NCBI GenBank assembly: GCA_030529545.1 | Contig: JAUMWR010000002.1 | Coordinates: forward strand, 113 to 64,112 | Direction of reading: 5' to 3' | Length of the DNA stretch: 64,000 bases | Source of the DNA: Buchananella hordeovulneris | Lineage (GTDB): Bacteria > Actinomycetota > Actinomycetes > Actinomycetales > Actinomycetaceae | Shown: piece by piece, positions 1-64,000 of the stretch | Numbering within the stretch: position 1 is the stretch's first letter | Layout: every line of letters starts with the position of its first letter | Made by a program: the position numbers and the translations under genes | The notes under the pieces: model-generated | Databases searched by the model: none | What the model was told of the DNA's origin: nothing | Seen by the model: the letters and a program-made list of their open reading frames with translations, nothing else

Positions 1-229
1 GGCGGGCGGTGTGCAGGTCAACGCGAACGCGGTCACGGGTGCGCTCGATGTCGACCTTGGCGACACCGGCGCGGTCCAGGCCCTCCTCCAGGAGGCGACG
101 GATAGCGACGTCCTCCTTGACGTAGTCAGCGTAACGCTGACCCGGCTTGCTGGAGTCGGCGAACCACCGGGAGCGGTGGAACGTGGTGATACCCAGGCGG
201 AAACCGGTGGGGTTTACCTTCTGACCCAT
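1..229 (-). CDS. rpsC: 30S ribosomal protein S3, N-terminal part (gene continues beyond the window start)
   Basis: Reverse-complement of 1-229 translates to [76 protein letters not shown], a canonical S3 N-terminus. The ATG at 229-227 overlaps the rplV stop. It sits at the expected position in the S10-operon order. Confidence 0.9.
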
Positions 230-606
230 TACTTGGTCTCCTTCCCCTCGTTGTTGCCGACCACCACGGTGATGTGGCTGGTCCGCTTCAGGATGCGGCC
301 GGCGCGCCCCTGGGCACGCGGACGGATCCGCTTGAGGGTCGGGCCCTCGTCTACGAAAGCGGCGACGATGCGCAGCTTGTCGTACTCAAACTTTTCGCCG
401 TCGCGCTCGGCCTTGACCTGCGCGTTAGCGGCTGCGCTCTCAACCACCTTGCGGACGACCTCGGCCGCCTGCTGCGGTGCGAAACGCAGAATGTCAATTG
501 CCTCTGCAACGCGCTTGCCCCGGACGACGTCCACGATGCGGCGCGCCTTCATCGGCGTGGTGCGGACGAACCGCGCCTGCGCCTTGGCTTCCATTTGCTG
601 CCCCAT
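229..606 (-). CDS. rplV: 50S ribosomal protein L22
   Basis: The 125-aa ORF has a typical L22 sequence (…[22 protein letters not shown]…) and its position matches S10-operon synteny. Confidence 0.97.
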
Positions 607-627
607 TCTTTCAGCTAGCGACGCGCC

Positions 628-909
628 TTAGCGGCGACGTCCCTTGCGGTCGTCCTTCTCGTGCCCGCGGAAAGTGCGGGTCGGCGCAAACTCGCCGAGC
701 TTGTGGCCCACCATCGACTCGGTGACGAAGACGGGCACGTGCTTGCGACCGTCGTGCACAGCGAAGGTGTGGCCGAGGAAGTCGGGCGTAATGACCGACC
801 GGCGCGACCAGGTCTTGATGACGTTCTTGGTCCCCGCCTCGTTCTGAGCGTCCACCTTCTTGTAGAGGTGGTCGTCGACGAAGGGACCCTTCTTCAGGCT
901 GCGTGGCAT
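628..909 (-). CDS. rpsS: 30S ribosomal protein S19
   Basis: The 93-aa [22 protein letters not shown]…[16 protein letters not shown] is canonical S19. Confidence 0.97.
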
Positions 910-921
910 CTGTTATCCCCC

Positions 922-1758
922 TCAGCGGTTCTTGCCGGTCTTGCGACGACGCACGATCAGCTTGTCGCTCGGCTTGTTCGGACGGCGGGTACGACCCTCG
1001 GGCTTACCCCACGGGCTCACGGGGTGACGACCACCAGAAGTGCGGCCCTCACCACCACCGTGCGGGTGGTCCACCGGGTTCATGACGACACCGCGCACGG
1101 TCGGGCGGATGCCCTTCCAGCGCATACGGCCGGCCTTACCCCAGTTGATGTTGGACTGCTCGGCGTTGCCGACCTCACCGATGGTGGCGCGGCAGCGAGC
1201 GTCAACGTTGCGGATTTCGCCGGACGGCATACGCAGCTGGGCGTACGGGCCGTCCTTGGCCACCAGCTGCACGGAGGCGCCAGCGGAACGGGCGATCTTG
1301 GCGCCGCCACCCGGACGCAGCTCCACGGCGTGGATCACGGTACCGAGCGGGATGTTGCGCAGCGGCAGGTTGTTACCGGGCTTGATGTCGGCACCCGGGC
1401 CCTGCTCGATGCGGTCACCCTGCTGCAGCTTGGCGGGGGCGATGATGTAGCGCTTCTCGCCGTCTGCGTAGTGCAGCAGGGCGATGCGGGCGGTGCGGTT
1501 GGGGTCGTACTCGATGTGAGCGACCTTGGCCGGCACGCCGTCCTTGTCGTGACGACGGAAGTCAATCATGCGGTAAGCGCGCTTGTGACCGCCACCCTTG
1601 TGGCGAGTGGTAATACGACCAGACGCATTGCGACCACCGGTCTTGGAGAGCGGGCGAACCAGCGACTTCTCCGGCTCCGAGCGGGTGATCTCAACGAAGT
1701 CGGCCACGGACGCGCCACGGCGGCCGGGCGTCGTCGGCTTGTACTTACGGATTCCCAT
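922..1758 (-). CDS. rplB: 50S ribosomal protein L2
   Basis: The 278-aa ORF carries L2 motifs (…[22 protein letters not shown]…, …[13 protein letters not shown]…). Confidence 0.97.
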
Positions 1759-1788
1759 AACGATCCTCTATCTCGTTAGCGGCCGCGC

Positions 1789-2094
1789 TCAGAGCGCGAC
1801 TTCGCCAAAGATGTCGATGGTGCCCTCACGAAGCGTGACGATCGCTCGCTTGGTGTCCTTACGGCGGCCAGCCCCGAAACGGGTCCGGCTGGTCTTGCCC
1901 TGGCGGTTAGCCGTGTTCACGGAATCCACCTTGACGTCGAAAATCTTCTCGATCGCGATCTTGATCTCGGTCTTGTTCGAGCGCGGGTCCACCAGGAAGG
2001 TGTACTTGCCCTCGTCCATCAGCGCGTAGCTCTTCTCCGAGACGACCGGGCCGAGGATGATGTCGCGCGGGTTCTTCGCGGACTCGATGCTCAC
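1789..2094 (-). CDS. rplW: 50S ribosomal protein L23
   Basis: The 101-aa ORF has L23-like sequence and its stop overlaps the rplD start. Synteny fits. Confidence 0.95.
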
Positions 2095-2726
2095 TTGGCA
2101 CCCTCCTCGTCGGTACCGAGGAACGCGGCGAGCGCCTCGGTGGTGAAGACGACGTCCTCGTTAACCAGCACGTCGTAGGTGTTCAGCTGGTCGGCCCACA
2201 GCAGGTGAACCTCGGCCAGGTTGCGCAGCGACAGCGCGGAAGCGAAGTCGGAGCGGTCCAGCACCACCAGAGCGCGACGCTCGGTGATGTTGTGCAGGGC
2301 GGCCTTGGCGGTCTTGGTGGAGGGAACGTCGGTCACGCCGAAGTTCTCCACCACGTGCACGCGGCCGTTGCGAGCGCGGTCAGACAGGGCGCCACGCAGA
2401 GCGGCAGCCTTCATCTTCTTGGGGGTGCGCTGGCTGTAGTCGCGCGGCTGCGGGCCGTGCACCACGCCACCACCGGTGAAGTGGGGAGCGCGGATGGAGC
2501 CCTGTCGAGCGTTACCGGTGCCCTTCTGCTTGTAGGGCTTGCGGCCACCACCGGAGACCGCAGCGCGGTTCTTCACGGCGTGGGTGCCCTGGCGAGCAGC
2601 GGCGCGCTGGGCCACCACAACCTGGTGGATCAGCGGGATGTTCGGCTCGACGTCGAAAATGGCGGCGGGCAGCTCAGCGGTGCCGGCCTTCTTGCCCTCG
2701 GCGTTGATGATGTCAACAGCGGTCAT
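2091..2726 (-). CDS. rplD: 50S ribosomal protein L4
   Basis: The 211-aa ORF fits the L4 family and sits between rplC and rplW. Confidence 0.95.
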
Positions 2727-2727
2727 G

Positions 2728-3390
2728 TCATGCCCCCTTCACAGCGGTGCGGACCATGACAACGCCGTTCTTGGGGCCCGGGATCGCACCGGTCACCAGC
2801 AGAACGCCGCGCTCGGCGTCCACAGCGTGGATGGTCAGGTTCTGGACGGTGCGGCGGGCGTTGCCCATGCGGCCAGCCATGCGCAGACCCTTGAACACGC
2901 GGCCCGGGGTGGCGCAGGCGCCGATGGAACCCGGCTTGCGGTGGTTGCGGTGAGCACCGTGAGAAGCGGAAACACCGGCAAAGCCGTGACGCTTCATAAC
3001 ACCGGCGAAGCCCTTACCCTTGCTGGTGCCGGTGACGTCTACCTTGGCGCCGGCCTCGAAGGTCTCCACGGTGAGCTCCTGGCCCACGGAGTACTCGTTG
3101 GCGTCCGCGGTGCGGATCTCAGCCAAGTGGCGGCGGGGCTCAACGGAAGCCTTGGCGAAGTGGCCGGTCAGCGGCTTGTTCACCTTGTTCGCCTTGATCT
3201 CACCGAAAGCGACCTGCACGGCGGAGTAGCCGTCGGTCTCGACGTTGCGCACCTGGGTGACGACGTTGGGGCTGACCTGGACGACGGTGACGGGAACCAG
3301 ACGACCGTCAGCGTCCCACACCTGGGTCATGCCGAGCTTCTTGCCGAAAACGGCCTTGCGAGTTACGGAGTCGCGATAAGTAGCAGTCAT
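2728..3390 (-). CDS. rplC: 50S ribosomal protein L3
   Basis: The 220-aa ORF fits the L3 family and sits directly downstream of rpsJ. Confidence 0.95.
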
Positions 3391-3400
3391 ATCGGCGTCC

Positions 3401-3709
3401 TCAGAGCTTAATCTCGATGTTGACCTCAGCCGGCAGGTCGAGTCGCATGAGCGAGTCGACGGCCTTCGGCGTCGGTTCGATGATGTCGATCAGCCGCTTG
3501 TGAGTCCTCTGCTCGAAGTGCTCACGGCTGTCCTTGTACTTGTGCGGCGACCGGATAACAACGAACACGTTCTTCTCGGTCGGCAGCGGCACCGGGCCCA
3601 CAACTCGCGCGCCCGCGCGGGTCACCGTCTCGACGATCTTGCGCGCCGAGCTGTCGATGACCTCGTGGTCGTACGACTTGAGCCGGATGCGGATCTTCTG
3701 TTCCGCCAT
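3401..3709 (-). CDS. rpsJ: 30S ribosomal protein S10
   Basis: The 102-aa [37 protein letters not shown]…[21 protein letters not shown] is canonical S10 and the first gene of the S10 operon. Confidence 0.97.
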
Positions 3710-3848
3710 GGCGTCGATCTACCTCTCTACTTACCAGCCGGCCCCCGCACTCGGGCGTGTCGCAGTTTTGTAGCTGCGCCCACCCGGCGCTTTACCTGGT
3801 GGCGGGGCCGAAATCCTGTGTCCCCTGGGTTACCCCCGGGGCCCGGAC

Positions 3849-3880
3849 GTCTATATGAAACCTGAACCTAATTCAGGCAA
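3849..3880 (-). promoter_or_regulatory. Candidate S10-operon promoter in an AT-richer stretch (minus strand TTGCCT-17 nt-CATATAG). It overlaps a CCTGAA…TTCAGG inverted repeat.
   Basis: This is the only AT-rich stretch in the 787-bp rpsJ upstream region. The -35-like TTGCCT is the reverse-complement of 3875-3880. A TATA-containing element lies 17 nt downstream. It would give a leader of roughly 130 nt. Confidence 0.35.
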
Positions 3881-4387
3881 CCGGACAAGTTTGGCACACA
3901 AATGCCCTGGAAATCCAGAGCTTTTGCGAAACTTAGAGCGTGAGGTGAGCTACAGCAGTGCGCAGCCTGGAGCCTCGCGCCGTTTTCCGGCTCGGCAACT
4001 TTAGCAACACCTCCCCGCCCCGCCGCAAGGCGAAAAGGACCGGATGGCGGTGAAGCGCCTCACGCCGGTTTCCGCGATTTCTCAACACCTGCCCCCGCAC
4101 AGATCCCCCGACACGCCCGAGTGCAGGGGTCGGGTGACAACGGTGGTTTGACTGCGATTACTCGGTTTTCGGCCCCTGCGGCCCGCTTAGGCGCCACGCC
4201 CGAGTGCGGGGGTCGGGGACGACGTCGCCGGACGGCCGCGCGGCGCAAGTCACACCGCCGCAAACCGGCCGATAGTGTGGGGCCCAATCACGAGGGGCGG
4301 GGCGGCCGGGTGGGCCGCCACCAAAGCGCGACCCCCGGCGAGGGCGCCGCACAGCTGCTACGCGGCGCCGTCGGCCACGCATACGCG

Positions 4388-4409
4388 GGCGCCGGCGGGA
4401 ACGTCGGCC
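4388..4409 (+). repeat. Copy of the dispersed motif GGCGCCGGCGGGAACGTCGGCC (intergenic, S10 leader region)
   Basis: This is an exact 19-nt match (GGCGCCGGCGGGAACGTCG) to the copy at 14528-14546. Confidence 0.8.
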
Positions 4410-4447
4410 ACCATACAACGACCCCGGCGGGCAGGCCGTACAGACAA

Positions 4448-4483
4448 AGATCCCCGGCGGGCGCTAGGCACCCACCGGGGATC
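4448..4483 (-). terminator. Candidate intrinsic terminator downstream of the FKBP gene
   Basis: A GATCCCCGG…CCGGGGATC stem is followed on the minus strand by CTTTGTCTG. Confidence 0.4.
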
Positions 4484-4496
4484 AGTCAGGCAGTGA

Positions 4497-4898
4497 TCAG
4501 AGCACGCCCACGATGTCGGTCACGAACACGAGAGTCGCGCCACCGGCGATGCCGGCCTGCGGCACGCCGCGCTCGCCGTAACCCAGCTCGGCCGGGATGG
4601 ACAGCAGCACGCGGGAGCCCACGCGCTGGCCCACCAGGCCCTCGTCCCAGCCGCGGATAACCTGGCCCACCCCAATCATGAAGGACAGTGGCTGGCCGCG
4701 GTCGAAGGAGTTGTCAAACACCTTGCCCGCCCAGGACTGGCCCAAGTAGTGGCACACGATGGTGTCCCCGGCCTCCACCACGGCGCCACCGCCCTGGTGC
4801 AGGACCTCCACCTGCAGGCCCTCGGGCGCAGCGCCCGCCGGGAAGGAAAGGGCGGGCTTGCTGCCGTACTCGCCGGTGACCGTGATGTTGGTGCTCAT
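4497..4898 (-). CDS. FKBP-type peptidyl-prolyl cis-trans isomerase
   Basis: The sequence MSTNITVTGEY…GDTIVCHYLGQSWAGKVFDNSFDRGQPLSFMIGVGQVIRGWDEGLVGQRVGSRVLLSIPAELGYGERG is an FKBP domain. The start is taken at the internal ATG 4898, which has a GGAGGAG Shine-Dalgarno sequence. The ORF-track start at 4988 is likely too long. Confidence 0.85.
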   Translation of the reverse strand: MSTNITVTGEYGSKPALSFPAGAAPEGLQVEVLHQGGGAVVEAGDTIVCHYLGQSWAGKVFDNSFDRGQPLSFMIGVGQVIRGWDEGLVGQRVGSRVLLSIPAELGYGERGVPQAGIAGGATLVFVTDIVGVL

Positions 4899-5049
4899 AT
4901 GGGCTCCTCCAGATTTCGCCAACCCGCCTGCTGCGGGCCAGCCTCCAGCGCAATTATTGGCCACGCGCCACCCAGGCACCAACCCCACGCACGCAAAAGC
5001 GCCGGGTGGGGCATCACTCCCCCACCCGGCGCCCTTAGCCGCTAGCGCG

Positions 5050-5988
5050 TTAGTCCCTGGCGATCGCCAGCAGGCGCAGGAACTCCACGTACAGCCAGAT
5101 CAGCGTGACCAGCAGGCCGAAAGCGGCGGACCAGGCGTACTTGCGGGGAGCGCCGGAGGCCACGCCGCGGTCGATCGCCTCAAAGTCCATCAGCAGGGAG
5201 AACGCGGCCAGCAGCACCGCGATCAGGCCGATGCCGATGCCGAGCGGCACGCCCATGACCTCGATACCGCGCACACCCCACGGGTTGTCCAGCAGGCCAG
5301 TGGCCACCAGCACGAAGTTGATGAGGCTGAAGGCCGCGTATGAGATCAGCGCGATCAGCATGAAGCGCTTGAACTTGCCGCTCATGCGGACCTTGCCGCT
5401 GCGATACAGCATCAGGCTGGCAGCGAAGGTAACCACCGTGGCCAGAATGGCCTGGATAACGATGCCGGGGGCGCCCAGCTCCAAGAAGCCAGAGATACCG
5501 CCCAGGAACAGGCCCTCAGCCAGCGCGTAAGCGCTGATGAGCGCCGGGGAGGGCTCGCGCTTGAAGGCGTTGACCAGCCCGAGGACGACTCCCGCGATCA
5601 GGCCGCCGAAGGTCAGCGCCCCGCCCAGGGAAGAGCCCACCAGGGAGAAGGAGATAGCGCCAGCCACGACCACCAGGGCGAGCATCGCACCGGTGCGCAT
5701 GGTGACGTCCTCGTAGGTCATGACGTCCTGCTGGCCGGCCACCGGGCCCAGGTAGGGCTGCGGGGCGTAGCCGGCCTGCGGGGCGTAGCCCGGCTGCGTG
5801 CCTGCGGGCTGCTGGTAGGGGGCGTAGCCGTTCTGGTAATCGGCGGCGTAACCGCCCTGGGTGTATCCGCCCTGGGTGGGAGCCTGCCCAGGGGTCTGGT
5901 ACTGCACCCACTGGCCGGCGTTAGGAGCCTGCGTCTGAGTCTCCCTGCCGCCAAATATCTTGCTGTTGCTGAGCACCGGGTTTGCCAC
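5050..5988 (-). CDS. Bax inhibitor-1/YccA family membrane protein with a Gln/Tyr/Pro/Gly-rich N-terminal extension
   Basis: The C-terminal ~230 aa form a multi-TM BI-1/YccA-like domain. The N-terminal ~85 aa are low-complexity (…YTQGGYAADYQNGYAPYQQPAGTQPGYAPQAGYAPQPY…). A TAGGAGGA RBS precedes the ATG. Confidence 0.75.
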   Translation of the reverse strand: MANPVLSNSKIFGGRETQTQAPNAGQWVQYQTPGQAPTQGGYTQGGYAADYQNGYAPYQQPAGTQPGYAPQAGYAPQPYLGPVAGQQDVMTYEDVTMRTGAMLALVVVAGAISFSLVGSSLGGALTFGGLIAGVVLGLVNAFKREPSPALISAYALAEGLFLGGISGFLELGAPGIVIQAILATVVTFAASLMLYRSGKVRMSGKFKRFMLIALISYAAFSLINFVLVATGLLDNPWGVRGIEVMGVPLGIGIGLIAVLLAAFSLLMDFEAIDRGVASGAPRKYAWSAAFGLLVTLIWLYVEFLRLLAIARD

Positions 5989-6190
5989 TTGGTCCTCCTA
6001 TAAAGACTGTGCTGGGTCAACGGTAACAAGAGCGCCCCAGCCCGGCATCCCCCCACGGGCGCATCTCCTTCCAACGGATGAACCTCACCCTGCCGGAGAG
6101 CAGGAGCAGGCCCCCGCAAGTTCACCCGCGCGGTCGAAGCTCCTGGCGCCTGCCTGTTCATAACCTGGAGATATCCCGAAAGGAGCCAAC

Positions 6191-7111
6191 ATGATCAAGG
6201 CAGAAGGCCTCACTAAGCGCTACGGCACCAAGCTCGCCGTAGACAACATCAGCTTTGAAATCTCCGCCGGTTGCGTCACCGGCTTCCTGGGCCCCAACGG
6301 CGCGGGCAAGTCCACCACCATGCGCATGATCATGGGTCTGGACACCCCCACCGCCGGCACGGTCACCGTGAACGGCAAGCCCTTCCGCCAGCACAGCAAC
6401 CCCGCCCAGCAGGTGGGTGCCCTGCTGGACGCCAAGGGGATCCACCCCGGCCGCAGCGCCCGTGCCCACCTGAAGGCGCTCGCGCTCAGCAACAACATCC
6501 CGCTGCGCCGCGTGGACGAGGTGCTGGAGCTGACCGGCCTGACTGAGGTAGCCAAGCGCCGCGCCGGCGGGTTTTCCCTCGGCATGGGCCAGCGCCTGGG
6601 CATCGCCGCTGCCCTACTGGGTGACCCGCAGGTCCTCATCTTCGACGAGCCCGTCAACGGGCTGGACCCCGAGGGCGTGCGCTGGGTGCGTCAGATGTGC
6701 CGCTCACTGGCGGAGCAGGGCCGCACCGTGTTCGTCTCCTCGCATCTGATGAGCGAGATGGCGCAGACAGCTGACCACCTCCTCGTGATCGGCAAGGGCC
6801 GCATCCTCACCCACGGTCCCGTGGATGAGGTCATCGCTGCCGTCACCTCCACCTCCGTGGTGGTGCGCTCCCCGCGTCTGGCCGACCTGGGCCAGCTGCT
6901 GGTCAACGCCGGTGCCGGCGTGGCCGACCGTGGCGACGGCGCCCTGACCCTGACCGGCATCGAGGCACCAGTCGTGGGTGAGCTCGCTGCCCAGCACGGA
7001 CTGCCGCTGCACGAACTGACCACCGTCAAGGCTTCCCTCGAGGAGGCATACCTGACCCTGACCGCGGACCAGGTCGAGTACCGCACCACCCAGATGGGAG
7101 AGATCCGATGA
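6191..7111 (+). CDS. ABC transporter ATP-binding protein
   Basis: Contains a Walker A motif (GPNGAGKST) and an ABC signature (FSLGMGQRLGIAAAL). An AAAGGAG RBS precedes it. Confidence 0.93.
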   Translation: MIKAEGLTKRYGTKLAVDNISFEISAGCVTGFLGPNGAGKSTTMRMIMGLDTPTAGTVTVNGKPFRQHSNPAQQVGALLDAKGIHPGRSARAHLKALALSNNIPLRRVDEVLELTGLTEVAKRRAGGFSLGMGQRLGIAAALLGDPQVLIFDEPVNGLDPEGVRWVRQMCRSLAEQGRTVFVSSHLMSEMAQTADHLLVIGKGRILTHGPVDEVIAAVTSTSVVVRSPRLADLGQLLVNAGAGVADRGDGALTLTGIEAPVVGELAAQHGLPLHELTTVKASLEEAYLTLTADQVEYRTTQMGEIR

Positions 7112-7923
7112 GCGCCACCACCACTGTTCCCACCCGCCGCGTCCCCGCAGTCGGAGCCACCAAGGTCACCGCCTTCTCCGTGCTGCGCGCCGAATGGGCC
7201 AAGGCGTGGTCCCTGCGTTCCACCTACTGGGTGTCGCTGGTGTGCTTCCTTACCACCGTGGGCATCGGTTCCCTGGCGGCACTCGCCATCAACGCCATGC
7301 CGGCGGATGCGCTCGACGGCGCCGGTGCCGTCGCCTCCCTGGTTAGTCTGCCATCCTACTTCGTGGCGATGTTCGCTGCCTCCCTGGGCGTGCTGTTCAT
7401 TACCGGCGAGTACTCCACCGGGCAGATCCGCTCCACGCTGTCTGCGGTGCCGAGCCGCTGGCCGGTCTTCGTGGCCAAGGCTCTCACCGCCGCACTGTTT
7501 GCGGCGCTGGTCTCCCTGGTCTCCAACCTAGCGCTGTTGCCGGTGGGGCAGCTGATCGTGAAGATGGATTCCTTCAACGTCTTCTCCACGGTTGGTCTTA
7601 AGGCCGTCGCCTTCACCGCCCTCTTCCACACCTTCATGGCCATCATGGGCGCCGGACTCGGCTTCCTGCTGCGCCACACGGCAGGTGCGGTCACCGCCGT
7701 GGCCGTGATCCTGTTCGTGCTGGTGCTCGCGCTCCAGATTTCTGGCGGCATGCTGGCCCGGCTGTGGGAGCCCCTGGGTGATCTGATCAACTACCTGCCC
7801 GCCATGGCTGGCCTGGAGATGATCTCCGGCACCAACGTAACCACCAACCTGCTCACCCTGTCCGGCTGGGCGCTGGTGCCGCTGGTGATCGGCGCCGTGC
7901 TCTTCATGCGCCGCGACGCCTGA
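7108..7923 (+). CDS. ABC-2 family transporter permease
   Basis: This 271-aa polytopic membrane protein has an ATGA start/stop overlap with the ATPase gene. Confidence 0.85.
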   Translation: MSATTTVPTRRVPAVGATKVTAFSVLRAEWAKAWSLRSTYWVSLVCFLTTVGIGSLAALAINAMPADALDGAGAVASLVSLPSYFVAMFAASLGVLFITGEYSTGQIRSTLSAVPSRWPVFVAKALTAALFAALVSLVSNLALLPVGQLIVKMDSFNVFSTVGLKAVAFTALFHTFMAIMGAGLGFLLRHTAGAVTAVAVILFVLVLALQISGGMLARLWEPLGDLINYLPAMAGLEMISGTNVTTNLLTLSGWALVPLVIGAVLFMRRDA

Positions 7924-7965
7924 GAGCAGGCGCGAGGCTGAGCCAAGATCTGAATTTCGGGATTA

Positions 7966-8004
7966 CCGGGCCGGGTGCGTGAGCGCCCGGCCCGGCCCCT
8001 TTTG
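7966..8004 (+). terminator. Intrinsic terminator after the ABC permease
   Basis: Stem CCGGGCCGGG / CCCGGCCCGG with loop TGCGTGAGCG, followed by CCCCTTTT. Confidence 0.7.
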
Positions 8005-8043
8005 GGGACGACGCTCCTCCGCCCGGCCCCTTTGCGACGCCCT

Positions 8044-8107
8044 TCCGCCTAGTCACATTTGGGAGGCGACGCCCCTCCGCCTAGTCACATTTGGGAGGCG
8101 ACGCCCC
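8044..8107 (+). repeat. 32-bp perfect tandem direct repeat (two full copies plus partial flanking copies) upstream of the sensor kinase
   Basis: TCCGCCTAGTCACATTTGGGAGGCGACGCCCC occupies 8044-8075 and again 8076-8107. Partial copies (…GCGACGCCCTTCCGCC and TCCGACC…) flank the pair. Confidence 0.9.
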
Positions 8108-8120
8108 TCCGACCCCGGTG

Positions 8121-8142
8121 CACGAGGGCACTCGCCCTCGTG
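8121..8142. promoter_or_regulatory. Perfect 9-bp inverted repeat CACGAGGGC-ACTC-GCCCTCGTG immediately upstream of the kinase start (candidate operator)
   Basis: The palindrome is read directly from the sequence, 8 bp before the TTG/ATG start region of the kinase. Confidence 0.5.
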
Positions 8143-8149
8143 ATTAGCT

Positions 8150-9730
8150 TTGAGAGTGAAAATGCCTAGCTGGTTAACTGCCCCCGACCCGGCGAGCGCC
8201 GCCTGGCCCCGCCAGACCTCCTCCTGGTTCTGGCGCCTAACGAGCAACCCTGCTCTCACCGACGCCGTGGTGACGCTCGCCTTCGCCCTGCTGGCCGTGG
8301 TGGTGTGGACGTTTACTTCCTCCGCCGGGAGCCCGGCGCACAGCGAGCCGATGGCGGACCTGGCGCTGGTCATCACGTTCATCGTGGCGGTGGCGATCCG
8401 GCGCATTTTCCCCCCGCTTTCCCTGGCGCTGGCCACCATCGCACCGCTGGCGGTGAACCTGGTGGGCCTGTTCAGCGACGAGGAGCTGCCCCAGCCGTGG
8501 ATGCAGTCCGCGTTCGGCCCTGACTCCTTCCTGATAGGGCTGGCGGCGGTGGGCCTAATCCTCTTCACCATTTCCACGCTCTACCACGTGACCATTGCTT
8601 GGGCGGCCACCTTCCTGGCGATCGTGATCTACACGGCGGATACGTTCGCGCGCGGTTACCCGCCGCTGGCGATCGGTTTCGTGGTCACCCTGTACTCGAT
8701 GGCGCTCGCGATCGTGACGCTGGTGGGCATTTCGGTGCGCCTGCAGCGGCTGCGAATGGTGCAGTTGGAGCACTTGGCGGCGCGCCTGGCGTTGGAGCGC
8801 GACCAGCGCGAGCAATTGGCGGTCTCCGCCGAGCGCACCCGCATCGCCCGGGAGATGCACGACGTGTTAGCCCACTCGCTGGCGATCATCGTAACGATGG
8901 CGGACGGCGCGGCGGCCAACCTGGAGCGCAATCCCAAGATGGCGGCCATGGCGATTGAGCAGCTTTCTTCCACCGGCCGCGCCGCATTGGCGGACACGCG
9001 CCGCCTGGTGGGGGTGCTGCGCACCGAGCCCGCGACCGCCAACTCGCTGGTGGGAGCTCCGTTGGCCGACGTTGCCGCCAGCACCCCCCTGCCCGGCGCC
9101 GAGTTCGCGCCCGCGCCGGTCACGCCCCCGGTGGCCCCGCCCACTCCGAGCGGCGGCGGGCTCTTTGCCCGGGCGATCGAGAAGCTGGCCCGGGAGGCGC
9201 AGCCGGCCGCGCCCGCCCCGCAGCCAACGGTGGCGCCGCCGCCCGCGCCGGCCGCCGAGCGCGCGGTCCTGTTGGGAGAGCAGCTCGACAGTGCCGCCCC
9301 GCTGGGCCCGGCGCCCGCAGAGGAGGAGCTGGCGGAGCTGGTGGCCCAGTTCCGCGGCACCGGCTTGCCCATCCGGTTCGAGCGGGTGGGCGGAGCGCTG
9401 CCGGAGGACAAGGGGCTGCAGTTGGCCCTCTACCGGATCTGCCAGGAGGCGCTGACCAACATCCTGCGCTACTCCCCCAACAGCCCTTCGATCCTGGTGC
9501 AGCTCACGCGCTCCACGGGCACGGTGGAGCTGGTGGTGCGAAACACCGCCGGCTCCCACGCGACCCCTATGCGGGGCTCTGGCAAGGGGGTGGTGGGCAT
9601 GCAGGAGCGCGCCGCAGTTTATGGTGGACGCGTAGAAGCTGGACCGACGGAAGATGGCTGGCAAGTTCGCGCGATAATGCACTGGAACGAAGCCGAGAGC
9701 GAGGTAACCCCGTGGATGCTGCCGCGATGA
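8150..9730 (+). CDS. Sensor histidine kinase, HisKA_3 (NarL-type) family, with an N-terminal multi-TM sensor and a Pro/Ala-rich insertion before the ATPase domain
   Basis: Contains an H-box (ERTRIAREMHDVLAHSLAIIVTMADGA) and a C-terminal HATPase region (…ICQEALTNILRYSP…VRNTAG…). About 110 aa of A/P-rich low complexity separate them. The start may be the ATG at 8162 instead. Confidence 0.85.
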   Translation: MRVKMPSWLTAPDPASAAWPRQTSSWFWRLTSNPALTDAVVTLAFALLAVVVWTFTSSAGSPAHSEPMADLALVITFIVAVAIRRIFPPLSLALATIAPLAVNLVGLFSDEELPQPWMQSAFGPDSFLIGLAAVGLILFTISTLYHVTIAWAATFLAIVIYTADTFARGYPPLAIGFVVTLYSMALAIVTLVGISVRLQRLRMVQLEHLAARLALERDQREQLAVSAERTRIAREMHDVLAHSLAIIVTMADGAAANLERNPKMAAMAIEQLSSTGRAALADTRRLVGVLRTEPATANSLVGAPLADVAASTPLPGAEFAPAPVTPPVAPPTPSGGGLFARAIEKLAREAQPAAPAPQPTVAPPPAPAAERAVLLGEQLDSAAPLGPAPAEEELAELVAQFRGTGLPIRFERVGGALPEDKGLQLALYRICQEALTNILRYSPNSPSILVQLTRSTGTVELVVRNTAGSHATPMRGSGKGVVGMQERAAVYGGRVEAGPTEDGWQVRAIMHWNEAESEVTPWMLPR

Positions 9731-10416
9731 CCGAGAACATCACCGTGCTGCTGGCCGACGACCAGTCGCTGATGCGCATGGGTTTTCGGATGGTGCTCGA
9801 CGCCGAGGACGGCATCGAGGTTATTGGCGAAGCCGCAGACGGGGCCACCGCGATCGCTATGGTGCGCTCGTTGCGTCCCGACGTGGTGCTCATGGACGTG
9901 CGCATGCCGGGGATCAACGGCATCGAGGCCACTGAACAGATTGCGCGGGAGTTCCCCACCACCAAGGTGCTGATCCTGACCACATTCGACCTGGACGAGT
10001 ACGCGTTCGCGGGCCTGCGGGCCGGTGCCTCCGGGTTCCTGCTGAAGGACACGCGCCCCACCGAGCTGGCGGAGGCCATCCGGACGGTGGCGAGCGGTGA
10101 GGCGGTGGTCTCTCCGCGCGTGACTAGGCGCATGCTGGAGATGTTCGCCGGCCAGCTGCCGGGCAGAGGTGCCAGCCCCGAGGAGGCCGGCGAGGTCGCC
10201 GCGAGCGACCCGGGCATCGAGTCGCTGACCGCCCGCGAGCGCGAGGTCCTGGAACTGATTGCCCAGGGCATGAGCAACGCGGAGATCGCCGACCATCTGG
10301 TGCTCTCCTCCACCACGATCAAGACCCACGTCGGCAACGTGCTGGCCAAGTTGGAGGTGCGAGACCGCGTGCAGGCGGTAGTGCGGGCTTACGAGGCCGG
10401 CTTGATGCACCGCTAG
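9712..10416 (+). CDS. Two-component response regulator, LuxR/NarL family
   Basis: Has a receiver domain (…[19 protein letters not shown]…[16 protein letters not shown]…) and a C-terminal LuxR helix-turn-helix (…[25 protein letters not shown]…). The ATG at 9727 overlaps the kinase stop (ATGA). A GTG at 9712 is also possible. Confidence 0.92.
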
Positions 10417-10643
10417 GCGGAGGCCCTCCAGCGGCCCGCCGGCTGCGCTTACGGGGAGGGGCCTGTGGCAAGGCGGCGGCGGCGCCTGCGTCCCCCCACC
10501 CCTCACGGCAAAAGAGTGGTCAAGAATGCATAAAGCATGGTCGTGCTGCGGCGCTCGGTGCTGTGACCAGGTGGCTACAATTTTGCGGTGGCGTTCCCCG
10601 GGCCCCACGGCGGGGGCCGGCAGCGCCCGCAACGGGAGGAACA

Positions 10644-12134
10644 ATGCACCGGATCGGCTTTGACCGCGAAAAGTACCTAGAACTGCAATCCCGGCACATC
10701 GCGGAGCGCAGAGCGCAATTTGGCGGCAAGCTCTACCTGGAGTTCGGCGGCAAGCTGGTTGACGACATGCACGCTGCGCGTGTGCTGCCCGGTTTCACTC
10801 CGGACAACAAGATCGTCATGCTAGCTGAGCTCGCCAGCGAGGTAGAGATCGTGGTGGTGGTCAACGCTGCCGACTTCGCCCGCAACAAGGTGCGCGCCGA
10901 CCTGGGTATTCCCTACGAGGACGACGTGCTGCGACACATCGACGAGTTCCGCGACTACGGGCTCTACGTGGGTTCCGTGGTGATCACCCACTGGTCCGAT
11001 GACAATCACCAGGCGGAAGCTTTCAAGACCAAGCTCATCAAGCTCGGCATTCCCGTCTACCGCCACTACCCCATCGCTGGCTATCCGCACGACGTGGCGC
11101 GCATCGTCTCCGACGAGGGCTACGGCCGCAACGAGTACATCGAGACCACCCGCGACTTGATCGTCGTTACCGCCCCCGGCCCCGGCTCCGGCAAGATGGC
11201 CACCTGTCTCTCCCAGCTCTACCACGACCACAAGCGTGGTATTTCCAGCGGGTACGCCAAGTTCGAGACCTTCCCGATCTGGAACCTGCCGCTGGACCAC
11301 CCGGTCAATATCGCCTACGAGGCCGCCACCGCTGACCTGGACGACGTCAACATGATTGACCACTTCCACCTGGCTGCCCACGGCGAGCAGACGGTCAACT
11401 ACAACCGGGACATCGAGATCTTCCCCGTGCTCTCCCGCCTCTTCGAGCAGATCCTAGGCACCTCCCCCTACGCCTCCCCCACCGACATGGGCGTGAACAT
11501 GGCCGGCCACTGCATCAGCGACGACGCGGCTTGCCGAGAGGCTTCTAAGCAAGAGGTGATTCGCCGTTACTACAAGGCCCTAGTACAGGAGCGCCGCAAC
11601 GAGGTCGAGGCCAACGAGTCCAACAAGATCGGCCTTCTCATGGCGTCTCTGGGGATCAAAGACACCGACCGCCCGGTGGTTACCCCTTGCGTGGAGCTGG
11701 CCGAGCAAACCGGCGCTCCCGCCGCCGCAATAGAGCTGGCCAACGGCGAGATCGAGGTGGGCAAGACCTCCCCGTTGCTGGGTGCCTGCGCCGCCATGCT
11801 GTTGAACGCGTTGAAGAAGCTGGCCGGGATCGACCCGCGCGTGGACCTGCTGGCCCCCGCCTCCATCGAGCCCATCCAGCGGCTCAAGACCACCCACCTG
11901 GGCTCCAAGAATCCGCGCCTTCACACCGATGAGGTCCTGATTGCGCTGGCGGTATCCGCCAATGGTGACGACAACGCCCGGCGCGCGCTGGAGTGCCTGG
12001 GCGAGCTGCGCGGCTGCGACGTGCACACTTCCACAATCCTAGGTTCCGTCGACGAGGGCATCTTCCGCTCTCTGGGCGTGCAGGTGACCAATGAGCCCGT
12101 GTTCGCCACCAGGAGCCTGTACCGCAAACGGTGA
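10644..12134 (+). CDS. DUF1846 (UPF0371) family protein of unknown function
   Basis: The 496-aa sequence [51 protein letters not shown]… matches the UPF0371 family as I recall it. The start at 10644 has a strong GGGAGGA RBS. The ORF-track start at 10563 is too long. Confidence 0.75.
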
Positions 12135-12154
12135 GATGAATCCAGCGCAGTGAC

Positions 12155-12201
12155 GCAAAGCTCACGCCGGCAGTCATCTGTTCTGTCGGCGTGAGCTTTG
12201 C
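12155..12201. other. 19-bp near-perfect inverted repeat (stem-loop) between DUF1846 and the tRNA
   Basis: GCAAAGCTCACGCCGGCAG-tcatctgtt-CTGTCGGCGTGAGCTTTGC. It has no U-tract on either side, so it may be a GC-type terminator or processing element. Confidence 0.5.
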
Positions 12202-12222
12202 CCGGAAACAGGCAGAAAAACT

Positions 12223-12299
12223 TGGTGCCCCCAGTGGGACTCGAACCCACAACACGCAGATTTTAAGTCTGCTGCCTCTGCCAATTGGGCCATAGGGGC
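12223..12299 (-). tRNA. 77-nt tRNA with anticodon loop CUUAAAA, giving anticodon UAA (leucine by the genetic code). It has a class-I short variable arm, a tRNA-Lys-like body, and an encoded CCA.
   Basis: The minus strand reads GCCCCTATGGCCCAATTGGCAGAGGCAGCAGACTTAAAATCTGCGTGTTGTGGGTTCGAGTCCCACTGGGGGCACCA. The acceptor stem is GCCCCTA/TGGGGGC, the T-arm is GTGGG-TTCGAGT-CCCAC, the anticodon stem is GCAGA/TCTGC, the variable loop is 5 nt, and the discriminator is A. Confidence 0.8.
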
Positions 12300-12339
12300 T
12301 GACCGCAACTATCTTAGATCAGGCACCGGAAGGATAGTG

Positions 12340-13734
12340 ATGAGCAAGCGCAAGCCCGACAAGCCCCACAGCAGGACTCCGCACCGCAAGACCACTCACG
12401 TAGTGTCCAAGAAGCGTGACAAGGGCGCCCCCCTACGGCCGCAACGCGATCCCCGCTCTGGAAGAAAAACCATGCGCGCGCGCTTGCCCAAGCGCGTCAC
12501 CGAGCACCCCGCATTTGGTGCGCTCTTTGACGTATTGCCTGGCAAGCTGCGCGACGAGACCTTCGCCGGCCTGCTGGTCATCGCCGCCGCCTTCTTGGCG
12601 CTGGTCCTGGCCAACACCCCCGCGCAGCACTGGTATCACCACCTCGCGGACGTCCACATTGGCCCGGCCTCCTGGGGTCTCAACCTCTCCCTGGAGCATT
12701 GGGCCGCCGATGGCCTCTTGGCGATTTTCTTCTTCGTAGTCGGCCTAGAGCTCAAGACCGAGTTCTCTGTCGGGGCGTTGCGCGACGTCCGTCAAGCCGC
12801 CCTGCCCATGCTCGCCGCCGTCTTTGGCATGGTGGGCCCCGCCCTGTTCTACGTCGGCACTCAGCTCGTTGGCGACGGCAGTCACATGCACGGCTGGGCC
12901 ATCCCCACGGCCACCGACATCGCCTTCGCGGTGGCGGTGCTGGGCATCCTGGGCAGGGGCCTTCCCTCCGGCGTGCGTACCTTCCTGCTCACCCTGGCCG
13001 TGGTGGACGACCTGCTGGCCATCATCATCATTGCGGCCTTCTACAGCTCTGACCTGAACTTCGCCTACCTAGGCGGCGCCCTGGCCACCGTATTCGTCTT
13101 TGGTGTCCTAGCCCGCAAGCGTATTTTCAAGCGTTACCTGCTGATCCCGCTTGCGCTCCTGACCTGGTACTTCATGCTGCAAAGCGGCATCCACGCCACC
13201 ATCGCCGGTGTGCTGCTGGGCTTGGTTATTCCGGCTCGCCGCCACGCGGACCTGGACGACGACCTGGACCACGGCGGCTGGACCCACGCCATCGCCCACC
13301 GCGTCGGCCCCATCAGTGCTGGCCTGGCCCTCCCGGTCTTCGCGTTCTTCGCTGCCGGCGTCACCGTCATCGGTTCCGAGGGCGGACTCGTCTCTGCCCT
13401 TACCGACCCCGTTTCCATCGGCGTCTACCTCGGTCTGCCGCTGGGCAAACTGGTAGGAATCGCCGGCTCTGTATGGTTCCTGGTCAAGTTCACCCCGCTC
13501 TCGCTCGGCAAGGGCGTGGTCATGAAGGACATCGCTGCGGTCGGTCTGCTCTCCGGCATCGGCTTCACCGTATCGCTACTGATCGCCTCCCTGGCGTTTC
13601 CCACCGAACCGATTGAGTCTGACCACGCAGCCATCGCGGTCATCCTCGGTTCCCTGGTCTCAGCCGTCCTCGGCGGCGCGATCGTGCACCACCGCGCCGT
13701 GGTGCACGCCCGCGAAGACGGCATCGACCTCTAG
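12340..13734 (+). CDS. nhaA: Na+/H+ antiporter NhaA with an unusually basic ~45-aa N-terminal extension
   Basis: Contains the NhaA core (…LVLANTPAQHWYHHLADVHIGPASWGLNLSLEHWAADGLLAIFFFVVGLELK…). A GGAAGGA RBS precedes the ATG at 12340. The N-terminus is MSKRKPDKPHSRTPHRKTTHVVSKKRDKG…. Confidence 0.88.
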   Translation: MSKRKPDKPHSRTPHRKTTHVVSKKRDKGAPLRPQRDPRSGRKTMRARLPKRVTEHPAFGALFDVLPGKLRDETFAGLLVIAAAFLALVLANTPAQHWYHHLADVHIGPASWGLNLSLEHWAADGLLAIFFFVVGLELKTEFSVGALRDVRQAALPMLAAVFGMVGPALFYVGTQLVGDGSHMHGWAIPTATDIAFAVAVLGILGRGLPSGVRTFLLTLAVVDDLLAIIIIAAFYSSDLNFAYLGGALATVFVFGVLARKRIFKRYLLIPLALLTWYFMLQSGIHATIAGVLLGLVIPARRHADLDDDLDHGGWTHAIAHRVGPISAGLALPVFAFFAAGVTVIGSEGGLVSALTDPVSIGVYLGLPLGKLVGIAGSVWFLVKFTPLSLGKGVVMKDIAAVGLLSGIGFTVSLLIASLAFPTEPIESDHAAIAVILGSLVSAVLGGAIVHHRAVVHAREDGIDL

Positions 13735-13752
13735 GCTCGCCGGTCCGCAGCG

Positions 13753-13796
13753 CAACGGAGGGGCTCCCGGATTTGGATCCGGGAGCCCCTCCGTTG
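13753..13796. terminator. Perfect 20-bp palindrome between convergent nhaA and ppx (bidirectional terminator)
   Basis: CAACGGAGGGGCTCCCGGAT-ttgg-ATCCGGGAGCCCCTCCGTTG. Confidence 0.7.
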
Positions 13797-13888
13797 GCGT
13801 GACGGCCGCCCTCTGGGCGCGCCCTGGCTTGAGCTAGCCCCAGCGCGGTGGCGGCGTTGCCGGGCCACTGCGCGGCGGCTTGGCCCAC

Positions 13889-14929
13889 TCAGGCCCGGCG
13901 GCCCGCTACCGAGAGCGCGATGCCGTCCAGGATGTCGTGCTCGCTGGTGGTGACGTGGCGCAGCTTCCCGCCGCGCGCCTCCACGGCCGCAGCGATGCCG
14001 CTGACGACCTCGGACCACACGATTGCGCCGGCCCCGATCACGTCGCGCCGGGCCGGGTGCAGGAAGCCCATGGCCTCGCGCTCGGCGCGCGTGGAGAACA
14101 GCATCCGCTCACAGGAGTCCAGCACCTTCTCCACCGGCAGGCGGGCGCCGTTGATGCGCTCGCGCTCGTACTGCCCCAGGCCCAGGGCGTGGGCGGTCAG
14201 CGTCGTCACCGAGCCGGCCAATCCCACCAGTTCGTCCGTCTGCCCCAGCTCCAGGGCCGCGATCGCCGGGGCCAGTAGCGCCCGCACGTCCGCACGCGCG
14301 ACCGCGACGGCCGCCCGGCTGGGGCGGCCTGCGGCGTCCAGGCCGGCGGCCAGGTGCCGCTCGGTCATGCGCACGCAGCCCATGTCCAGGCTCTGCGCCG
14401 CCACCGGGGCCTCCACGCCGCGCACCAGCTCCGTGGAGCCGCCGCCGATGTCCACCACCGTGCGCTGACGGCCCCCTGCCGGGGCGCTCCCCTCGGCGCC
14501 GCCGCGCGGGGCGGCCGCGTCCTCACCGGCGCCGGCGGGAACGTCGTCCACCCCCAAAGCCACCAGGGCGCCAGAGAAGGACAGCGTGGCCTCCTCCTGG
14601 CCGCTAATCACCTCCGGCTCCAACCCCAGGCGGGCGCGAATCCCCTCCACGAACACGTCCCGATTGCGCGCATCCCGCGTGGCGGAGGTGGCCACAAAAC
14701 GAGCGGCCTCGACGCCGTGCTCGCGCATCAAGGCCCCGTAGTCTGCCGCCGCCGCGAACGTGCGCTCCAACGCCTGCGCGTCCAGCTCCCCCGTGGCGTC
14801 CACGCCGTGCCCAAGGCGCACAATGCGCATCAAACGGACGACGTCAACCAGCCGGCCATCGGCACCGACTTCGGAAATGAGCAGACGAATGGAGTTAGTT
14901 CCACAGTCAATAGCGGCAATACGGGTCAT
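13889..14929 (-). CDS. ppx: Ppx/GppA family exopolyphosphatase / guanosine pentaphosphate phosphohydrolase
   Basis: Begins MTRIAAIDCGTNSIRLLISEV… and contains …VVDIGGGSTELV…. It carries a Gly/Ala-rich insertion. The ATG is at 14929. Synteny eno-ftsB-DUF501-ppx matches Mycobacterium. Confidence 0.9.
   Translation of the reverse strand: MTRIAAIDCGTNSIRLLISEVGADGRLVDVVRLMRIVRLGHGVDATGELDAQALERTFAAAADYGALMREHGVEAARFVATSATRDARNRDVFVEGIRARLGLEPEVISGQEEATLSFSGALVALGVDDVPAGAGEDAAAPRGGAEGSAPAGGRQRTVVDIGGGSTELVRGVEAPVAAQSLDMGCVRMTERHLAAGLDAAGRPSRAAVAVARADVRALLAPAIAALELGQTDELVGLAGSVTTLTAHALGLGQYERERINGARLPVEKVLDSCERMLFSTRAEREAMGFLHPARRDVIGAGAIVWSEVVSGIAAAVEARGGKLRHVTTSEHDILDGIALSVAGRRA
14528..14549 (+). 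repeat. Copy of the dispersed motif GGCGCCGGCGGGAACGTCGTCC (inside ppx, antisense, encoding DDVPAGAGE)
   Basis: The copy is followed by CACCCCCAAAGCC. The copy at 28706-28739 shows related downstream flanks, and the copy at 57831-57865 is more weakly similar. Confidence 0.8.
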
Positions 14930-14959
14930 ACCCACAATGCTGCCACCTGCGGCCAACAA

Positions 14960-15490
14960 TCATTCACACGAGCACTTGGACTTATCCCACAGCCCGCGCT
15001 CGCGTGCGATCTCCAGCGCCCGGTCCCCCACGGGGTTCACGCCCTCGCCGGCGGCCAGCGAGTGGCCCGCCAGCGCGTGCAGGCACTTGATGCGCGTGGG
15101 CATCCCGCCCGCGCTCACGCCCGCGATCTCCGGGACATCCCCCAGGGCGGCACGGTCCGCCAGGTAGGCCTGGTGGGCGGCCTGGTAGGCCTCCTGCATC
15201 TCCTGGCTCTGCGACAGCTCAGCCTTGAGGTCCTCCATCGTGTGCTCGGCCTCGAGCGTGCTCATAGCCTTCACCGCACCAGGGTGGGTCAGGTAGAGAG
15301 TGGTGGGGAACGGCGTACCGTCGTCCAGGCGCGGCAGGGTGCGCACCACGGCCGGGCGGCCGCACACGCAGCGCGCCGCGATGGAGTGCACGCCCCGGGC
15401 CGGGCGGCCCAGCTGCTCCTGCAGCGCCACCATGTCCGCTTCCGTCACCTGCTCGCTCGGCACCTGGCCGCCCGCCTTTTCCTGGCTCAT
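14960..15490 (-). CDS. DUF501 family protein
   Basis: The 176-aa protein sits between the ftsB-like gene and ppx, as in mycobacteria (Rv1025-like). Its start overlaps the upstream stop (ATGA). Confidence 0.8.
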   Translation of the reverse strand: MSQEKAGGQVPSEQVTEADMVALQEQLGRPARGVHSIAARCVCGRPAVVRTLPRLDDGTPFPTTLYLTHPGAVKAMSTLEAEHTMEDLKAELSQSQEMQEAYQAAHQAYLADRAALGDVPEIAGVSAGGMPTRIKCLHALAGHSLAAGEGVNPVGDRALEIARERGLWDKSKCSCE

Positions 15491-16764
15491 TTGTTCTCCC
15501 CTTCAGTGATGATTCCCGGCGGTGCAGTGGGCTGCTGGTTGCGCGGGATCGAGCTAGGGGACTGCCCCTGCCACAGTGAGTAGACCCAAGAATCGGGCTT
15601 CCTGTCCACTCGAAGCTGCGGATCGGCGGTTTCTTGCGTCTGCGGCTGCGCCACCGAGGAGTCCGTGACGATATAGATTCGCTCGCCCGGCTGCACGAAT
15701 CCGAGCCGGTCGCGTGCCTCCCGGCGCACCACGTTGGGGTCCTCCCACTGGGCCAGCTCCCGGCGCATCTCCTCGTTGCGCTGGCGGGCCTCTGCCAGCT
15801 CCTGGACCAAAGCCGCGCGCTCGGCGCGCTGGTCAAGCCAGGTGCGCATGGGGCCCACCACGATCGTGGCCGCGATGACCGCGCTCATGACGAGCACCAG
15901 CACCGCCATTGGACGGGACATGCCCTTCTCGCTGGCCACCTGGGCCGGGGCCTCCACCTGCGGGGTGGGGGTGGTGAGGCGCGCCTGCTCCGTCTCCCGG
16001 GAGGCCGGGCGGCGCCGAGCGCTGCGGGCCCCCGCCGTGGGGCGGGTGCTCGGGCCGTTGCTGCGGTGAATCTGGGCGGCGCGCGGGCCGGTCCTGCCCT
16101 GCGGGGCGCGGTTCTCCGCCGCCTGCGCGGCACTCTCCACAGCCTGGGCGCGCCTATCTACGTGCGTGGTTCCCGCGCGCACCACCGGGCCACCGCCGGC
16201 GCGGGTCCGGTGCGGGGCGATGCCGGTGGGCGAGAGATCGAGGGAGGCCTGCGCGCCCTGCCCGGCGGGCACCACGGCCCGCCCCTGAGACGGCTTGCCC
16301 GGTTTGACGGCCGGGGCAGCCTGCCTACCGGCGGCGGGACGAGCGGCAGCGGCGCTGCCTGCGCGCTTTTCCGCAGGGATGACGCCCCGCGCGGCGCCCT
16401 CCTGGGGGCGGCCGGTCGCTGTCTCACGGGTGGGGGCGACCGGGCCGCTGCTGGCCGCCGGACGCGCGGTGCTCTGCTGCCGGCTGGCGGCGCCCGAGTG
16501 GGGGGCCGAGTCTGAGCGGGGGTTCGGGCCCTGCCCGGCGGGGGCCTGGCCGGAAGGAGCCCAGCGAGCAGGGGCTTGGCCCGCGTGCTGGCCCGCCGCA
16601 GCTCCGGCGCCCTGGCTCGCGTCGCGCGCGGTGCCCGCACCGCCCCGGGAGCGGGGCATGGCTGGGCGGCGAGGAGAGTGCGGCATGGCCCTATCGTCTC
16701 GCATTTGCCGCGCAGAAGCTCGGCGAACACTCCGGGGCCCGGCAAAGCCGGGCAGGGGAGACAA
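15487..16764 (-). CDS. Septum-formation initiator (FtsB/DivIC-like) protein with a ~250-aa disordered Ala/Pro/Gln/Arg-rich N-terminal region
   Basis: The C-terminus has a TM segment (AVLVLVMSAVIAATIVV) followed by a coiled-coil (DQRAERAALVQELAEARQRNEEMRRELAQWEDPNVVRREARDRLGFVQPGE). It lies downstream of eno. The true start is uncertain. Confidence 0.7.
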   Translation of the reverse strand: MSPLPGFAGPRSVRRASARQMRDDRAMPHSPRRPAMPRSRGGAGTARDASQGAGAAAGQHAGQAPARWAPSGQAPAGQGPNPRSDSAPHSGAASRQQSTARPAASSGPVAPTRETATGRPQEGAARGVIPAEKRAGSAAAARPAAGRQAAPAVKPGKPSQGRAVVPAGQGAQASLDLSPTGIAPHRTRAGGGPVVRAGTTHVDRRAQAVESAAQAAENRAPQGRTGPRAAQIHRSNGPSTRPTAGARSARRRPASRETEQARLTTPTPQVEAPAQVASEKGMSRPMAVLVLVMSAVIAATIVVGPMRTWLDQRAERAALVQELAEARQRNEEMRRELAQWEDPNVVRREARDRLGFVQPGERIYIVTDSSVAQPQTQETADPQLRVDRKPDSWVYSLWQGQSPSSIPRNQQPTAPPGIITEGENK

Positions 16765-16827
16765 AACGGCCCGCCACCGGGAGGTGACGGGCCGTTTCGG
16801 TTAGGCGCTAGCGCCTACGCAAGCGGT

Positions 16828-18117
<1,290 letters not shown>

Positions 18118-18334
18118 TTAGTAGATCTGTGGTCGATGCTCATCGAACAGTGCCCACACTAGTGCGCTTGGGTCCCTCGCGGCCATGACTTTAGGCCGTT
18201 TCGCGAGCGGTGAAGCTCCCAAAATTCTGGCAGTGGGCGCAAAAAAGCCAGGGCGCGGGGTGGCAAGAGAGCACTTGCCACCCCGCGCCCTGGCGCTGCC
18301 AGGCTGTACTGACGCGCAAACGCACCGGCTGGGA

Positions 18335-18880
18335 CTACTGCCCGCCCAGTTCCAGGGGGAGCTGTGGCTCCAGCGGCAGCAGCCACTTCAGGTTGAGGTT
18401 ACCCATCTGGTCGCGCGGCGTGTACTTCGGGTTGAAGGTGATGTCGCCGTTGCTGCTGGCGGTGGAGAAGATCTCCGGGAGGGCCTCACCAAAACCGGCC
18501 GTGTTCATCTGCGCCAGGATCTGGTTGCTGCGGAAGAAGTCCACCAGCCCCTGGGCCGGCTCCTGGCCCTCCGGCAGTGCGCCGGGCAAGCCCTGCAGCA
18601 GCTGACCGCTCTTGATGCCCTTGATGACCTCTGCCTCCGGCACGTCGAACTCCCCGGCGTGGTGAAGTACGAAGGCCGCCTGGACGGCCAGCGGCACCAG
18701 GTTCTCCGCCGGGGTCTCCATCGTGTTGAGGGCCGTGGCCTGGGCGGCGAACTCCTCCAGGTAGTCGGCGGAGATGGGCTCGCCGTAGACGACGGCGGCG
18801 TTGTTCGGGCTGGTGTTGCAGCCAGCCAAGAGGGCCAGCGCAGCGGCGGCCACGCCCAACCGAGAGATTACCTTGCGCAT
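18335..18880 (-). CDS. Putative secreted lipoprotein
   Basis: Signal peptide and lipobox MRKVISRLGVAAAALALLAGC. It occupies the position of mycobacterial lpqU between mfd and eno. Confidence 0.6.
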   Translation of the reverse strand: MRKVISRLGVAAAALALLAGCNTSPNNAAVVYGEPISADYLEEFAAQATALNTMETPAENLVPLAVQAAFVLHHAGEFDVPEAEVIKGIKSGQLLQGLPGALPEGQEPAQGLVDFFRSNQILAQMNTAGFGEALPEIFSTASSNGDITFNPKYTPRDQMGNLNLKWLLPLEPQLPLELGGQ

Positions 18881-18917
18881 TGCACGCTCCTTCCTAACGG
18901 GCCAGCCTAGTCCACTC

Positions 18918-22679
<3,762 letters not shown>

Positions 22680-22815
22680 CCCTCCAGCCTACGCGCTGGC
22701 GGCGGCCCGCCCGACGCTGTGCTACGTGCTGCGTGCTGCGTTGCGCAGTGGCCGGGGCAGGCGGCCCCTCCCGCGACCATGCTGCGCGCCCCTCCCGTTG
22801 GTCGGAGCTCCCCGG

Positions 22816-23409
22816 CTAGGAAGTGTGCAGGCGCATCTGCGCCAGCTCCAGCCCGCGCGCCACCACGTCCTCCACGGCGTCGGCGGCCAGCTCCAGACTC
22901 ACACCGAGGTCCGCCTTCTCACCGGCGGCGAAGTCGGAGAGCACGTAGTCGGCCGGATCCTGGGAGCCCGGCGGGCGCCCCACGCCAAAGCGCAGGCGCA
23001 GGTAGTCGCGCGTGCCCAGGGACTGGGAGAACGAGCGCAGACCGTTGTGGCCACCCTCGCCGCCGCCGCACTTCAGGCGCAGCGTCCAGGCCGGCAGGTC
23101 GAGCTCGTCGTGAATCACCAGGATTCGCTCCGGCGGAATCTGGAAGTAGCCCGCGAGCGCCTTCAGCGGCCCGCCGGAGACGTTCATGTAGCCCATCGTG
23201 TAGGCGAGGACCGCGCGCGGGCCGGGTACGCCGCCGGGCCCCATGCCCAACCTGGCCTCCGCCATGAGGGTCTGGGAGGAGTGCCGCGAGAGCGAGACCC
23301 CGGCGCGCTTGGCCAGCACGTCCACCACCATGCGGCCCACGTTGTGCCGGTTGCCCTCGTACTTGCGGCCCGTGTTGCCCAGGCCGGCGATCAGCCAAGT
23401 CTCGCTCAT
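22816..23409 (-). CDS. pth: Peptidyl-tRNA hydrolase
   Basis: The sequence MSETWLIAGLGNTGRKYEGNRHNVGRMVVD… is canonical Pth. Confidence 0.95.
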   Translation of the reverse strand: MSETWLIAGLGNTGRKYEGNRHNVGRMVVDVLAKRAGVSLSRHSSQTLMAEARLGMGPGGVPGPRAVLAYTMGYMNVSGGPLKALAGYFQIPPERILVIHDELDLPAWTLRLKCGGGEGGHNGLRSFSQSLGTRDYLRLRFGVGRPPGSQDPADYVLSDFAAGEKADLGVSLELAADAVEDVVARGLELAQMRLHTS

Positions 23410-23514
23410 TGCTGTCCTCCCGCTTTCCGCCGCCGAGCCTACCTGCTATCGGCGCTGTCTCTCGCGCCCTGGCCGCTGCACTCCCCGGGGTGCGCGGCGC
23501 CCGCAGGAAGAGAA

Positions 23515-23543
23515 GCGGCCCCGCCTCCTTGAGGCGGGGCCGC
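23515..23543 (-). terminator. Candidate terminator after rplY
   Basis: Perfect 13-bp stem GCGGCCCCGCCTC-ctt-GAGGCGGGGCCGC. On the minus strand it is followed by TTCTCTTCC. Confidence 0.55.
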
Positions 23544-23570
23544 ACAGCTAAGCGCTGGATCAGCGTTGGC

Positions 23571-23870
23571 TCACAGAACCAGCAGGTCCACGTGCTCGAT
23601 GATGGTGGTGACCGGGTCACGCTGGATGTCCTGAACGCGTACCTTGAACTCCTTGCCCTCGTGGGTCACGGTCAGCTCGGCCTTCGGGTTGCCCTTGACG
23701 GCCAGGAACAGAGCGTGAGCCGGGACGGTCAGGTGCAGGGTCTCCTGGCCCTTGCCGTACAGCACGACCGGGGTCTTGCCGGAGGCGCGCAGGCGGCGGG
23801 CAACGCCCTTGCCGAACTCGGTGCGGGTCTCAGCGTCCAGACGGGAACGGTCCTCGAGAATCTCAGCCAT
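23571..23870 (-). CDS. rplY: 50S ribosomal protein L25 (short form lacking the Ctc C-terminal domain)
   Basis: The sequence MAEILEDRSRLDAETRTEFGKGVARRLRASGKTPVVLYGKGQ…VRVQDIQRDPVTTIIEHVDLLVL covers the L25 N-domain only. The ORF-track start at 23921 is likely too long. Confidence 0.8.
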   Translation of the reverse strand: MAEILEDRSRLDAETRTEFGKGVARRLRASGKTPVVLYGKGQETLHLTVPAHALFLAVKGNPKAELTVTHEGKEFKVRVQDIQRDPVTTIIEHVDLLVL

Positions 23871-24000
23871 TTGGCTCTCCTTTTCAGTGTGGGCGGCGGG
23901 CAATGCGGGCCGCTGGCCCACACCGCGTCGATAACGAAAGCAGGGCGCTTTCCTCGCCGAGGTACCCGCCTACTTTACCGGCCCTCGCCACCGCTGCGCC

Positions 24001-25140
24001 ATGCTGCGCGGCGCGGCCCGTGTCACAGCTCCCGCCCGCGCGCACCAGCTGGCTGGCGTTCCCGCCCCGGTCACGTGTGAAAATAGCGCCGTGCGTGATC
24101 TCAACCTGCTTCCCAAGACGCACCTTCACCTCCACTTCACCGGCTCCATGCGGCCCTCCACGCTGCGCGAGCTGGCACTCGAGAAGGGCGTGCGCCTACC
24201 GGCTACTTTGACGGACGACGTTTATGACGTCCCCGCCGATCAGCGCGGCTGGTTTCGCTTCCAACGCTCCTACGACGCCGCTCGCGCGCTCGTGCGCAGC
24301 GAGGCCGTCATGCGCCGCCTGGTGCGGGAGGCCGCAGAGGACGACGCCGCCGAGGGGTCGCGCCGCCTAGAGATCCAGATCGATCCCACCAGCTACGCAC
24401 CCTTCACCGGCGGGATCACCCCCGCGCTGGAGATCGTCCTGGATGAGGCCAAGTCCGCCTCCGCCGCCACCGGCGTGGAGGTGGCCGTCATCGTCGCCGC
24501 CTCCCGCACCCGGCACCCGCTGGAGGCGCGCACCCTGGCCCGCCTGGCGGCCCGCTACGCCGGCCAGGGCCCGGGCGAGGTGGTGGGTTTTGGTCTCTCC
24601 AACGACGAGCGCCGGGGCGTGACCTCCGAGTGGGCGCATGCCTTCAAGATTGCCCGCAACGCCGGGCTGGCCGCCCTGCCCCACGGCGGGGAGCTGCTGG
24701 GCGCCGAACACGTGCGTGAGGTCGTCACCCACCTAGGCCCCACCCGCCTGGGCCACGGGGTGCGCACTGCCGAGGACCCGCGCCTGCTGGAGCAGGTGGT
24801 GGCCGCCGGGATCGCCTTCGAGGTCTGCCCCGCTTCCAACGTGTCCCTGGGTGTGTTCACCGAGACCCGGCACGTTCCCCTGCAGGCCCTCATGCAGGCT
24901 GGGGCGATGATCGCGCTGGGCGCCGACGACCCCCTCATTTTCGGTTCGCGCCTCACCGCCCAGTACGAGGCGACGCAGAACAGCCACGACCTCAGCGACG
25001 CCCAGATGGCCCAGCTGGCCCGCACCTCCGTCCTGGCCAGCCTGGCCAGCGAGGACTCCAAGCGCAAGTGGCTGGCGCAGATCGACGCCTGGGAGGCAGC
25101 AGCCATTCCCGTCGCCGCACCCGGCCAAGGACGCGCGTAA
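24001..25140 (+). CDS. add: Adenosine deaminase family protein
   Basis: Contains the HLHLHFTGS metal-binding motif and shows family similarity throughout. The true start may be the GTG at 24091 (VRDLNLLPKTHLH…). Confidence 0.8.
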   Translation: MLRGAARVTAPARAHQLAGVPAPVTCENSAVRDLNLLPKTHLHLHFTGSMRPSTLRELALEKGVRLPATLTDDVYDVPADQRGWFRFQRSYDAARALVRSEAVMRRLVREAAEDDAAEGSRRLEIQIDPTSYAPFTGGITPALEIVLDEAKSASAATGVEVAVIVAASRTRHPLEARTLARLAARYAGQGPGEVVGFGLSNDERRGVTSEWAHAFKIARNAGLAALPHGGELLGAEHVREVVTHLGPTRLGHGVRTAEDPRLLEQVVAAGIAFEVCPASNVSLGVFTETRHVPLQALMQAGAMIALGADDPLIFGSRLTAQYEATQNSHDLSDAQMAQLARTSVLASLASEDSKRKWLAQIDAWEAAAIPVAAPGQGRA

Positions 25141-25313
25141 CCCAACGCGGCGCGCAAGCAGCCGGCTCACGCGGACACAGAGCGCTTGCTTGGCCCTAGT
25201 GACGCGCCACGCGCGCGGCCAACAGGATCCCGCGGGCAGAGAGCACTCGGCCCAATGCCCGGCTCCTTCGGGCCGCCCGGCTCCGCCCTCCTCCAGCGCT
25301 GCAGAGACCGTGC

Positions 25314-26465
25314 TTAGACGCGCACCGGCTCCGCTTCGAGCTCGATACCGAACTTCGCCCGCACGCCGGCGACCACGGCCGCCGCCACCGCCTCCACGTC
25401 GGCCGCGCTCGCGCTGCCCCGGTTGGTGATGGCCAGCGAGTGCTTGGTGGACAAGCACGCCCGCCCCTCGGTGAGCTCCAGCCCAAAGCCGCGCTCAAAG
25501 CCGGCGTTGCTGATCAGCCACGCCGCCGACGTCTTCACCACGCCCGGCACCACCGGCCCCTGTACGCCGATGTTGGACGCCAGGGCACCATCGCGCACCT
25601 CGAAGCGCGGTGCCCCCTCCGGCAGGCCGGCGGCAACGTCGGCCGTCAACACCGGATTCAAGAAGAAAGAGCCGGCAGAGAACGTGTCCGGGTCGGCGTC
25701 GTCCAGCAACATCCCCTTGCCCCGGCGCAGCTCCAGCACTGCGGCGCGCACGTCCGCACTCGGGGCGCGCTCACCCAGCTCCACGCCCAGCTTGGCGGCC
25801 AGCTCCTTGTAGCGCACGGGAGCGGACAGGGAGGCGTGGCGCAGCTGCCAGTTAGTCGAGAGCACCACGTAGCGGCCCGTCGGGCCCCACTGCCCGCTCT
25901 GGCGGGAAGTCTTCAGCACCGAGGTGCGGTAGCCCAGCTCGAGCTCCCCCACCGCCAGCAGGCGAACCCGGCCCCGCTCGCGGTCAAAGACGCGCACGCT
26001 CGCCAGCGTCTGCGACACCTCGCTACCGTACGCCCCCACGTTCTGCACCGGCGCGGCGCCCACGGTCCCCGGGATGCCGGACAGAGCCTCCAGGCCCATC
26101 CAGTCCTCGCTCACCGCGCGGGCAACCAGCTCGTCCCACGGCAGACCCGCCGTGACCCGCAGGGAGACCCCGCCGCAGGAATCGTTGGCCTCCACCTCGA
26201 TCTCCTGGCGCGCATCGCGTAGCACCACGCCCGGGAAGTCAGCGTCGCTGGCCAGGATGTTAGAGCCGCCGCCCAACACCAGCAGGGGCGCGCCGGCGGC
26301 GTCGGCCTCCTTGATGGTGGCAACCATCTCCTCCTCGCTGGCCGCCTCCACGTAGGAGGCCACCGCGCCGCCCACACGCAGCGTGGTCAAATCCGCCAAG
26401 CGCGGGGCGCTCACCGAGCCAATCTGCGCGCGCAGGGACTTTACCGGGGGTACGACGTTGCTCAT
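25314..26465 (-). CDS. murB: UDP-N-acetylenolpyruvoylglucosamine reductase (MurB)
   Basis: Has an FAD-binding domain (…LRVGGAVASYVEA…LLVLGGGSNIL…) and MurB C-terminal motifs. The ATG overlaps the stop of the upstream MFS gene. Confidence 0.9.
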   Translation of the reverse strand: MSNVVPPVKSLRAQIGSVSAPRLADLTTLRVGGAVASYVEAASEEEMVATIKEADAAGAPLLVLGGGSNILASDADFPGVVLRDARQEIEVEANDSCGGVSLRVTAGLPWDELVARAVSEDWMGLEALSGIPGTVGAAPVQNVGAYGSEVSQTLASVRVFDRERGRVRLLAVGELELGYRTSVLKTSRQSGQWGPTGRYVVLSTNWQLRHASLSAPVRYKELAAKLGVELGERAPSADVRAAVLELRRGKGMLLDDADPDTFSAGSFFLNPVLTADVAAGLPEGAPRFEVRDGALASNIGVQGPVVPGVVKTSAAWLISNAGFERGFGLELTEGRACLSTKHSLAITNRGSASAADVEAVAAAVVAGVRAKFGIELEAEPVRV

Positions 26466-27748
26466 GACGCCACCTTAGCCGCGCCGCCCGGCTCACCGGC
26501 GCCCGGCTCACCGGCGCCCCGGCCCGCCGTGACCTCGCTGGGACGCAGCGGGCGGGCCGCACCCGAGAACAACAGGCCCACCGCCACCGGCAGCGCCAAC
26601 ACGCCCAGGGTGGGGCGGTAGCCGATGTACTCGGCCAGTTCGCCCAGCAGCGGCGGGCCCACCAGGAACGCGCCGTAGCCCAGCGTGGAGACCGCAGAGA
26701 TCGTGGCCGCCGCCTTCAGCGGATCGTCCCCCGCCGCGCCCAGTGCCAGCGGGAAGCCGAGCGCGCTGCCCGCGCCCCACGCCAGCGCTCCCACAAAGGC
26801 CAGCCACACCCACGGGGAGAGCACAAAGACCGTGACGCCCGCCAGGGCCAACACGAACGACAGGCGCAGCGCCCCCACGCGGCCCCGCTTGGCCACCAGG
26901 GCCGTGCCGGCAAACCGGACGCTGGTCATGCCGACCACGAAGATGCCGTAGCCCACCGCCGCGAGCGCGTTGGAGATCCCAAAGGCCTCGATGCTGGCCA
27001 GCGCCAGCCAGTCGGCCGCCGCGCCCTCCGTCAGTGCGATGCCCAGCAGCACCATGCCGAGCGCCCACGTGCGCTTCTCCCGCCAAGCGCGCGCCGAGCT
27101 GTAGTGGGGGTAATGCTTGCGCTCCTGCTTCTTGGGGCGCGGCTCATCCGGCAGGAAGTAGCGGATCGAGTACCAGATGGCCGGCACCGTGAGCGCCCCC
27201 AGGGCACCCACGTGCCACTGGACCGGGATGTGCAACGCGGAGGCCGCAGCGCCCAGGCCGGCGCCCGCCACCGTGCCCAGCGAGAACCCCCCGTGGAACT
27301 GGGGCATGCGCTCCTCCCCGCTGGTGCGGTCCACGTGGGCGCCGTGCATGTTGACCGCCACGTCGTAGAGACCAAAGCCGATGTTGACGACGAACAGCGC
27401 CCCGGCCACCGCCACCATCACGCCTGCGGCCGTGAGCCCCGCCGCAGCCGCGTAGCCGAGCGCGATCAGCGGGTAGAAGAAGGCCACCGCGCGGCGCACC
27501 CCGATGCGGGCGCTCACCGCCCCGGCGATCGGCAAAGTCGCAATCGAGCCCAGCGAGGCAACGAACATAATCCGGCCCAGCTGGGAGGCGGACAGGTCAA
27601 GGGCGTCGCGCACCGCCGGCAGGCGGCTCATCCACGAGGAGAACACCAGGCCGGGCCAGAAATAAGACAGGAACGTCACCCACTGGGTAAAGCGCATAGC
27701 CCGACTCACGGCGGGCTGCGGGGACGGCGGCTGCGGGGAATGACTCAC
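26462..27748 (-). CDS. MFS transporter
   Basis: This 428-aa protein has 12 predicted TM segments. Its C-terminus has the tandem repeat GAGEPGAGEPGG, and the DNA repeat is visible at 26480-26510. Confidence 0.8.
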   Translation of the reverse strand: MSHSPQPPSPQPAVSRAMRFTQWVTFLSYFWPGLVFSSWMSRLPAVRDALDLSASQLGRIMFVASLGSIATLPIAGAVSARIGVRRAVAFFYPLIALGYAAAAGLTAAGVMVAVAGALFVVNIGFGLYDVAVNMHGAHVDRTSGEERMPQFHGGFSLGTVAGAGLGAAASALHIPVQWHVGALGALTVPAIWYSIRYFLPDEPRPKKQERKHYPHYSSARAWREKRTWALGMVLLGIALTEGAAADWLALASIEAFGISNALAAVGYGIFVVGMTSVRFAGTALVAKRGRVGALRLSFVLALAGVTVFVLSPWVWLAFVGALAWGAGSALGFPLALGAAGDDPLKAAATISAVSTLGYGAFLVGPPLLGELAEYIGYRPTLGVLALPVAVGLLFSGAARPLRPSEVTAGRGAGEPGAGEPGGAAKVAS

Positions 27749-27876
27749 TCCCCCATGATTCCCCCTCAGGGGCTAGTCCCACAATTTGGGCAGGCGCGTC
27801 CAGGGCCGGTGGGGCGGCCGCGCGCCAGCGCGGCCGCAGCCAGCCCCGCTGCCCGCCTGGCCCAAACCGGCGGCTT

Positions 27877-28875
27877 TTAGCCCTCAGCCACCACTGCGGA
27901 AGCCCGGGACAGCACCGGCTTGCCCCCGCTGGTGACGTTCAAAGTCACCTTGCCGCCCTCGCCGCGCTCGCCGGAGATCAGCAGCTCAGCACCCTGCACC
28001 GGGTCCACCACCACCATGCCGGAGAACGAGGCGCGCAGCTCCTTGACCTTGCCACAGCCCGCGTAGCTCTCCACCGCAGATGCCACCAGGGCCAGCGTCA
28101 GCATCCCGTGCGCGATCACGCCCGGCAGACCCGCGCCCTTAGCCACCGCCGGGTTGTGGTGAATCGGGTTGAAGTCCCGCGACGCCCCTGCGTAACGCAC
28201 CAGGTCAGTCAGGCTCAGCACTACCCGGAAGGCAAAATCGGCGCCCTCCACCTCCACGGCTTCCAACTCCGGCGGCGTCAGGCTCCACTCCGCCAGGCTC
28301 TGCCCGCTGGCCTGCCACGGCGCCACGTGCTGCGCCTCCTGCGCCCCCTCCGGGGCCGCAGTGCCCTCCGCACTCTCCGGGCCGGCCGTGCCAGCGGCGG
28401 TCCCCTGCTCCCCCGCCCCGGCGGCGGGCGCCGGCGGCATCACCGCCAGCGTCGACTCGACCACCGCGGCCAAGCCGCGCGGCCCGTGTACCTCCGTCCG
28501 GGACGCCAGCGTGCGCAGCGGACCGCGCTCCACCAGGCGCTTAACCCCCGGCAGGGCGGTCAGCTCATCGCCGGCCAGGATCGGCTCGTGCAAGACAATG
28601 GACTCGCTGCCGTGCAACACCCGGGAAAAGTCCACACCCAACTCCGGGTCCGCGATCAGCACCGCAGCGGCGCGCTGCGCCACGACGGCGGCGAACGTGG
28701 GGGCGGCCGGCGGAACGTCGTCCCCCACCCCGCCAACCGGGGCGGGCTCCCCCATCCCAGGGGTGGCCTTCCCCCACGGGCGCGCCGTGGCGGTGTTGAA
28801 GAAAGCCAGGTGCTCGGCACCCACGTGATAGGAGATCGGGGCGTACTTGCCGGCTACTGCGTTGTCCATACCCAC
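27877..28875 (-). CDS. Fused double hotdog-fold (MaoC-like) dehydratase, HadA/HadB-like, with N- and C-terminal halves joined by an Ala/Gly-rich linker
   Basis: The N-terminal half is UPF0336/HadA-like. The C-terminal half carries MaoC dehydratase motifs (…YAGASRDFNPIHHNPAVAKGAGLPGVIAHGMLTL…). In Mycobacterium, hadABC lie next to rpmG. Confidence 0.8.
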   Translation of the reverse strand: MGMDNAVAGKYAPISYHVGAEHLAFFNTATARPWGKATPGMGEPAPVGGVGDDVPPAAPTFAAVVAQRAAAVLIADPELGVDFSRVLHGSESIVLHEPILAGDELTALPGVKRLVERGPLRTLASRTEVHGPRGLAAVVESTLAVMPPAPAAGAGEQGTAAGTAGPESAEGTAAPEGAQEAQHVAPWQASGQSLAEWSLTPPELEAVEVEGADFAFRVVLSLTDLVRYAGASRDFNPIHHNPAVAKGAGLPGVIAHGMLTLALVASAVESYAGCGKVKELRASFSGMVVVDPVQGAELLISGERGEGGKVTLNVTSGGKPVLSRASAVVAEG

Positions 28876-28973
28876 AGCCTAGTTACGCCCGGGCTCCCTC
28901 CGTCTTGCCGTCTCCCACCACACCCATCCCGCTGCACTGGTGGAATCCACCAAGTAAGTCCGGGAAGCAAGAG

Positions 28974-29013
28974 GGGCTCGGGGCCCGCGCCTTTCGTCGC
29001 GGACCCCGAGCCC
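28974..29013 (-). terminator. Candidate terminator downstream of the giant surface-protein gene
   Basis: A GGGCTCGGGGCCCGCG…CGCGGACCCCGAGCCC stem is followed on the minus strand by CTCTTGCTTCC. Confidence 0.5.
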
Positions 29014-29028
29014 ATTTGGAGCTAGCTA

Positions 29029-32000
29029 CTACTGCTCCTTACGGCGGCGCAGCATCAGCATGAACACGCCACCAGCCAGCAACGCGAGCGCGGCAGAACC
29101 CACCACAATCGCGTCGCTACCGGTCTTGGCCAGCTTGCCGCCCTTGCCGCCCTTGCCTGCAGACGGAGCCACAGAGGGCTGCCCAGCGGAGGGAGCCGGG
29201 GTCGGGGTGGCCGTGGGGCCGGGCACTACGACCTTGGTGTAGACGTTCTCGAACTTAATGGCCACAACCTGGTCCTTCGCCGCAATCTCTGCGGTCTGCG
29301 GGGCCTGGGGAGCCAGCGTGTAACCGGAGAGCGCAGCGGATGCGGCGTCCTCGGTCACCGTGCACAGGGTACCCACGCGGAGGTCCTTGGCCACCTCGAC
29401 AGCAACGCCATCGCCCTTGACCATCGCCTGGCCAGAGGCCTCGCCACAGGTCCAGGAGAACTTGAAGTCCTTGCCGGTAGCATCGGCGCCCTTGACGGTC
29501 TTGGCCAGGGTGAGAGAGCCAACGTGCGCGGTGTAAGTGTTGGCAGCCGCCACGACAACCGCAGCGCCCTTGTCAACGTCGAACTCCACCTTGCTGCCCG
29601 CAGTGACGACGCCGGCCGCAGTGAAGGCGGTGACCAGGTCGGTGTTAGCCACAGCCGCGTCAGCCTCAGTCACAACGCACTTACCAGTCGGGACCTCCTC
29701 CACGGTCTTGGACTGGCCAGCCTTCAGCTCGAAGGCGCCCTTCTTCTCTGCGCCGTCGACGCCGGTGCAGGTGTAGTCGAAGGAGAACGCCTTGTCCTTG
29801 GCCAGGTCGCTTCCGGTTCCCGCAACCGTCTTGGTCACCGTGAAGCTGCCCAGGTCGCGCACATAGGTGTTCACGAACGTAGCCTCGACCGGGCCGTCCT
29901 TGACGATGGTTACTTCCACCGGGGCCGGGGCGGCAAGGGTGAATCCGGTCTCGCTGGCGTTGGTGGCGTCCTCGGAGACCGTGCACTTGGTGCCGACGCG
30001 GAAGTTCTTGCCAACCGGCACGGCCACGCCATCGCCCTTAGCGGTCAGGATGCCGGACTCCCCACCACAGGTCCAGTTGAACGTGAAGTCCTTGGCGGCG
30101 ACGGAGGCAGGCCCACCGGAGACGGTCTTCTTCACCTGGAAGCTGCCCACGTGAGCGGTGTAGACGTTGTCCACCACCACGGCAGTAGTCTTGCCCTTGA
30201 TAATCGGGACGCCGATGAACTCGGTGGTGACTGCCTCACCGTCCACGGTGGAAACAGCGGTGAAGTCCGCATTGTCCACGGCGGTCTCGATCTCCTGCAG
30301 GCCACATGCCCCCACCGGGAGGTCGGAGAACGTCGCGGTCTTGCCGACCTCTACGGTGACCACACCCGAGGACTCGGTGCCATCCACGCCCAGGCAAGTC
30401 CAGTTGAACTTGAACTGCTTGCCAGCGGCCAGATCAGCGCCAGTGCCGCTGACCTTCTTCTCCAGGGTGAAGCCACCCTTGTCCTGGGCATAAGTGTTGG
30501 TCACGGTCACCAGCTTGGGCGCGCCCTCGGTGACGGTGAAGGTCTGCGCCACCGGCGCGGTCAGGGTGTAACCCAAGACCCCGGCGGTAGCAGCGTTCTC
30601 AGTCACCGTGCACTCGGTGCCAGTCGGGAACTGCTTGCCCGCCGCAACAGCGACCCCGTCGCCCTTAGCGGTAAGGGTGCCGCTCTCCTGGCCACACGTC
30701 CAGTTGAACGTGAAGTCCTTGTCAGCCACCTTGGCAGCGGCGATGCCGGCAACGGCCTTCTTCACCTCGAAGCTACCCATCTTGCGGGCGTAGGTGTTGG
30801 TGAAGGTAATCTCCGCCGGAGCGGCGCCCTCCACGATCTCAACGGTCTGCGCCGCAGGAGCGGTCAGCGTGTAGTTGTCGATGGCTGCGCTCGCGGCGTC
30901 CTCGGTGACGGAGCAGGAGCTGCCCACCGGGAACTGCTGGCCCGCCGCAACAGCGACCCCGTCGCCCTTAGCGGTAAGGGTGCCGCTCTCCTGGCCACAC
31001 GTCCAGTTGAACGTGAAGTCCTTGTCAGCCACTTCGGCAGCCGGCACGCCGGTGACAGCCTTCTTCACCTGGAAGGTAGCCATCTTGCGGGTGTAGGCGT
31101 TGGTGAAGGTGACAGCCTTCGTCTCGCCCTTGACGATCGCGATGGTCTGCGCCGGCGGCACGGACAGGTTGTATCCCGCGATGACGGCGCCGGCCGCATC
31201 CTCGGTGATGGTGCAGCTAGTGCCAGCGCGGAAGTCCTTACCTACCGCGACGGCCACGCCATCGCCCTTAACGGTGAGGTTGCCATTCTCCTGACCGCAG
31301 GTCCAGTTGAACGTGAAGTCCTTACCGGCAGGCTCTACGCCGGTAACGCTCTTGGCCACGGTGAACGTACCCACGTGAGCGGTGTAAACGTTCTCCACCA
31401 CCACGGCGGGGGACGTTCCCGGCTCGACTACAACGCCGATCGCCGGCGTCGTGACTGCCGCGCCGTCCACAGTCCGCACCACCCGCAAATCGGTGTTGGC
31501 GATCTCCGCGTCCCGTTCCTCGACTGCGCACGCGCCAGCGGGCACGTCGGTGAAGGTCTTGGTGGCGCCAGCCGCGAGCTTGAAAGTCTCGGTGGTCTCC
31601 GCCCCGTCCACGGAACGGCAGGTCAACTGGAAGTTGAACTCCTTGCCCGCAGCCAGGTCAGCACCAGTACCGCTGACCTTCTTCTGCACGGTGAAGTCAC
31701 CCTTGCCCACGGTGTAGGCGTTTGCAAAGGCAGCCTCGTGGTCATCGCCGGTGGCGATAGTGAAGGTCTGCGCTGCCGGGACGGTGAGCTCGTAGCCGCG
31801 CACCGCAGCGGCGGCAGCGTCCTCCGTCACCGTGCACTCGGTGCCAGTCGGGAACTGCTGGCCCGCCGCAACAGCGGCCCCGTCGCCCTTAGCAGTGATG
31901 GTGCCGCTCTCCTGGCCACACGTCCAGTTGAACGTGTAGTCCTTGGCCGCCGCCGCAGCAGCGGGGATGCCGGTAACCGTCTTCTTGACGTGGAAGGTGC

Positions 32001-34926
32001 CGGTCTGCTGGCTGTAAACGTTGGTAAAGCTGAGCTGAGTGTTGCCGTCCTTGGCGATCGGGATCTCCTGAACAAGCGGCTCGGTCAGGGTGTAACCCGG
32101 AATCTGTGCCGAGTCTGCCTTCTCACCCACGGTGCAGACGGTCCCGGCAGCAAACTGCCGGCCCGCCGGCACGGCAGTGCCATCGCCCCGGGCAACGATC
32201 TCTCCCTCGACTCCGCCACAGTTGTAGGTGAAGGTGTAGTAATTCGCGCTGGCGGTAGCCGGTCCGCCCTGGACCGTCTTCGCAACGGAGAAGGTGCCCT
32301 TGTGACCAGTGACCTCGTTGGTCACAACGACGTCCACCTTTTGGTCCTTCACCACCGTAACGTTGACAGAATCAGCAACGACCGGGGCGGCGTTACCTAC
32401 AGCGATCTTGGTGACCACGTCGGCGTTTGCCACGTTCTTTCCGGTCTCCGTCAACGTGCAGGTACCTACCGGCAGCCCAGTGAGGACCTTGGAGTTACCG
32501 CCAGTGAGGTTGAAGTCACCCCGGACAGGAGCCCCCTCAGCCGGGGTGCAGGTGTAGGAGAACTCGAACTCGGTCTGGGCCGCGAGAGCCGCGTCGGGAC
32601 CGGCAACTTCCTTGCGCACCTCGATAGAGCCCGCGTCCTTGGTGTACACGTTCTCGAACTCTGCAAGATTGACCTCGTTGGCCAGGATGGTGATGGTCTG
32701 CGCGGGCACGGGGGCCAGGCTGTAGCCCGGAATAATCGCGCTCACGCCTAACTCTGCCACCCGGCACTCATGTCCGACCGGAATCGCCGCGTTCACGTCG
32801 ACCGGCACGCCATTGCCCTTGACGGTGACCTCGTGAGACCTGCCGGGCTCGGCGTTAGGCTCCTGGCACTGGTAAACGAAGCGATAGTCCTTATCCGTGG
32901 CATCTACTGGTCCGCCCGTCACGCCCTTCTTGATCATGAAGGAGCCAGTCTGGCGCGTGTAGGCGTTGACGAACTCGAGGGCGGCGCCGTCCTCAGCAAT
33001 CGTCACCTGCTGCGGCTGTGGCAGGGCGGGGAGGTCGTAGTTCGGCAGTTGTGCCTGGTCCGCTACTTCCTCCACGGTGCATACGGTGCCCGGCAAGAAG
33101 GTCTCGTCAGAGATACCCTCCTCCCCGTCACCGTTGACGCGGAAGACGCCCTCGGATCCGCCGCAACTGTATGAGAACGCGAAGCGGTGGTTGGCGGCAC
33201 TGGCCGGGCCTCCCTCGACTCGCTTGATTACCTTGATCGGGTACTTGGGCACCGACCGCAAGCGGTTGGTGAGCTTGACCGCAGTGATCTTCTGGTCATT
33301 GATGGTGAAAGAGGCGCCCGGCGCACCGCCCACCTCGAAGGTGTGGGAATCCCAGACGTAACCTTCAGGCGCCTGGGCGGGAGCCGCGATCTCACGCAGC
33401 GTGACACGGGTGTTGGCCGGGAAGGTGACCGGGGCAGACGGGCCGTAGAAGGTGACCTTGCTGCCCACACGAGCACGCAGCTCTACGGTGCCCGTGACGT
33501 TGTCCTGGTTGAGGGTGCCGGGTGCTACCCAGTTCGGGTAGGTGCTTGCCGCAGCAGGCAGCGTGTAATCGGCGATAACGGGGAACTCCGCCCCGTCTGC
33601 AACCAGGGAGGCGCCGGGGCCGGCCACGAACTTGGTGACAGCGAAAGTGCCGTAACCAAGGGACATGGTTACATCAGAGGTAAAGGCCTGCGCAAAGGAG
33701 CGAGTCAGGTTCGCCTTAGCCAGGGTACCGTCCGCCACGATCTCATTGTCGTAGTTGAAGCCGGGCTTCAGCTCCGGCAGTTTCCTGCCGTCAGGAACAT
33801 CACAGGTTTCTGCGGCGCTAGAGCAAACCGAGTACTGCAGCGAGTAGTTGGCCTGCGTTGTGAAAGGACCGGTGATGGTGATGCGCGCAACCTGGCCGTC
33901 CGGGGTCATCTTGCCTAGCTCGACGTCAATAGAAAACTCGCCATCGGCCGTGGTGGTTGCCCCCGGCGCACCGGTATCCAGCAAGAGCCGCTGGGGGCCA
34001 GCAGGAGTGTTCTCGCGATAGAGGCTCCACTTTTCCGGGCCAAAGAAACGCTGGCCTGAACCTAGCTTGTCTGTGAAAGTGACGGAGTGCACCTGGGTGC
34101 CGTCGAACGCCTGGTCGTAACCCGCATCCTTCAGGTACTGGCCCAGCGTCTTGCTAGCCAACCCAAAGCCGATCGGAACGTTGTAGTTGATCTGCCGCAC
34201 GCCGGTACCGATGCCCTGAGAGCCCTTAGCAAAGCGGGAGGGAGCGAAGTTGAAGGGGTTGACCACCTTAGCCTTGATCCCACCGTTACCGGGCAGATCC
34301 ACCAGCACGGGGGAAGTTGCGCCGGTGAAGGTGAATGGGAGCGCTTCCTCCGTGGTGGCCTGGACGGCCTGGAGTTGGACGCTGACGTTTCCCTTCACGT
34401 CGCGCCAGCCACCGTCCATGAGCTCCTTGGCCTTCGCGTTGAAGGTACAGCGCACTTCCTGCGGCACTACTAGGCAGGTGCCGATTGCGGTCTCGGGAGA
34501 ACCGTCGCCATTGTGGTCGACCATCAGGGAGGGCGTGCCCAACCCACCGGCGGAGGTGATGGCCGACTTCAGCTGCGGGGGAATCGTTACCGCAAAGGAG
34601 TCCCCATCGTTGAGGGTCTGCCCCGCCTCCAGGTTCCAGGAAAAGGAGAACTTAGCCTTGTCCTCTACCGTGAGCTGGGAGTTGTCCGAGACCGGTTCAT
34701 CCCCAGCACCGAGCTTTTGGAGCTGGGTGTTGGAGAACTTGATGTGGGGATTGTCAGCGGCGCTCGCGTTGCCGGCCAGCGCCAACGTTCCCGTGAGCGC
34801 CATGGCGCCGGTCGCCACAAACGCCCAAACTCTGAGCGCGATGCCCGGGCTTTTCGCCTTGGCTGTCATGCTTTGCCTTTCGGTAGAGAGACCCGTGAAC
34901 CACTTTGGTGGCCGGGCACATTCCAT
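29029..34926 (-). CDS. Giant (1965 aa) cell-wall-anchored surface protein with an N-terminal signal peptide, a ~500-aa non-repetitive N-terminal region, about 15 tandem ~96-aa Cys-pair Ig/prealbumin-like repeats, and a C-terminal LAKTG sortase (class E, LAXTG) signal
   Basis: The N-terminus MTAKAKSPGIALRVWAFVATGAMALTGTLALAGNASA is a signal peptide. The repeat unit resembles …FTFNWTCGQESGTLTAKGDGVAVAAGQQFPTGTECTVTEDA…GYTLT.P.AQT…FTN.Y. The C-terminus KLAKTGSDAIVVGSAALALLAGGVFMLMLRRRKEQ is an LAXTG motif followed by TM and basic tail. A single uninterrupted ORF spans 5.9 kb. Confidence 0.9.
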   Translation of the reverse strand: MECARPPKWFTGLSTERQSMTAKAKSPGIALRVWAFVATGAMALTGTLALAGNASAADNPHIKFSNTQLQKLGAGDEPVSDNSQLTVEDKAKFSFSWNLEAGQTLNDGDSFAVTIPPQLKSAITSAGGLGTPSLMVDHNGDGSPETAIGTCLVVPQEVRCTFNAKAKELMDGGWRDVKGNVSVQLQAVQATTEEALPFTFTGATSPVLVDLPGNGGIKAKVVNPFNFAPSRFAKGSQGIGTGVRQINYNVPIGFGLASKTLGQYLKDAGYDQAFDGTQVHSVTFTDKLGSGQRFFGPEKWSLYRENTPAGPQRLLLDTGAPGATTTADGEFSIDVELGKMTPDGQVARITITGPFTTQANYSLQYSVCSSAAETCDVPDGRKLPELKPGFNYDNEIVADGTLAKANLTRSFAQAFTSDVTMSLGYGTFAVTKFVAGPGASLVADGAEFPVIADYTLPAAASTYPNWVAPGTLNQDNVTGTVELRARVGSKVTFYGPSAPVTFPANTRVTLREIAAPAQAPEGYVWDSHTFEVGGAPGASFTINDQKITAVKLTNRLRSVPKYPIKVIKRVEGGPASAANHRFAFSYSCGGSEGVFRVNGDGEEGISDETFLPGTVCTVEEVADQAQLPNYDLPALPQPQQVTIAEDGAALEFVNAYTRQTGSFMIKKGVTGGPVDATDKDYRFVYQCQEPNAEPGRSHEVTVKGNGVPVDVNAAIPVGHECRVAELGVSAIIPGYSLAPVPAQTITILANEVNLAEFENVYTKDAGSIEVRKEVAGPDAALAAQTEFEFSYTCTPAEGAPVRGDFNLTGGNSKVLTGLPVGTCTLTETGKNVANADVVTKIAVGNAAPVVADSVNVTVVKDQKVDVVVTNEVTGHKGTFSVAKTVQGGPATASANYYTFTYNCGGVEGEIVARGDGTAVPAGRQFAAGTVCTVGEKADSAQIPGYTLTEPLVQEIPIAKDGNTQLSFTNVYSQQTGTFHVKKTVTGIPAAAAAAKDYTFNWTCGQESGTITAKGDGAAVAAGQQFPTGTECTVTEDAAAAAVRGYELTVPAAQTFTIATGDDHEAAFANAYTVGKGDFTVQKKVSGTGADLAAGKEFNFQLTCRSVDGAETTETFKLAAGATKTFTDVPAGACAVEERDAEIANTDLRVVRTVDGAAVTTPAIGVVVEPGTSPAVVVENVYTAHVGTFTVAKSVTGVEPAGKDFTFNWTCGQENGNLTVKGDGVAVAVGKDFRAGTSCTITEDAAGAVIAGYNLSVPPAQTIAIVKGETKAVTFTNAYTRKMATFQVKKAVTGVPAAEVADKDFTFNWTCGQESGTLTAKGDGVAVAAGQQFPVGSSCSVTEDAASAAIDNYTLTAPAAQTVEIVEGAAPAEITFTNTYARKMGSFEVKKAVAGIAAAKVADKDFTFNWTCGQESGTLTAKGDGVAVAAGKQFPTGTECTVTENAATAGVLGYTLTAPVAQTFTVTEGAPKLVTVTNTYAQDKGGFTLEKKVSGTGADLAAGKQFKFNWTCLGVDGTESSGVVTVEVGKTATFSDLPVGACGLQEIETAVDNADFTAVSTVDGEAVTTEFIGVPIIKGKTTAVVVDNVYTAHVGSFQVKKTVSGGPASVAAKDFTFNWTCGGESGILTAKGDGVAVPVGKNFRVGTKCTVSEDATNASETGFTLAAPAPVEVTIVKDGPVEATFVNTYVRDLGSFTVTKTVAGTGSDLAKDKAFSFDYTCTGVDGAEKKGAFELKAGQSKTVEEVPTGKCVVTEADAAVANTDLVTAFTAAGVVTAGSKVEFDVDKGAAVVVAAANTYTAHVGSLTLAKTVKGADATGKDFKFSWTCGEASGQAMVKGDGVAVEVAKDLRVGTLCTVTEDAASAALSGYTLAPQAPQTAEIAAKDQVVAIKFENVYTKVVVPGPTATPTPAPSAGQPSVAPSAGKGGKGGKLAKTGSDAIVVGSAALALLAGGVFMLMLRRRKEQ
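30400..31400. repeat. Near-identical ~288-bp tandem DNA repeats inside the surface-protein gene (coordinates approximate)
   Basis: Antisense ORF fragments at 30608-30793 and 30875-31096 have nearly identical translations (…ATATPSPLAVRVPLSWPHVQLNVKSLSAT…), about 288 bp apart. Confidence 0.7.
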
Positions 34927-35027
34927 CGAAATATACGTGGTGTCGGGGCAAAGTTGAATAGGTTAGCCCGCCCACCGGGGCGCTGGCCGTTCTCGCTAGG
35001 TGCCTAGTTTTCCTCGGCAGTGCATGC

Positions 35028-35297
35028 CAAAGTTCTCCTGCCGCGTCGGCCCCGCCCGCGCGCCGTATGGCCCACTCCACACGATCTTGTGCTGCGGTTT
35101 TTGGCGCGCCTCTTTCTTTGACTCTGGTGGCCACCTCCACATGTTGAGCGCGCCGTGTTGCATGCATTGCCCGACGTTCTTTCCCGCCGCCCCGCTCCCA
35201 CCGATCCGCGCGCAGCTCGGCACTCGCGCGGAGTGGGCCTTTACGGTGTAGTCAACGCCTCTCGCCCCGCCCGCGCGGCACCAAATGCCGAATCTGT
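35028..35297. promoter_or_regulatory. Upstream region of the giant adhesin gene containing the inverted repeats GGCCCACTCC (35049-35058) and GGAGTGGGCC (35250-35259) around a ~190-bp segment. Each IR is adjacent to a direct copy of CCCCGCCCGCGCG (35030-35042 and 35285-35297).
   Basis: The repeats are read directly. Extended pairing CCGTATGGCCCACTCC vs GGAGTGGGCCTTTACGG. No recombinase gene is in the window. Confidence 0.5.
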
Positions 35298-35315
35298 TGG
35301 CGTTGGGGAAAACAA

Positions 35316-35343
35316 TTGGCCTGGGGGTCCACCCCCAGGCCAA
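35316..35343 (-). terminator. Second of two tandem terminator hairpins after rpmG (also insulates the adhesin promoter)
   Basis: Perfect 12-bp stem TTGGCCTGGGGG-tcca-CCCCCAGGCCAA. An outer GGCGTTGGGG/CCCAACGCC pairing is also present. The minus strand continues TTGTTTTCC. Confidence 0.55.
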
Positions 35344-35412
35344 CAATCTCACCCAACGCCAACAACTGCGGCGGTTTCACAACTCCAGCCCGACCCGGAT
35401 TTCCCTCCGCAT

Positions 35413-35454
35413 CCCGGAAAAACGACTTGGCCCCCGAGGAAAACCTCGGGGGCC
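35413..35454 (-). terminator. Intrinsic terminator of the tRNA-rpmG transcript
   Basis: The minus strand reads GGCCCCCGAGG-tttt-CCTCGGGGGCC followed by AAGTCGTTTTTCC. Confidence 0.75.
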
Positions 35455-35472
35455 ATAGTTTCGCCGAACTAC

Positions 35473-35643
35473 TCAGCGGGTCTCGCGGTGCGACGTCTTG
35501 GCGTTGCAACGCGGGCAGTACTTGTTAATCTCCAGGCGATCCGGCGTGTTACGACGGTTCTTCTTGGTGATGTAGTTGCGCTCCTTGCAGCCGCTGCAAG
35601 CCAGCGTGATCTTGGGGCGCACATCCGCGGACTTCGAAGCCAC
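35473..35643 (-). CDS. rpmG: 50S ribosomal protein L33 (56 aa, so absent from the ≥60-aa ORF track)
   Basis: The minus strand translates to (M)[55 protein letters not shown] with a GTG start. It has the C4 zinc-ribbon L33 signature. Synteny tyrT-thrT-metT-rpmG matches Mycobacterium. Confidence 0.9.
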
Positions 35644-35699
35644 GATTCCTCACTTCTTTCAAAATCCGGCCATATGGCCACTGTGGTCTACTTCAGTAG

Positions 35700-35773
35700 T
35701 AGCGAGGGCGGGGCTCGAACCCGCGACCTCACGATTATGAGTCGTGCGCTCTGACCAGCTGAGCTACCCCGCC
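35700..35773 (-). tRNA. tRNA-Met (CAU), elongator type, with no encoded CCA
   Basis: The minus strand reads GGCGGGGTAGCTCAGCTGGTCAGAGCGCACGACTCATAATCGTGAGGTCGCGGGTTCGAGCCCCGCCCTCGCTA. The anticodon loop is CTCATAA. The T-arm is GCGGG/CCCGC. The acceptor stem contains two G-U pairs. Confidence 0.85.
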
Positions 35774-35812
35774 ACGTTGAGTTACATCCTCCACTACTGG
35801 TGGCAAACTCAG

Positions 35813-35885
35813 AGCCCCGAAAGGGAATCGAACCCTTGACCTTCTCCTTACCATGGAGACGCTCTGCCGACTGAGCTATCGGGGC
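35813..35885 (-). tRNA. tRNA-Thr (GGU)
   Basis: The minus strand reads GCCCCGATAGCTCAGTCGGCAGAGCGTCTCCATGGTAAGGAGAAGGTCAAGGGTTCGATTCCCTTTCGGGGCT. The anticodon is GGT. Confidence 0.9.
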
Positions 35886-36014
35886 GGCGAGCAGAAACTT
35901 TACCGGACGTCTTTGGCATTTGCCAAATCGGAACTGTGTGGTTCCCGCCATACCCTGAACTTTCGTTCTGGGCGGGCGGACTTACGTCCGCCCACTCCGG
36001 ATTGCTCCGGAGCT

Positions 36015-36098
36015 TGGTGGCAGGTGAGGGATTCGAACCCCCGAAGCTTGCGCGACTGATTTACAGTCAGTTCCCTTTGGCCACTCGGGTAACCTGCC
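36015..36098 (-). tRNA. tRNA-Tyr (GUA), class II with a long variable arm and encoded CCA
   Basis: The minus strand reads GGCAGGTTACCCGAGTGGCCAAAGGGAACTGACTGTAAATCAGTCGCGCAAGCTTCGGGGGTTCGAATCCCTCACCTGCCACCA. Confidence 0.92.
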
Positions 36099-36264
36099 AG
36101 GCGCGGATGACTTTACAGAAGCCGGAGCGGTTTTGCCAATCCAGTTTGCCGTGAGCCGCCTCACCCGCGCCGCGCCGCGCCCGTTTTTTGGCCCAAACCC
36201 GCCAGTTTCGGGCCACAATAGTGGCTAGCATCGGCATCGCCGCCCATTCGAGTTAGGAGCTTTC

Positions 36265-36762
36265 ATGGCCTCGGATTCCTCTTTCGACATCGTCTCCAAG
36301 GTTGACCGCCAGGAGGTGGACAACGCCGTGAACCAGACGGCCAAGGAGATTTCCACTCGCTACGACTTCAAGGGAGTGGGCGCCTCGATCACGCTCGCGG
36401 GTGACACTGTGACGATGGTCGCCAACTCGGCCGAGCGCGTGAAGGCGATCGTGGACGTGCTGGAGACCAAGCTGTTCCGGCGCGGCGTTTCCCTGAAGGC
36501 CCTTGACCTGGGGGACGGCGAGCCCAAGGCCTCCGGGAAGGAGTACCGCCTGGCTGGCGCGATCCGGGAGGGTCTGACGCAGGAAGTGGCGAAGAAGATC
36601 ACGAAGGTGATCCGCGACGAGGGCCCCAAGGGCGCCAAGGCCCTCATTCAGGGCGACGAGGTGCGCGTCTCCTCCAAGTCTCGCGACGACCTGCAGGCCG
36701 TGATCGCCCTGCTCAAGCAGCAGGACTTTGACGCCGCCCTGCAGTTCGTGAACTACCGCTGA
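36265..36762 (+). CDS. yajQ: YajQ family (UPF0234) nucleotide/cyclic-di-GMP-binding protein
   Basis: The 165-aa sequence [44 protein letters not shown]… matches the YajQ family. An AGGAG RBS precedes it. Confidence 0.85.
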
Positions 36763-36767
36763 CGCGC

Positions 36768-38360
36768 CTACCGGGCTTTTGGTGGCCGACGTTGCCGCCC
36801 GCCGCCCCCTCTTGCCGCCGGCTGCGCGAGCTGACGGGCCCAAGGGGGCACACAGGCCGTCCTTACCGTGGCAATCGCCCCCTGACGGGCCCGTAGGCCC
36901 CCAGAAAGACGTTTTGGCCCGCCACCCAGCGGGTGGGGGGCCAAAACGCTTGCGGGGGGGGGGGGCGAGAGCAGCGGTCCGGCCCACACCACGCCGCGCG
37001 AGCTCGCGGTCATGGCCTCGCGGGAGACCACCTTGACGCGCTCGCGCCCGGCGGCCTCGCCCAGGTTGCGCTCGTACTCATCCAGGGTGATCCAGCCGTC
37101 GGAGGTGGTGTACTTAACGCCCCTCTCCTCCAGCCAGGGCAGGAGGGTCGCCGCTCCCCCGCGCTCCACGCCGTCGCCAGCCACCACGCCCGAGTCGACG
37201 TCGGCCAGCAGGTTGGCAATGGTCTCCTGGGCGTCGGACTTGGTGGATCCAATCAGTCCCACCGGCCCGCGCTTGATCCAGCCGGTCGCGTAGAGGCCGG
37301 CCACGTTCTGGGCTCCCTCTGCGGGACTCTCCACTACTCGGCCGCCCATGTTGGGGACCAGTCCGCGCTTGGCGTCGTACGGCACACCCTCCACCGGGGA
37401 GGAGAAGTAGCCGATCGCGCGGTAGACCTGGGAGACGGGCCAGTCGGTCATCTCGCCGGTGCCCTCGACGTTGCCGTCGCCGGTCAGGCGGGTGCGCTCG
37501 GTGCGCAGGCCCACCACGCGCCCATCCTCCCCCAGTACCTCGACCGGGGACTCAAACAGGTGGATGTGGATGCGTCGCGGCGCGGTGCGCTCCTCCGGCT
37601 CCACCATCGCGTAGTCAGTGAGGGTCTTGACCACCATCTTGGTCTGCTTAGAGCTGGCGATCGCCGCCTGCGAGCCCTCGTCGAACTCCATGTCCTCCTC
37701 ACGCACCACTACGTCCACGCCGGGCACGTGGCCCAGCTCGCGCAGCTCCAGCGGGGTGAACTTCACCTGGGCAGGGCCGCGCCGGCCAAAGACGTGGACG
37801 TCGGTGACGGTCTTGCGGCGCAGCACCTCCTCCACGTTCGCGGGGATCTCGGTGACCATGAGGTCATCGACGTGCTTGGCCAGGATGCGTGCCACGTCCA
37901 GGCCGACGTTGCCTACGCCCAGGACGGCGACGTGCTCGCCCTCAATGTTCCACTCGCGCGGGTAGTCCGGGTGGCCGTCGTACCAGGCCACAAAGTCGGC
38001 GGCGCCGTAGCAGCCCTCCAGGTCCACGCCCGGAATCTTGAGCGGGGCGTCCAGGTCGGAGCCGGTGGCGATGATGACCGCGTCGTAGTGCTCGCGCAGC
38101 TGCTCGATCGTGACGTCCTTGCCCACCTCGATGTTGCCGATCAGGTGCACCTCGCCCTTGGCGATGATGCCGTAGAGGGCGTTGATGATCTGCTTGATGC
38201 GCGGGTGGTCGGGGGCCACTCCGTAGCGCACCAGCCCGTAGGGGGCGGGCAGGCGCTCGAAGATGTCGATCTTCACGTCCCTACCGGACTTGGAGAGGAT
38301 GTCAGCCGCGTAGATGCCAGCCGGGCCGGCACCCACCACTGCTACGTTCAAAACGCTCAT
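36768..38360 (-). CDS. fprA: FAD-dependent NADPH:ferredoxin (adrenodoxin-type) reductase, FprA-like, with a ~70-aa low-complexity C-terminal extension read through a C12 homopolymer
   Basis: The N-terminus MSVLNVAVVGAGPAGIYAADIL… is an FAD Rossmann fold, with an NADP domain and …YATGWIKRGPVGLIGSTKSDAQET…. The FprA homology ends around residue 460, at the poly-C-encoded PPPP. The ORF then continues to 530 aa. Confidence 0.8.
   Translation of the reverse strand: MSVLNVAVVGAGPAGIYAADILSKSGRDVKIDIFERLPAPYGLVRYGVAPDHPRIKQIINALYGIIAKGEVHLIGNIEVGKDVTIEQLREHYDAVIIATGSDLDAPLKIPGVDLEGCYGAADFVAWYDGHPDYPREWNIEGEHVAVLGVGNVGLDVARILAKHVDDLMVTEIPANVEEVLRRKTVTDVHVFGRRGPAQVKFTPLELRELGHVPGVDVVVREEDMEFDEGSQAAIASSKQTKMVVKTLTDYAMVEPEERTAPRRIHIHLFESPVEVLGEDGRVVGLRTERTRLTGDGNVEGTGEMTDWPVSQVYRAIGYFSSPVEGVPYDAKRGLVPNMGGRVVESPAEGAQNVAGLYATGWIKRGPVGLIGSTKSDAQETIANLLADVDSGVVAGDGVERGGAATLLPWLEERGVKYTTSDGWITLDEYERNLGEAAGRERVKVVSREAMTASSRGVVWAGPLLSPPPPASVLAPHPLGGGPKRLSGGLRARQGAIATVRTACVPPWARQLAQPAARGGGGRQRRPPKAR
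36910..36965. repeat. Near-perfect 18-bp inverted repeat (36910-36948) immediately followed by a G12 homopolymer (36954-36965), inside the 3' end of the fprA ORF
   Basis: CGTTTTGGCCCGCCACCC-agc-GGGTGGGGGGCCAAAACG, then GCTTGC, then GGGGGGGGGGGG. Confidence 0.9.
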
Positions 38361-38478
38361 TGAGAGTCCTTCGCTGGGGTTTATCTGCCACGAATCTTAG
38401 CCGGGCCTAACCGGGCCAGGCCGGGGCCAGGACGTGAGTTTGCCCGGCGGCGCGAACGCCACCGGGCCACTCAACTCC

Positions 38479-39468
38479 TTAGGCGGTGCGTTCCACCGAG
38501 TAACGGGCGAACTCCCGCAGGGCGTCCACCACCTCGCCGGTGGGCAGCTCAGCTAGCTCCGCCACGGCCTCGTCGGCCCACTGCTTGGCCATCGCGGCCG
38601 TGCGGGCGGTGACCTCGTGCTCGCGCAGCGCCTTCACGACGCTCGCCAGGTGCGCGTCGTCATGCAAGTCGCTCTCCAGAGCGGCCAGGATCTTCTGCCC
38701 GTCCGCGTCGAGCGTGCCCTCGCGTTGCGCGGCGCGCAGCAGCAGGACGGGCATGGTGTCCACGCCCTCGCGCAGGTCCGTGCCCGCCACCTTGCCGGTG
38801 TCAGCGTCGGACAAATCGATCACGTCGTCGGCCAACTGGAAGGCCACGCCAACCTTGTCGCCGTAGGAGGCCAGGGCGTCGCCAAAGTGGGCAGCGCCGG
38901 ACTTCTCCGCGCCGTAGCGGGCGGCCAGCGCCACCAGGGAGCCGGTCTTGTCCGCCAGCACCTGCAGGTAGAAGTCCACCGGGTTGTGCTCGGCGCGCGG
39001 ACCGATCGTCTCGTTGAGCTGGCCGCGGCACAGACGCTCGAACGTCTCCGCGTGCTGCTTGACGGAATCCGGGCCCAGCGCGGCGGTGAGGCTGGAGGCG
39101 CGCGCAAAGAGCACGTCGCCCGCCAGGATCGCCACGGAGTTACCCCACAGGCGGTGCACCGTGGGGGCCCCGCGCCGCACGGGGGCGGCGTCCATCACGT
39201 CGTCGTGGTAGAGCGTGGCCAAGTGAGTCAGCTCCACCGCCAGTGCAGACCGCATGACCAGCTCACGGCGCGCTGGAGCGGAAAAATCGCCCAGTCGCGC
39301 CGTGAGGAGGGTCAGTGCAGGGCGCATCCGCTTCCCACCCGCTGCGCGCAGGTGACCAGTGATCTCGCCCAGAACCGCGTCGGAGTCCTTGACCAGCTCA
39401 GTGAGCCTCTCCTCCACCTCCTGAAGGTCGGCAAGGATGTCGTCACTGAAAGGGCTGGCAACTGTCAT
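38479..39468 (-). CDS. Polyprenyl diphosphate synthase (trans-isoprenyl diphosphate synthase; probable menaquinone side-chain synthase)
   Basis: Contains the first and second Asp-rich motifs (LYHDDVMD and FQLADDVIDL). The ATG at 39468 overlaps the nuoN stop (ATGA), so it is translationally coupled to the end of the nuo operon. Confidence 0.88.
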   Translation of the reverse strand: MTVASPFSDDILADLQEVEERLTELVKDSDAVLGEITGHLRAAGGKRMRPALTLLTARLGDFSAPARRELVMRSALAVELTHLATLYHDDVMDAAPVRRGAPTVHRLWGNSVAILAGDVLFARASSLTAALGPDSVKQHAETFERLCRGQLNETIGPRAEHNPVDFYLQVLADKTGSLVALAARYGAEKSGAAHFGDALASYGDKVGVAFQLADDVIDLSDADTGKVAGTDLREGVDTMPVLLLRAAQREGTLDADGQKILAALESDLHDDAHLASVVKALREHEVTARTAAMAKQWADEAVAELAELPTGEVVDALREFARYSVERTA

Positions 39469-41042
39469 GGAAGCAAGAATGCCGCATTTTCGACCCAAGC
39501 GATAACCGGGGCCGGGAAAACACCCAAAATCACCGTTCCGCCGGCCGCGATTGCCAGCGCCACCAGGGCCGGGCCCTCGGTGCGAACGGCCACCACACGC
39601 TCACCCTCCGGCTCCCGGAAGTACATGAGCATGATGAGGCGCAGGTAGAAGAACGCGGTGGCGGCGGAGCACAGGATCGCTACCACGACCAGCCCCACCT
39701 GGTCGCCGGCCACACCGGAGGCGAAAGCGAGGTACTTGCCCATGAAGCCCGCCGTGAGCGGGATACCCGCGAAGGAGAGGAGGAACAGCGTCATCAGCGC
39801 GGCGATCACGGGGTGGCGCTTGCCCAGGCCCGCCCACTGGTTGATGTTGGTGGCCTCTCCCAGCACGTTGCCGTCGGAGTCCACCTCCCGCACCAGGTAG
39901 ACGATGCCGAACGCCCCCACGGAGGCCAGGCCGTAGGCAAGCAGGTAGAACAGCGAGGCCGCGATGCCCTGCTGCTGCAGGGAGAACACGGCGATCAGGA
40001 TGAAGCCCGCGTGCGCTACGGAGGAATAGGCCAGCATGCGCTTGACGTCGCTCTGGATAACACCCATGACCGTACCGACGACCATCGTGGTGATGGCGAC
40101 GATCCACACCAGCGGGGTGATGTCCCAGCCGCGCGAAACGCCGATCACGTAGAAGAAGCGCACCAACGCGAACGTGGCGGCGGCCTTGGTGCCCGCAGCC
40201 ATGAAGCCGGTGATCGGGGTGGGAGCACCCTGGTAGACGTCAGGCGTCCAGGAGTGGAACGGGGCCGCACCGATCTTGAACAGCAGGCCGACCGTCACCA
40301 GGACGATGCCCCCCACCAGCAGAGCGTCGGAGCCCTGGCCCGGGAACGCGGACAGGGTGAAGGCCCCGAAGCGCAGCGATCCGGCGTAGCCGTAGAGGAA
40401 CGCGATACCCATCAGGGTGAAGGCGGAGGCGAACGCACCCAGCAGGAAGTACTTCAGGGCCGCCTCCTGGCTGAGCAGGCGGCGACGGCGCGCCATGGCA
40501 GTGAGCACATACAGCGGCAGGGAGAGAACCTCCAGCGCCACGAACAGGGTGACGAACGTGCCAGCGACCGGGAAGGCCAGCATGCCGCCGAGCGCAAAGA
40601 GCACCAGCGGGAACAGCTCGGTCTGCACCAGGCCGGCGCGCTGAGATGCGCTCTCCTGGGCGCTGCCCGGGCGGTCAGCGGCGTGGGCCGCGAACGCCCC
40701 ATCGCCCACTTCGGTGCGGTCTGCGATCACCAGCAGGGCAACGAAACCACACAGCGCGATGATCGCCTGAGCGGCCAGGCCAGCGGGGTCCTCGATAAAG
40801 GCGCCGCCCACCAGCTCCTGCGCGGCCACGTGATCGGTGCCGGGGGAGACCTCGAGCCAGCGCAGCGCGATTGCGACCAGGGCGGACAGGACCGCACCCA
40901 GGGAAAGGACCAGCTGCACCGGGCGGCGCAGACGCGGACCGACGAACGCCTCAACCAGGACGCCGACGACGGCGGCAAGGAGAACGATCAGCAGGGGGCT
41001 GAGTGCCGCCCACTGAATAACGGGGGCAACGAACTCGTTCAC
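39465..41042 (-). CDS. nuoN: NADH-quinone oxidoreductase subunit N
   Basis: This 525-aa polytopic antiporter-like subunit is the last gene of the nuoA-N series. Confidence 0.92.
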   Translation of the reverse strand: MNEFVAPVIQWAALSPLLIVLLAAVVGVLVEAFVGPRLRRPVQLVLSLGAVLSALVAIALRWLEVSPGTDHVAAQELVGGAFIEDPAGLAAQAIIALCGFVALLVIADRTEVGDGAFAAHAADRPGSAQESASQRAGLVQTELFPLVLFALGGMLAFPVAGTFVTLFVALEVLSLPLYVLTAMARRRRLLSQEAALKYFLLGAFASAFTLMGIAFLYGYAGSLRFGAFTLSAFPGQGSDALLVGGIVLVTVGLLFKIGAAPFHSWTPDVYQGAPTPITGFMAAGTKAAATFALVRFFYVIGVSRGWDITPLVWIVAITTMVVGTVMGVIQSDVKRMLAYSSVAHAGFILIAVFSLQQQGIAASLFYLLAYGLASVGAFGIVYLVREVDSDGNVLGEATNINQWAGLGKRHPVIAALMTLFLLSFAGIPLTAGFMGKYLAFASGVAGDQVGLVVVAILCSAATAFFYLRLIMLMYFREPEGERVVAVRTEGPALVALAIAAGGTVILGVFPAPVIAWVENAAFLLP

Positions 41043-42577
41043 TGGTTGTTTCCTTCCTGCATGTCAGCGGGCGCCATCTCCAAGTCCACGATCTGAATCC
41101 TGGGCGGGGTCATGTCGATGTAGGAGATGACGTGACCGGGCTGCAAACCGAGCCAGGCGATCAGCACCACCAGCGGAGCGATGGCAGCGATCTCAAGGGG
41201 GCGCAGGTCGGAGAGCTTGGTGCCCACCTTTGCCTCCTCCTTGGGGCCGGTAAAGACCTTTTGGTAAGGCCACAGAATGTAGAGGGCGCTGAGCACCACG
41301 CCACCCATGGCAACAACGCCGGCCCAGAATTTGGTGGACAGCGTGCCCATGAGCACCAGGTACTCCGGCACGAAGCCGGACAGGCCGGGCAGGGCGATGG
41401 AGGCCAGGCCGCCAAAGAGCCACAGGCCCGCGAGCAGCGGGGTGACGCGCTGCATGCCGCGGAAGTCAGCGATCTGCTGGGTGCCGGCGCGCTTGGTGAG
41501 GAAACCTGTCAGCAGGAACATCACCGCGATGGACAGGCCGTGGGCAACCATGTAGAGCATCGCGCCGATCATGGCGGCCTGGGAGCCGACGTAGATGCCG
41601 AGCACAATGAAGCCGAAGTGGCTGATGGAGGTGTAGGACACCAGCCGCATCAGGTCCTTCTGGCCGATCGCCATGATGGCGCCGTAGATGACCGAGACCA
41701 GCGCCAGGACGATGATCACCGGGGCGGCCCAAGCGGAGGCCTCGGGGAACAGCGGCAGGCACAGCACGATCATGCCGTAGGTACCGATCTTGTCCAGGAC
41801 ACCCACCAGGATGGTGGAGACGCCGGGGTGGGCCTGCGCGGCCGTGTCCGGCAGCCAGGTGTGCACCGGCACCATCGGGGCCTTGATAGCGAAGGCCACG
41901 AAGAAGGTCAGGAAGATCGCCTTGCCGGCGCCGCCCGTGACGGGGGCATACATCAGGCTGGTGATGAGGAAGCCGTCCGGGCCACCCGGGCCCAGCACGC
42001 CAAGGGCAACCACGCCACCGAGCATAACCAGACCACCAAAGAGGCTGAAGAGCAGGAACTTCATGGCGGCGCGGCGGCGCTGTTCGCCACCGTAGTTGCC
42101 CACCAGGAAGTAGCCCGGCACCAGCATGGCCTCAAAGGCGAGGTAGAAGAGGAACACGTCCTGGGCGGTGAAGATCAAGACGATGAACGCCTGCATGGCC
42201 AGGGTGAGGGCCACGAAGTTGGAGCCCTTGCGGGATACCCCGCCGTCCTCGCCCGGGAAGTCGTTCCAGGAGGCGAGCATGACCACCGGCACCAGCACGG
42301 CGGCCATGGCCACCATCGCCAGGCCCAGGCCGTTTACGCCGAGCGCCCAGGAGACGCTGATCTGCGGGATCCAGGCGTAGGTCTCGGTGAGCTGCGGGGC
42401 CATCTGCTCCGTATCGAAGAGGACCACGGCGTAGATGGCTAGGCCCAGCACGGCCAGCGAGACGGCCATGCCGAGCTCGCGGGCGCGGCTAGCCAGCGGG
42501 CGAACCAGCCACAGCAGCAGCGCCCCGATGAAGGGCGCCGCCACCATGACGGAGAGAAGAGGCCAAGTAGATTCCAT
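41039..42577 (-). CDS. nuoM: NADH-quinone oxidoreductase subunit M
   Basis: The 512-aa antiporter-like subunit follows the nuo gene order. Confidence 0.92.
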   Translation of the reverse strand: MESTWPLLSVMVAAPFIGALLLWLVRPLASRARELGMAVSLAVLGLAIYAVVLFDTEQMAPQLTETYAWIPQISVSWALGVNGLGLAMVAMAAVLVPVVMLASWNDFPGEDGGVSRKGSNFVALTLAMQAFIVLIFTAQDVFLFYLAFEAMLVPGYFLVGNYGGEQRRRAAMKFLLFSLFGGLVMLGGVVALGVLGPGGPDGFLITSLMYAPVTGGAGKAIFLTFFVAFAIKAPMVPVHTWLPDTAAQAHPGVSTILVGVLDKIGTYGMIVLCLPLFPEASAWAAPVIIVLALVSVIYGAIMAIGQKDLMRLVSYTSISHFGFIVLGIYVGSQAAMIGAMLYMVAHGLSIAVMFLLTGFLTKRAGTQQIADFRGMQRVTPLLAGLWLFGGLASIALPGLSGFVPEYLVLMGTLSTKFWAGVVAMGGVVLSALYILWPYQKVFTGPKEEAKVGTKLSDLRPLEIAAIAPLVVLIAWLGLQPGHVISYIDMTPPRIQIVDLEMAPADMQEGNNQ

Positions 42578-42589
42578 GTTCTTTTCTCC

Positions 42590-44548
42590 TTACAGGCTCG
42601 CCAGGAGGACGGCGGCGGTCACGACGACGATTCCGATCAGGACGGTGGCCGCGTAGGAGCGGGTGTAGCCGTTCTGGAGGGGGCGCAGCCAGCGGCCCGT
42701 AGTGCCCACGGCCTTGGCGCTGCCCTCCACGACTCCGTCCACCACGATCTTGTCGGCTGCCACCACACCGGCGGTGACGGCAAGACCGGGCTTCATGAAC
42801 AGGGTCTCGTTGATCGCGTCCGCGTACAGGTCGTTGCGGGCGGCGGTCGGGATGACACCGGTGGGGGCCTGCAGCGGCACCGGGCGGCGCACGTACATGA
42901 CGTAGGCGAGCGCAACGCCCAGGACCACCAGGGTCAGGGTGAGGGCCATGATGGCCGGGATCGGCAGCACGGGCTCGTGGTGCTCGGCGTGGCCCACCAC
43001 CGGCTCCAGCCAGGTGGTGAACTTGTCGCCCATCGCCAGGAACCAGCCCAGGCCGACGGAGAAGACCGACAGGATCATCATGGGAACGGTCATCAGCAGC
43101 GGGGACTCGTGCGGGTGGGCGGCGCCACCGAGCTCGGTCTCCTTCTTGGTGGGCCAGCGCTTCTCGCCGTGGAAGGTCATGAAGAACAGGCGCGACATGT
43201 AGAAGGCGGTGATGCCCGCACCGACCAGGGTGACGGTGCCGAAGACCCACGGGGCCGCGCCCTCACCAACGAAGGCAGCCTCGATGATCTTGTCCTTGGA
43301 GAAGAAGCCCGCGAAGGGCGGCACCCCCAGGATCGCCAGCCAGCCGATGCCGAAGGTGATCCACGTGATCTTCATGGCCTTGGACAGACCGCCAAAGCGG
43401 CGCATGTTGACCTGGTCGTTCATGCCGTGCATGACGGAGCCAGCGCCGAGGAACATCTGGGCCTTGAAGAAGCCGTGGGTGAGCAGGTGGAAGATCGCGA
43501 ACGCGTAACCGATCGGGCCCAGGCCGGCGGCCAGCATCATGTAGCCCAGCTGGCTCATGGTGGAGGCGGCCAGGACCTTCTTCAGGTCGTCCTTGGCGGA
43601 ACCAACGATCGCACCGAAGATCAGCGTGACGGCACCGACGATCGCCACGGCCATCTGCGCGGTGGGGGCACCGGCGTAGATCGGGGCGGAGCGAACCATC
43701 AGGTAGACACCGGCGGTGACCATGGTGGCGGCGTGGATGAGCGCAGAGACGGGGGTCGGGCCGGCCATGGCGTCGCCCAGCCAGGCCTGCAGCGGCACCT
43801 GGGCGGACTTACCGCAGGCGGCCAGCAGCAGGAAGAAGCCGATCGCGGTCAGCCAGCCCTCGCTCACGGCGGGGGCGCCGGCCTGCACCAGCACGAAGTT
43901 GGTGGAGCCGATGGTGGCGAACAGGCTTCCCATGCCGAGCAGCAGGCCGACGTCACCGACGCGGTTCATGACGAACGCCTTCTTGGCGGCCACCGCGTAG
44001 TCGGGGTTGTAGTTCCAGAAGCCGATCAGCAGATAGGAGGCCAGACCCACGCCTTCCCAACCGACGAACAGCACCGCGAAGGAGTCTGCCAGCACCAGGG
44101 TGAGCATGGCGGCGATGAACAGGTTGAGGTAGGCAAAGAAGCGGCGCCGGTCAACGTCGTGCTCCATGTAAGCCACGGCGTAGAAGTGGATCAGAGTGCC
44201 CACGAACGTCACCAGCAGCACGAAGGTGAGCGAGAGCGGGTCGATCTGCAGCCCGGCGTCTACCGTGATCTCGCCGGCGTTGATCCAGCTGAACAGTGGC
44301 ACGCCCATGACGCGGGCGCCGCCCTCCAGCCCGAGGAGCTGGAAGAGGATCACGATCGCGTAGACGGCGGAGAAGCTGGAGGCAGCAACGGAGACCCAGT
44401 GGCCGAACTTGTCGGTCTTGCGCCCGGCCAGCAGCAGGAGCAGTGAGCTGAGCAGCGGCACGGCGATCAGCAGCCAAGCGTTGGCGGCTGCGCCGGTGGC
44501 CTCAACCAGGTGAGGAGTCACGATTTCGGTGGCAAATAGATTCGTCAT
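42590..44548 (-). CDS. nuoL: NADH-quinone oxidoreductase subunit L
   Basis: The 652-aa protein has an antiporter-like subunit and a long C-terminal helix region. Confidence 0.92.
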   Translation of the reverse strand: MTNLFATEIVTPHLVEATGAAANAWLLIAVPLLSSLLLLLAGRKTDKFGHWVSVAASSFSAVYAIVILFQLLGLEGGARVMGVPLFSWINAGEITVDAGLQIDPLSLTFVLLVTFVGTLIHFYAVAYMEHDVDRRRFFAYLNLFIAAMLTLVLADSFAVLFVGWEGVGLASYLLIGFWNYNPDYAVAAKKAFVMNRVGDVGLLLGMGSLFATIGSTNFVLVQAGAPAVSEGWLTAIGFFLLLAACGKSAQVPLQAWLGDAMAGPTPVSALIHAATMVTAGVYLMVRSAPIYAGAPTAQMAVAIVGAVTLIFGAIVGSAKDDLKKVLAASTMSQLGYMMLAAGLGPIGYAFAIFHLLTHGFFKAQMFLGAGSVMHGMNDQVNMRRFGGLSKAMKITWITFGIGWLAILGVPPFAGFFSKDKIIEAAFVGEGAAPWVFGTVTLVGAGITAFYMSRLFFMTFHGEKRWPTKKETELGGAAHPHESPLLMTVPMMILSVFSVGLGWFLAMGDKFTTWLEPVVGHAEHHEPVLPIPAIMALTLTLVVLGVALAYVMYVRRPVPLQAPTGVIPTAARNDLYADAINETLFMKPGLAVTAGVVAADKIVVDGVVEGSAKAVGTTGRWLRPLQNGYTRSYAATVLIGIVVVTAAVLLASL

Positions 44549-44559
44549 CGCTCCTGCCT

Positions 44560-44859
44560 TCAGTTCTTGAGCAGAGTCACGTCGTCAACGGACGCGGACT
44601 TTGCGTTGCGGAAGATGGACACGATGATCGCCAGGCCGATCACGACTTCCGCTGCGGCCACGACCATCACGAAGAAGGCCATGATCTGGCCCTCCAGGTT
44701 GCCGTGGAGGCGGGAGAAGGTGATGAGGGCGAGGTTGGCGGAGTTCAGCATGAGCTCCACTCCCATGAGGGAGATGACTGCGGAGCGGCGCAGCAGCACG
44801 GTGAGCGCACCGATGGTGAATACCACCACGGCGAGGATGAGGTACGCGGTCAGCGGCAT
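44560..44859 (-). CDS. nuoK: NADH-quinone oxidoreductase subunit K
   Basis: The 99-aa sequence [49 protein letters not shown]… is canonical NuoK. Confidence 0.95.
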
Positions 44860-44862
44860 CGC

Positions 44863-45864
44863 TTACTCACCTTCCTTCTGGTCGTTCTCGGTGGACGACG
44901 TTTCGCCAGCCGCTTCGATCTGCGCGGCGGGAGGCGCGAAGGCGCCGCCCAGCAGGCCGCCCGTGGCGTGGGGGGCCACTTCCGGGGCCTTCTCGCGGCC
45001 CGGCATGCCGATGGAGCCGGAGCGGTAGACGGCCTTGGAGGCCTCCGGACCGTGGACTGCCTGGCCGGAGCCGATGGCCGCCACCATGTTCGGGGCGACC
45101 TCCGCCAGGGACTGGGCCTGGCCACGGACGCGCAGCACGCGGGGCACGGAGCCCTCGACGGTCTTGCCGCCGGCGCCGAACGCGGGAGCGGTAGCGGCGT
45201 TGGTGGAGGCGTAGACACCGGGCGTGGGCAGCTGGCCGATGTGCTCGCCCTTCTCCGCGTAGGCCTTCATCTTGGCGGCGGCAGTGGCGGCGAGGTCGGC
45301 CTTGGGGCCGTGGCGGTGCTTGTGCGTGAGGGTCATGGCGCCCAGGGCGGCCACGATCAGCAACGCACCAGTGAGCTCCATGGCGCCCACGTGGGTGCCG
45401 AACAGGAGCTTGGCCAGGGCCACCGGGTTGGTCTCCGCGTTGGCGAGCTCCAGGCCGGCGGGCGTGACGCCGGCGGTGCCGCGCACGACGATGGCGATGA
45501 GCAGGGAGACGGTGCCGAGGCCGGCCAGGACGGCGGCAGGCATCTGGCCGCGCAGTCGCTCCCGGCGGGTCTCAGTGGCGCCCACACCGACCAGCATGAT
45601 GACGAACAGGAAGAGCATCATGACGGCGCCGGTGTAGACAATCACCTGCACGGCGCCCACGAAGGAGGCCTCCTGCGCAAAGTAGATCACTGCGAGCGGG
45701 ATCATCACGAAGATCATGGAGACGGCCGCGTGGACTGGCTTCTTGGCCAGTAGCACGCCCGCGGCGGCGACCACGATCAGCGGGGCACACACCCAGAACA
45801 GGATGGTTTCCCCCATGGTCAGGTTCCCGGCCGCGTTCACGGCGAGGGGTACCAGGGTGTTCAC
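44863..45864 (-). CDS. nuoJ: NADH-quinone oxidoreductase subunit J with a long hydrophilic C-terminal extension
   Basis: The N-terminal ~170 aa are NuoJ-like TM helices. The C-terminal ~150 aa are low-complexity and Ala/Gly-rich. Confidence 0.88.
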
Positions 45865-46514
45865 GCGTGCACCTCCTTAGTGCTGGCGCTGCGGCGGGAT
45901 TCTACCCACTCGCGCTGTGCCGGGTGTACGCCGGTCACCTCGCCGCGGTAGTAGTCCCCATCGGTGGTGCCCGGCACCATCGGGTGCGGGGCGGCGAGCA
46001 TGTCCTCACCCAGCGGGGCCAGCAGGTCCTGCTTCTCGTAGATGAGGCCCTCGCGGGTGGTGTCTGCGAGCTCGAACTCGTTGGACATGGTCAGGGCGCG
46101 CGTGGGGCACGCCTCGATGCACATGCCGCAGAAGATGCAGCGCAGGTAGTTGATCTGGTACACGCGGCCGTAGCGCTCACCCGGGGAGTACTGGGCCTCC
46201 GGGGTGTTGTTGCCGGCCTCGACCAGGATGGCGTCCGCCGGGCAGGCCCACGCGCACAGCTCACAGCCGATGCACTTCTCCAGGCCGTCGGCGTAGCGGT
46301 TGAGCTGGTGGCGGCCGTGGAAGCGCGGCTGGGTGGGAACCCGCTCGAAGGGGTACTGCTCGGTGACCGTGGGGCGGAACATCGAAGACAGCGTGATCCC
46401 GTAGCCGGCCACGGGGGCAAAGAACTTGCCCAGGGCGCCCTTCTCGTCGGGCTCGTAGCTGACGGTGGGCTGGTAGGTGAAGCCAGCCGCGGTGGTGTAC
46501 TCGCGGTCAGTCAT
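45861..46514 (-). CDS. nuoI: NADH-quinone oxidoreductase subunit I (2x[4Fe-4S] ferredoxin-like)
   Basis: Contains two CxxCxxCxxxCP motifs ([12 protein letters not shown] and [12 protein letters not shown]). Confidence 0.95.
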
Positions 46515-47850
46515 CGGTGTCCTCCTCAGCGGAAACGGTAACTACCTCCACCACGGCGGCACGGCGAGCGGCGCGGGGCGAGGGCGGCAGGGTCTGGCCC
46601 GGCAGCGGCGGAACGGGGTAACCGCCGGCGAACGGGTCGATCTCGCCTTCTTGGGGGGTGGGGCCGGCCAGCTTGGCCTGCTCGTCCGCCTCCGACTTCT
46701 CGGGTAGCAGGAAGATGATCGCCAGCGCCACCAGGGCAACACCGCCGATGCCGAGCGAGAGCTGCAGCGGGGTCAGCCCCACGAACTGGCGCAGACCCTG
46801 CAGGGTGGCCAGGCCCACGATCCACACGAGGGAGGACGGGATGAGGATCTTCCAGCCGATCGCCATGAACTGGTCGTAGCGGAAGCGCAGCAGCGTTCCA
46901 CGGGTCCAGACCATGAAGAACATGAACAGCCAGACCTTGAACACGAACCAGAGGATGGGCCACCAGCCGGTGTTGAACATGCCGTCGCCGATCAGGGACA
47001 GCGGCCACGGTGCGCGCCAACCGCCCAGGAACAGGGTGGTGGCCACGGCGGAGACGTTCAGCATGTTGATGTACTCGGCCAGGAAGAACCAGGCGAACTT
47101 CATGGAGGAGTACTCGACCATGTGACCGGCAACCAGCTCACCCTCGGCCTCGGGCAGGTCGAAGGGCAGACGGTTTACCTCACCGATCATCGAGATCACG
47201 TAGATGACGAAGGCCGGGAAGAGCGGGATGAACCACCACAGGTCGGTCTGCTGGTTGACGATCTGGCTCGTGGACATGGAGCCGGAGACCAGGAAGACGC
47301 TCAGCAGGCTCATGCCCATGGAGAGCTCGTAGGAGATCACCTGGGCGGAGGAGCGGACCGAACCGAGCAGCGGGTAGGAAGAGTGGGAGGACCAGCCGCC
47401 CAGGACAATGCCGTACACGCCGAAGGCCGTGATGGCCAGGATCAGCAGGACGGAGACCGGGGAGTCCAGGAGCTGCAGCGGCGTGGTGTGCCCAAACATG
47501 GACACCTCCGGCCCGAACGGGATCACCGAGTAGACGGTGAACGCGGTCAGCGCGGCGATGATGGGGGCCAGGACGTAGATGAACTTGTCCGCGCCGCCCA
47601 GCCAGAAGTCCTCCTTGAGGATCAGCTTGGCCGCGTCACCCACCGCCTGCAGCAAACCGAAGGGGCCGTGGTAGTTCGGGCCCGGCCGGGTCTGCATGCG
47701 GGCCAAACCGCGACGCTCCACCCACAGGGCGAGGAGCACCGACAGCAGCAGGAAGGTGATGATCGCCCCCGCCTTGATCAGGGAGATCCACCACGGGTCG
47801 TGGAAAGTGAACGCCGGTCCGGCGTTGAGAGCGGAAATGCCGGTCATCAC
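46507..47850 (-). CDS. nuoH: NADH-quinone oxidoreductase subunit H with a C-terminal Pro-rich extension
   Basis: The core is NuoH (…[20 protein letters not shown]…). The C-terminal ~70 aa are Pro/Ala-rich. Confidence 0.93.
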
Positions 47851-50357
47851 TTTGCCTCCACCTTGAGCTGGACGACGCCGCCGGCGGCGGTGCCAAGAGT
47901 TGAGTGCACGTCGCTACCGGCAGAGCACTGCGGCAGCCACACGACGCGGTCGGGCAGGTCCGCCACCACCAGGGGCAGCGTGACGGTGCCGGCCGGGCCG
48001 ACAACGCTGATGTTCTGCCCCTCGACGGCCCCCAGGGCGGTGGCGGTCGAGGCGGCCAGCGCCACGACGCTGCGGCGGGCGGTGCCGGCCAGGAAGGGCT
48101 CGCCCACCAGGCAGGCGCCCTCGTCGATCATCGGCTTGTGCGTGGCCAGCACGGCCTCGCCTGCCGCCGGGGCCGCCAGCGGGGCGGGCGCCACCGCGTG
48201 GAAGGCCAGCGGTGCGCTCCACGGCAGGCAGTTCGCCAGCTGGGCGTGAACGTCGTCCAAACGGGCGGTATCCAGCTCGACGTCCAGCTCGGCGGCCAGG
48301 CGGTCCAGCACTTCGCGGTCCGGCATGGCGCGGGAGGTCAGCACCTGCCCGAACGGGCGGCGGCGGCCCTCCCAGTTGATGTAGGTGCCGCCCTTCTCCA
48401 CCGGCGGCGCCACCGGCAGCACGACGGTGGCCAGGGCGGTGACGGCGGAGGGACGCACCTCCAGGGAGATGACGTCGGCGCGCTCGAAGGCAGCGCGGGC
48501 GGTGGCGGCGTCCGGGAAGTCGCGCGGGTCCACACCACCCACCACGAGGGTGGACAGGTCGCCGGCGGCAGCGGCGGCCAGCATCTGCGCGCTGTCCAGG
48601 CCCGCCTCGGCGGGCAAGTCGCCCCACTCGAGGGAGGCGCGGGCAGCAGCGTCGGCCACCGGACGGTTACCGGGCAGCAGGCTTGGCAGCGCGCCGGCCT
48701 CCAGCGCGGCGCGCTCACCGCTCCGGCGCGGAATCCACGCCAGGCGGGCGCCCACGCGCTCGGCCAGCTCGACCACGGCGGAGAGCAGGCCCGGTACGGC
48801 AGCGGCGCGCTCGCCCACGACGATCACGCCGCCGGCCAGAGCGTCGGCCAACTCGGCGTTAGCGGCGCCGGCCGCGACGGTGCCCAGCACCTCTGCCTCG
48901 GTACCCGGGGCGGCGTGCAGCACGGTGGCGTGCATCTTCTCGCTGCCGCGCGTGGTGAACGGGGCCACCGTGGACACCTTCACCGAGCCAGCCAGCACGC
49001 CCTTGCGCAGGCGCAGGAACACGCTGCCGCACTCGTCCTCCGCCTCGAAACCCACCAGCAGCACCTGCCCGGCCTTCTCCAGGTCCGTGTAGGTGACCGG
49101 CGCCTGGGTCAAAACCTTGGCGGAGAGGAACTCGCTCTCCTCCTGGCTGACCGCGCGAACGCGGGCGTCAATGTTGTTGGTCTTGGCCACGACGCGGGCG
49201 AAGCGGGACCAGGCGAACGCGTCCTCGAAGGGCAGGCGGCCACCGGGCAGGAAGCCCACGTCGTCGGCCTTGCGCAGCAGGTTCGCGGCCACTTCCAGGG
49301 CGTCGGCCCAGGAGGTGGGAACCAGCTCGCCGTTCTCGTCTCGCACCATCGGCGCGGTGAAGCGCTGCAGGGACTGCCACGGGAATGCGAAGCGGTCCTT
49401 GTCGGTGATCCACTCCTCGTTGACCTCCGGGTCGTTGCCGGCCAGGCGGCGCAGCACCGTGCCGCGGCGAACGTCCACGCGGATCGCGCTACCGGAAGCG
49501 TCGTGCTCGGTGACGGAGTCCAGGCTCATCAGGTCGAACGGGCGGGAGCGGAAGCGGTAGGCGGCGCTGGTCAGCGCACCCACCGGGCAGATCTGGATCG
49601 TGTTGCCGGAGAAGTAGGAGGCAAACGCGCGGCCGGAGAGGTCCTCCTCGGCAGCACCGATCGGGCCCGGGTGCAGGGCGCCCCCGAAACCGGCCTCGCC
49701 CGCCGGGCCCGCGTACTGCGGGGCCAGCTCGCGGCCCGCGAAGTCCGGGTCCGCGTAGCCGAGGGTGGCGGAGTCGAACGGACCGATCTGGGCCTTGGCA
49801 CCACGGGTCTGCAGGTCGATGAACGGGTCACCCGCGATCTCCTTGGAGAAGCGGATGCAGCGCTGGCACAGCACACAGCGGTCGCGGTCCAGCAGGATCT
49901 GCGTGGAGATCGCGATCGGCTTGGGGTAGGAGCGCTTCTTGTCGATGAAACGGGAAGCAGCCTGGCCGTGCGTCAGCGCCTGGTTCTGCAGCGGGCACTC
50001 ACCACCCTTGTCGCAGACCGGGCAGTCCAGCGGGTGGTTGATGAGCAGGAACTCCAGCACACCCTCCTGGGCCTTCTTGGCCGTCGGGGAGGAGAGCTGG
50101 GTCTTGACCTCCATGCCCGGCATGACCGTCATGGTGCAGGAGGCCTGCGGCTTGGGCATGGGGCGCACTACGCCCTCGCGGTCGGGCATAGCCACGTCCA
50201 CGAGGCACTGGCGGCAAGCTCCCACCGGCTTCAGCAGCGGGTGGTCGCAGAAGCGCGGGATGTGGATCCCGGCCTGCTCGGCCGCGCGGATGATGAGCGT
50301 ACCCTTGGGCACCTCCACCGCCTGGCCGTCGATAGTCACAGTGACGAGTTCAGTCAT
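47847..50357 (-). CDS. nuoG: NADH-quinone oxidoreductase subunit G
   Basis: The 836-aa protein has N-terminal 2Fe-2S and 4Fe-4S cysteine clusters (…CDHPLLKPVGACRQCLV…, …CPVCDKGGECPLQ…) and a molybdopterin-like domain. Confidence 0.95.
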   Translation of the reverse strand: MTELVTVTIDGQAVEVPKGTLIIRAAEQAGIHIPRFCDHPLLKPVGACRQCLVDVAMPDREGVVRPMPKPQASCTMTVMPGMEVKTQLSSPTAKKAQEGVLEFLLINHPLDCPVCDKGGECPLQNQALTHGQAASRFIDKKRSYPKPIAISTQILLDRDRCVLCQRCIRFSKEIAGDPFIDLQTRGAKAQIGPFDSATLGYADPDFAGRELAPQYAGPAGEAGFGGALHPGPIGAAEEDLSGRAFASYFSGNTIQICPVGALTSAAYRFRSRPFDLMSLDSVTEHDASGSAIRVDVRRGTVLRRLAGNDPEVNEEWITDKDRFAFPWQSLQRFTAPMVRDENGELVPTSWADALEVAANLLRKADDVGFLPGGRLPFEDAFAWSRFARVVAKTNNIDARVRAVSQEESEFLSAKVLTQAPVTYTDLEKAGQVLLVGFEAEDECGSVFLRLRKGVLAGSVKVSTVAPFTTRGSEKMHATVLHAAPGTEAEVLGTVAAGAANAELADALAGGVIVVGERAAAVPGLLSAVVELAERVGARLAWIPRRSGERAALEAGALPSLLPGNRPVADAAARASLEWGDLPAEAGLDSAQMLAAAAAGDLSTLVVGGVDPRDFPDAATARAAFERADVISLEVRPSAVTALATVVLPVAPPVEKGGTYINWEGRRRPFGQVLTSRAMPDREVLDRLAAELDVELDTARLDDVHAQLANCLPWSAPLAFHAVAPAPLAAPAAGEAVLATHKPMIDEGACLVGEPFLAGTARRSVVALAASTATALGAVEGQNISVVGPAGTVTLPLVVADLPDRVVWLPQCSAGSDVHSTLGTAAGGVVQLKVEAK

Positions 50358-51667
50358 GACGCAGCTCCCAACGCGGAGGCCTCGTAGGGGAAGAGCTCGC
50401 GGGCAGGCGTGTGGTAGCCGGCCTCAAACTCCTCGCGGAATCGCTTGATTCCGCTTTGGATCGGGGAAGCGGAGGCGTCGCCCAGCGCGCAGAAGGAACG
50501 GCCCGCGATGTTGCCCGCGATGTCGAGCAGCAGGTCCACGTCGCCTTCCACGCCCTTGCCCGCCTCCAGGCGGTGCATGATGGCGCGCATCCAGTAGGTG
50601 CCTTCGCGGCACGGGGTGCACTTGCCGCAAGACTCGTGCGCGTAAAAGTCGGTCCAGCGGGAGACCACGCGGACCACGGAGGTGGTCTCATCGAATACCT
50701 GCAGCGCGCGGGTACCTAGCATGGAGCCGGCGGCGCCCACGGACTCGTAGTCCAGCGGCGTGTCCAGCTCCTCCTCCGTGAAGATCGGGGTGGAGGAACC
50801 ACCGGGGGTCCAGAACTTCAGCTTGTGCCCGGCGCGGATACCGCCGGCCATCTCGATCAGCTCACGCATGGTGATGCCGAACGGGGCCTCGAACTGGCCC
50901 GGGCGCTCGACGTGACCGGAGATGGAGAACAGGCCGTGGCCCGGGGAACGCTCGGTGCCCATGGCCTTGAACCAGTCCTCACCGAAGCGCAGGATGCCCG
51001 GCACAGAGGCGATGGACTCCACGTTGTTCACCACGGTGGGACGGGCGTACAGACCGGCCACGGCGGGGAACGGCGGCTTCAGGCGCGGGTGGCCGCGGCG
51101 GCCCTCCAGGGAGTCCAGCAGCGCGGTCTCCTCACCACAGATGTAGGCACCGGCGCCGGCGTGGACGGTGAGCTTCAACTCGCCGCCGTCGCGGGCGGTG
51201 CGCAGCAGGCCGGCCTCGCGCGCCTCGCGGGCCGCGGCCAGCAGGCGGCGGTAGACGTGCACGACCTCACCGCGCAGGTAGATGAACGCGTGCTCACAAC
51301 CGATGGCGCGGGAGGTGATGGCCACGCCCTCGATCAGCGAGTGCGGGTTGCCCATCATGGTCGGGATGTCCTTGCAGGTACCCGGCTCGGACTCGTCGGC
51401 GTTGACCACGAGGTAGCGCGGGCCGCCGTCGGCCGGCGGGAGGAAGGACCACTTCAGGCCGGTGGGGAAGCCAGCGCCACCACGGCCGCGCAGGCCGGAG
51501 CCCTTGATGAGGTTGGTCAGGTCCGCAGGCTCGATGTCCCACGCCTTCTCCAGGCCCTCGTAGCCACCCTTGGCGCGGTAGGTCTCCAGGGTCCAGGAAC
51601 GCGGAGCGTCCCACATGTCGCTCAGCACCGGCGCTAGCGTGCCGGGGGCGGTGAATGCCGGGCTCAC
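50354..51667 (-). CDS. nuoF: NADH-quinone oxidoreductase subunit F
   Basis: Has FMN/NADH-binding motifs (…GLRGRGGAGFPTGLKW…) and a C-terminal 4Fe-4S motif (…ESCGKCTPCREG…). Confidence 0.96.
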   Translation of the reverse strand: MSPAFTAPGTLAPVLSDMWDAPRSWTLETYRAKGGYEGLEKAWDIEPADLTNLIKGSGLRGRGGAGFPTGLKWSFLPPADGGPRYLVVNADESEPGTCKDIPTMMGNPHSLIEGVAITSRAIGCEHAFIYLRGEVVHVYRRLLAAAREAREAGLLRTARDGGELKLTVHAGAGAYICGEETALLDSLEGRRGHPRLKPPFPAVAGLYARPTVVNNVESIASVPGILRFGEDWFKAMGTERSPGHGLFSISGHVERPGQFEAPFGITMRELIEMAGGIRAGHKLKFWTPGGSSTPIFTEEELDTPLDYESVGAAGSMLGTRALQVFDETTSVVRVVSRWTDFYAHESCGKCTPCREGTYWMRAIMHRLEAGKGVEGDVDLLLDIAGNIAGRSFCALGDASASPIQSGIKRFREEFEAGYHTPARELFPYEASALGAAS

Positions 51668-52371
51668 TTCTCCTCCTCCGTGGCCGGGGCAGACTCGCTG
51701 CCCGGGACAAGCTGCGGGGCAGTCCAGCCGCGCTCGCGCGCGATCTTCAGGCCGCGCAGGGTGGGCTCGCCGGTGCCGCCCTGGTCCACCAGGCCGTCCT
51801 CGAAGCCCGCCAGCGTGCGGGAAACCTGCTTGAACGTGGGCACCTGCTCCGGGCCACGCGTGGAGGCCACCGGGTTGCCGGCGCGCAGGTCGTCCACAAT
51901 CTTCAGAGTGCCCTCGACGGTGGAGTTGTCGAAGAACTCCCAGTTGACCATCACCACGGGGGCGTAGTCACAGGCAGCGTTGCACTCCAGGCGCTCCAGG
52001 GAGATGGAGCCGTCCTCCAGGGCCTCGTTGTGGCCGATGCCCAGGTGGGCGGAGACCGCCTCCCAGATCTGGTCACCACCCAGCACCGCGCACAGGGAGT
52101 TGGTGCACACGCCCACGTGGTACTCGCCGCCCGGGGCGCGGCGGTACTGGCTGTAGAACGTCGCCACCGCGCTCACCTCGGCGCGCGAGATGCCCAGCAG
52201 CTCGGCGCACAGGACCACGCCGCGCGGGGAGGTGTAACCATCCACGGACTGGATCAGGTGCAGCATCGGCAGCAGGGCGCTGCGCTCGTAGCCGGCCGGG
52301 TAACGGGCAATGATCTCGGCAGCGTCGGCGCGCAGCTGCGCCTCGACTTCCGGTTCCCACGTTTGCGTCAT
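51664..52371 (-). CDS. nuoE: NADH-quinone oxidoreductase subunit E
   Basis: The 235-aa thioredoxin-like 2Fe-2S subunit has the motifs CTNSLC and CNAAC. Confidence 0.93.
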
Positions 52372-53726
52372 CGGTCCACGCCTCCCAACACGGGGTCGAT
52401 CGAAGCAAGCGTGACGACCACGTCGGCCAACTGGCCGCCCTCGGACATCATCGCTGCGGACTGCAGGTTGCTGAACGAGGGCTCGCGGAAGTGCACGCGG
52501 TAGGGGCGGGTGCCGCCGTCGCTAACCAGGTGCACGCCCATGACGCCCTTGGCGTGCTCAATCTGCGTAAAGACCTGGCCGGCCGGGACGCGGAAGCCCT
52601 CGGTGACCAGCTTGAAGTGGTGGATGAGGGCCTCCATGGAGGTGCCCATGATCTCGCGGATGTGCTCCAGCGAGTTGCCCTGGCCGTCGGAGCCGATCGA
52701 GAGCTGCGCGGGCCAGGCGATCTTCTTGTCCTCGACCATGACCGGGCCGGGGGTGGCGTCCAGGCGGGCGAGCGCCTGGTCAACGATCTTGATGGACTCG
52801 TAGATCTCGTCGAAGCGCACACGCGCACGGTTGTAGCCGTCCGACTTGTTGTAGGTCGGCACGTCGAAGTCGAAGGTCTCGTAACCGCAGTAGGGCTGCA
52901 TCTTGCGCATGTCCAGCGGCAGGCCGGCGGCGCGCAGGCACGGGCCGGTCAGGCCCAGCGCCATCGCGGCGGGCAGGTCGATCGTGCCCACGTCCACGTG
53001 ACGCAGCTTGTAGATGGGGTTGGCCATCACGATGTCCCGCATCTCGCCCACGTCGTTGCGGATCGAGGGCAGCAGGGAGCGGATGTAGTCGGTGGTGCCG
53101 GCCGGCAGGTCCTGCACCACGCCACCCGGGCGGATGTACGCGTGGTTCATGCGCAGGCCCGTGACGCGCTCGAAGATCCGCAGGATCTCCTCACGCGCGC
53201 GGAAGGCGATCGTCATCATCGTGGTGGAGCCGAGCTCGTTGCTGGAGGTACCGAGCGCCACCAGGTGGGAGGCGATGCGGTTGAGCTCCATCATGAGCAC
53301 GCGGATCAGGTTGGCGCGTTCCGGGACCTGATCGGTGATGCCCAGCAGCTTCTCCACGGCCAGGCAGTAGGCCACCTCCTGGAACAGCGGGGCAACGTAG
53401 TCCATGCGGGTGGCGAAGGTGACGCCCTGCGTGAACGTGCGGTACTCCATGTTCTTCTCGATACCGGTGTGGAGGTAACCGGTGCCGACGCGCAGCTCGC
53501 GCACGGTCTCGCCGTCAATCTCCAGGATCAGGCGCAGCACGCCGTGCGTGGAGGGGTGGACGGGGCCCATGTTGACCACGATGCGCTCGTTGGCCAGTTC
53601 CTCGACCTCGGCGGCGATGTCGCTCCAGTCGCCACCGAAAGCGGTGAACTCCGGAGTCTGCTCGTCTACCGGCAGGGCTGGGGCGGTGGCGTAAACGCCG
53701 CCAGCGGCGTTCTTGCTTGCGTTCAT
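52368..53726 (-). CDS. nuoD: NADH-quinone oxidoreductase subunit D
   Basis: The 452-aa sequence is NuoD-family (…[22 protein letters not shown]…). Confidence 0.96.
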
Positions 53727-54466
53727 TAGCTGTAAGACCTCCGCGTGTCGGCCGGGGGAACGGTGGCGCCCTTGTACTCCACCGGGATACCGCCCAGCGG
53801 GTAGTCCTTGCGTTGCGGGTGGCCTACCCAGTCGTCCGGCATGGCCGTGCGGGTCAGGGACGGGTGGCCGGTGAAGACGATGCCCATGAGGTCCCAGGTC
53901 TCCCGCTCGTGCCAGTCGTTGGCCGGGTAGACGGAGACCACCGACGGGATGGTCGGGTCCTCGTCCGGGCAGGTGACCTCGAGGCGCAGCAGGCGGTTGT
54001 GCGTGACGGACATGAGGGCGTAGGCGGCGTGCAGCTCGCGGCCTTTGTCACCGGGGTAGTGCACGCCGTTGACGCCCAGGCACAGCTCGAAGCGCAGGTC
54101 CGGGTCGTCGCGCAGGATGGAGCACACCGTCACCACGTGCTCGCGCACGATGAAGATGGTCAGCTCACCGCGGTCCACCACGACGCGCTCGATCACGTCG
54201 GCCACGTTCAGGCCGCGCTCGACGAGCACCTCCTCCAGGACGTCGACGATCTCGTCAAAGTAGCCGCCGTAGGGGCGCTCGCTCTGGCCGGGCAGGCTCA
54301 CCACGCGCACCAGGCCGCCCATGCCGGAGGTGTCGGAGGAGCCGTGCACGCCAAACAGGCCGGTGCGTACCTCCAGGACCTCGCCCTCGGGGCGGCCGTG
54401 AGTGGGGGCAGCGGCGGCAACGTCGGCCACCACGGCACCCGCTTCCTGAATCTCGTTCTCGCTCAC
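53726..54466 (-). CDS. nuoC: NADH-quinone oxidoreductase subunit C
   Basis: The 246-aa protein belongs to the NuoC (30 kDa subunit) family. Confidence 0.93.
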
Positions 54467-55026
54467 GCCAGCAGGCCCTTCATCTGGTGGGTGGGGGTAG
54501 CGGCCAGGGCGGCGGCCTCAACGGCGCGGGCCACCTTGGCGCGGTTGGCGCCTAGCGGCTGGCCCTTGATGCACTGCTTCTTCAGCTCCAGCAGAGCGTG
54601 CAGCAGCATCTCGGGGCGCGGCGGGCAGCCGGGCAGGTAGATGTCGACCGGCACCACGTGGTCCACGCCCTGCACGATCGCGTAGTTGTTGAACATGCCG
54701 CCGGAGGACGCGCACGCGCCCATGGAGAGCACCCACTTGGGCTCGGCCATGGAGTCGTAAACGTTGCGCACCACCGGGGCCATCTTGTGGGACAGGCGCC
54801 CGGACAGGATCATCAGGTCCGCGTGACGCGGGGAGGCGCGGAAGACCTCCATACCGAAGCGGGAGATGTCAAAGCGCGGGCCGGCGGTGGCCATCATTTC
54901 GATAGCGCAGCAAGCCAGACCCATGGTGACGGGCCAAATGGAGGTCTCGCGGGCCAGGCCGGCCAGCTTCTCCACGCTGGTCAGCAGGAAACCGGAGGGT
55001 ACCTGCTCCTCAATTCCGATCTTCAC
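54463..55026 (-). CDS. nuoB: NADH-quinone oxidoreductase subunit B
   Basis: Begins …[41 protein letters not shown]…. A GTG start at 55026 with an AAGGA RBS avoids overlap with nuoA. The ORF-track start at 55125 is too long. Confidence 0.93.
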
Positions 55027-55036
55027 TGGTGTCCTT

Positions 55037-55396
55037 TCAGTCCCAGTCCAAGCCGCCCCGGCGCCATTCGTAGATGAACGGCACGGTAATGAGGGCAATG
55101 AAGAAGAGGGCAGCGCCGAGGCCAAAGAGGCCGAGCGTGCCGAAAGAGACGGCCCACGGGTAAAGGAAGACCACCTCGATGTCGAAGACGATGAACGTCA
55201 TGGCCACCAGGTAGTACTTCACGGGGAAGCGACCGTGGTCACCGGCGCTGGGCGTGGGGTCAATACCGCACTCGTAGTTGGCCACCTTGACGCGGTTGAA
55301 CCGCTTGGGGCCCACGATGGCAGAGATCGCCAGGCCACCAACGGCCACCAGCATCGCCACCCCCAGCATGATGAGGAAGGGGAGGTAGTTTTCCAT
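55037..55396 (-). CDS. nuoA: NADH-quinone oxidoreductase subunit A
   Basis: The 119-aa sequence [47 protein letters not shown]… is NuoA. A GGGAGAA RBS precedes it. Confidence 0.95.
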
Positions 55397-55772
55397 CGGT
55401 TCTCCCTAGAGCGCGGATCTACGTTCTTAACTTTTGCGTGCGTTTTTGTGCACACCACCGGGGCTGTTCTGACACGAGTCGGCACAGTCCTGGCGAATGT
55501 CGAGACTACCGGCGCGGTTTTGCCATGCCTGCCCCGCCGGAGCGTAAACCGCTTTTTTGGCAATATTCGGGGCAATACTCCTTCTCGCGGGACGCCCTTG
55601 GTAGTCAACTTCTAGGCCTTTGGACCGTGATTTACGGCAAGGTGACTGCGCGTATTGCTCGCGCCACACTTTGTGGGCGCCTTTCCCCCTTTGGACGACG
55701 TTGCCACCCGGCCCCTTTCTCCTGGGGCCGGGCGGCAATTAGGCCAGCCTTGCCGGCGTTGGCGCGACCGGG

Positions 55773-56468
55773 TTAGCTGAGGGGCTTGAAACCTCGGTGC
55801 AGGGCGACGATGCCGCAGGTGAGGTTGCGGTAGCCCACCCGCTCCCAGCCGCAATCGCGCATGAGCTGGGCCAGCTCGCCCTGAGCGGGCCAGGCAAGGA
55901 TGGACTCAGCCAGGTAGTCGTAGGCCTCAGTGTTGGTGGCCACCAGCTTGGAGATGGCGGGCATTACTTTGCCCAGGTAGAAGTGGTAGGGGCGGCGCAC
56001 CAGCGCGTGGGGCGGGGTGGAGAACTCGCAGATGATGACGTGACCGCCGGGCTTGGTCACTCGCAGCATCTCCTGCAGGGCCTTGTCGGTGCCCTGGACG
56101 TTGCGCAGCGCGAAGGAGATGGTGGAGGCGTCGAAGGAGTTGTCCTCGAAGGGCAACGCGGTGGCGTCGCCCTGCACGAACTCCAGGTAGGGGTAGCGGC
56201 GCTTGCCCTCCGCGATCATTCCAGCCGAGAGGTCGCAGGCCACCACGTCGGCGCCGTCCTCGTAGTACTCGGCGGCGGAGGTGCCGGTGCCGGCCCCCAG
56301 GTCCAGCACCCGCATGCCGGGGTGGGAACCCAGCGCGCGCCGGGTGGCGCGGCGCCACAGGCGGTCCTGCCACAGCGAGGCGACGTCGTTGGTGAGGTCG
56401 TAGCGCTTTGCCACGCCGTCGAACATGCTGGCGATCGCCTGCGGGTCCTTCTCGAGGGTTGCTCTCAT
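55773..56468 (-). CDS. menG: Demethylmenaquinone methyltransferase (MenG/UbiE)
   Basis: The 231-aa protein has a SAM-binding motif (VLDLGAGTGTSAAEY) and C-terminal UbiE family motifs. Confidence 0.93.
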   Translation of the reverse strand: MRATLEKDPQAIASMFDGVAKRYDLTNDVASLWQDRLWRRATRRALGSHPGMRVLDLGAGTGTSAAEYYEDGADVVACDLSAGMIAEGKRRYPYLEFVQGDATALPFEDNSFDASTISFALRNVQGTDKALQEMLRVTKPGGHVIICEFSTPPHALVRRPYHFYLGKVMPAISKLVATNTEAYDYLAESILAWPAQGELAQLMRDCGWERVGYRNLTCGIVALHRGFKPLS

Positions 56469-56537
56469 GGGTCCAATTGTGGCAGGTGCAGCGCTGTGCC
56501 TGTAGCGGCGCCCTTTTTAGCGCTAGATTGGCCCGCG

Positions 56538-58007
56538 ATGATCGCTCCCACCATTCCCCAGCTTTGCGCCCGCACTCGCGAGGTCACCGGGCATCCGCTG
56601 TTGCCCGTCTCGCTCCTAGAGGCGCTGCCTGCCCAGTCCGGTTTGGCGTGGGTGCGCCGCGGCGAGGGCTTTGTGGGCGGCGGGCAGGTGGCGCGCCTGA
56701 GCGCCCGGGGCCCGCAGCGCTTTGCCGCCCTGGAGCGGCAGTGGCGCGCAGTGGTGGCCCTGGCGCAGGTGGACGACCAGGTGGGACTGCCCGGCAGCGG
56801 CCTGATCGCGGCCGGCTCTTTCGCCTTTACCGACACCTCCTCCTCCGAGTCCTTCCTCCTGGTGCCGCGCTTCGTGCTGGGCTGCCGCGAGGGCCGCTGG
56901 TGGTTTACCCACATTTGGGTGGCCGACGACGCCTCTGCGGCCGCCCCGCCCACGGCGGCCGACGGCGCCCCGGCCGGGGCGGAGTCCGCCGCTCTGGCCG
57001 GGACGGGCGCCCAGCTCGACGAGGAGCTGGCGGCGTTCCTGGCGCTGGGCCGCGCGCCCGTCGCTTCCCCCGGGGTGGTCTCCACCTCCAGCGGCGCGCA
57101 CCGGCGCTCCGAGTGGGCCGGGGTGGTGGAGGCGGCCATCGCCGCGATGGCGGCCGGGCGCGCCCAGAAGGTGGTGCTGGCCCGCGACCTGTACGTGCAC
57201 ACCTCTGCCCCGCTGGACCCCCGCCTGCCGCTGCGCTCGCTGGGCGCCAACTACGACGGCTGCTGGACCTTCCAGGTGGGACCGTGGCTGGGGGCCACCC
57301 CCGAGCTGCTGGTGCGCCTGGACCGAGGCCTGGTGGCGGCCCGCGTGCTGGCCGGCACCATCCAGCGCACCGGCGACGACGCGGCGGACCTGCTGCGCGC
57401 CGGCAACCTGGCCCGCTCCTCCAAGGACCTGGCCGAGCACGAGTTCGCGGTGGACTCCGTAGCTCAGGCGCTGCGCGGCTTCTGCGCCACCCTGAACGTG
57501 CCCGAGCAGCCCTTCGTGCTGCACCTGCCCAACGTCATGCACCTGGCCACCGACGTCACCGGCGTGCTCCGGGCCGGCGGGGCCACCTCCCTCTCCCTGG
57601 CCGGCGCCCTGCACCCCTCCGCCGCAGTGGGCGGCACGCCGCGCACCGCCGCCCTCGAGGTGATCGCGGAGCTAGAGGGCATGGACCGCGCCAACTACGC
57701 CGCCCCCGTGGGCTGGATGGACGCCGGCGGCGACGGCGAGTGGTGCATTGCGCTGCGCTGCGGCGTCATCGAGCCGCAGCCGCTCCCCCACTCCCCCGCC
57801 CAGAGCGCTGGCCGGGAGATGGGGGCGAACGGCGGGAACGTCGGCCCCCAAGACGCCCCCGCAGACCACGCCGCGCAGGCGGGCAGCACCATCCGCGTCT
57901 TCGCCGGCGGCGGCATCCTGCCGCAATCCTTGCCGCAGGCCGAGGTCGCGGAGACCAGCGCCAAGCTGGCCCCCATGCTCGGGGCGCTCGGGGTGCAAAC
58001 GGCCTAA
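56538..58007 (+). CDS. menF: Isochorismate synthase (menaquinone-specific, MenF) with a ~35-aa low-complexity insertion near the C-terminus
   Basis: The chorismate-binding C-terminal domain carries …LAGALHPSAAVGGTPRTAALEVIAELEGMDRANYAAPVGWMDAGGDGEWCIALRCG…RVFAGGGIL…. The ATG is at 56538. Confidence 0.88.
   Translation: MIAPTIPQLCARTREVTGHPLLPVSLLEALPAQSGLAWVRRGEGFVGGGQVARLSARGPQRFAALERQWRAVVALAQVDDQVGLPGSGLIAAGSFAFTDTSSSESFLLVPRFVLGCREGRWWFTHIWVADDASAAAPPTAADGAPAGAESAALAGTGAQLDEELAAFLALGRAPVASPGVVSTSSGAHRRSEWAGVVEAAIAAMAAGRAQKVVLARDLYVHTSAPLDPRLPLRSLGANYDGCWTFQVGPWLGATPELLVRLDRGLVAARVLAGTIQRTGDDAADLLRAGNLARSSKDLAEHEFAVDSVAQALRGFCATLNVPEQPFVLHLPNVMHLATDVTGVLRAGGATSLSLAGALHPSAAVGGTPRTAALEVIAELEGMDRANYAAPVGWMDAGGDGEWCIALRCGVIEPQPLPHSPAQSAGREMGANGGNVGPQDAPADHAAQAGSTIRVFAGGGILPQSLPQAEVAETSAKLAPMLGALGVQTA
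57831..57846 (+). repeat. Copy of the dispersed motif GGCGGGAACGTCGGCC (inside menF, encoding GGNVG within a low-complexity insertion)
   Basis: Exact core. Further copies lie at 21411-21432 (mfd), 25627-25644 (murB), 26447-26462 (murB start, reverse), 28706-28726 (hotdog gene), 61252-61268 and 61873-61889 (menD), 63005-63020 and 63062-63080 (menC, reverse), and 63458-63476 (intergenic). Confidence 0.8.
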
Positions 58008-58067
58008 CTCGGGCAGCCCGGTCGGGCGCAGGGCCGGACCTTCAACCAGGCCCGGCCGCGCGCCGGC

Positions 58068-60023
58068 TCAGGCGTTCTCGTCGCGCGTCTTCAGGGTGGC
58101 GCTCAGCTTCACCCGCTCGGTGCCGCGCAGGAGCTCCAGCTCCACCTTGGCGCCCACCGGCACCTCCCGCACCGAGGCCATCAGGCCCTCCACGGAGGAG
58201 ATCTTCTTGCCGTTGAAGCTCAGGATGACGTCGCCTGCCTTCACGCCGGCCTCCTCGGCCGCGCTGGCAGGCGTCACCTCCTTGACCTCCGCGCCCAGGT
58301 AGCCGGCACCGTCGATCTCCACCTGGGCATCCCCCAAGCTGACCCCCAGAAACGCGTGCTGTACCCCGCCCGCGCCCATGATCTGGTCAACGATCAGCTT
58401 CACCAAGTCCACCGGGATCGCAAAGCCGAGGCCGATCGAGCCGGCCCTCTCCTCCGTGGCGCTCACCGTGGCGATCGAGGAGTTGATGCCGATGACCCGG
58501 CCCGCCGCGTCAAACAGCGGACCGCCAGAGTTACCCGGGTTGATCGAGGCGTCGATTTGGATGGCGTTCGTGACGGAGAAGGCGGAGGAGGCATCCCCCG
58601 TGGCCTGTTCCTGCTCCGTGGAGACCGGGCGGTCCAGCGCGGAGATGATTCCAGTGGTCATCGTGGAGGCGTAACCCAGCGGGTTGCCGATCGCCGCCAC
58701 CGACTGGCCCACGTACAGCTCCTGGGAGGTGCCCAGCGTGGCCACCGCCAGGTCCGCCGGAGCGTTCTCCAGCTTCACCACCGCCAAGTCAGTGGCCGAG
58801 TCCGATCCCACCACCTTGCCGCCGTAGATGCGACCGTCCGCCAACGCCACCGAGACCTTGCCGTCGGGCGCGCCAGCCACCACGTGGTGGTTGGTGACGA
58901 TGTGGCCCTCCTTGTCGATGATGACGCCGGAGCCGGAGGAGCCGCCGGTCTCCGAACGCAGCTCGATGGAGACCACCGAGTTGCCCACCGCCGCCTGCAC
59001 CGCCTGCCAGTTGGGGGCCTCCCCCGCAGAGGTGACCACCGGGGCAACGTTCGCCGCCGGGGCGGGGAACGGGGGCGAGGACTCCGAGGCCAGCTGCGAC
59101 ATCACCGCGATGGAACCGACCGAGGCCGCCAACGAGCAGGCCAAGGCAACGCCCACCACCCCGGCCCAGGTGGGCTGGCGGCGGCGCTTGGTGCGCCCGG
59201 CGCGGCTGCGCAACTGCTGCTCGTTGGCCAAAGGCGCGAAGGACGCCCGGGCGGCGGCCGGGCTCTGCCAGGGCGTCTGCGAAGCGGAGTACAGGTCCGG
59301 GGCCGGGTCGGCGGCGGAGTGCGCCGGGGCGGAAAACGAGGAGTGCGCCGCCGGGAAGTAGGGGGCGGGCAGCTCGTTGGCGTCGCGCGCGAACTGCGGG
59401 CTGGACAGCGGGCTGGTCTGCGAGGCGAGTGCGGCGGCGCGCCAGCCGGGCTGCGTCTTCTCTGCGGCGTGGGCTCCAGCATGGGCCGGAGCCGACGTGT
59501 GGAGGTGCGCGCTCTGGGCCTGCCGCAGGCCCGCCGCGGCGAAGACGCCGCCGGAGACCGAGACCCCCTGCGGGGAGGTGGCGGTTTGGTCGCCCGCGCT
59601 AGCTGCGCGCGGGCTGGCGGCGGCTGCGGGTGAGGCCGGGACCGCCGGGGGGCGCGGGGCGGGCCGAGCGGGCGCAGCGTAGGGGCTAGCGACGGGGGCG
59701 GCCGGCTGGGCGGCGCGCGCCGCCAGGGTAGGCGTTACGAAGGGGCCGGGAGCGGGCAGCGTGGGCTCCTCGGTGCGCACCCCGGGGGCGGCGGGGTCGG
59801 CGCCAGTTCCGGCGCTGAACGCGGGGCCGGGCAGGACCAAGCCCCCGTCTGCGAGCTGCTGGCCGCCGGCGGCCGGCCAAGCGCCGGCGGGAGCGCCGCC
59901 GCCCTGGGCGGGGCCCGACGGAGAGGCCAGGGAGTGACCGGTGGGCAGCGCCCACTGGGGGGAACCAGCCCCGCGTGCGCGCGAGGGGTCAAAGGCGTTC
60001 TGTCCGTGCGTGGAGTTTTCCAA
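58068..60023 (-). CDS. htrA: HtrA/DegP-family trypsin-like serine protease with a C-terminal PDZ domain, an N-terminal ~300-aa Pro/Ala-rich disordered region and a TM anchor
   Basis: The protease core contains …GSGVIIDKEGHIVTNHHVV…, …GNSGGPLFD… and a PDZ domain (…GAEVKEVTPASAAEEAGVKAGDVILSFNGKKI…). The start codon is uncertain (the ORF-track start is TTG). Confidence 0.88.
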   Translation of the reverse strand: MENSTHGQNAFDPSRARGAGSPQWALPTGHSLASPSGPAQGGGAPAGAWPAAGGQQLADGGLVLPGPAFSAGTGADPAAPGVRTEEPTLPAPGPFVTPTLAARAAQPAAPVASPYAAPARPAPRPPAVPASPAAAASPRAASAGDQTATSPQGVSVSGGVFAAAGLRQAQSAHLHTSAPAHAGAHAAEKTQPGWRAAALASQTSPLSSPQFARDANELPAPYFPAAHSSFSAPAHSAADPAPDLYSASQTPWQSPAAARASFAPLANEQQLRSRAGRTKRRRQPTWAGVVGVALACSLAASVGSIAVMSQLASESSPPFPAPAANVAPVVTSAGEAPNWQAVQAAVGNSVVSIELRSETGGSSGSGVIIDKEGHIVTNHHVVAGAPDGKVSVALADGRIYGGKVVGSDSATDLAVVKLENAPADLAVATLGTSQELYVGQSVAAIGNPLGYASTMTTGIISALDRPVSTEQEQATGDASSAFSVTNAIQIDASINPGNSGGPLFDAAGRVIGINSSIATVSATEERAGSIGLGFAIPVDLVKLIVDQIMGAGGVQHAFLGVSLGDAQVEIDGAGYLGAEVKEVTPASAAEEAGVKAGDVILSFNGKKISSVEGLMASVREVPVGAKVELELLRGTERVKLSATLKTRDENA

Positions 60024-60303
60024 GAGAGTGCCTTTCTGCCGTCACCGGTTGCTGGCGGTTACTTAACCACCGCAGCCTCACCCAATTCTGCAAGCTTTCT
60101 CAAAACATGCTGGAGACCACATTCGGCCCGGCGGGCTGCGCCCTCACCCGTCCAAGCGCGTGCTCTTCCCAGCGGGACAAACGCACGCCAGACCCGCACC
60201 CTTCCCGTACGAACTTGGCCAAAGGCGTACAGACTTGGCCCTACAGGGCGCTATAAGACCAAGGCCGAGCGCCTACGAGCACAGTCGAGCGGAATTGGGG
60301 GCG

Positions 60304-62304
60304 CTAAACCCCGCGCGCGGCCGCCAACGCCGCCTGCGCTGCCTGCGCCGCCACGCGGCTGAGCTCCTGCCCGGCACGGCGGGCGTCGCGCCCGGCGCAC
60401 GCGACCTCGACCACGCGCCGCCCCCGTGGGGAGGCCGCCAGGGCCGCGTCCAGCTCCGCCAGCGTTTCCACCCGCACGTAACCGCACTTGTAGGCGGTCG
60501 CGAGCGCCTCGATGTCCACGTCCTGCGGGGTGCCCCAGAAGCGCTCGTAGTGCTCGCCCACGCGCCCGTCGCCGGCCTCGAGTCCCGCAAAGATCGCACC
60601 GCCGACGTCGTTGAGGACGATCACGTCCAGGTCCACGTCGGCCTCGTGCGCGCCGCGCAGCAGAGAGCCGGCGTCGTGCAGGAAGGTCAGGTCGCCCACG
60701 ACGCACCGCACGCCACACCCCAGCGCCGCGCCGAGGCCCGCAGCGGTGGCGATGGTGCCGTCGATGCCGGCCAGGCCGCGGTTGGCGACCACGCTGCGGG
60801 AGGCGAGCACCCGCGCCGCGAGCGAGCTACCGCCTTGCCCGGCACCGCCCACCTCGCCGCCGGCCACCTCTCCGCACTGGGCCCCGGCCAGGAGGTCGAA
60901 GTAGCGGATTCCCGCCGACGCCCCGATGACCAGGTAGCTCCCGGAGCGCGCCTCAAGCGGGCGGCCCACCTCCGGGAGATCGCTCCCTTCGCTCAGGCCG
61001 CTCCCCTCCCCGGCTCCATCGCCCTCCCCGAGCTCGTCGCCCTCACCGAGCCCGCCGGCCCAGTCGGCCAGGTGCGCCCGCCAGACGCGCTCGCACGCGC
61101 CCTCGGAGCTCATCTGCCCGGCCAGGTGCGCCAGCAGCGCGTCCTGCGCCGCCCGCCCGGCCTCCCGCCAGGCCGCGGTCCACGCCGCGACTTCCGCGCG
61201 CTCGGTCTCCTTCACCATCGCCAGGGCGGCGGGGACCACGGCGCTGGCATTGGCGGCAACGTCGGTCCACCGGGCGCTGCGGTCGACCACGATCACCTCG
61301 ACGTCCGCGCGCGCCAGCAGGTGGGAGACGGGACGCGAGAGCGTGGGGTGGCCAAAGACCACCGCCTGCTTGATCCGCTGGCCCAGTTCCCCGGCCAGCA
61401 TGGCCCGGTACGGCCCCACGGCCAGATCCTCGCAGCGCACCCCCGAGGACGGCTCGGCAAAGAGCGGCAGGTTGCCGGCCAGCGCGAACAGCGCCGCGCC
61501 CCGCCCGGCGTCGCCGGCCACGACCACGCTGCCGGCCCCCACCTCGACTGGGGTGGGGACGACGCTCCCGCGCGCCGGCACCGGCCCCGCCGGCCGCCCG
61601 GCACCCAGCCGCTCAGACCCGACCGCTTCGTCGCCCGGCCAGTGCCACTCCCCCGCCTGGGGGTCCAGCAGCGGGTCGCGCAGCGCCACGTTCAGGTGGA
61701 CCGGACCAAAGGCGGCGCGCTCCTCCCAGCCCAGGCCCGCCAGGACGGAGAGCGGGTGGCTGGCAGGCGAGAACGGCTCACGCCCGGAGTCGGCCAGCCC
61801 CACCGGCGGCAGCACCCAGTTGCCCACGGCTGCGGCGGCCGCGCGAGGGATCACGCTGCCAAGCGGGGCGTCGGCGGGAACGTCGGCGGAAAACCGCACG
61901 GCGGAGCCAAAGAGGCCCACCTGGTCGGCGGTCTGGGAGGCACCGACGCCGCGCATCTCGTGGGGGCGGTCGGCGGTGAGCAGGATCAGGGGGATGCGGC
62001 TGTGGTGGGCCTCCAGCACGGCCGGGTGCAGGTTAGCCACGGCGGTGCCGGAGGTGACGACCAGGGCCACCAGCGGGGCGCGGGTGCCGCTTGCCAGCAG
62101 GGCGGCGCGCGCCAGCCCCAGCGCGTAGAAGCCAGCGCCGCGCTCGTCCAGGCGCACGTGGGCGCGCAACTTGCCTGCGGCCTCGGCCTGCGCCACCGCG
62201 AGCGCCAGCGGCCCGGAGCGGGACCCGGGGCAGACCACGACGTGCCCCACGCCGGCCTGCACCAGCCCAGCGATGATCCCGCGCGCCGTTTCGGTTGCGT
62301 TCAC
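60304..62304 (-). CDS. menD: 2-succinyl-5-enolpyruvyl-6-hydroxy-3-cyclohexene-1-carboxylate synthase (MenD), carrying a Gly/Glu/Asp-rich insertion
   Basis: The thiamine-diphosphate enzyme N-terminus is VNATETARGIIAGLVQAGVGHVVVCPGSRSGPL…. A GTG start at 62304 has a GGAGGAA RBS and overlaps the menC stop (GTGA). Confidence 0.9.
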   Translation of the reverse strand: MNATETARGIIAGLVQAGVGHVVVCPGSRSGPLALAVAQAEAAGKLRAHVRLDERGAGFYALGLARAALLASGTRAPLVALVVTSGTAVANLHPAVLEAHHSRIPLILLTADRPHEMRGVGASQTADQVGLFGSAVRFSADVPADAPLGSVIPRAAAAAVGNWVLPPVGLADSGREPFSPASHPLSVLAGLGWEERAAFGPVHLNVALRDPLLDPQAGEWHWPGDEAVGSERLGAGRPAGPVPARGSVVPTPVEVGAGSVVVAGDAGRGAALFALAGNLPLFAEPSSGVRCEDLAVGPYRAMLAGELGQRIKQAVVFGHPTLSRPVSHLLARADVEVIVVDRSARWTDVAANASAVVPAALAMVKETERAEVAAWTAAWREAGRAAQDALLAHLAGQMSSEGACERVWRAHLADWAGGLGEGDELGEGDGAGEGSGLSEGSDLPEVGRPLEARSGSYLVIGASAGIRYFDLLAGAQCGEVAGGEVGGAGQGGSSLAARVLASRSVVANRGLAGIDGTIATAAGLGAALGCGVRCVVGDLTFLHDAGSLLRGAHEADVDLDVIVLNDVGGAIFAGLEAGDGRVGEHYERFWGTPQDVDIEALATAYKCGYVRVETLAELDAALAASPRGRRVVEVACAGRDARRAGQELSRVAAQAAQAALAAARGV

Positions 62305-63446
62305 AGGTATTCCTCCATGCTCTCCAGGCGCGCTTGCCAGCGGGCGGCTAGGTCTTCGTTGGGGGTCAGGCGGGCCTGCACCCCGGAGGTGATCTCGGCG
62401 TAGCCGGGCAGGTCGGCCTCCCACAGGGCCGCGCCGCGCGGGGCAAGCGGGTTATCCACCACGTCCCCAGCTAACAGGCTGGCCGTGCCCAGGCCGGCGG
62501 GCCGCGCCACGGCCAGGCCCTCGGCAGCCGCGAGCGCGCTGGCCATGCGGTAGCCGGCGGCCAGGCCGATGCTCGTGTCGAGCGCGCTGGAGGCGATCGC
62601 GGGGATTCCCACCTGCGCCGCCACGCGCACCGCCGCCAGCGGCCCGCCCAGCGGGGCCGCCTTCAAAACCATGTAGTCGGCGGCGTCCTGGCGGGCCACC
62701 TCCAGCGGGTCGTCCGCGTGCCGGATCGACTCGTCGGCCGCGATCGGGCAGATTCTGGCCGCGCGCACCTGCGCCAGCTCGGCCACGCTGGGGCAGGGTT
62801 GCTCGCAGTACTCCAGCCCGCCGGCCGCCTCGTTGATCGCGGCCAGCGCCACCACCGCCTGGGCCGCGTCCCACGCCGCGTTCGCATCGACGCGAATGGC
62901 CGCCCCCGGCAGCGCCCGGCGCACGGCCGTCACGCGCGCCACGTCGTGCGCCAGCTCCTGCCCGGCCTGCGCCACCTTGATCTTGACGGCCCGGTACTCG
63001 CTTTGGCCGACGTTCCCGCCCGCCGCCTCGCTCCCCTGGCCTTTGTCCTCGCCAGTCTCTTGGCCGACGTTCCCTGCGCCGCCCCGATTCAGGACGCACT
63101 CTAGGTATGCCTCCAGCTCGGCCCCGTTCAGGGCCGGCACCGTCAGGTTGACCGGGACCAGCGGCGCGGCCGCAGGCAGGTCCCCCGCCACGCACGCCAG
63201 CGCGCTCTTGAGCCACTGGGCGCTGTGGGCGGGCCCGTAGTTCCAGAACGGGGCGCACTCGCCCCAGCCGGCGCCCGGCCCGGCCTCCGCCTCGCGGTCC
63301 TCCCCCGCCAGGAGCAGGCCCTCGCGCACGCTAATGCCCCTAAAGCGCACGCGCATGGGCACGGTGTAGGCGAACACCGCCCCCACTCCCCGCTCTCGCA
63401 GAAAGCTGGGCACCTGCAAGGCGGAGGTAGTGAGGGCGGTGTTCAT
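62301..63446 (-). CDS. menC: o-Succinylbenzoate synthase (MenC; enolase superfamily), with an internal duplicated GGNVGQ-containing insertion
   Basis: Belongs to the enolase-superfamily (…KIKV…, …IRVDANAAWD…, …ADES…). The start is taken at the ATG at 63446 (MNTALTT…). Confidence 0.85.
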   Translation of the reverse strand: MNTALTTSALQVPSFLRERGVGAVFAYTVPMRVRFRGISVREGLLLAGEDREAEAGPGAGWGECAPFWNYGPAHSAQWLKSALACVAGDLPAAAPLVPVNLTVPALNGAELEAYLECVLNRGGAGNVGQETGEDKGQGSEAAGGNVGQSEYRAVKIKVAQAGQELAHDVARVTAVRRALPGAAIRVDANAAWDAAQAVVALAAINEAAGGLEYCEQPCPSVAELAQVRAARICPIAADESIRHADDPLEVARQDAADYMVLKAAPLGGPLAAVRVAAQVGIPAIASSALDTSIGLAAGYRMASALAAAEGLAVARPAGLGTASLLAGDVVDNPLAPRGAALWEADLPGYAEITSGVQARLTPNEDLAARWQARLESMEEYL

Positions 63447-63480
63447 CTCAGAAAGACGCGGCGGAACGTCGGCGGCAAAT

Positions 63481-64000
63481 TCAGGCGCGCGGCTCGCGGC
63501 CCAACGTGGCCACCATGACGGCCTTGATCGTGTGCATGCGGTTCTCCGCCTGGTCAAACACGATCGAAGCCGGGGAGGTGAAGACCTCGTGGGTCACCTC
63601 CAGGCCGTCCAGACCGGTGGCCTGGAAGACCTCCTCGCCAACCGTGGTCTCGCGGTCGTGGAACGCCGGCAGGCAGTGCATGAACTTCACGTTCGGGTTC
63701 TTGGTGGCGGCCATCAGCTCGGCGTTCACCTGGTAGGGACGCAGGAGGCGAATGCGCTCGTCCCAGATCTCCTTGGGCTCGCCCATGGACAGCCAGATGT
63801 CGGTGTGAATGAAGTCCACGCCCTCCACGGCGGCCAGGTCCTCGGTGATCGTGATCTTGGCACCCGTCTCCTGCGCCACCTTGTGCGCGGCGTCGATGAC
63901 GTCCTGCGCCGGCCACAGCTCCTTAGGGGCGATCATGCGCACGTCCATGCCCAGCAGCGCGCCCGAGACCAGCATGGAATTGCCCATGTTGGAGCGGGAG
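63481..64000 (-). CDS. argF: Ornithine carbamoyltransferase, C-terminal part (gene continues beyond the window end)
   Basis: Contains …[26 protein letters not shown]…, the HCLP motif of the ornithine/aspartate transcarbamoylase family. Confidence 0.8.

What the first reader, a model, noticed from the sequence alone, without database searches (positions are those of the whole stretch)
4388..63476. Dispersed, strand-biased 13-19-nt motif (GGCGCC)GGCGGGAACGTCG(G/T)CC present at least 12 times in coding and intergenic DNA
I found exact or near-exact copies by eye. They lie at 4388-4409 (intergenic), 14528-14549 (ppx), 21411-21432 (mfd), 25627-25644 (murB), 26447-26462 (murB start, reverse), 28706-28726 plus a degenerate neighbour at 28686-28702 (hotdog dehydratase), 57831-57846 (menF), 61252-61268 and 61873-61889 (menD), 63005-63020 and 63062-63080 (menC, reverse), and 63458-63476 (the 34-bp argF-menC spacer). 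A specific GC-rich 13-mer is expected roughly 0.01 times in 64 kb, so the excess is large. Ten of twelve copies have GGAACGTCG on the given + strand irrespective of gene orientation. Several share extended flanks: a 19-nt identity between 4388 and 14528, and the downstream flank CACCCCCAAAGCC after the 14528 copy shows related sequence after the 28706 copy and, more weakly, after the 57831 copy. In genes the motif always sits in the same codon phase. It encodes G-G-N-V-G when sense and D-V-P/A-A when antisense, the latter using the normally rare GTT valine codon. It coincides with low-complexity insertions absent from homologues in MenC, MenF, Ppx and the hotdog linker. Five copies cluster within 2.2 kb in menD, menC and the spacer. 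This looks like a genome-specific dispersed element rather than chance. Candidate explanations are a DNA uptake sequence, a replication-oriented skewed signal of the Chi/KOPS type, a protein-binding or modification site, or a remnant of a small in-frame-inserting element. I cannot tell which from this window.
Basis: seen in the sequence. Interest (0 to 1): 0.65.

Follow-up and report, generated by a model that had tools for sequence, protein, structure and literature searches.

The report
Dispersed uptake-signal-like DNA motif in Buchananella
A roughly 16-28-base DNA word (GGCGGS-AACGTCG-KCC) occurs about once every 4-5 kb, in both orientations, inside genes and between them, in this Buchananella-like actinobacterium and its closest relatives; it behaves like the DNA uptake sequences of Neisseria and Haemophilus, which are unknown in Gram-positive bacteria, but its function is untested.

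Summary
The motif is real. GGSAACGTCGKC occurs 13 times in the 64-kb window, against 2 in 333 kb of homologous high-GC actinobacterial loci and about 0.4 in shuffles. The full logo is gggg-s-g-c-s-GGCGGS-AACGTCG-KCC-A-m-c-A, with no similarity beyond about -14/+13.

It missed at least five minus-strand copies, and strong copies split 9+/6-.

The window is a MAG labelled B. hordeovulneris, but its closest relative is B. felis. The motif is also enriched in two felis-like contigs (5 in 21.9 kb) and more weakly in B. felis. It is absent from genuine B. hordeovulneris (42 kb), from 24 control loci (465 kb) and from 747 kb of metagenomic flanks.

Several copies are conserved between species inside otherwise unalignable or indel-rich DNA. 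Outgroup comparisons show copies built by point substitutions, some using rare T-ending codons. Coding copies share one codon register (14 of 16) and sit in poorly conserved linkers.

It is not a MITE, a hairpin, a Chi/KOPS signal or a protein repeat. The best reading (about 0.4) is an uptake-signal-like watermark kept up by a sequence-biased DNA process. Binding sites for an abundant chromosomal protein are the main rival. Function and genome-wide distribution could not be tested.

The parts
4394..4409 (+). Strong copy GGCGGGAACGTCGGCC. Intergenic, between the FKBP isomerase gene and the S10 ribosomal operon. Absent from B. felis.
   Evidence: Profile score 25.1 bits. Lies in a 32-nt local duplication that also carries a half-copy CGTCGGCCAC at about 4369. 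The region cannot be aligned with B. felis.
9064..9079 (-). Strong copy GGCGGCAACGTCGGCC, antisense in the histidine kinase gene (peptide L-A-D-V-A-A).
   Evidence: 23.0 bits. The core GGCCGACGTTGCCG is identical in B. felis inside an indel-rich, poorly aligned stretch. Frame.
14534..14549 (+). Strong copy GGCGGGAACGTCGTCC, antisense in ppx (V-D-D-V-P-A).
   Evidence: 20.1 bits. At about residue 140, next to the break in the Ppx-GppA Pfam match, which ends at residue 135. Frame.
21414..21429 (+). Strong copy GGCGGCAACGTCGTCC, antisense in mfd (A-D-D-V-A-A).
   Evidence: 25.0 bits. Lies in the hypervariable inter-domain linker of Mfd. Not present in contig L154.
25629..25644 (+). Strong copy GGCGGCAACGTCGGCC, antisense in murB (T-A-D-V-A-A-G).
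   Evidence: 19.7 bits. No indel. Stepwise origin: GAG GCC GCG GCG in B. hordeovulneris, GAC GCT GCC in L150/L154, GAC GTT GCC GCC GGC in the window.
28708..28723 (+). Copy CGGCGGAACGTCGTCC, antisense in the linker of the FAS1-DH/MaoC dehydratase (D-D-V-P-P-A).
   Evidence: 15.5 bits. Orthologous copies exist in L154 (AAC) and L150 (AGC).
36784..36799 (-). Strong copy GGCGGCAACGTCGGCC in the last 10 codons of the FAD oxidoreductase gene, at the junction of two convergent genes. Off-register.
   Evidence: 23.3 bits. A0 falls at codon position 2, in the C-terminal tail RGGGGRQRRPPKA*.
54413..54428 (+). Strong copy GGCGGCAACGTCGGCC, antisense in the N-terminal extension of nuoC (V-A-D-V-A-A).
   Evidence: 23.8 bits. 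B. felis has GGCGGCAGCGTCGACC at the same place, plus GAACGTCGGCCAC 18 nt upstream.
55693..55708 (-). Copy GGTGGCAACGTCGTCC, intergenic between nuoA and menF, next to a GC-rich hairpin.
   Evidence: 17.4 bits. B. felis keeps GGCAGCGTCGGCC here: core 13/16 identical against flanks 26/78. Sequence.
57831..57846 (+). Strong copy GGCGGGAACGTCGGCC, sense in menF (G-G-N-V-G).
   Evidence: 20.9 bits. Sits in the middle of an 81-nt indel relative to B. felis.
61873..61888 (+). Copy GGCGGGAACGTCGGCG, antisense in menD (S-A-D-V-P-A).
   Evidence: 20.4 bits. B. felis has TGCGGGCACGTCGGCG, 14/16 identical.
63005..63020 (-). Strong copy GGCGGGAACGTCGGCC, sense in menC (G-G-N-V-G).
   Evidence: 20.4 bits. 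Lies in a clade-specific MenC loop, with extra residues relative to B. felis.
63062..63077 (-). Copy GCAGGGAACGTCGGCC, sense in menC (A-G-N-V-G), 57 nt from the previous copy.
   Evidence: 17.6 bits. Lies in a 30-nt indel against B. felis.
63459..63474 (+). Copy CGGCGGAACGTCGGCG in the 34-bp argF-menC spacer.
   Evidence: 13.6 bits. B. felis has GGCGGAGCGTCGTCC followed by an extra 26-nt hairpin. The menC start at 63446 was read.
2319..2334 (+). Weak or candidate copy GGAGGGAACGTCGGTC, antisense in rplD (T-D-V-P-S).
   Evidence: 9.3 bits. B. felis has GGGGGTGTCGGTG, encoding T-D-T-P-S, so two substitutions separate the species. The direction of change is unknown.
20867..20882 (-). Weak copy CGCGGAACGTCGGCCA, sense in a conserved part of mfd (S-R-N-V-G-H).
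   Evidence: 9.1 bits. B. hordeovulneris has CGC ACC GTC GGC CAC; the window and L154 have CGG AAC GTC GGC CAC.
37901..37916 (-). Weak copy GTAGGCAACGTCGGCC, sense in the FAD oxidoreductase gene (G-V-G-N-V-G-L). Possibly ordinary coding sequence.
   Evidence: 8.3 bits. Frame.
61252..61267 (+). Near-match GGCGGCAACGTCGGTC, antisense in menD (W-T-D-V-A-A-N). Conserved coding sequence and probably not an independent member.
   Evidence: 11.2 bits. Identical in B. felis menD.
8005..8020 (-). AGC-variant copy GGAGGAGCGTCGTCCC, intergenic, just after a terminator-like hairpin and flanked by direct repeats GCCCGGCCCCTTT.
   Evidence: 5.6 bits with the AAC-trained profile. Absent from B. felis.
61556..61571 (-). 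AGC-variant copy GCGGGAGCGTCGTCCC, sense in menD and off-register.

Best explanation
The window carries a lineage-specific DNA-level watermark. It is a non-palindromic core of about 16 nt, GGCGGS-AACGTCG-KCC, with weaker G-rich 5' and A-rich 3' extensions, about 28 nt in all. It is scattered at roughly one copy per 4-5 kb in both orientations through genes and spacers.

SHOWN. The motif is 30- to 100-fold enriched over composition and over unrelated high-GC actinobacteria. It is shared, with a shifted consensus, by the closest relatives and is absent from a more distant congener. Some copies are conserved between species while their surroundings are not. Copies are built by point substitutions, including rare T-ending codons. 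Coding copies are confined to one codon register and to poorly conserved protein segments.

INFERRED. Some process that reads double- or single-stranded DNA regardless of transcription or replication direction continuously favours this word, and protein function limits where it can settle. The only known process with exactly this footprint is sequence-biased uptake of conspecific DNA during natural transformation followed by homologous recombination, as with DUS in Neisseriaceae and USS in Pasteurellaceae. I therefore propose that a surface DNA receptor of a competence machine in this Buchananella subclade prefers this word, so that fragments carrying it are over-transmitted.
For: ENRICHMENT..

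Independent check with a profile built from the 15 window copies, hits of at least 12 bits:
- 5 in 21.9 kb of relatives L150+L154;
- 2 in 42.4 kb of B. felis;
- 0 in 42.3 kb of genuine B. hordeovulneris;
- 0 in 464.5 kb of 24 control loci;
- 1 extra hit in 747 kb around 120 metagenomic exact matches.
One more copy lies in the 3 kb beyond the window end.

ORIENTATION. 9+/6-, and about 7 antisense to 5 sense relative to genes.

UNIT SIZE AND STRUCTURE. There is no similarity outside the motif. There is no conserved hairpin: fold z-scores run from -1.5 to +1.5 and there is no covariation.

CONSERVATION IN VARIABLE DNA. Core against flank identity is 13/16 vs 26/78 at 55693, 13/16 vs 33/78 at about 66385 and 14/16 vs 43/66 at 54413. 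At 9064 the core is identical inside an indel-rich region.

ORIGIN BY SUBSTITUTION. In mfd, CGC ACC GTC GGC CAC became CGG AAC GTC GGC CAC. In murB, GAG GCC GCG GCG became GAC GCT GCC and then GAC GTT GCC GCC GGC.

CODON USE. GTT is only 9.8% of Val codons, yet it is used in every antisense copy. Relatives keep the T, as GCT.

PLACEMENT. Copies lie at poorly conserved positions: the Mfd linker, a MenC loop, a MenF indel, the dehydratase linker and a variable MurB segment. There are none in the conserved nuo genes between 38 and 54 kb, nor in the lower-GC 5.9-kb adhesin gene.

DIALECT-LIKE SHIFT. Position +7 is G in 13 of 19 window copies but T in 12 of 16 copies in relatives (p=0.018). A1 is A in 16/19 against 8/16 (p=0.065).

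LITERATURE. Coding uptake sequences show the same pattern of frame bias, poorly conserved positions and absence from genes without homologues (PMC2817400). Species-specific dialects are described in PMC3630211. Natural transformation exists in Actinomycetota, in Micrococcus luteus through Flp/Tad pili (PMC4322843).
Against: No functional data of any kind. Competence of Buchananella is unknown.

No competence genes lie in this window. The rest of the genome could not be read.

No Gram-positive bacterium is known to take up DNA sequence-specifically; this statement rests on my own knowledge together with the absence of any such paper in the literature searches.

Density is 3-4 times lower than for DUS/USS. 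There are no inverted pairs forming terminators.

Only 67 kb of this genome and about 64-106 kb of relatives were available, all from syntenic regions, so genome-wide distribution is an extrapolation.

Three copies sit in indels (menF, and two in menC).

B. felis shows only weak enrichment with the window-trained profile.

The dialect statistics are modest, and the sites in relatives are partly orthologous and so not independent.

Pooled over all 13 site comparisons, core conservation is not significantly above flank conservation: 62% against 57%, p=0.26. The signal comes from a subset of sites.
Confidence: 0.4

Rival explanations
1. The copies are binding sites for an abundant lineage-specific chromosomal DNA-binding protein. 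Its role could be nucleoid organisation, segregation or condensin loading, self-marking for a defence system, or a global regulator. Ordinary selection would keep the sites in place.
For: Some sites are conserved across species inside divergent DNA. The motif works at the DNA level independently of orientation. The internal imperfect direct repeat GKCGG(S) with 9-nt spacing, read directly from the logo, could seat a tandem dimer.
Against: Known many-site chromosomal binding motifs such as parS, the Noc and SlmA sites and matS are palindromic and number tens per genome (my own knowledge). This motif is asymmetric and would number several hundred if the density holds. It is hard to see why selection for binding would build sites one substitution at a time inside ribosomal, mfd and murB coding sequence at the cost of rare codons. 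Turnover is rapid: three to five window copies are absent from B. felis.
Confidence: 0.25
2. The motif is a product of a sequence-specific repair, gene-conversion or modification-linked bias. Examples would be a very-short-patch-like repair enzyme or a modification system whose target overlaps GAAC/GGCC. Such a process would convert near-matches into the motif without any DNA uptake.
For: Copies arise by point substitutions from near-matches. The same position toggles A/G at five orthologous sites. The core contains GAAC and GGCC, which are known phosphorothioation targets in other bacteria; that is my own knowledge and was not tested.
Against: Known repair biases act on words of 4-6 nt, whereas the information here spans 16-28 nt. 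No such system is known with this specificity.
Confidence: 0.12
3. The copies are footprints or remnants of a very small element that inserts in frame, or of templated short insertions, spread by a copy-and-paste process.
For: The menF copy lies in an 81-nt indel and the two menC copies lie in 30-nt and 9-nt indels relative to B. felis. The intergenic copy at 8005-8020 is flanked by 13-nt direct repeats. The copy at 4394-4409 lies in a 32-nt duplication.
Against: Flanks outside about 28 nt are unrelated. The murB, mfd, nuoC, menD and histidine kinase copies lie in gap-free or orthologous sequence and were built by substitutions. No terminal repeats or consistent target duplications were seen. 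All these indels are in linkers that vary anyway.
Confidence: 0.06
4. The motif is a replication-oriented signal of the Chi or KOPS/AIMS type.
For: It is an over-represented, G-rich, non-palindromic word.
Against: The orientation split of 9+/6- rejects a 90% skew (p=0.002) and gives no support for a 75% skew. The information content spans 16-28 nt, against 5-8 nt for known Chi and KOPS (the comparison lengths are my own knowledge). GC skew is flat across the window.
Confidence: 0.04
5. The pattern comes from chance, base composition, or protein-level selection for G-G-N-V-G and A-D-V-P-A linker peptides.
For: The genome is 68% GC and rich in Gly/Ala/Pro linkers. Two listed copies are ordinary conserved coding sequence (61252, 28686).
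Against: Shuffles and 1.2 Mb of control DNA give essentially no copies. There are intergenic copies (4394, 55693, 63459, 8005). Two unrelated peptides are encoded by the two strands of one word. Rare codons are retained.
Confidence: 0.02

Closest known systems
DNA uptake sequences: DUS of Neisseriaceae (core GCCGTCTGAA) and USS of Pasteurellaceae (core AAGTGCGGT within about 30 nt)
   Same: A short asymmetric core with weaker extended flanks. Large over-representation. Both orientations. Copies in genes and spacers. Coding copies restricted to tolerated frames and poorly conserved residues. Accumulation by point mutation. Close relatives share the motif with consensus shifts, and more distant relatives lack it (PMC2817400; PMC3630211).
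   Different: The sequence is unrelated. The host is a high-GC Gram-positive bacterium with no outer membrane and no known ComP-type receptor. Density is about 1 per 4-5 kb rather than about 1 per kb. No inverted pairs act as terminators. Competence and uptake bias are completely untested.
Chi sites (RecBCD/AddAB) and KOPS/AIMS (FtsK)
   Same: Over-represented, G-rich, non-palindromic chromosomal words that are read as DNA.
   Different: Those words are 5-8 nt long and strongly co-oriented with replication. This motif is 16-28 nt long and shows no orientation bias.
REP/BIME, MITEs and Rickettsia palindromic elements (which insert in frame)
   Same: Dispersed repeats. Rickettsia palindromic elements also occur in frame inside genes and add peptide segments.
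   Different: Those elements are 35-150 nt long, palindromic or with terminal repeats, and spread by insertion. This unit is at most about 28 nt, has no conserved structure, and many copies were built by substitution.
HIP1 (GCGATCGC) of cyanobacteria
   Same: A highly over-represented short word found inside genes, conserved across related species, with an unresolved function.
   Different: HIP1 is a palindromic octamer at about 1 per kb. This motif is asymmetric and about twice as long.

Membership tests
DNA uptake sequences (DUS/USS) | A short motif strongly over-represented relative to composition | tested here: met
   13 copies against 0.4 in shuffles. 13 in 64 kb against 2 in 333 kb of control loci. 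0 profile hits in 465 kb of controls and 1 in 747 kb of metagenomic flanks.
DNA uptake sequences (DUS/USS) | Hundreds to thousands of copies spread over the whole chromosome | not testable with these tools
   Only 67 kb of this genome could be read. The genome is not in the searchable genome collection, and the Logan contigs are short.
DNA uptake sequences (DUS/USS) | Both orientations, with no strong strand or replichore bias | tested here: met
   9+/6- for strong copies and 4+/6- for AACGTCGGCC. Replichore position is unknown.
DNA uptake sequences (DUS/USS) | Coding copies in preferred reading frames and at poorly conserved residues; scarce in conserved or foreign genes | tested here: met
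   14 of 16 coding copies share one register. Copies lie in the Mfd linker, a MenC loop, a MenF indel, the dehydratase linker and a variable MurB segment. None lie in nuo genes between 38 and 54 kb or in the lower-GC adhesin gene. Compare PMC2817400.
DNA uptake sequences (DUS/USS) | Copies arise by point mutation of near-matches, not by transposition | tested here: met
   Stepwise substitutions in mfd and murB relative to the outgroup. Flanks are unrelated. Three copies in indels are exceptions.
DNA uptake sequences (DUS/USS) | Shared by close relatives with species-specific dialects | tested here: inconclusive
   The motif is present in L150, L154 and B. felis and absent from B. hordeovulneris. 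The consensus shift at +7 has p=0.018 and at A1 has p=0.065, on small and partly orthologous samples.
DNA uptake sequences (DUS/USS) | Host is naturally competent, uptake is biased towards the motif, and a dedicated receptor exists | not testable with these tools
   This needs culture experiments. No competence genes lie in the window.
DNA uptake sequences (DUS/USS) | Sequence related to known DUS or USS cores | tested here: not met
   The core GGCGGSAACGTCGKCC has no resemblance to GCCGTCTGAA or AAGTGCGGT. If it is an uptake sequence, it is an independent invention.
Chi / KOPS-type oriented signals | A word of 5-8 nt strongly co-oriented with replication | tested here: not met
   Information spans 16-28 nt. 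The 9+/6- split rejects a 90% skew, p=0.002.
REP / MITE / in-frame palindromic elements | A unit of at least 35 nt with a palindrome or terminal inverted repeats, spreading by insertion | tested here: not met
   No similarity beyond -9/+11. Fold z-scores from -1.5 to +1.5 and no covarying pairs. Copies originate by substitution.
Known RNA families | A match to an Rfam covariance model | tested here: not met
   Only four tRNAs in the window reach the gathering score.

The most novel reading that the evidence does not exclude
This would be the first DNA uptake signal sequence outside the Proteobacteria: a 16-28-nt watermark in a subclade of Buchananella (Actinomycetaceae, oral bacteria of dogs and cats). 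It would have evolved independently of DUS and USS and would be read by an unknown receptor of a Gram-positive, possibly Tad/Flp- or Com-pilus-based, competence machine, with species-level dialects.
Probability: 0.33. Interest if true: 0.85.

Novelty: new variant of a known kind. Interest (0 to 1): 0.62.

Why it matters
Sequence-specific DNA uptake is known only in two proteobacterial families, and how it evolves is still debated. An independent example would have three uses. It would show that self-preferring uptake can evolve without an outer membrane or a ComP-type pilin. It would offer a new receptor to look for. It would also give an easy genomic marker of natural transformation in Actinomycetaceae, a family with no known competent member.

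B. felis is cultured and has complete genomes, so the idea can be tested directly.

Even if uptake is not the mechanism, the motif matters. A 16-nt word that is written into ribosomal, repair and cell-wall genes at the cost of rare codons points to an unrecognised DNA-reading system in this clade.

Tried and rejected
1. Scans of public collections with the motif. They found no further members of the clade. They were useful only as a background control.

It showed that the window's own genome is not in that collection, and it gave B. felis plus 24 control loci. No whole-genome count was possible.

3. A supposed dialect in genuine B. hordeovulneris (CGCCCTAGTTGGCC) and in L150 (TCGCCCTTGGC). On inspection these are a clustered intergenic repeat and a protein-domain repeat of the adhesin gene. 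They are not counterparts of the motif.

4. A hairpin with a GNRA-like loop: GGCCGGCG-GSAA-CGTCGGCC. It is predicted at some copies, but it is no more stable than shuffles, only about 60% of cells pair, there is no covariation, and the common AGC variant breaks the loop. Rejected.

5. Longer shared flanks or a MITE. Rejected.

6. An ECF-sigma promoter reading, with GGAAC as -35. Nothing is conserved at the -10 distance. Rejected.

7. Pooled core-versus-flank conservation across all site pairs was not significant, 62% against 57%. The signal is carried by a subset of sites.

8. Two look-ups of ribosomal proteins with wrongly chosen start codons found nothing. The corrected L22 look-up succeeded.

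9. A literature search for the motif string found only unrelated primers and viral sequences.

Full report

Yes, with corrections. GGGAACGTCGGCC with at most one mismatch occurs 13 times, against 0.41 expected from dinucleotide-preserving shuffles. GGAACGTCG occurs 10 times against 0.88. An unbiased k-mer screen puts AACGTCGGCC and ACGTCGGCCA (10 copies each, about 0.45-0.5 expected) at the top of all dispersed over-represented 10-mers in the window.

I used homologous loci from 16 other actinobacteria with GC above 66% (333 kb) as an empirical null. There GGSAACGTCGKC occurs twice, against 13 times in the 64-kb window (Poisson p about 5e-16).

I aligned 15 strong copies in register. The resulting logo is g-g-g-g-s-g-c-s-GGCGGS-AACGTCG-KCC-A-m-c-A. 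The information is concentrated in 16 nt and fades by about -14 and +13. Outside -9/+11 the flanks are no more alike than shuffled sequence. The repeated unit is therefore about 20-28 nt, not part of a longer element.

The list was incomplete. It lacks:
- copies at 9064-9079(-), 36784-36799(-), 54413-54428(+) and 55693-55708(-);
- weaker copies at 2319(+), 20867(-) and 37901(-);
- AGC variants at 8005(-) and 61556(-).

With these added, the strand bias disappears. AACGTCGGCC is 4+/6- and the strong copies are 9+/6- (p=0.6). That split rejects a KOPS-like 90% skew (p=0.002).

Nearly every gene from 13.9 to 64 kb is on the minus strand.

Three listed copies need qualification:
- 26447-26462 is not a member (3.1 bits).
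- 28686-28702 is a near-match within codons for the conserved peptide APTFAAV.
- 61252-61268 is conserved menD coding sequence, identical in B. felis.

The gene annotations (ppx, mfd, murB, hotdog dehydratase, menF, menD, menC, nuo) are right.

3. WHOSE GENOME IS IT?

The exact MenC, MurB and Mfd proteins belong to a MAG that NCBI labels Buchananella hordeovulneris, on a 103.5-kb contig. Genuine B. hordeovulneris is only 50%, 69% and 73% identical for these three proteins. B. felis is closer: MenC 67%, Nuo proteins about 90%, DNA 78-84%.

The window is therefore an unnamed species near B. felis, in the Actinomycetaceae. Buchananella is reported from dog oral samples (PMC11165276). The genome itself is not in the searchable genome collection.

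I assembled the following comparison material:
- a 3-kb extension of the window (L147);
- B. felis, 42.4 kb (L122 and L277);
- two felis-like Logan contigs, L150 (9.2 kb) and L154 (12.7 kb);
- genuine B. hordeovulneris, 42.3 kb (L148 and L153);
- 24 other actinobacterial menD loci, 464.5 kb;
- 120 metagenomic loci, 747 kb, seeded by an exact 21-mer of the motif.

4. DISTRIBUTION ACROSS TAXA

I built an nhmmer profile from the 15 window copies and counted hits of at least 12 bits.

| Sequence set | Hits | Length |
|---|---|---|
| L150 + L154 | 5 | 21.9 kb |
| B. felis (L122 + L277) | 2 | 42.4 kb |
| Genuine B. hordeovulneris | 0 | 42.3 kb |
| 24 control loci | 0 | 464.5 kb |
| Metagenomic flanks (extra hits) | 1 | 747 kb |

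The untouched 3-kb extension of the window holds one more copy. So the motif is specific to a subclade of Buchananella and is not a by-product of high GC content.

In the relatives the consensus is shifted to GGCGGGCGG-A(A/G)CGTCG-TCCAYC.
- Position +7 is G in 13 of 19 window copies but T in 12 of 16 copies in relatives (p=0.018).
- The second A is A in 16 of 19 window copies against 8 of 16 in relatives (p=0.065).
This is suggestive of dialects, but the samples are small and partly orthologous.

5. HOW COPIES ARISE AND PERSIST

At orthologous positions several copies are conserved while their surroundings are not (unless stated).

| Site | Core identity | Flank identity |
|---|---|---|
| 55693 (intergenic) | 13/16 | 26/78 |
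| about 66385 | 13/16 | 33/78 |
| 54413 (nuoC N-terminal extension) | 14/16 | 43/66 |
| 61873 (menD) | 14/16 | 39/60 |
| 9064 (histidine kinase) | identical | indel-rich stretch |

Other copies are specific to the window species:
- 4394 and 8005, both intergenic;
- 57831, in an 81-nt indel of menF;
- 63005 and 63062, in 9-nt and 30-nt indels of a clade-specific MenC loop.
Pooled over all comparisons, the core is therefore not significantly better conserved than the flanks: 62% against 57%. There is both retention and turnover.

Outgroup comparisons show copies being written by point substitutions.
- In a conserved part of Mfd, B. hordeovulneris has CGC ACC GTC GGC CAC (R-T-V-G-H). The window and L154 have CGG AAC GTC GGC CAC (R-N-V-G-H).
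- In MurB the series runs GAG GCC GCG GCG (B. hordeovulneris), then GAC GCT GCC (L150/L154), then GAC GTT GCC GCC GGC (window), with no indel.
- In ribosomal protein L4 the window has GGGAACGTCGGTC where B. felis has GGGGGTGTCGGTG, that is D-V-P against D-T-P. The direction of that change is unknown.

All antisense copies use the Val codon GTT, which is only 9.8% of Val codons here. Relatives with the AGC variant keep the T as GCT. The synonymous change to the preferred GTC is not seen. That is pressure at the DNA level, not the protein level.

6. PLACEMENT IN GENES

Of 16 coding copies, 14 share one codon register (p about 1e-5). Sense copies read ...G-N-V-G... and antisense copies read ...x-D-V-(P/A)-A....

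No frame of the motif contains a stop codon, as can be read directly from the sequence. The restriction is best explained in two ways. First, this register keeps two of the three A/T bases at codon position 2. Second, the encoded peptides are small and linker-like. That explanation is inference.

Copies fall in poorly conserved segments:
- the hypervariable Mfd linker;
- the MenC loop;
- the dehydratase linker and a variable MurB stretch;
- the nuoC N-terminal extension;
- next to a break in the Ppx Pfam match.

There are none in the conserved nuo genes between 38 and 54 kb, nor in the lower-GC 5.9-kb DUF5979 adhesin gene.

This is the pattern described for uptake sequences in H. influenzae and N. 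meningitidis coding regions (PMC2817400).

7. WHAT IT IS NOT

- Not an RNA family. Only four tRNAs are found in the window.
- Not a hairpin. An imperfect GGCCGGCG-GSAA-CGTCGGCC stem-loop is predicted at some copies. Its fold z-scores run from -1.5 to +1.5, only about 60% of cells pair, there is no covariation, and the frequent AGC variant destroys the GNRA-like loop.
- Not a MITE or REP element.
- Not Chi or KOPS.
- Not a protein-level repeat. There are intergenic copies, the two strands encode two unrelated peptides, and rare codons are retained.
- Not described in the searchable literature.

8. MECHANISM

The following steps are shown:
- a DNA-level word that works independently of orientation;
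- enrichment of about 30- to 100-fold;
- restriction to one subclade;
- copies written by substitutions at the cost of rare codons;
- placement only where proteins tolerate it;
- partial conservation between species, with turnover.

The rest is inference. Some process that reads DNA favours this word. The only known process that leaves this complete footprint is biased uptake of conspecific DNA followed by recombination (DUS/USS; PMC2817400, PMC3630211). Natural transformation does exist in Actinomycetota, in Micrococcus luteus through Flp/Tad pili (PMC4322843). No uptake specificity is known in any Gram-positive bacterium.

I put this reading at about 0.4. The rivals are:
- sites for an abundant chromosomal DNA-binding protein (0.25);
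- a sequence-specific repair or modification bias (0.12);
- footprints of a tiny inserting element (0.06);
- an oriented Chi/KOPS signal (0.04);
- chance or protein-level selection (0.02).

9. MEMBERSHIP AND NOVELTY

The motif works like an uptake sequence in every feature I could test. Those features are over-representation, orientation, coding placement, mutational origin and clade distribution.

It is unrelated in sequence to DUS and USS. It is 3-4 times less dense. It forms no terminator pairs. The defining functional features (competence, uptake bias, a receptor) cannot be tested here. I therefore do not file it as a member of that family.

I rate it a new variant of a known kind. If the function were confirmed, it would be an independent invention in a new phylum.

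10. LIMITS

All sequence comes from one chromosomal neighbourhood of about 67 kb and its syntenic counterparts. Genome-wide density, replichore orientation and competence gene content are unknown. L154 may itself be B. felis, judging by GC content and neighbouring run accessions, so the relatives may represent two or three species rather than four.

Noticed in passing
whole window; proteins P0001, P0121, P0241: The source MAG is labelled Buchananella hordeovulneris at NCBI. Its MenC, MurB and Mfd are only 50%, 69% and 73% identical to the genuine species, and it is closer to B. felis (MenC 67%; an 86%-identical Mfd comes from a felis-like contig). It looks like an unnamed species with a wrong label.
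   Followed up: partly
L153:13123-13498 and L148:9795-9868 (genuine B. hordeovulneris): A different repeat with core CGCCCTAGTTGGCC, which contains the normally rare CTAG. It occurs in tight intergenic clusters as units of about 60-70 nt in both orientations, like a REP/BIME-type array. It is absent from the window and from B. felis.
   Followed up: partly
window 8034-8111: A near-perfect 32-nt tandem repeat (2.4 copies, 97% matches) with unit GCGACGCCCCTCCGCCTAGTCACATTTGGGAG. Each unit holds the inverted repeat GGAGG-CGACGCC-CCTCC. It lies in the intergenic region upstream of the histidine kinase gene, just after the AGC-variant motif copy.
   Followed up: no
window 29029-34926 (-): A 1965-aa surface protein with 13 DUF5979 repeats plus DUF7926 and DUF7601. 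Local GC drops to 0.62-0.67. It contains the repeated 12-mer GTCCAGTTGAAC (6 copies) and no copies of the motif. Orthologues in relatives differ greatly in length (1323 aa in L150).
   Followed up: partly
window 7968-7998 and 55706-55731; L122 around 8999: Intergenic motif copies lie directly beside GC-rich terminator-like hairpins: GGGCCGGG...CCCGGCCC, CCCGGCCCC...GGGGCCGGG, and in B. felis CCGGCC-GGGAA-GGCCGG. The two window intergenic copies also share a longer consensus, AAAGGGGCCGGG-N-GG-S-ARCGTCGTCC-AAAGGGG.
   Followed up: partly
window 60304-62424 (menD), 55797-58007 (menF), 62304-63446 (menC): The menaquinone enzymes are unusually long: MenD 706 aa and MenF 736 aa, while MenC has an extra loop of about 30 residues shared only with B. 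felis-group proteins. The men region holds the densest cluster of motif copies.
   Followed up: partly
window 4369-4431: A 32-nt imperfect tandem duplication (1.9 copies) contains the intergenic motif copy and, one period upstream, the half-copy CGTCGGCCAC.
   Followed up: no
window 232-594 (-) and L275-L277: Ribosomal protein L22 is 100% identical at the protein level between the window species and three B. felis samples, although the surrounding DNA is only about 84% identical.
   Followed up: no

What the first reader, a model, noticed from the sequence alone, without database searches (positions are those of the whole stretch)
28876..35472. Giant repeat-rich LAXTG-anchored adhesin inserted into a conserved tyrT-thrT-metT-rpmG / had locus
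In Mycobacterium the order tyrT-thrT-metT-rpmG-hadA-hadB is contiguous. Here the same tRNAs and rpmG (35473-36098) and a fused HadA/HadB-like hotdog gene (27877-28875) are separated by a 5.9-kb gene for a 1965-aa surface protein. That protein has a signal peptide and a ~500-aa unique N-terminal region. It then has about 15 tandem 96-aa repeats, each with a conserved Cys pair (FTFNWTCG…GTECTVTE), an Ig/prealbumin-like adhesin-stalk architecture. It ends in LAKTG plus a TM segment and RRRK, the class-E (housekeeping) sortase signal typical of Actinomyces. Several repeats are nearly identical at the DNA level with a 288-bp period around 30.4-31.4 kb. That favours repeat-number variation by recombination or slippage and assembly collapse. 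The gene is bracketed by its own terminator (28974-29013) and two tandem terminators (35316-35343 and 35413-35454) that insulate it from rpmG.
Basis: partly seen in the sequence, partly recalled or inferred. Interest (0 to 1): 0.55.

Follow-up and report, generated by a model that had tools for sequence, protein, structure and literature searches.

The report
Sortase-anchored Cna-like adhesin with long stalk
This is a real but ordinary gene for a very long cell-wall-anchored adhesin of an Actinomyces-family bacterium: a collagen-adhesin-like head on a stalk of 14 cross-link-type domains, sitting in a slot between rpmG and a dehydratase gene that is empty in most relatives.

Summary
The gene is real. 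It lies at 29029-34869(-), 1946 aa from the annotated start, and equals MDO4790980.1, "DUF5979 domain-containing protein", from a Buchananella-like MAG.

**Architecture**
- Signal peptide.
- Two-domain head; the AlphaFold2 model (pLDDT 89.7) best matches MSCRAMM ligand-binding regions: Cna, Cnm, UafA, Sdr/Clf.
- 14 DUF5979 stalk domains (CnaB-like). All 14 keep the Lys/Glu/Asn isopeptide-type triad and 13 carry a Cys pair.
- LAKTG, a membrane-spanning segment and RRRK: a class-E sortase signal.

- There are 14 domains of two subtypes, 97-111 aa each, not 15 x 96 aa.
- There is no 288-bp period. TRF finds no array and domain DNA identity is 46-78%.
- The only exact tract is 93 bp, repeated 303 bp apart. 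A short-read contig breaks there.

**Locus**
- rpmG abuts had within about 200 bp in 40 of 44 informative loci, including two Actinomycetaceae.
- The B. hordeovulneris reference holds a two-component system in the same slot.
- A sister species carries the orthologous adhesin, with 7 stalk domains, directly upstream of had. So the insertion is lineage-specific but not unique to this genome.
- No mobile-element marks were found.

**Verdict:** new member of a known kind; low interest.

The parts
29029..34869 (-). Adhesin CDS, 1946 aa from the annotated start plus stop codon. The longest ORF extends to 34926 (1965 aa).
   Evidence: ORF list and translation. The exact sequence from 34869 is MDO4790980.1. 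A GAAAGG Shine-Dalgarno-like motif precedes that ATG.
34759..34869 (-). Signal peptide (37 aa): Lys/Arg n-region, hydrophobic core, ASA|AD cleavage site.
   Evidence: Read from the sequence. No predictor was run.
34252..34758 (-). Head domain 1 (ORF aa 57-225): beta-sandwich with an invariant Cys151/Cys160 pair and a weak Big_8 match.
   Evidence: Pfam Big_8, E 7e-4, below cutoff. AF2 model. Invariant cysteines in the family alignment.
33655..34242 (-). Head domain 2: DUF7926 (CnaA-like), ORF aa 229-424. Lys234/Asp286/Asn394 are conserved in at least 90% of 32 family members. It also holds a Cys368/Cys375 pair.
   Evidence: Pfam, 106.5 bits against a cutoff of 33.5. Alignment. DUF7926 is listed as a CnaA-like isopeptide family in PMC12617251.
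33253..33651 (-). Stalk domain 1: DUF5979-like without cysteines (ORF aa 426-558). It keeps the Lys/Glu/Asn triad.
29227..33243 (-). Stalk domains 2-14: 13 DUF5979 (CnaB-like) domains in the order A A B A A B A A A B A B A. Each has one Cys pair and the invariant Lys/Glu/Asn triad.
   Evidence: Pfam DUF5979, E 3e-205, 14 stretches. Local HMM boundaries. Alignment. AF2 di-domain model, pLDDT 95.2. Foldseek hits to Spy0128-type pilins, Spy0125, Cna B repeats and the Mobiluncus adhesin.
29032..29226 (-). Pro/Thr/Ala/Gly-Lys-rich wall-spanning spacer and cell-wall sorting signal. LAKTG is at 29119-29133, followed by a hydrophobic segment and RRRKEQ.
   Evidence: NCBIfam LAVTG-anchor model, 23.2 bits against a cutoff of 27.
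30637..30729 (.). Copy 1 of the 93-bp exact direct repeat (in stalk domain 10). The short-read contig L001 ends at 30631.
30940..31032 (.). Copy 2 of the 93-bp exact direct repeat (in stalk domain 9), 303 bp (101 codons) from copy 1.
28974..29013 (-). Terminator-like hairpin 16 nt after the adhesin stop codon: 16-bp stem, 14 G-C pairs, weak T-tail.
   Evidence: MFE -39.4 kcal/mol, z -4.4.
35428..35455 (-). Intrinsic-terminator-like hairpin directly after rpmG: 12-bp stem followed by GTCGTTTTT.
   Evidence: MFE -29.8 kcal/mol, z -4.7.
35287..35372 (-). Large 86-nt near-perfect hairpin between rpmG and the adhesin leader.
   Evidence: MFE -66.5 kcal/mol, z -9.2. Unique in the window and in the loci. 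No Rfam family.
35473..35643 (-). rpmG (ribosomal protein L33), the right-hand border of the variable slot.
   Evidence: Nucleotide homology with the B. hordeovulneris reference ends at 35472.
35699..36098 (-). tRNA-Tyr(GTA), tRNA-Thr(GGT) and tRNA-Met(CAT) cluster.
27877..28875 (-). Fused HadA/HadB-like (FAS1_DH_region + MaoC) dehydratase gene, the left-hand border of the slot.

Best explanation
The gene encodes a monomeric, covalently wall-anchored fibrillar adhesin of the MSCRAMM / Cna type.

**Proposed mechanism**
1. The protein is exported through Sec using its signal peptide (inferred).
2. It folds outside the membrane. Fifteen domain-internal Cys pairs would form disulfides, and a Lys-Asn isopeptide bond would form in each CnaB-like stalk domain and in the CnaA-like head domain. 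These bonds are inferred from conserved triads and from family knowledge.
3. A class-E housekeeping sortase encoded elsewhere in the genome cleaves LAKT|G and links the protein to peptidoglycan (inferred).
4. The 14 stalk domains form a rigid rod resistant to proteases and pulling force. At roughly 4 nm per CnaB-like domain (my estimate, not measured here) the rod would be roughly 50 nm long.
5. The rod holds a two-domain Cna-like head away from the wall, where the head binds a host or partner-cell ligand. That ligand is unknown; collagen-like or other extended peptide ligands are the analogy.

**Genomic history**
- The gene fills a slot between rpmG and had that was contiguous ancestrally.
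- The insertion is shared with at least one sister species.
- The stalk has since doubled from 7 to 14 domains by internal duplication of A and B units.
- The 93-bp identity tract is a footprint of recent recombination or gene conversion between neighbouring domains.
For: **Domain content**
- DUF5979 x14 (E 3e-205) and DUF7926 (E 2e-30).
- PMC12617251 classifies DUF5979 as CnaB-like with a Lys/Glu/Asn triad (representative 4BUG) and DUF7926 as CnaA-like with a Lys/Asp/Asn triad.
- Lys, Glu and Asn are invariant in all 14 stalk domains, and the Cys pair is present in 13.
- The triad columns align with the Spy0128 isopeptide triad (weak, E 0.16).
- Head residues K234, D286 and N394 are at least 90% conserved.
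- The mature protein has 30 cysteines, forming 15 intradomain pairs.

**Structure**
- The head model has pLDDT 89.7.
- Foldseek against the PDB returns only MSCRAMM ligand-binding regions at the top: UafA (2e-14), Cna 2F68/2F6A (TM 0.62-0.64 on the target), then Cnm, SdrD, ClfB, SdrE, RspB, SdrG and Ace.
- The stalk di-domain model has pLDDT 95.2. Its best matches are Spy0128-type pilins, Spy0125, Cna B repeats and a Mobiluncus adhesin with disulfide and isopeptide cross-links.

**Anchor**
- LAKTG, a membrane-spanning segment and RRRK.
- LAXTG is the class-E sortase signal (PMC5148588).
- Of the 92 head homologues (out of 134) that show a sorting motif, 65 use LAxTG.

**Family**
- An exhaustive phmmer search finds 134 clusters at 50% identity with the same head plus 0-14 stalk domains.

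**Locus**
- rpmG and had are no more than about 200 bp apart in 40 of 44 loci.
- The gap is 25-31 bp in two Actinomycetaceae.
- The orthologue next to had in L085 has 7 stalk domains.
- B. hordeovulneris has a two-component system in the slot.
- Homology breakpoints lie at 35472 and inside had.
Against: - No experimental data exist. Ligand binding, disulfides, isopeptide bonds and sortase dependence are all inferred.
- Model coordinates could not be inspected, so Lys-Asn and Cys-Cys distances were not measured.
- No sortase is present in the window.
- The NCBIfam anchor model is below its cutoff.
- Sequence identity to solved MSCRAMMs is only 9-14%, and there is no PDB sequence hit.
- The L085 contig ends 671 bp upstream of the orthologue. 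rpmG adjacency is therefore not shown on that side.
Confidence: 0.85

Rival explanations
1. It is a pilus subunit (tip or shaft pilin) polymerised by a class-C sortase, rather than a monomeric wall-anchored adhesin.
For: The best structural matches of the stalk are S. pyogenes major pilins and pilus adhesins. One homologue is named 'T surface-antigen of pili' by a source.
Against: - No sortase gene or other pilin gene lies in the slot or the 64-kb window; there is no TLxTC motif and no other sorting-signal protein.
- The signal is LAxTG, not the LPxTG used by pilin-specific sortases (PMC5148588).
- No YPK pilin motif is visible in the sequence.
- The size (1946 aa, 14 stalk domains) is typical of fibrillar adhesins rather than pilins.
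Confidence: 0.04
2. The gene is real, but the stalk copy number in this MAG is an assembly artefact: collapse or expansion at the repeated domains.
For: - A 93-bp exact repeat lies 303 bp from its partner, and a 34-bp exact repeat is also present.
- An independent k-mer assembly of a public run is 100% identical to window 20061-30631 and stops six bases before the 93-bp tract.
- A mis-join across the tract would remain in frame.
Against: - Outside the 93-bp tract all domains differ by at least 22% at the DNA level. Ordinary 150-bp reads can therefore be placed uniquely.
- The frame, domain boundaries and A/B order are regular.
- At most the domain 9/10 pair could be affected, that is plus or minus one domain.
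Confidence: 0.12
3. The adhesin gene was ancestral at this position for the whole Buchananella clade and was replaced by a two-component system in B. hordeovulneris, rather than the two cargos arriving by independent insertions.
For: - The window and the L085 lineage share the adhesin next to had.
- The fused had gene is shared by the window, L085, L004 and B. hordeovulneris. This groups them against relatives with split hadA/hadB and an empty slot.
Against: - No remnant of the adhesin is found in L002, and no two-component-system remnant is found in the window slot.
- With only three lineages, the order of events cannot be resolved.
Confidence: 0.3
4. It is a non-adhesive surface protein, such as a spacer, a shield or an enzyme scaffold. 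On this reading the Cna-like head has no host ligand.
For: No ligand is known. The head is only 9-14% identical to characterised MSCRAMMs.
Against: - All top structural matches of the head are ligand-binding adhesin regions.
- No enzymatic Pfam domain is detected.
- The head-plus-stalk-plus-anchor architecture is the defining pattern of fibrillar adhesins (PMC12617251).
Confidence: 0.07

Closest known systems
Staphylococcus aureus Cna and relatives (Cnm, Ace, RspB): collagen-binding MSCRAMMs
   Same: - A two-domain IgG-like head. The best Foldseek TM-scores are to Cna (0.62-0.64 normalised by target).
- A head domain of CnaA type with a Lys/Asp/Asn triad.
- A stalk of CnaB-type repeat domains.
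- A C-terminal sortase signal.
   Different: - Only 11-14% sequence identity.
- The stalk domains belong to DUF5979 rather than Cna_B, and each carries an extra Cys pair.
- There are 14 stalk domains, against 1-4 B repeats in Cna (the Cna number is from my knowledge).
- The signal is LAKTG (class E) rather than LPXTG (class A).
- The ligand is unknown.
Pfam DUF5979 (PF19407) / DUF7926 (PF25548) proteins of Actinomycetota, as catalogued in the isopeptide-bond survey PMC12617251
   Same: Direct membership: both models score far above their cutoffs, and the predicted isopeptide triads are conserved. The nearest homologues come from Arachnia propionica, Schaalia suimastitidis, Actinomyces spp., Propionibacteriaceae and Corynebacterium felinum.
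   Different: It has the largest number of stalk domains among the 134 representatives of the head family: 14, with the next at 13 and 12. It forms a singleton cluster at 90% identity.
Mobiluncus mulieris adhesin (PDB 5U5O/5U6F), with disulfide, isopeptide and ester cross-links
   Same: It comes from the same bacterial family as judged by organism name. Its stalk-type domains combine a disulfide with an isopeptide bond, and it appears among the structural hits of the stalk model (E 3e-6).
   Different: No ester-bond (Thr-Gln) motif was looked for or shown here. The TM-score is low (0.38), and the head is different.
Streptococcus pyogenes Spy0128 major pilin
   Same: It is the best structural match of the stalk di-domain (E 2e-9). 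It is also the best, though weak, PDB profile hit, with the Lys, Glu and Asn columns aligned.
   Different: Spy0128 is a pilin polymerised by a class-C-type sortase. It has two domains only and no Cys pairs.
Class-E sortase substrates of Actinobacteria (Streptomyces chaplins; Actinomyces oris LAXTG surface proteins)
   Same: An LAxTG motif followed by a hydrophobic segment and a basic tail (PMC5148588).
   Different: The substrate protein families are unrelated. The cognate sortase was not observed here.

Membership tests
Pfam DUF5979 (CnaB-like, transthyretin clan) | HMM score above the gathering cutoff (25 bits) | tested here: met
   667.5 bits, 14 stretches
Pfam DUF5979 (CnaB-like, transthyretin clan) | Lys (first strand) / Glu / Asn (last strand) isopeptide triad | tested here: met
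   K, E and N are invariant in all 14 domains. The triad is defined in PMC12617251.
Pfam DUF5979 (CnaB-like, transthyretin clan) | CnaB-like beta-sandwich fold | tested here: met
   AF2 model, pLDDT 95.2. Foldseek hits to Spy0128, Spy0125 (4BUG) and Cna B repeats.
Pfam DUF5979 (CnaB-like, transthyretin clan) | The isopeptide bond and the disulfide actually form | not testable with these tools
   Model coordinates are not exposed. This needs mass spectrometry or crystallography.
Pfam DUF7926 (CnaA-like) | HMM score above the cutoff (33.5 bits) and a Lys/Asp/Asn triad | tested here: met
   106.5 bits. K234, D286 and N394 are at least 90% conserved in 32 homologues.
MSCRAMM (two tandem IgG-like domains in the ligand-binding region plus a wall anchor) | Two adjacent IgG-like (DEv-IgG / CnaA-type) domains forming the head | tested here: met
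   Predicted structure only. The top 30 PDB hits are MSCRAMM A regions.
MSCRAMM (two tandem IgG-like domains in the ligand-binding region plus a wall anchor) | Ligand binding by a dock-lock-latch or collagen-hug mechanism | not testable with these tools
   No ligand is known and the latch strand was not analysed.
Class-E sortase substrate | A C-terminal LAxTG motif, a hydrophobic segment and a positively charged tail | tested here: met
   LAKTG-SDAIVVGSAALALLAGGVFMLML-RRRKEQ. Motif definition: PMC5148588.
Class-E sortase substrate | A cognate class-E sortase in the genome | not testable with these tools
   No TLxTC-containing ORF occurs in the 64-kb window. The rest of the genome is not available.
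Class-E sortase substrate | Match to a curated anchor-domain model (NCBIfam NF058582, LAVTG) | tested here: inconclusive
   23.2 bits against a cutoff of 27
Gram-positive pilin | Adjacent class-C sortase and partner pilin genes; a pilin (YPK) motif | tested here: not met
   The slot holds a single gene, there is no sortase motif in the window, and no YPK motif is visible.
Tandem-repeat contingency locus (slippage-prone) | Head-to-tail DNA repeats of high identity | tested here: not met
   TRF reports 0 arrays. Domain DNA identity is 46-78%. Only one 93-bp exact tract exists.
tRNA-associated genomic island | Integrase, flanking direct repeats or a tRNA-fragment duplication, and atypical composition | tested here: not met
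   - There is no integrase; the slot holds a single gene.
- No shared 10-mers or longer occur between the flanks.
- rpmG lies between the tRNAs and the gene.
- GC is 63.8% against 66-72% in the flanks, and GC3 is 0.80 against 0.88-0.93 in the flanks. That is a modest shift and lies within the window's own range.

The most novel reading that the evidence does not exclude
The rpmG-had junction may be a recurrent, element-free integration hotspot in the Buchananella clade. Unrelated cargo has landed precisely at the rpmG stop codon: an adhesin here and a HisKA_3/LuxR two-component system in B. hordeovulneris. On this reading the unique 86-nt hairpin (35287-35372) would be a functional part of the junction, either an insulator or a recombination site. 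The doubling of the stalk from 7 to 14 domains would be an adaptive change in reach rather than neutral drift.
Probability: 0.12. Interest if true: 0.35.

Novelty: new member of a known kind. Interest (0 to 1): 0.2.

Why it matters
**Limited wider interest**
- The gene adds one more very long example to a catalogued class: fibrillar adhesins of Actinomycetota with CnaB-like isopeptide stalk domains and LAxTG anchors.
- It could be useful as a candidate colonisation factor of a Buchananella-like organism. This genus name includes an agent of canine actinomycosis (my knowledge).
- It is also a clean example of stalk-length evolution: 7 versus 14 domains in orthologues at the same locus.

**Practical value**
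- The repeats are diverged, not near-identical. Assembly risk is therefore confined to one 93-bp tract.
- The 'insertion' is lineage-level and not strain-level.

Tried and rejected
1. **Exact-protein look-ups.** Look-ups of rpmG and of the 332-aa Had ORF found nothing. The cause was different start-codon calls; the 330-aa version exists.
2. **Word-indexed homology search with the 540-aa head.** It returned nothing, not even the protein itself. I rejected it as a false negative once the exact look-up and the exhaustive phmmer search found the protein and 134 clusters.
3. **The single genome-contig scan with a MaoC alignment.** It was still usable for rpmG-had adjacency statistics. Close relatives had to be reached through MurB homologues.
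4. **PDB sequence search with the full protein.** No hit.
5. **Rfam.** At gathering threshold only tRNAs were found. At E<=1 on the 5' intergenic region only chance-level hits appeared.
6. **Searches for further copies of the large hairpin.** None in the window or the loci.
7. **Flanking direct repeats or tRNA-fragment duplications around the slot.** None.
8. **Strain-level copy-number variation.** The 1440-aa member of the sister-species cluster looked like a candidate. Its extra 117 aa come from an upstream start call, not from an extra domain.
9. **Pilin reading.** Rejected; see the rival explanations.
Full report
**1. What is in the sequence**

The minus strand carries one uninterrupted ORF at 29029-34926, 1965 aa. 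The version starting at the second Met (34869; 1946 aa) is already in public databases. It is MDO4790980.1, [quoted passage not shown], and forms a singleton cluster at 90% identity.

Upstream on the same strand lie:
- tRNA-Tyr, tRNA-Thr and tRNA-Met (36098-35699);
- rpmG (35643-35473).

Downstream lies a fused FAS1_DH_region + MaoC (HadA/HadB-like) gene at 28875-27877. It is followed by an MFS transporter, murB, adenosine deaminase, L25, pth and mfd.

On the other side of the tRNAs are yajQ, a Pyr_redox_2 protein, a polyprenyl synthase and the nuo operon. This is core chromosome.

The MAG's species label is loose. MurB is 69% and MaoC 51% identical to the B. hordeovulneris reference, and shared genes are 72-81% identical at the DNA level.

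**2. Anatomy of the protein**

Pfam gives the following:

| Family | Score | Region (ORF aa) |
|---|---|---|
| DUF5979 | E 3e-205, 14 stretches | stalk |
| DUF7926 | E 2e-30 | 229-424 |
| DUF7601 | overlapping partial match | 1076-1123 |
| Big_8 | sub-threshold | 87-169 |

A local HMM built from the repeats places the domain borders. There are 14 stalk domains between ORF aa 426 and 1900.

- The first domain (426-558) has no cysteines.
- The other 13 each have one Cys pair.
- They fall into two subtypes. Subtype A is 97-105 aa, with motifs FTFNWTCG...GTxCTVTE. Subtype B is 110-111 aa.
- The order is A A B A A B A A A B A B A.
- Lys (F-x-V-x-K), Glu (C-x-V-x-E) and Asn (N-x-Y) are invariant in all 14 domains.
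- The mature protein has 30 cysteines, all in 15 intradomain pairs.
- The C-terminus is a Pro/Thr/Ala spacer, GKGGKGGK, LAKTG, a 23-residue hydrophobic segment and RRRKEQ.

**3. Repeats at the DNA level**

- Tandem Repeats Finder finds no array.
- Copy spacings are 300, 303, 321-330 and 621 bp, not 288 bp.
- Pairwise domain identity is 46-78% for DNA and 20-69% for protein.

The exception is one perfectly identical 93-bp tract: 30637-30729 = 30940-31032, spaced 303 bp apart, which is exactly 101 codons. The background identity between these two domains is 77%. A 93-bp perfect tract is therefore far beyond chance and looks like a recent gene-conversion or unequal-crossover footprint (inference).

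An independent k-mer assembly of a public run is 100% identical to window 20061-30631 and ends six bases before this tract. The practical assembly risk is thus real but confined to the domain 9/10 pair.

**4. Fold and family**

A 2025 survey of intramolecular isopeptide bonds (PMC12617251) lists:
- DUF5979 as a CnaB-like, transthyretin-clan domain with a Lys/Glu/Asn triad (representative: Spy0125, PDB 4BUG);
- DUF7926 as a CnaA-like domain with a Lys/Asp/Asn triad;
- DUF7601 as CnaB-like.

The survey also notes that disulfides accompany isopeptide bonds in 41% of such domains in Actinomycetota.

The window protein fits these descriptions.
- A profile of its 14 repeats hits the Spy0128 C-domain best among PDB sequences. 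The hit is weak (E 0.16), but the three triad residues are aligned.
- An AF2 model of an A+B di-domain has pLDDT 95.2.
- Foldseek returns Spy0128-type pilins (E 2e-9), the B. anthracis TIE protein, PitA/PitB, SdrD B repeats, the Mobiluncus mulieris adhesin with disulfide, isopeptide and ester cross-links, Spy0125 and Cna B repeats.

For the head I aligned 32 homologues. The AF2 model of ORF aa 57-561 has pLDDT 89.7. Its PDB matches are exclusively MSCRAMM ligand-binding regions at the top:
- UafA (2e-14);
- Cna 2F68/2F6A, with the best TM-scores, 0.62-0.64 on the target;
- Cnm, SdrD, ClfB, SdrE, RspB, Bbp, SdrG and Ace.

In the head, K234, D286 and N394 (ORF numbering) are at least 90% conserved. 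Cys151 and Cys160 are invariant.

**5. The wider family**

The word-indexed search with the head failed even to find the protein itself. I therefore disregard that negative result.

The exhaustive phmmer search against 1.84 billion representatives found 134 clusters with E<=1e-3, of which 56 reach E<=1e-30. These proteins share the about 540-aa head and then carry 0-14 DUF5979 domains.

Most end in LAxTG: LARTG 32, LAKTG 10, LASTG 6, LAQTG 5. A minority end in LPxTG.

Named members come from Arachnia propionica, Schaalia suimastitidis, Actinomyces spp., Propionibacteriaceae, Actinomycetaceae MAGs and Corynebacterium felinum. The window protein has the most stalk domains of all representatives.

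**6. The locus**

- In 40 of 44 loci where both genes are detectable, rpmG ends within about 200 bp of the had start.
- In an uncultured relative found by MurB similarity (62%; L088/L089) and in Bowdeniella nasicola (L090), the order is Pyr_redox_2 - M48 - yajQ - rpmG - hadA - hadB - (MFS) - murB. The rpmG-had gap there is 25-31 bp.
- Arcanobacterium pluranimalium has rpmG directly followed by murB.
- The window has 6.6 kb between rpmG and had.
- The B. hordeovulneris reference has 2.8 kb holding a HisKA_3 sensor kinase and a LuxR-type response regulator.
- Nucleotide homology between the window and that reference stops at 35472, the rpmG stop codon, and resumes inside had.

However, the closest head homologue, P0023, sits immediately upstream of the same MaoC - MFS - murB - adenosine deaminase series in contig L085. 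P0023 is 61% identical over the head, has the same GKGGKLAKTGSDAIVVGS tail, and is 1323 aa with 7 Cys-containing stalk domains. In L085 MaoC is 74% and MurB 82% identical to the window's proteins. That is an orthologue in a sister species, so the acquisition pre-dates the window genome.

More distant homologues (48-49%) lie at unrelated loci together with paralogues.

I found no integrase, no flanking direct repeats of 10 bp or more and no tRNA-fragment duplication. GC is lower in the gene: 63.8% against 72% and 66.5% in the flanks, with GC3 0.80 against 0.88-0.93. Other genes in the window also have GC3 of 0.80-0.82, so this is only a weak hint of foreign origin.

**7. Stalk evolution**

P0023 has the order A A B A A B A. 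The window protein has A A B A A B A A A B A B A, so six additional domains arose by internal duplication of A and B units.

Four independent contigs of the sister species all carry 7 domains. One apparently longer member differs only by an upstream start call. Strain-level copy-number variation is therefore not observed; species-level variation is.

**8. Hairpins**

- 28974-29013 is a 16-bp GC-rich hairpin (z -4.4) right after the adhesin stop codon.
- 35428-35455 is a 12-bp hairpin followed by a T-run (z -4.7) right after rpmG.

Both are plausible terminators.

It is unique in the window and in 92 fetched loci and matches no Rfam family. Its role is unexplained.

No sigma-70-like promoter was detected by the simple scan. 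That scan is not suited to high-GC actinobacteria.

**9. Mechanism**

Shown:
- domain families, conserved triads and Cys pairs;
- predicted folds;
- the sorting signal;
- synteny.

Inferred from family knowledge:
- Sec export;
- oxidative folding with one disulfide per domain;
- autocatalytic Lys-Asn isopeptide bonds in the stalk and in the CnaA-like head domain;
- cleavage at LAKT|G and attachment to peptidoglycan by a class-E housekeeping sortase encoded elsewhere (PMC5148588);
- projection of the Cna-like head on a rigid stalk for ligand binding.

The ligand is unknown.

**10. Verdict**

This is a well-formed member of a catalogued class, with every domain assignable to an existing Pfam family and a published structural interpretation. 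The features beyond the ordinary are minor: a record stalk length within its head family, the 7-versus-14-domain orthologue pair, a variable slot at the rpmG stop codon with different cargo in a neighbouring species, and one unexplained large hairpin.

Novelty: new member of a known kind. Interest: 0.2.

Noticed in passing
window 35287-35372 (-): An 86-nt near-perfect extended hairpin lies between the rpmG terminator and the adhesin leader (RNA MFE -66.5 kcal/mol, z -9.2). It is unique in the window, absent from all fetched loci, and has no Rfam match. Its function is unknown.
   Followed up: partly
L002 (B. hordeovulneris GCA_003858505.1) 490-5767, compared with window 36760-36961: The reference genome carries an extra block of about 5.5 kb between the Pyr_redox_2 gene and yajQ that the window lacks. 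The block holds an M48 peptidase, OTCase, an amino-acid permease, a PAD_porph agmatine deiminase and a TetR regulator. Both sides of the tRNA-rpmG cluster are therefore variable.
   Followed up: partly
L002 7945-9881: In the B. hordeovulneris reference the rpmG-had slot holds a HisKA_3 sensor kinase and a LuxR/GerE response regulator instead of the adhesin. The window has only a distant (34%) response-regulator paralogue at 9835-10353.
   Followed up: partly
window 27877-28875; L088 7894-8780; L090 5978-6851: The HadA/HadB-like dehydratase is a single fused gene in the window, L085, L004 and B. hordeovulneris. It is two genes (157+138 aa) in other Actinomycetaceae and is absent in Arcanobacterium pluranimalium. 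The fusion is thus a marker for the Buchananella clade.
   Followed up: partly
whole window: The MAG is labelled Buchananella hordeovulneris. However, MurB is 69% and MaoC 51% identical to that species' reference, and shared genes are 72-81% identical at the DNA level. It is probably a different species.
   Followed up: no
window 29524-32751 (+): A 1075-aa antisense ORF runs across the stalk repeats. Its GC pattern and the strong Pfam hits on the minus strand indicate a high-GC shadow ORF, not a gene.
   Followed up: no
tool behaviour: The word-indexed protein search returned no hit for the 540-aa head, although the identical protein is in the collection. Negative results from that tool on Ala/Gly/Thr-rich queries should not be trusted.
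   Followed up: yes
L086 381-6497 and L087 9931-16904: More distant head-family members occur as clusters of 2-3 paralogous adhesin genes mixing DUF7926, DUF5979, SdrD_B, CLIPPER/DUF11 and SpaA domains. They lie at loci unrelated to rpmG. L087 comes from a Propionibacteriaceae MAG; the source of L086 is unnamed.
   Followed up: no
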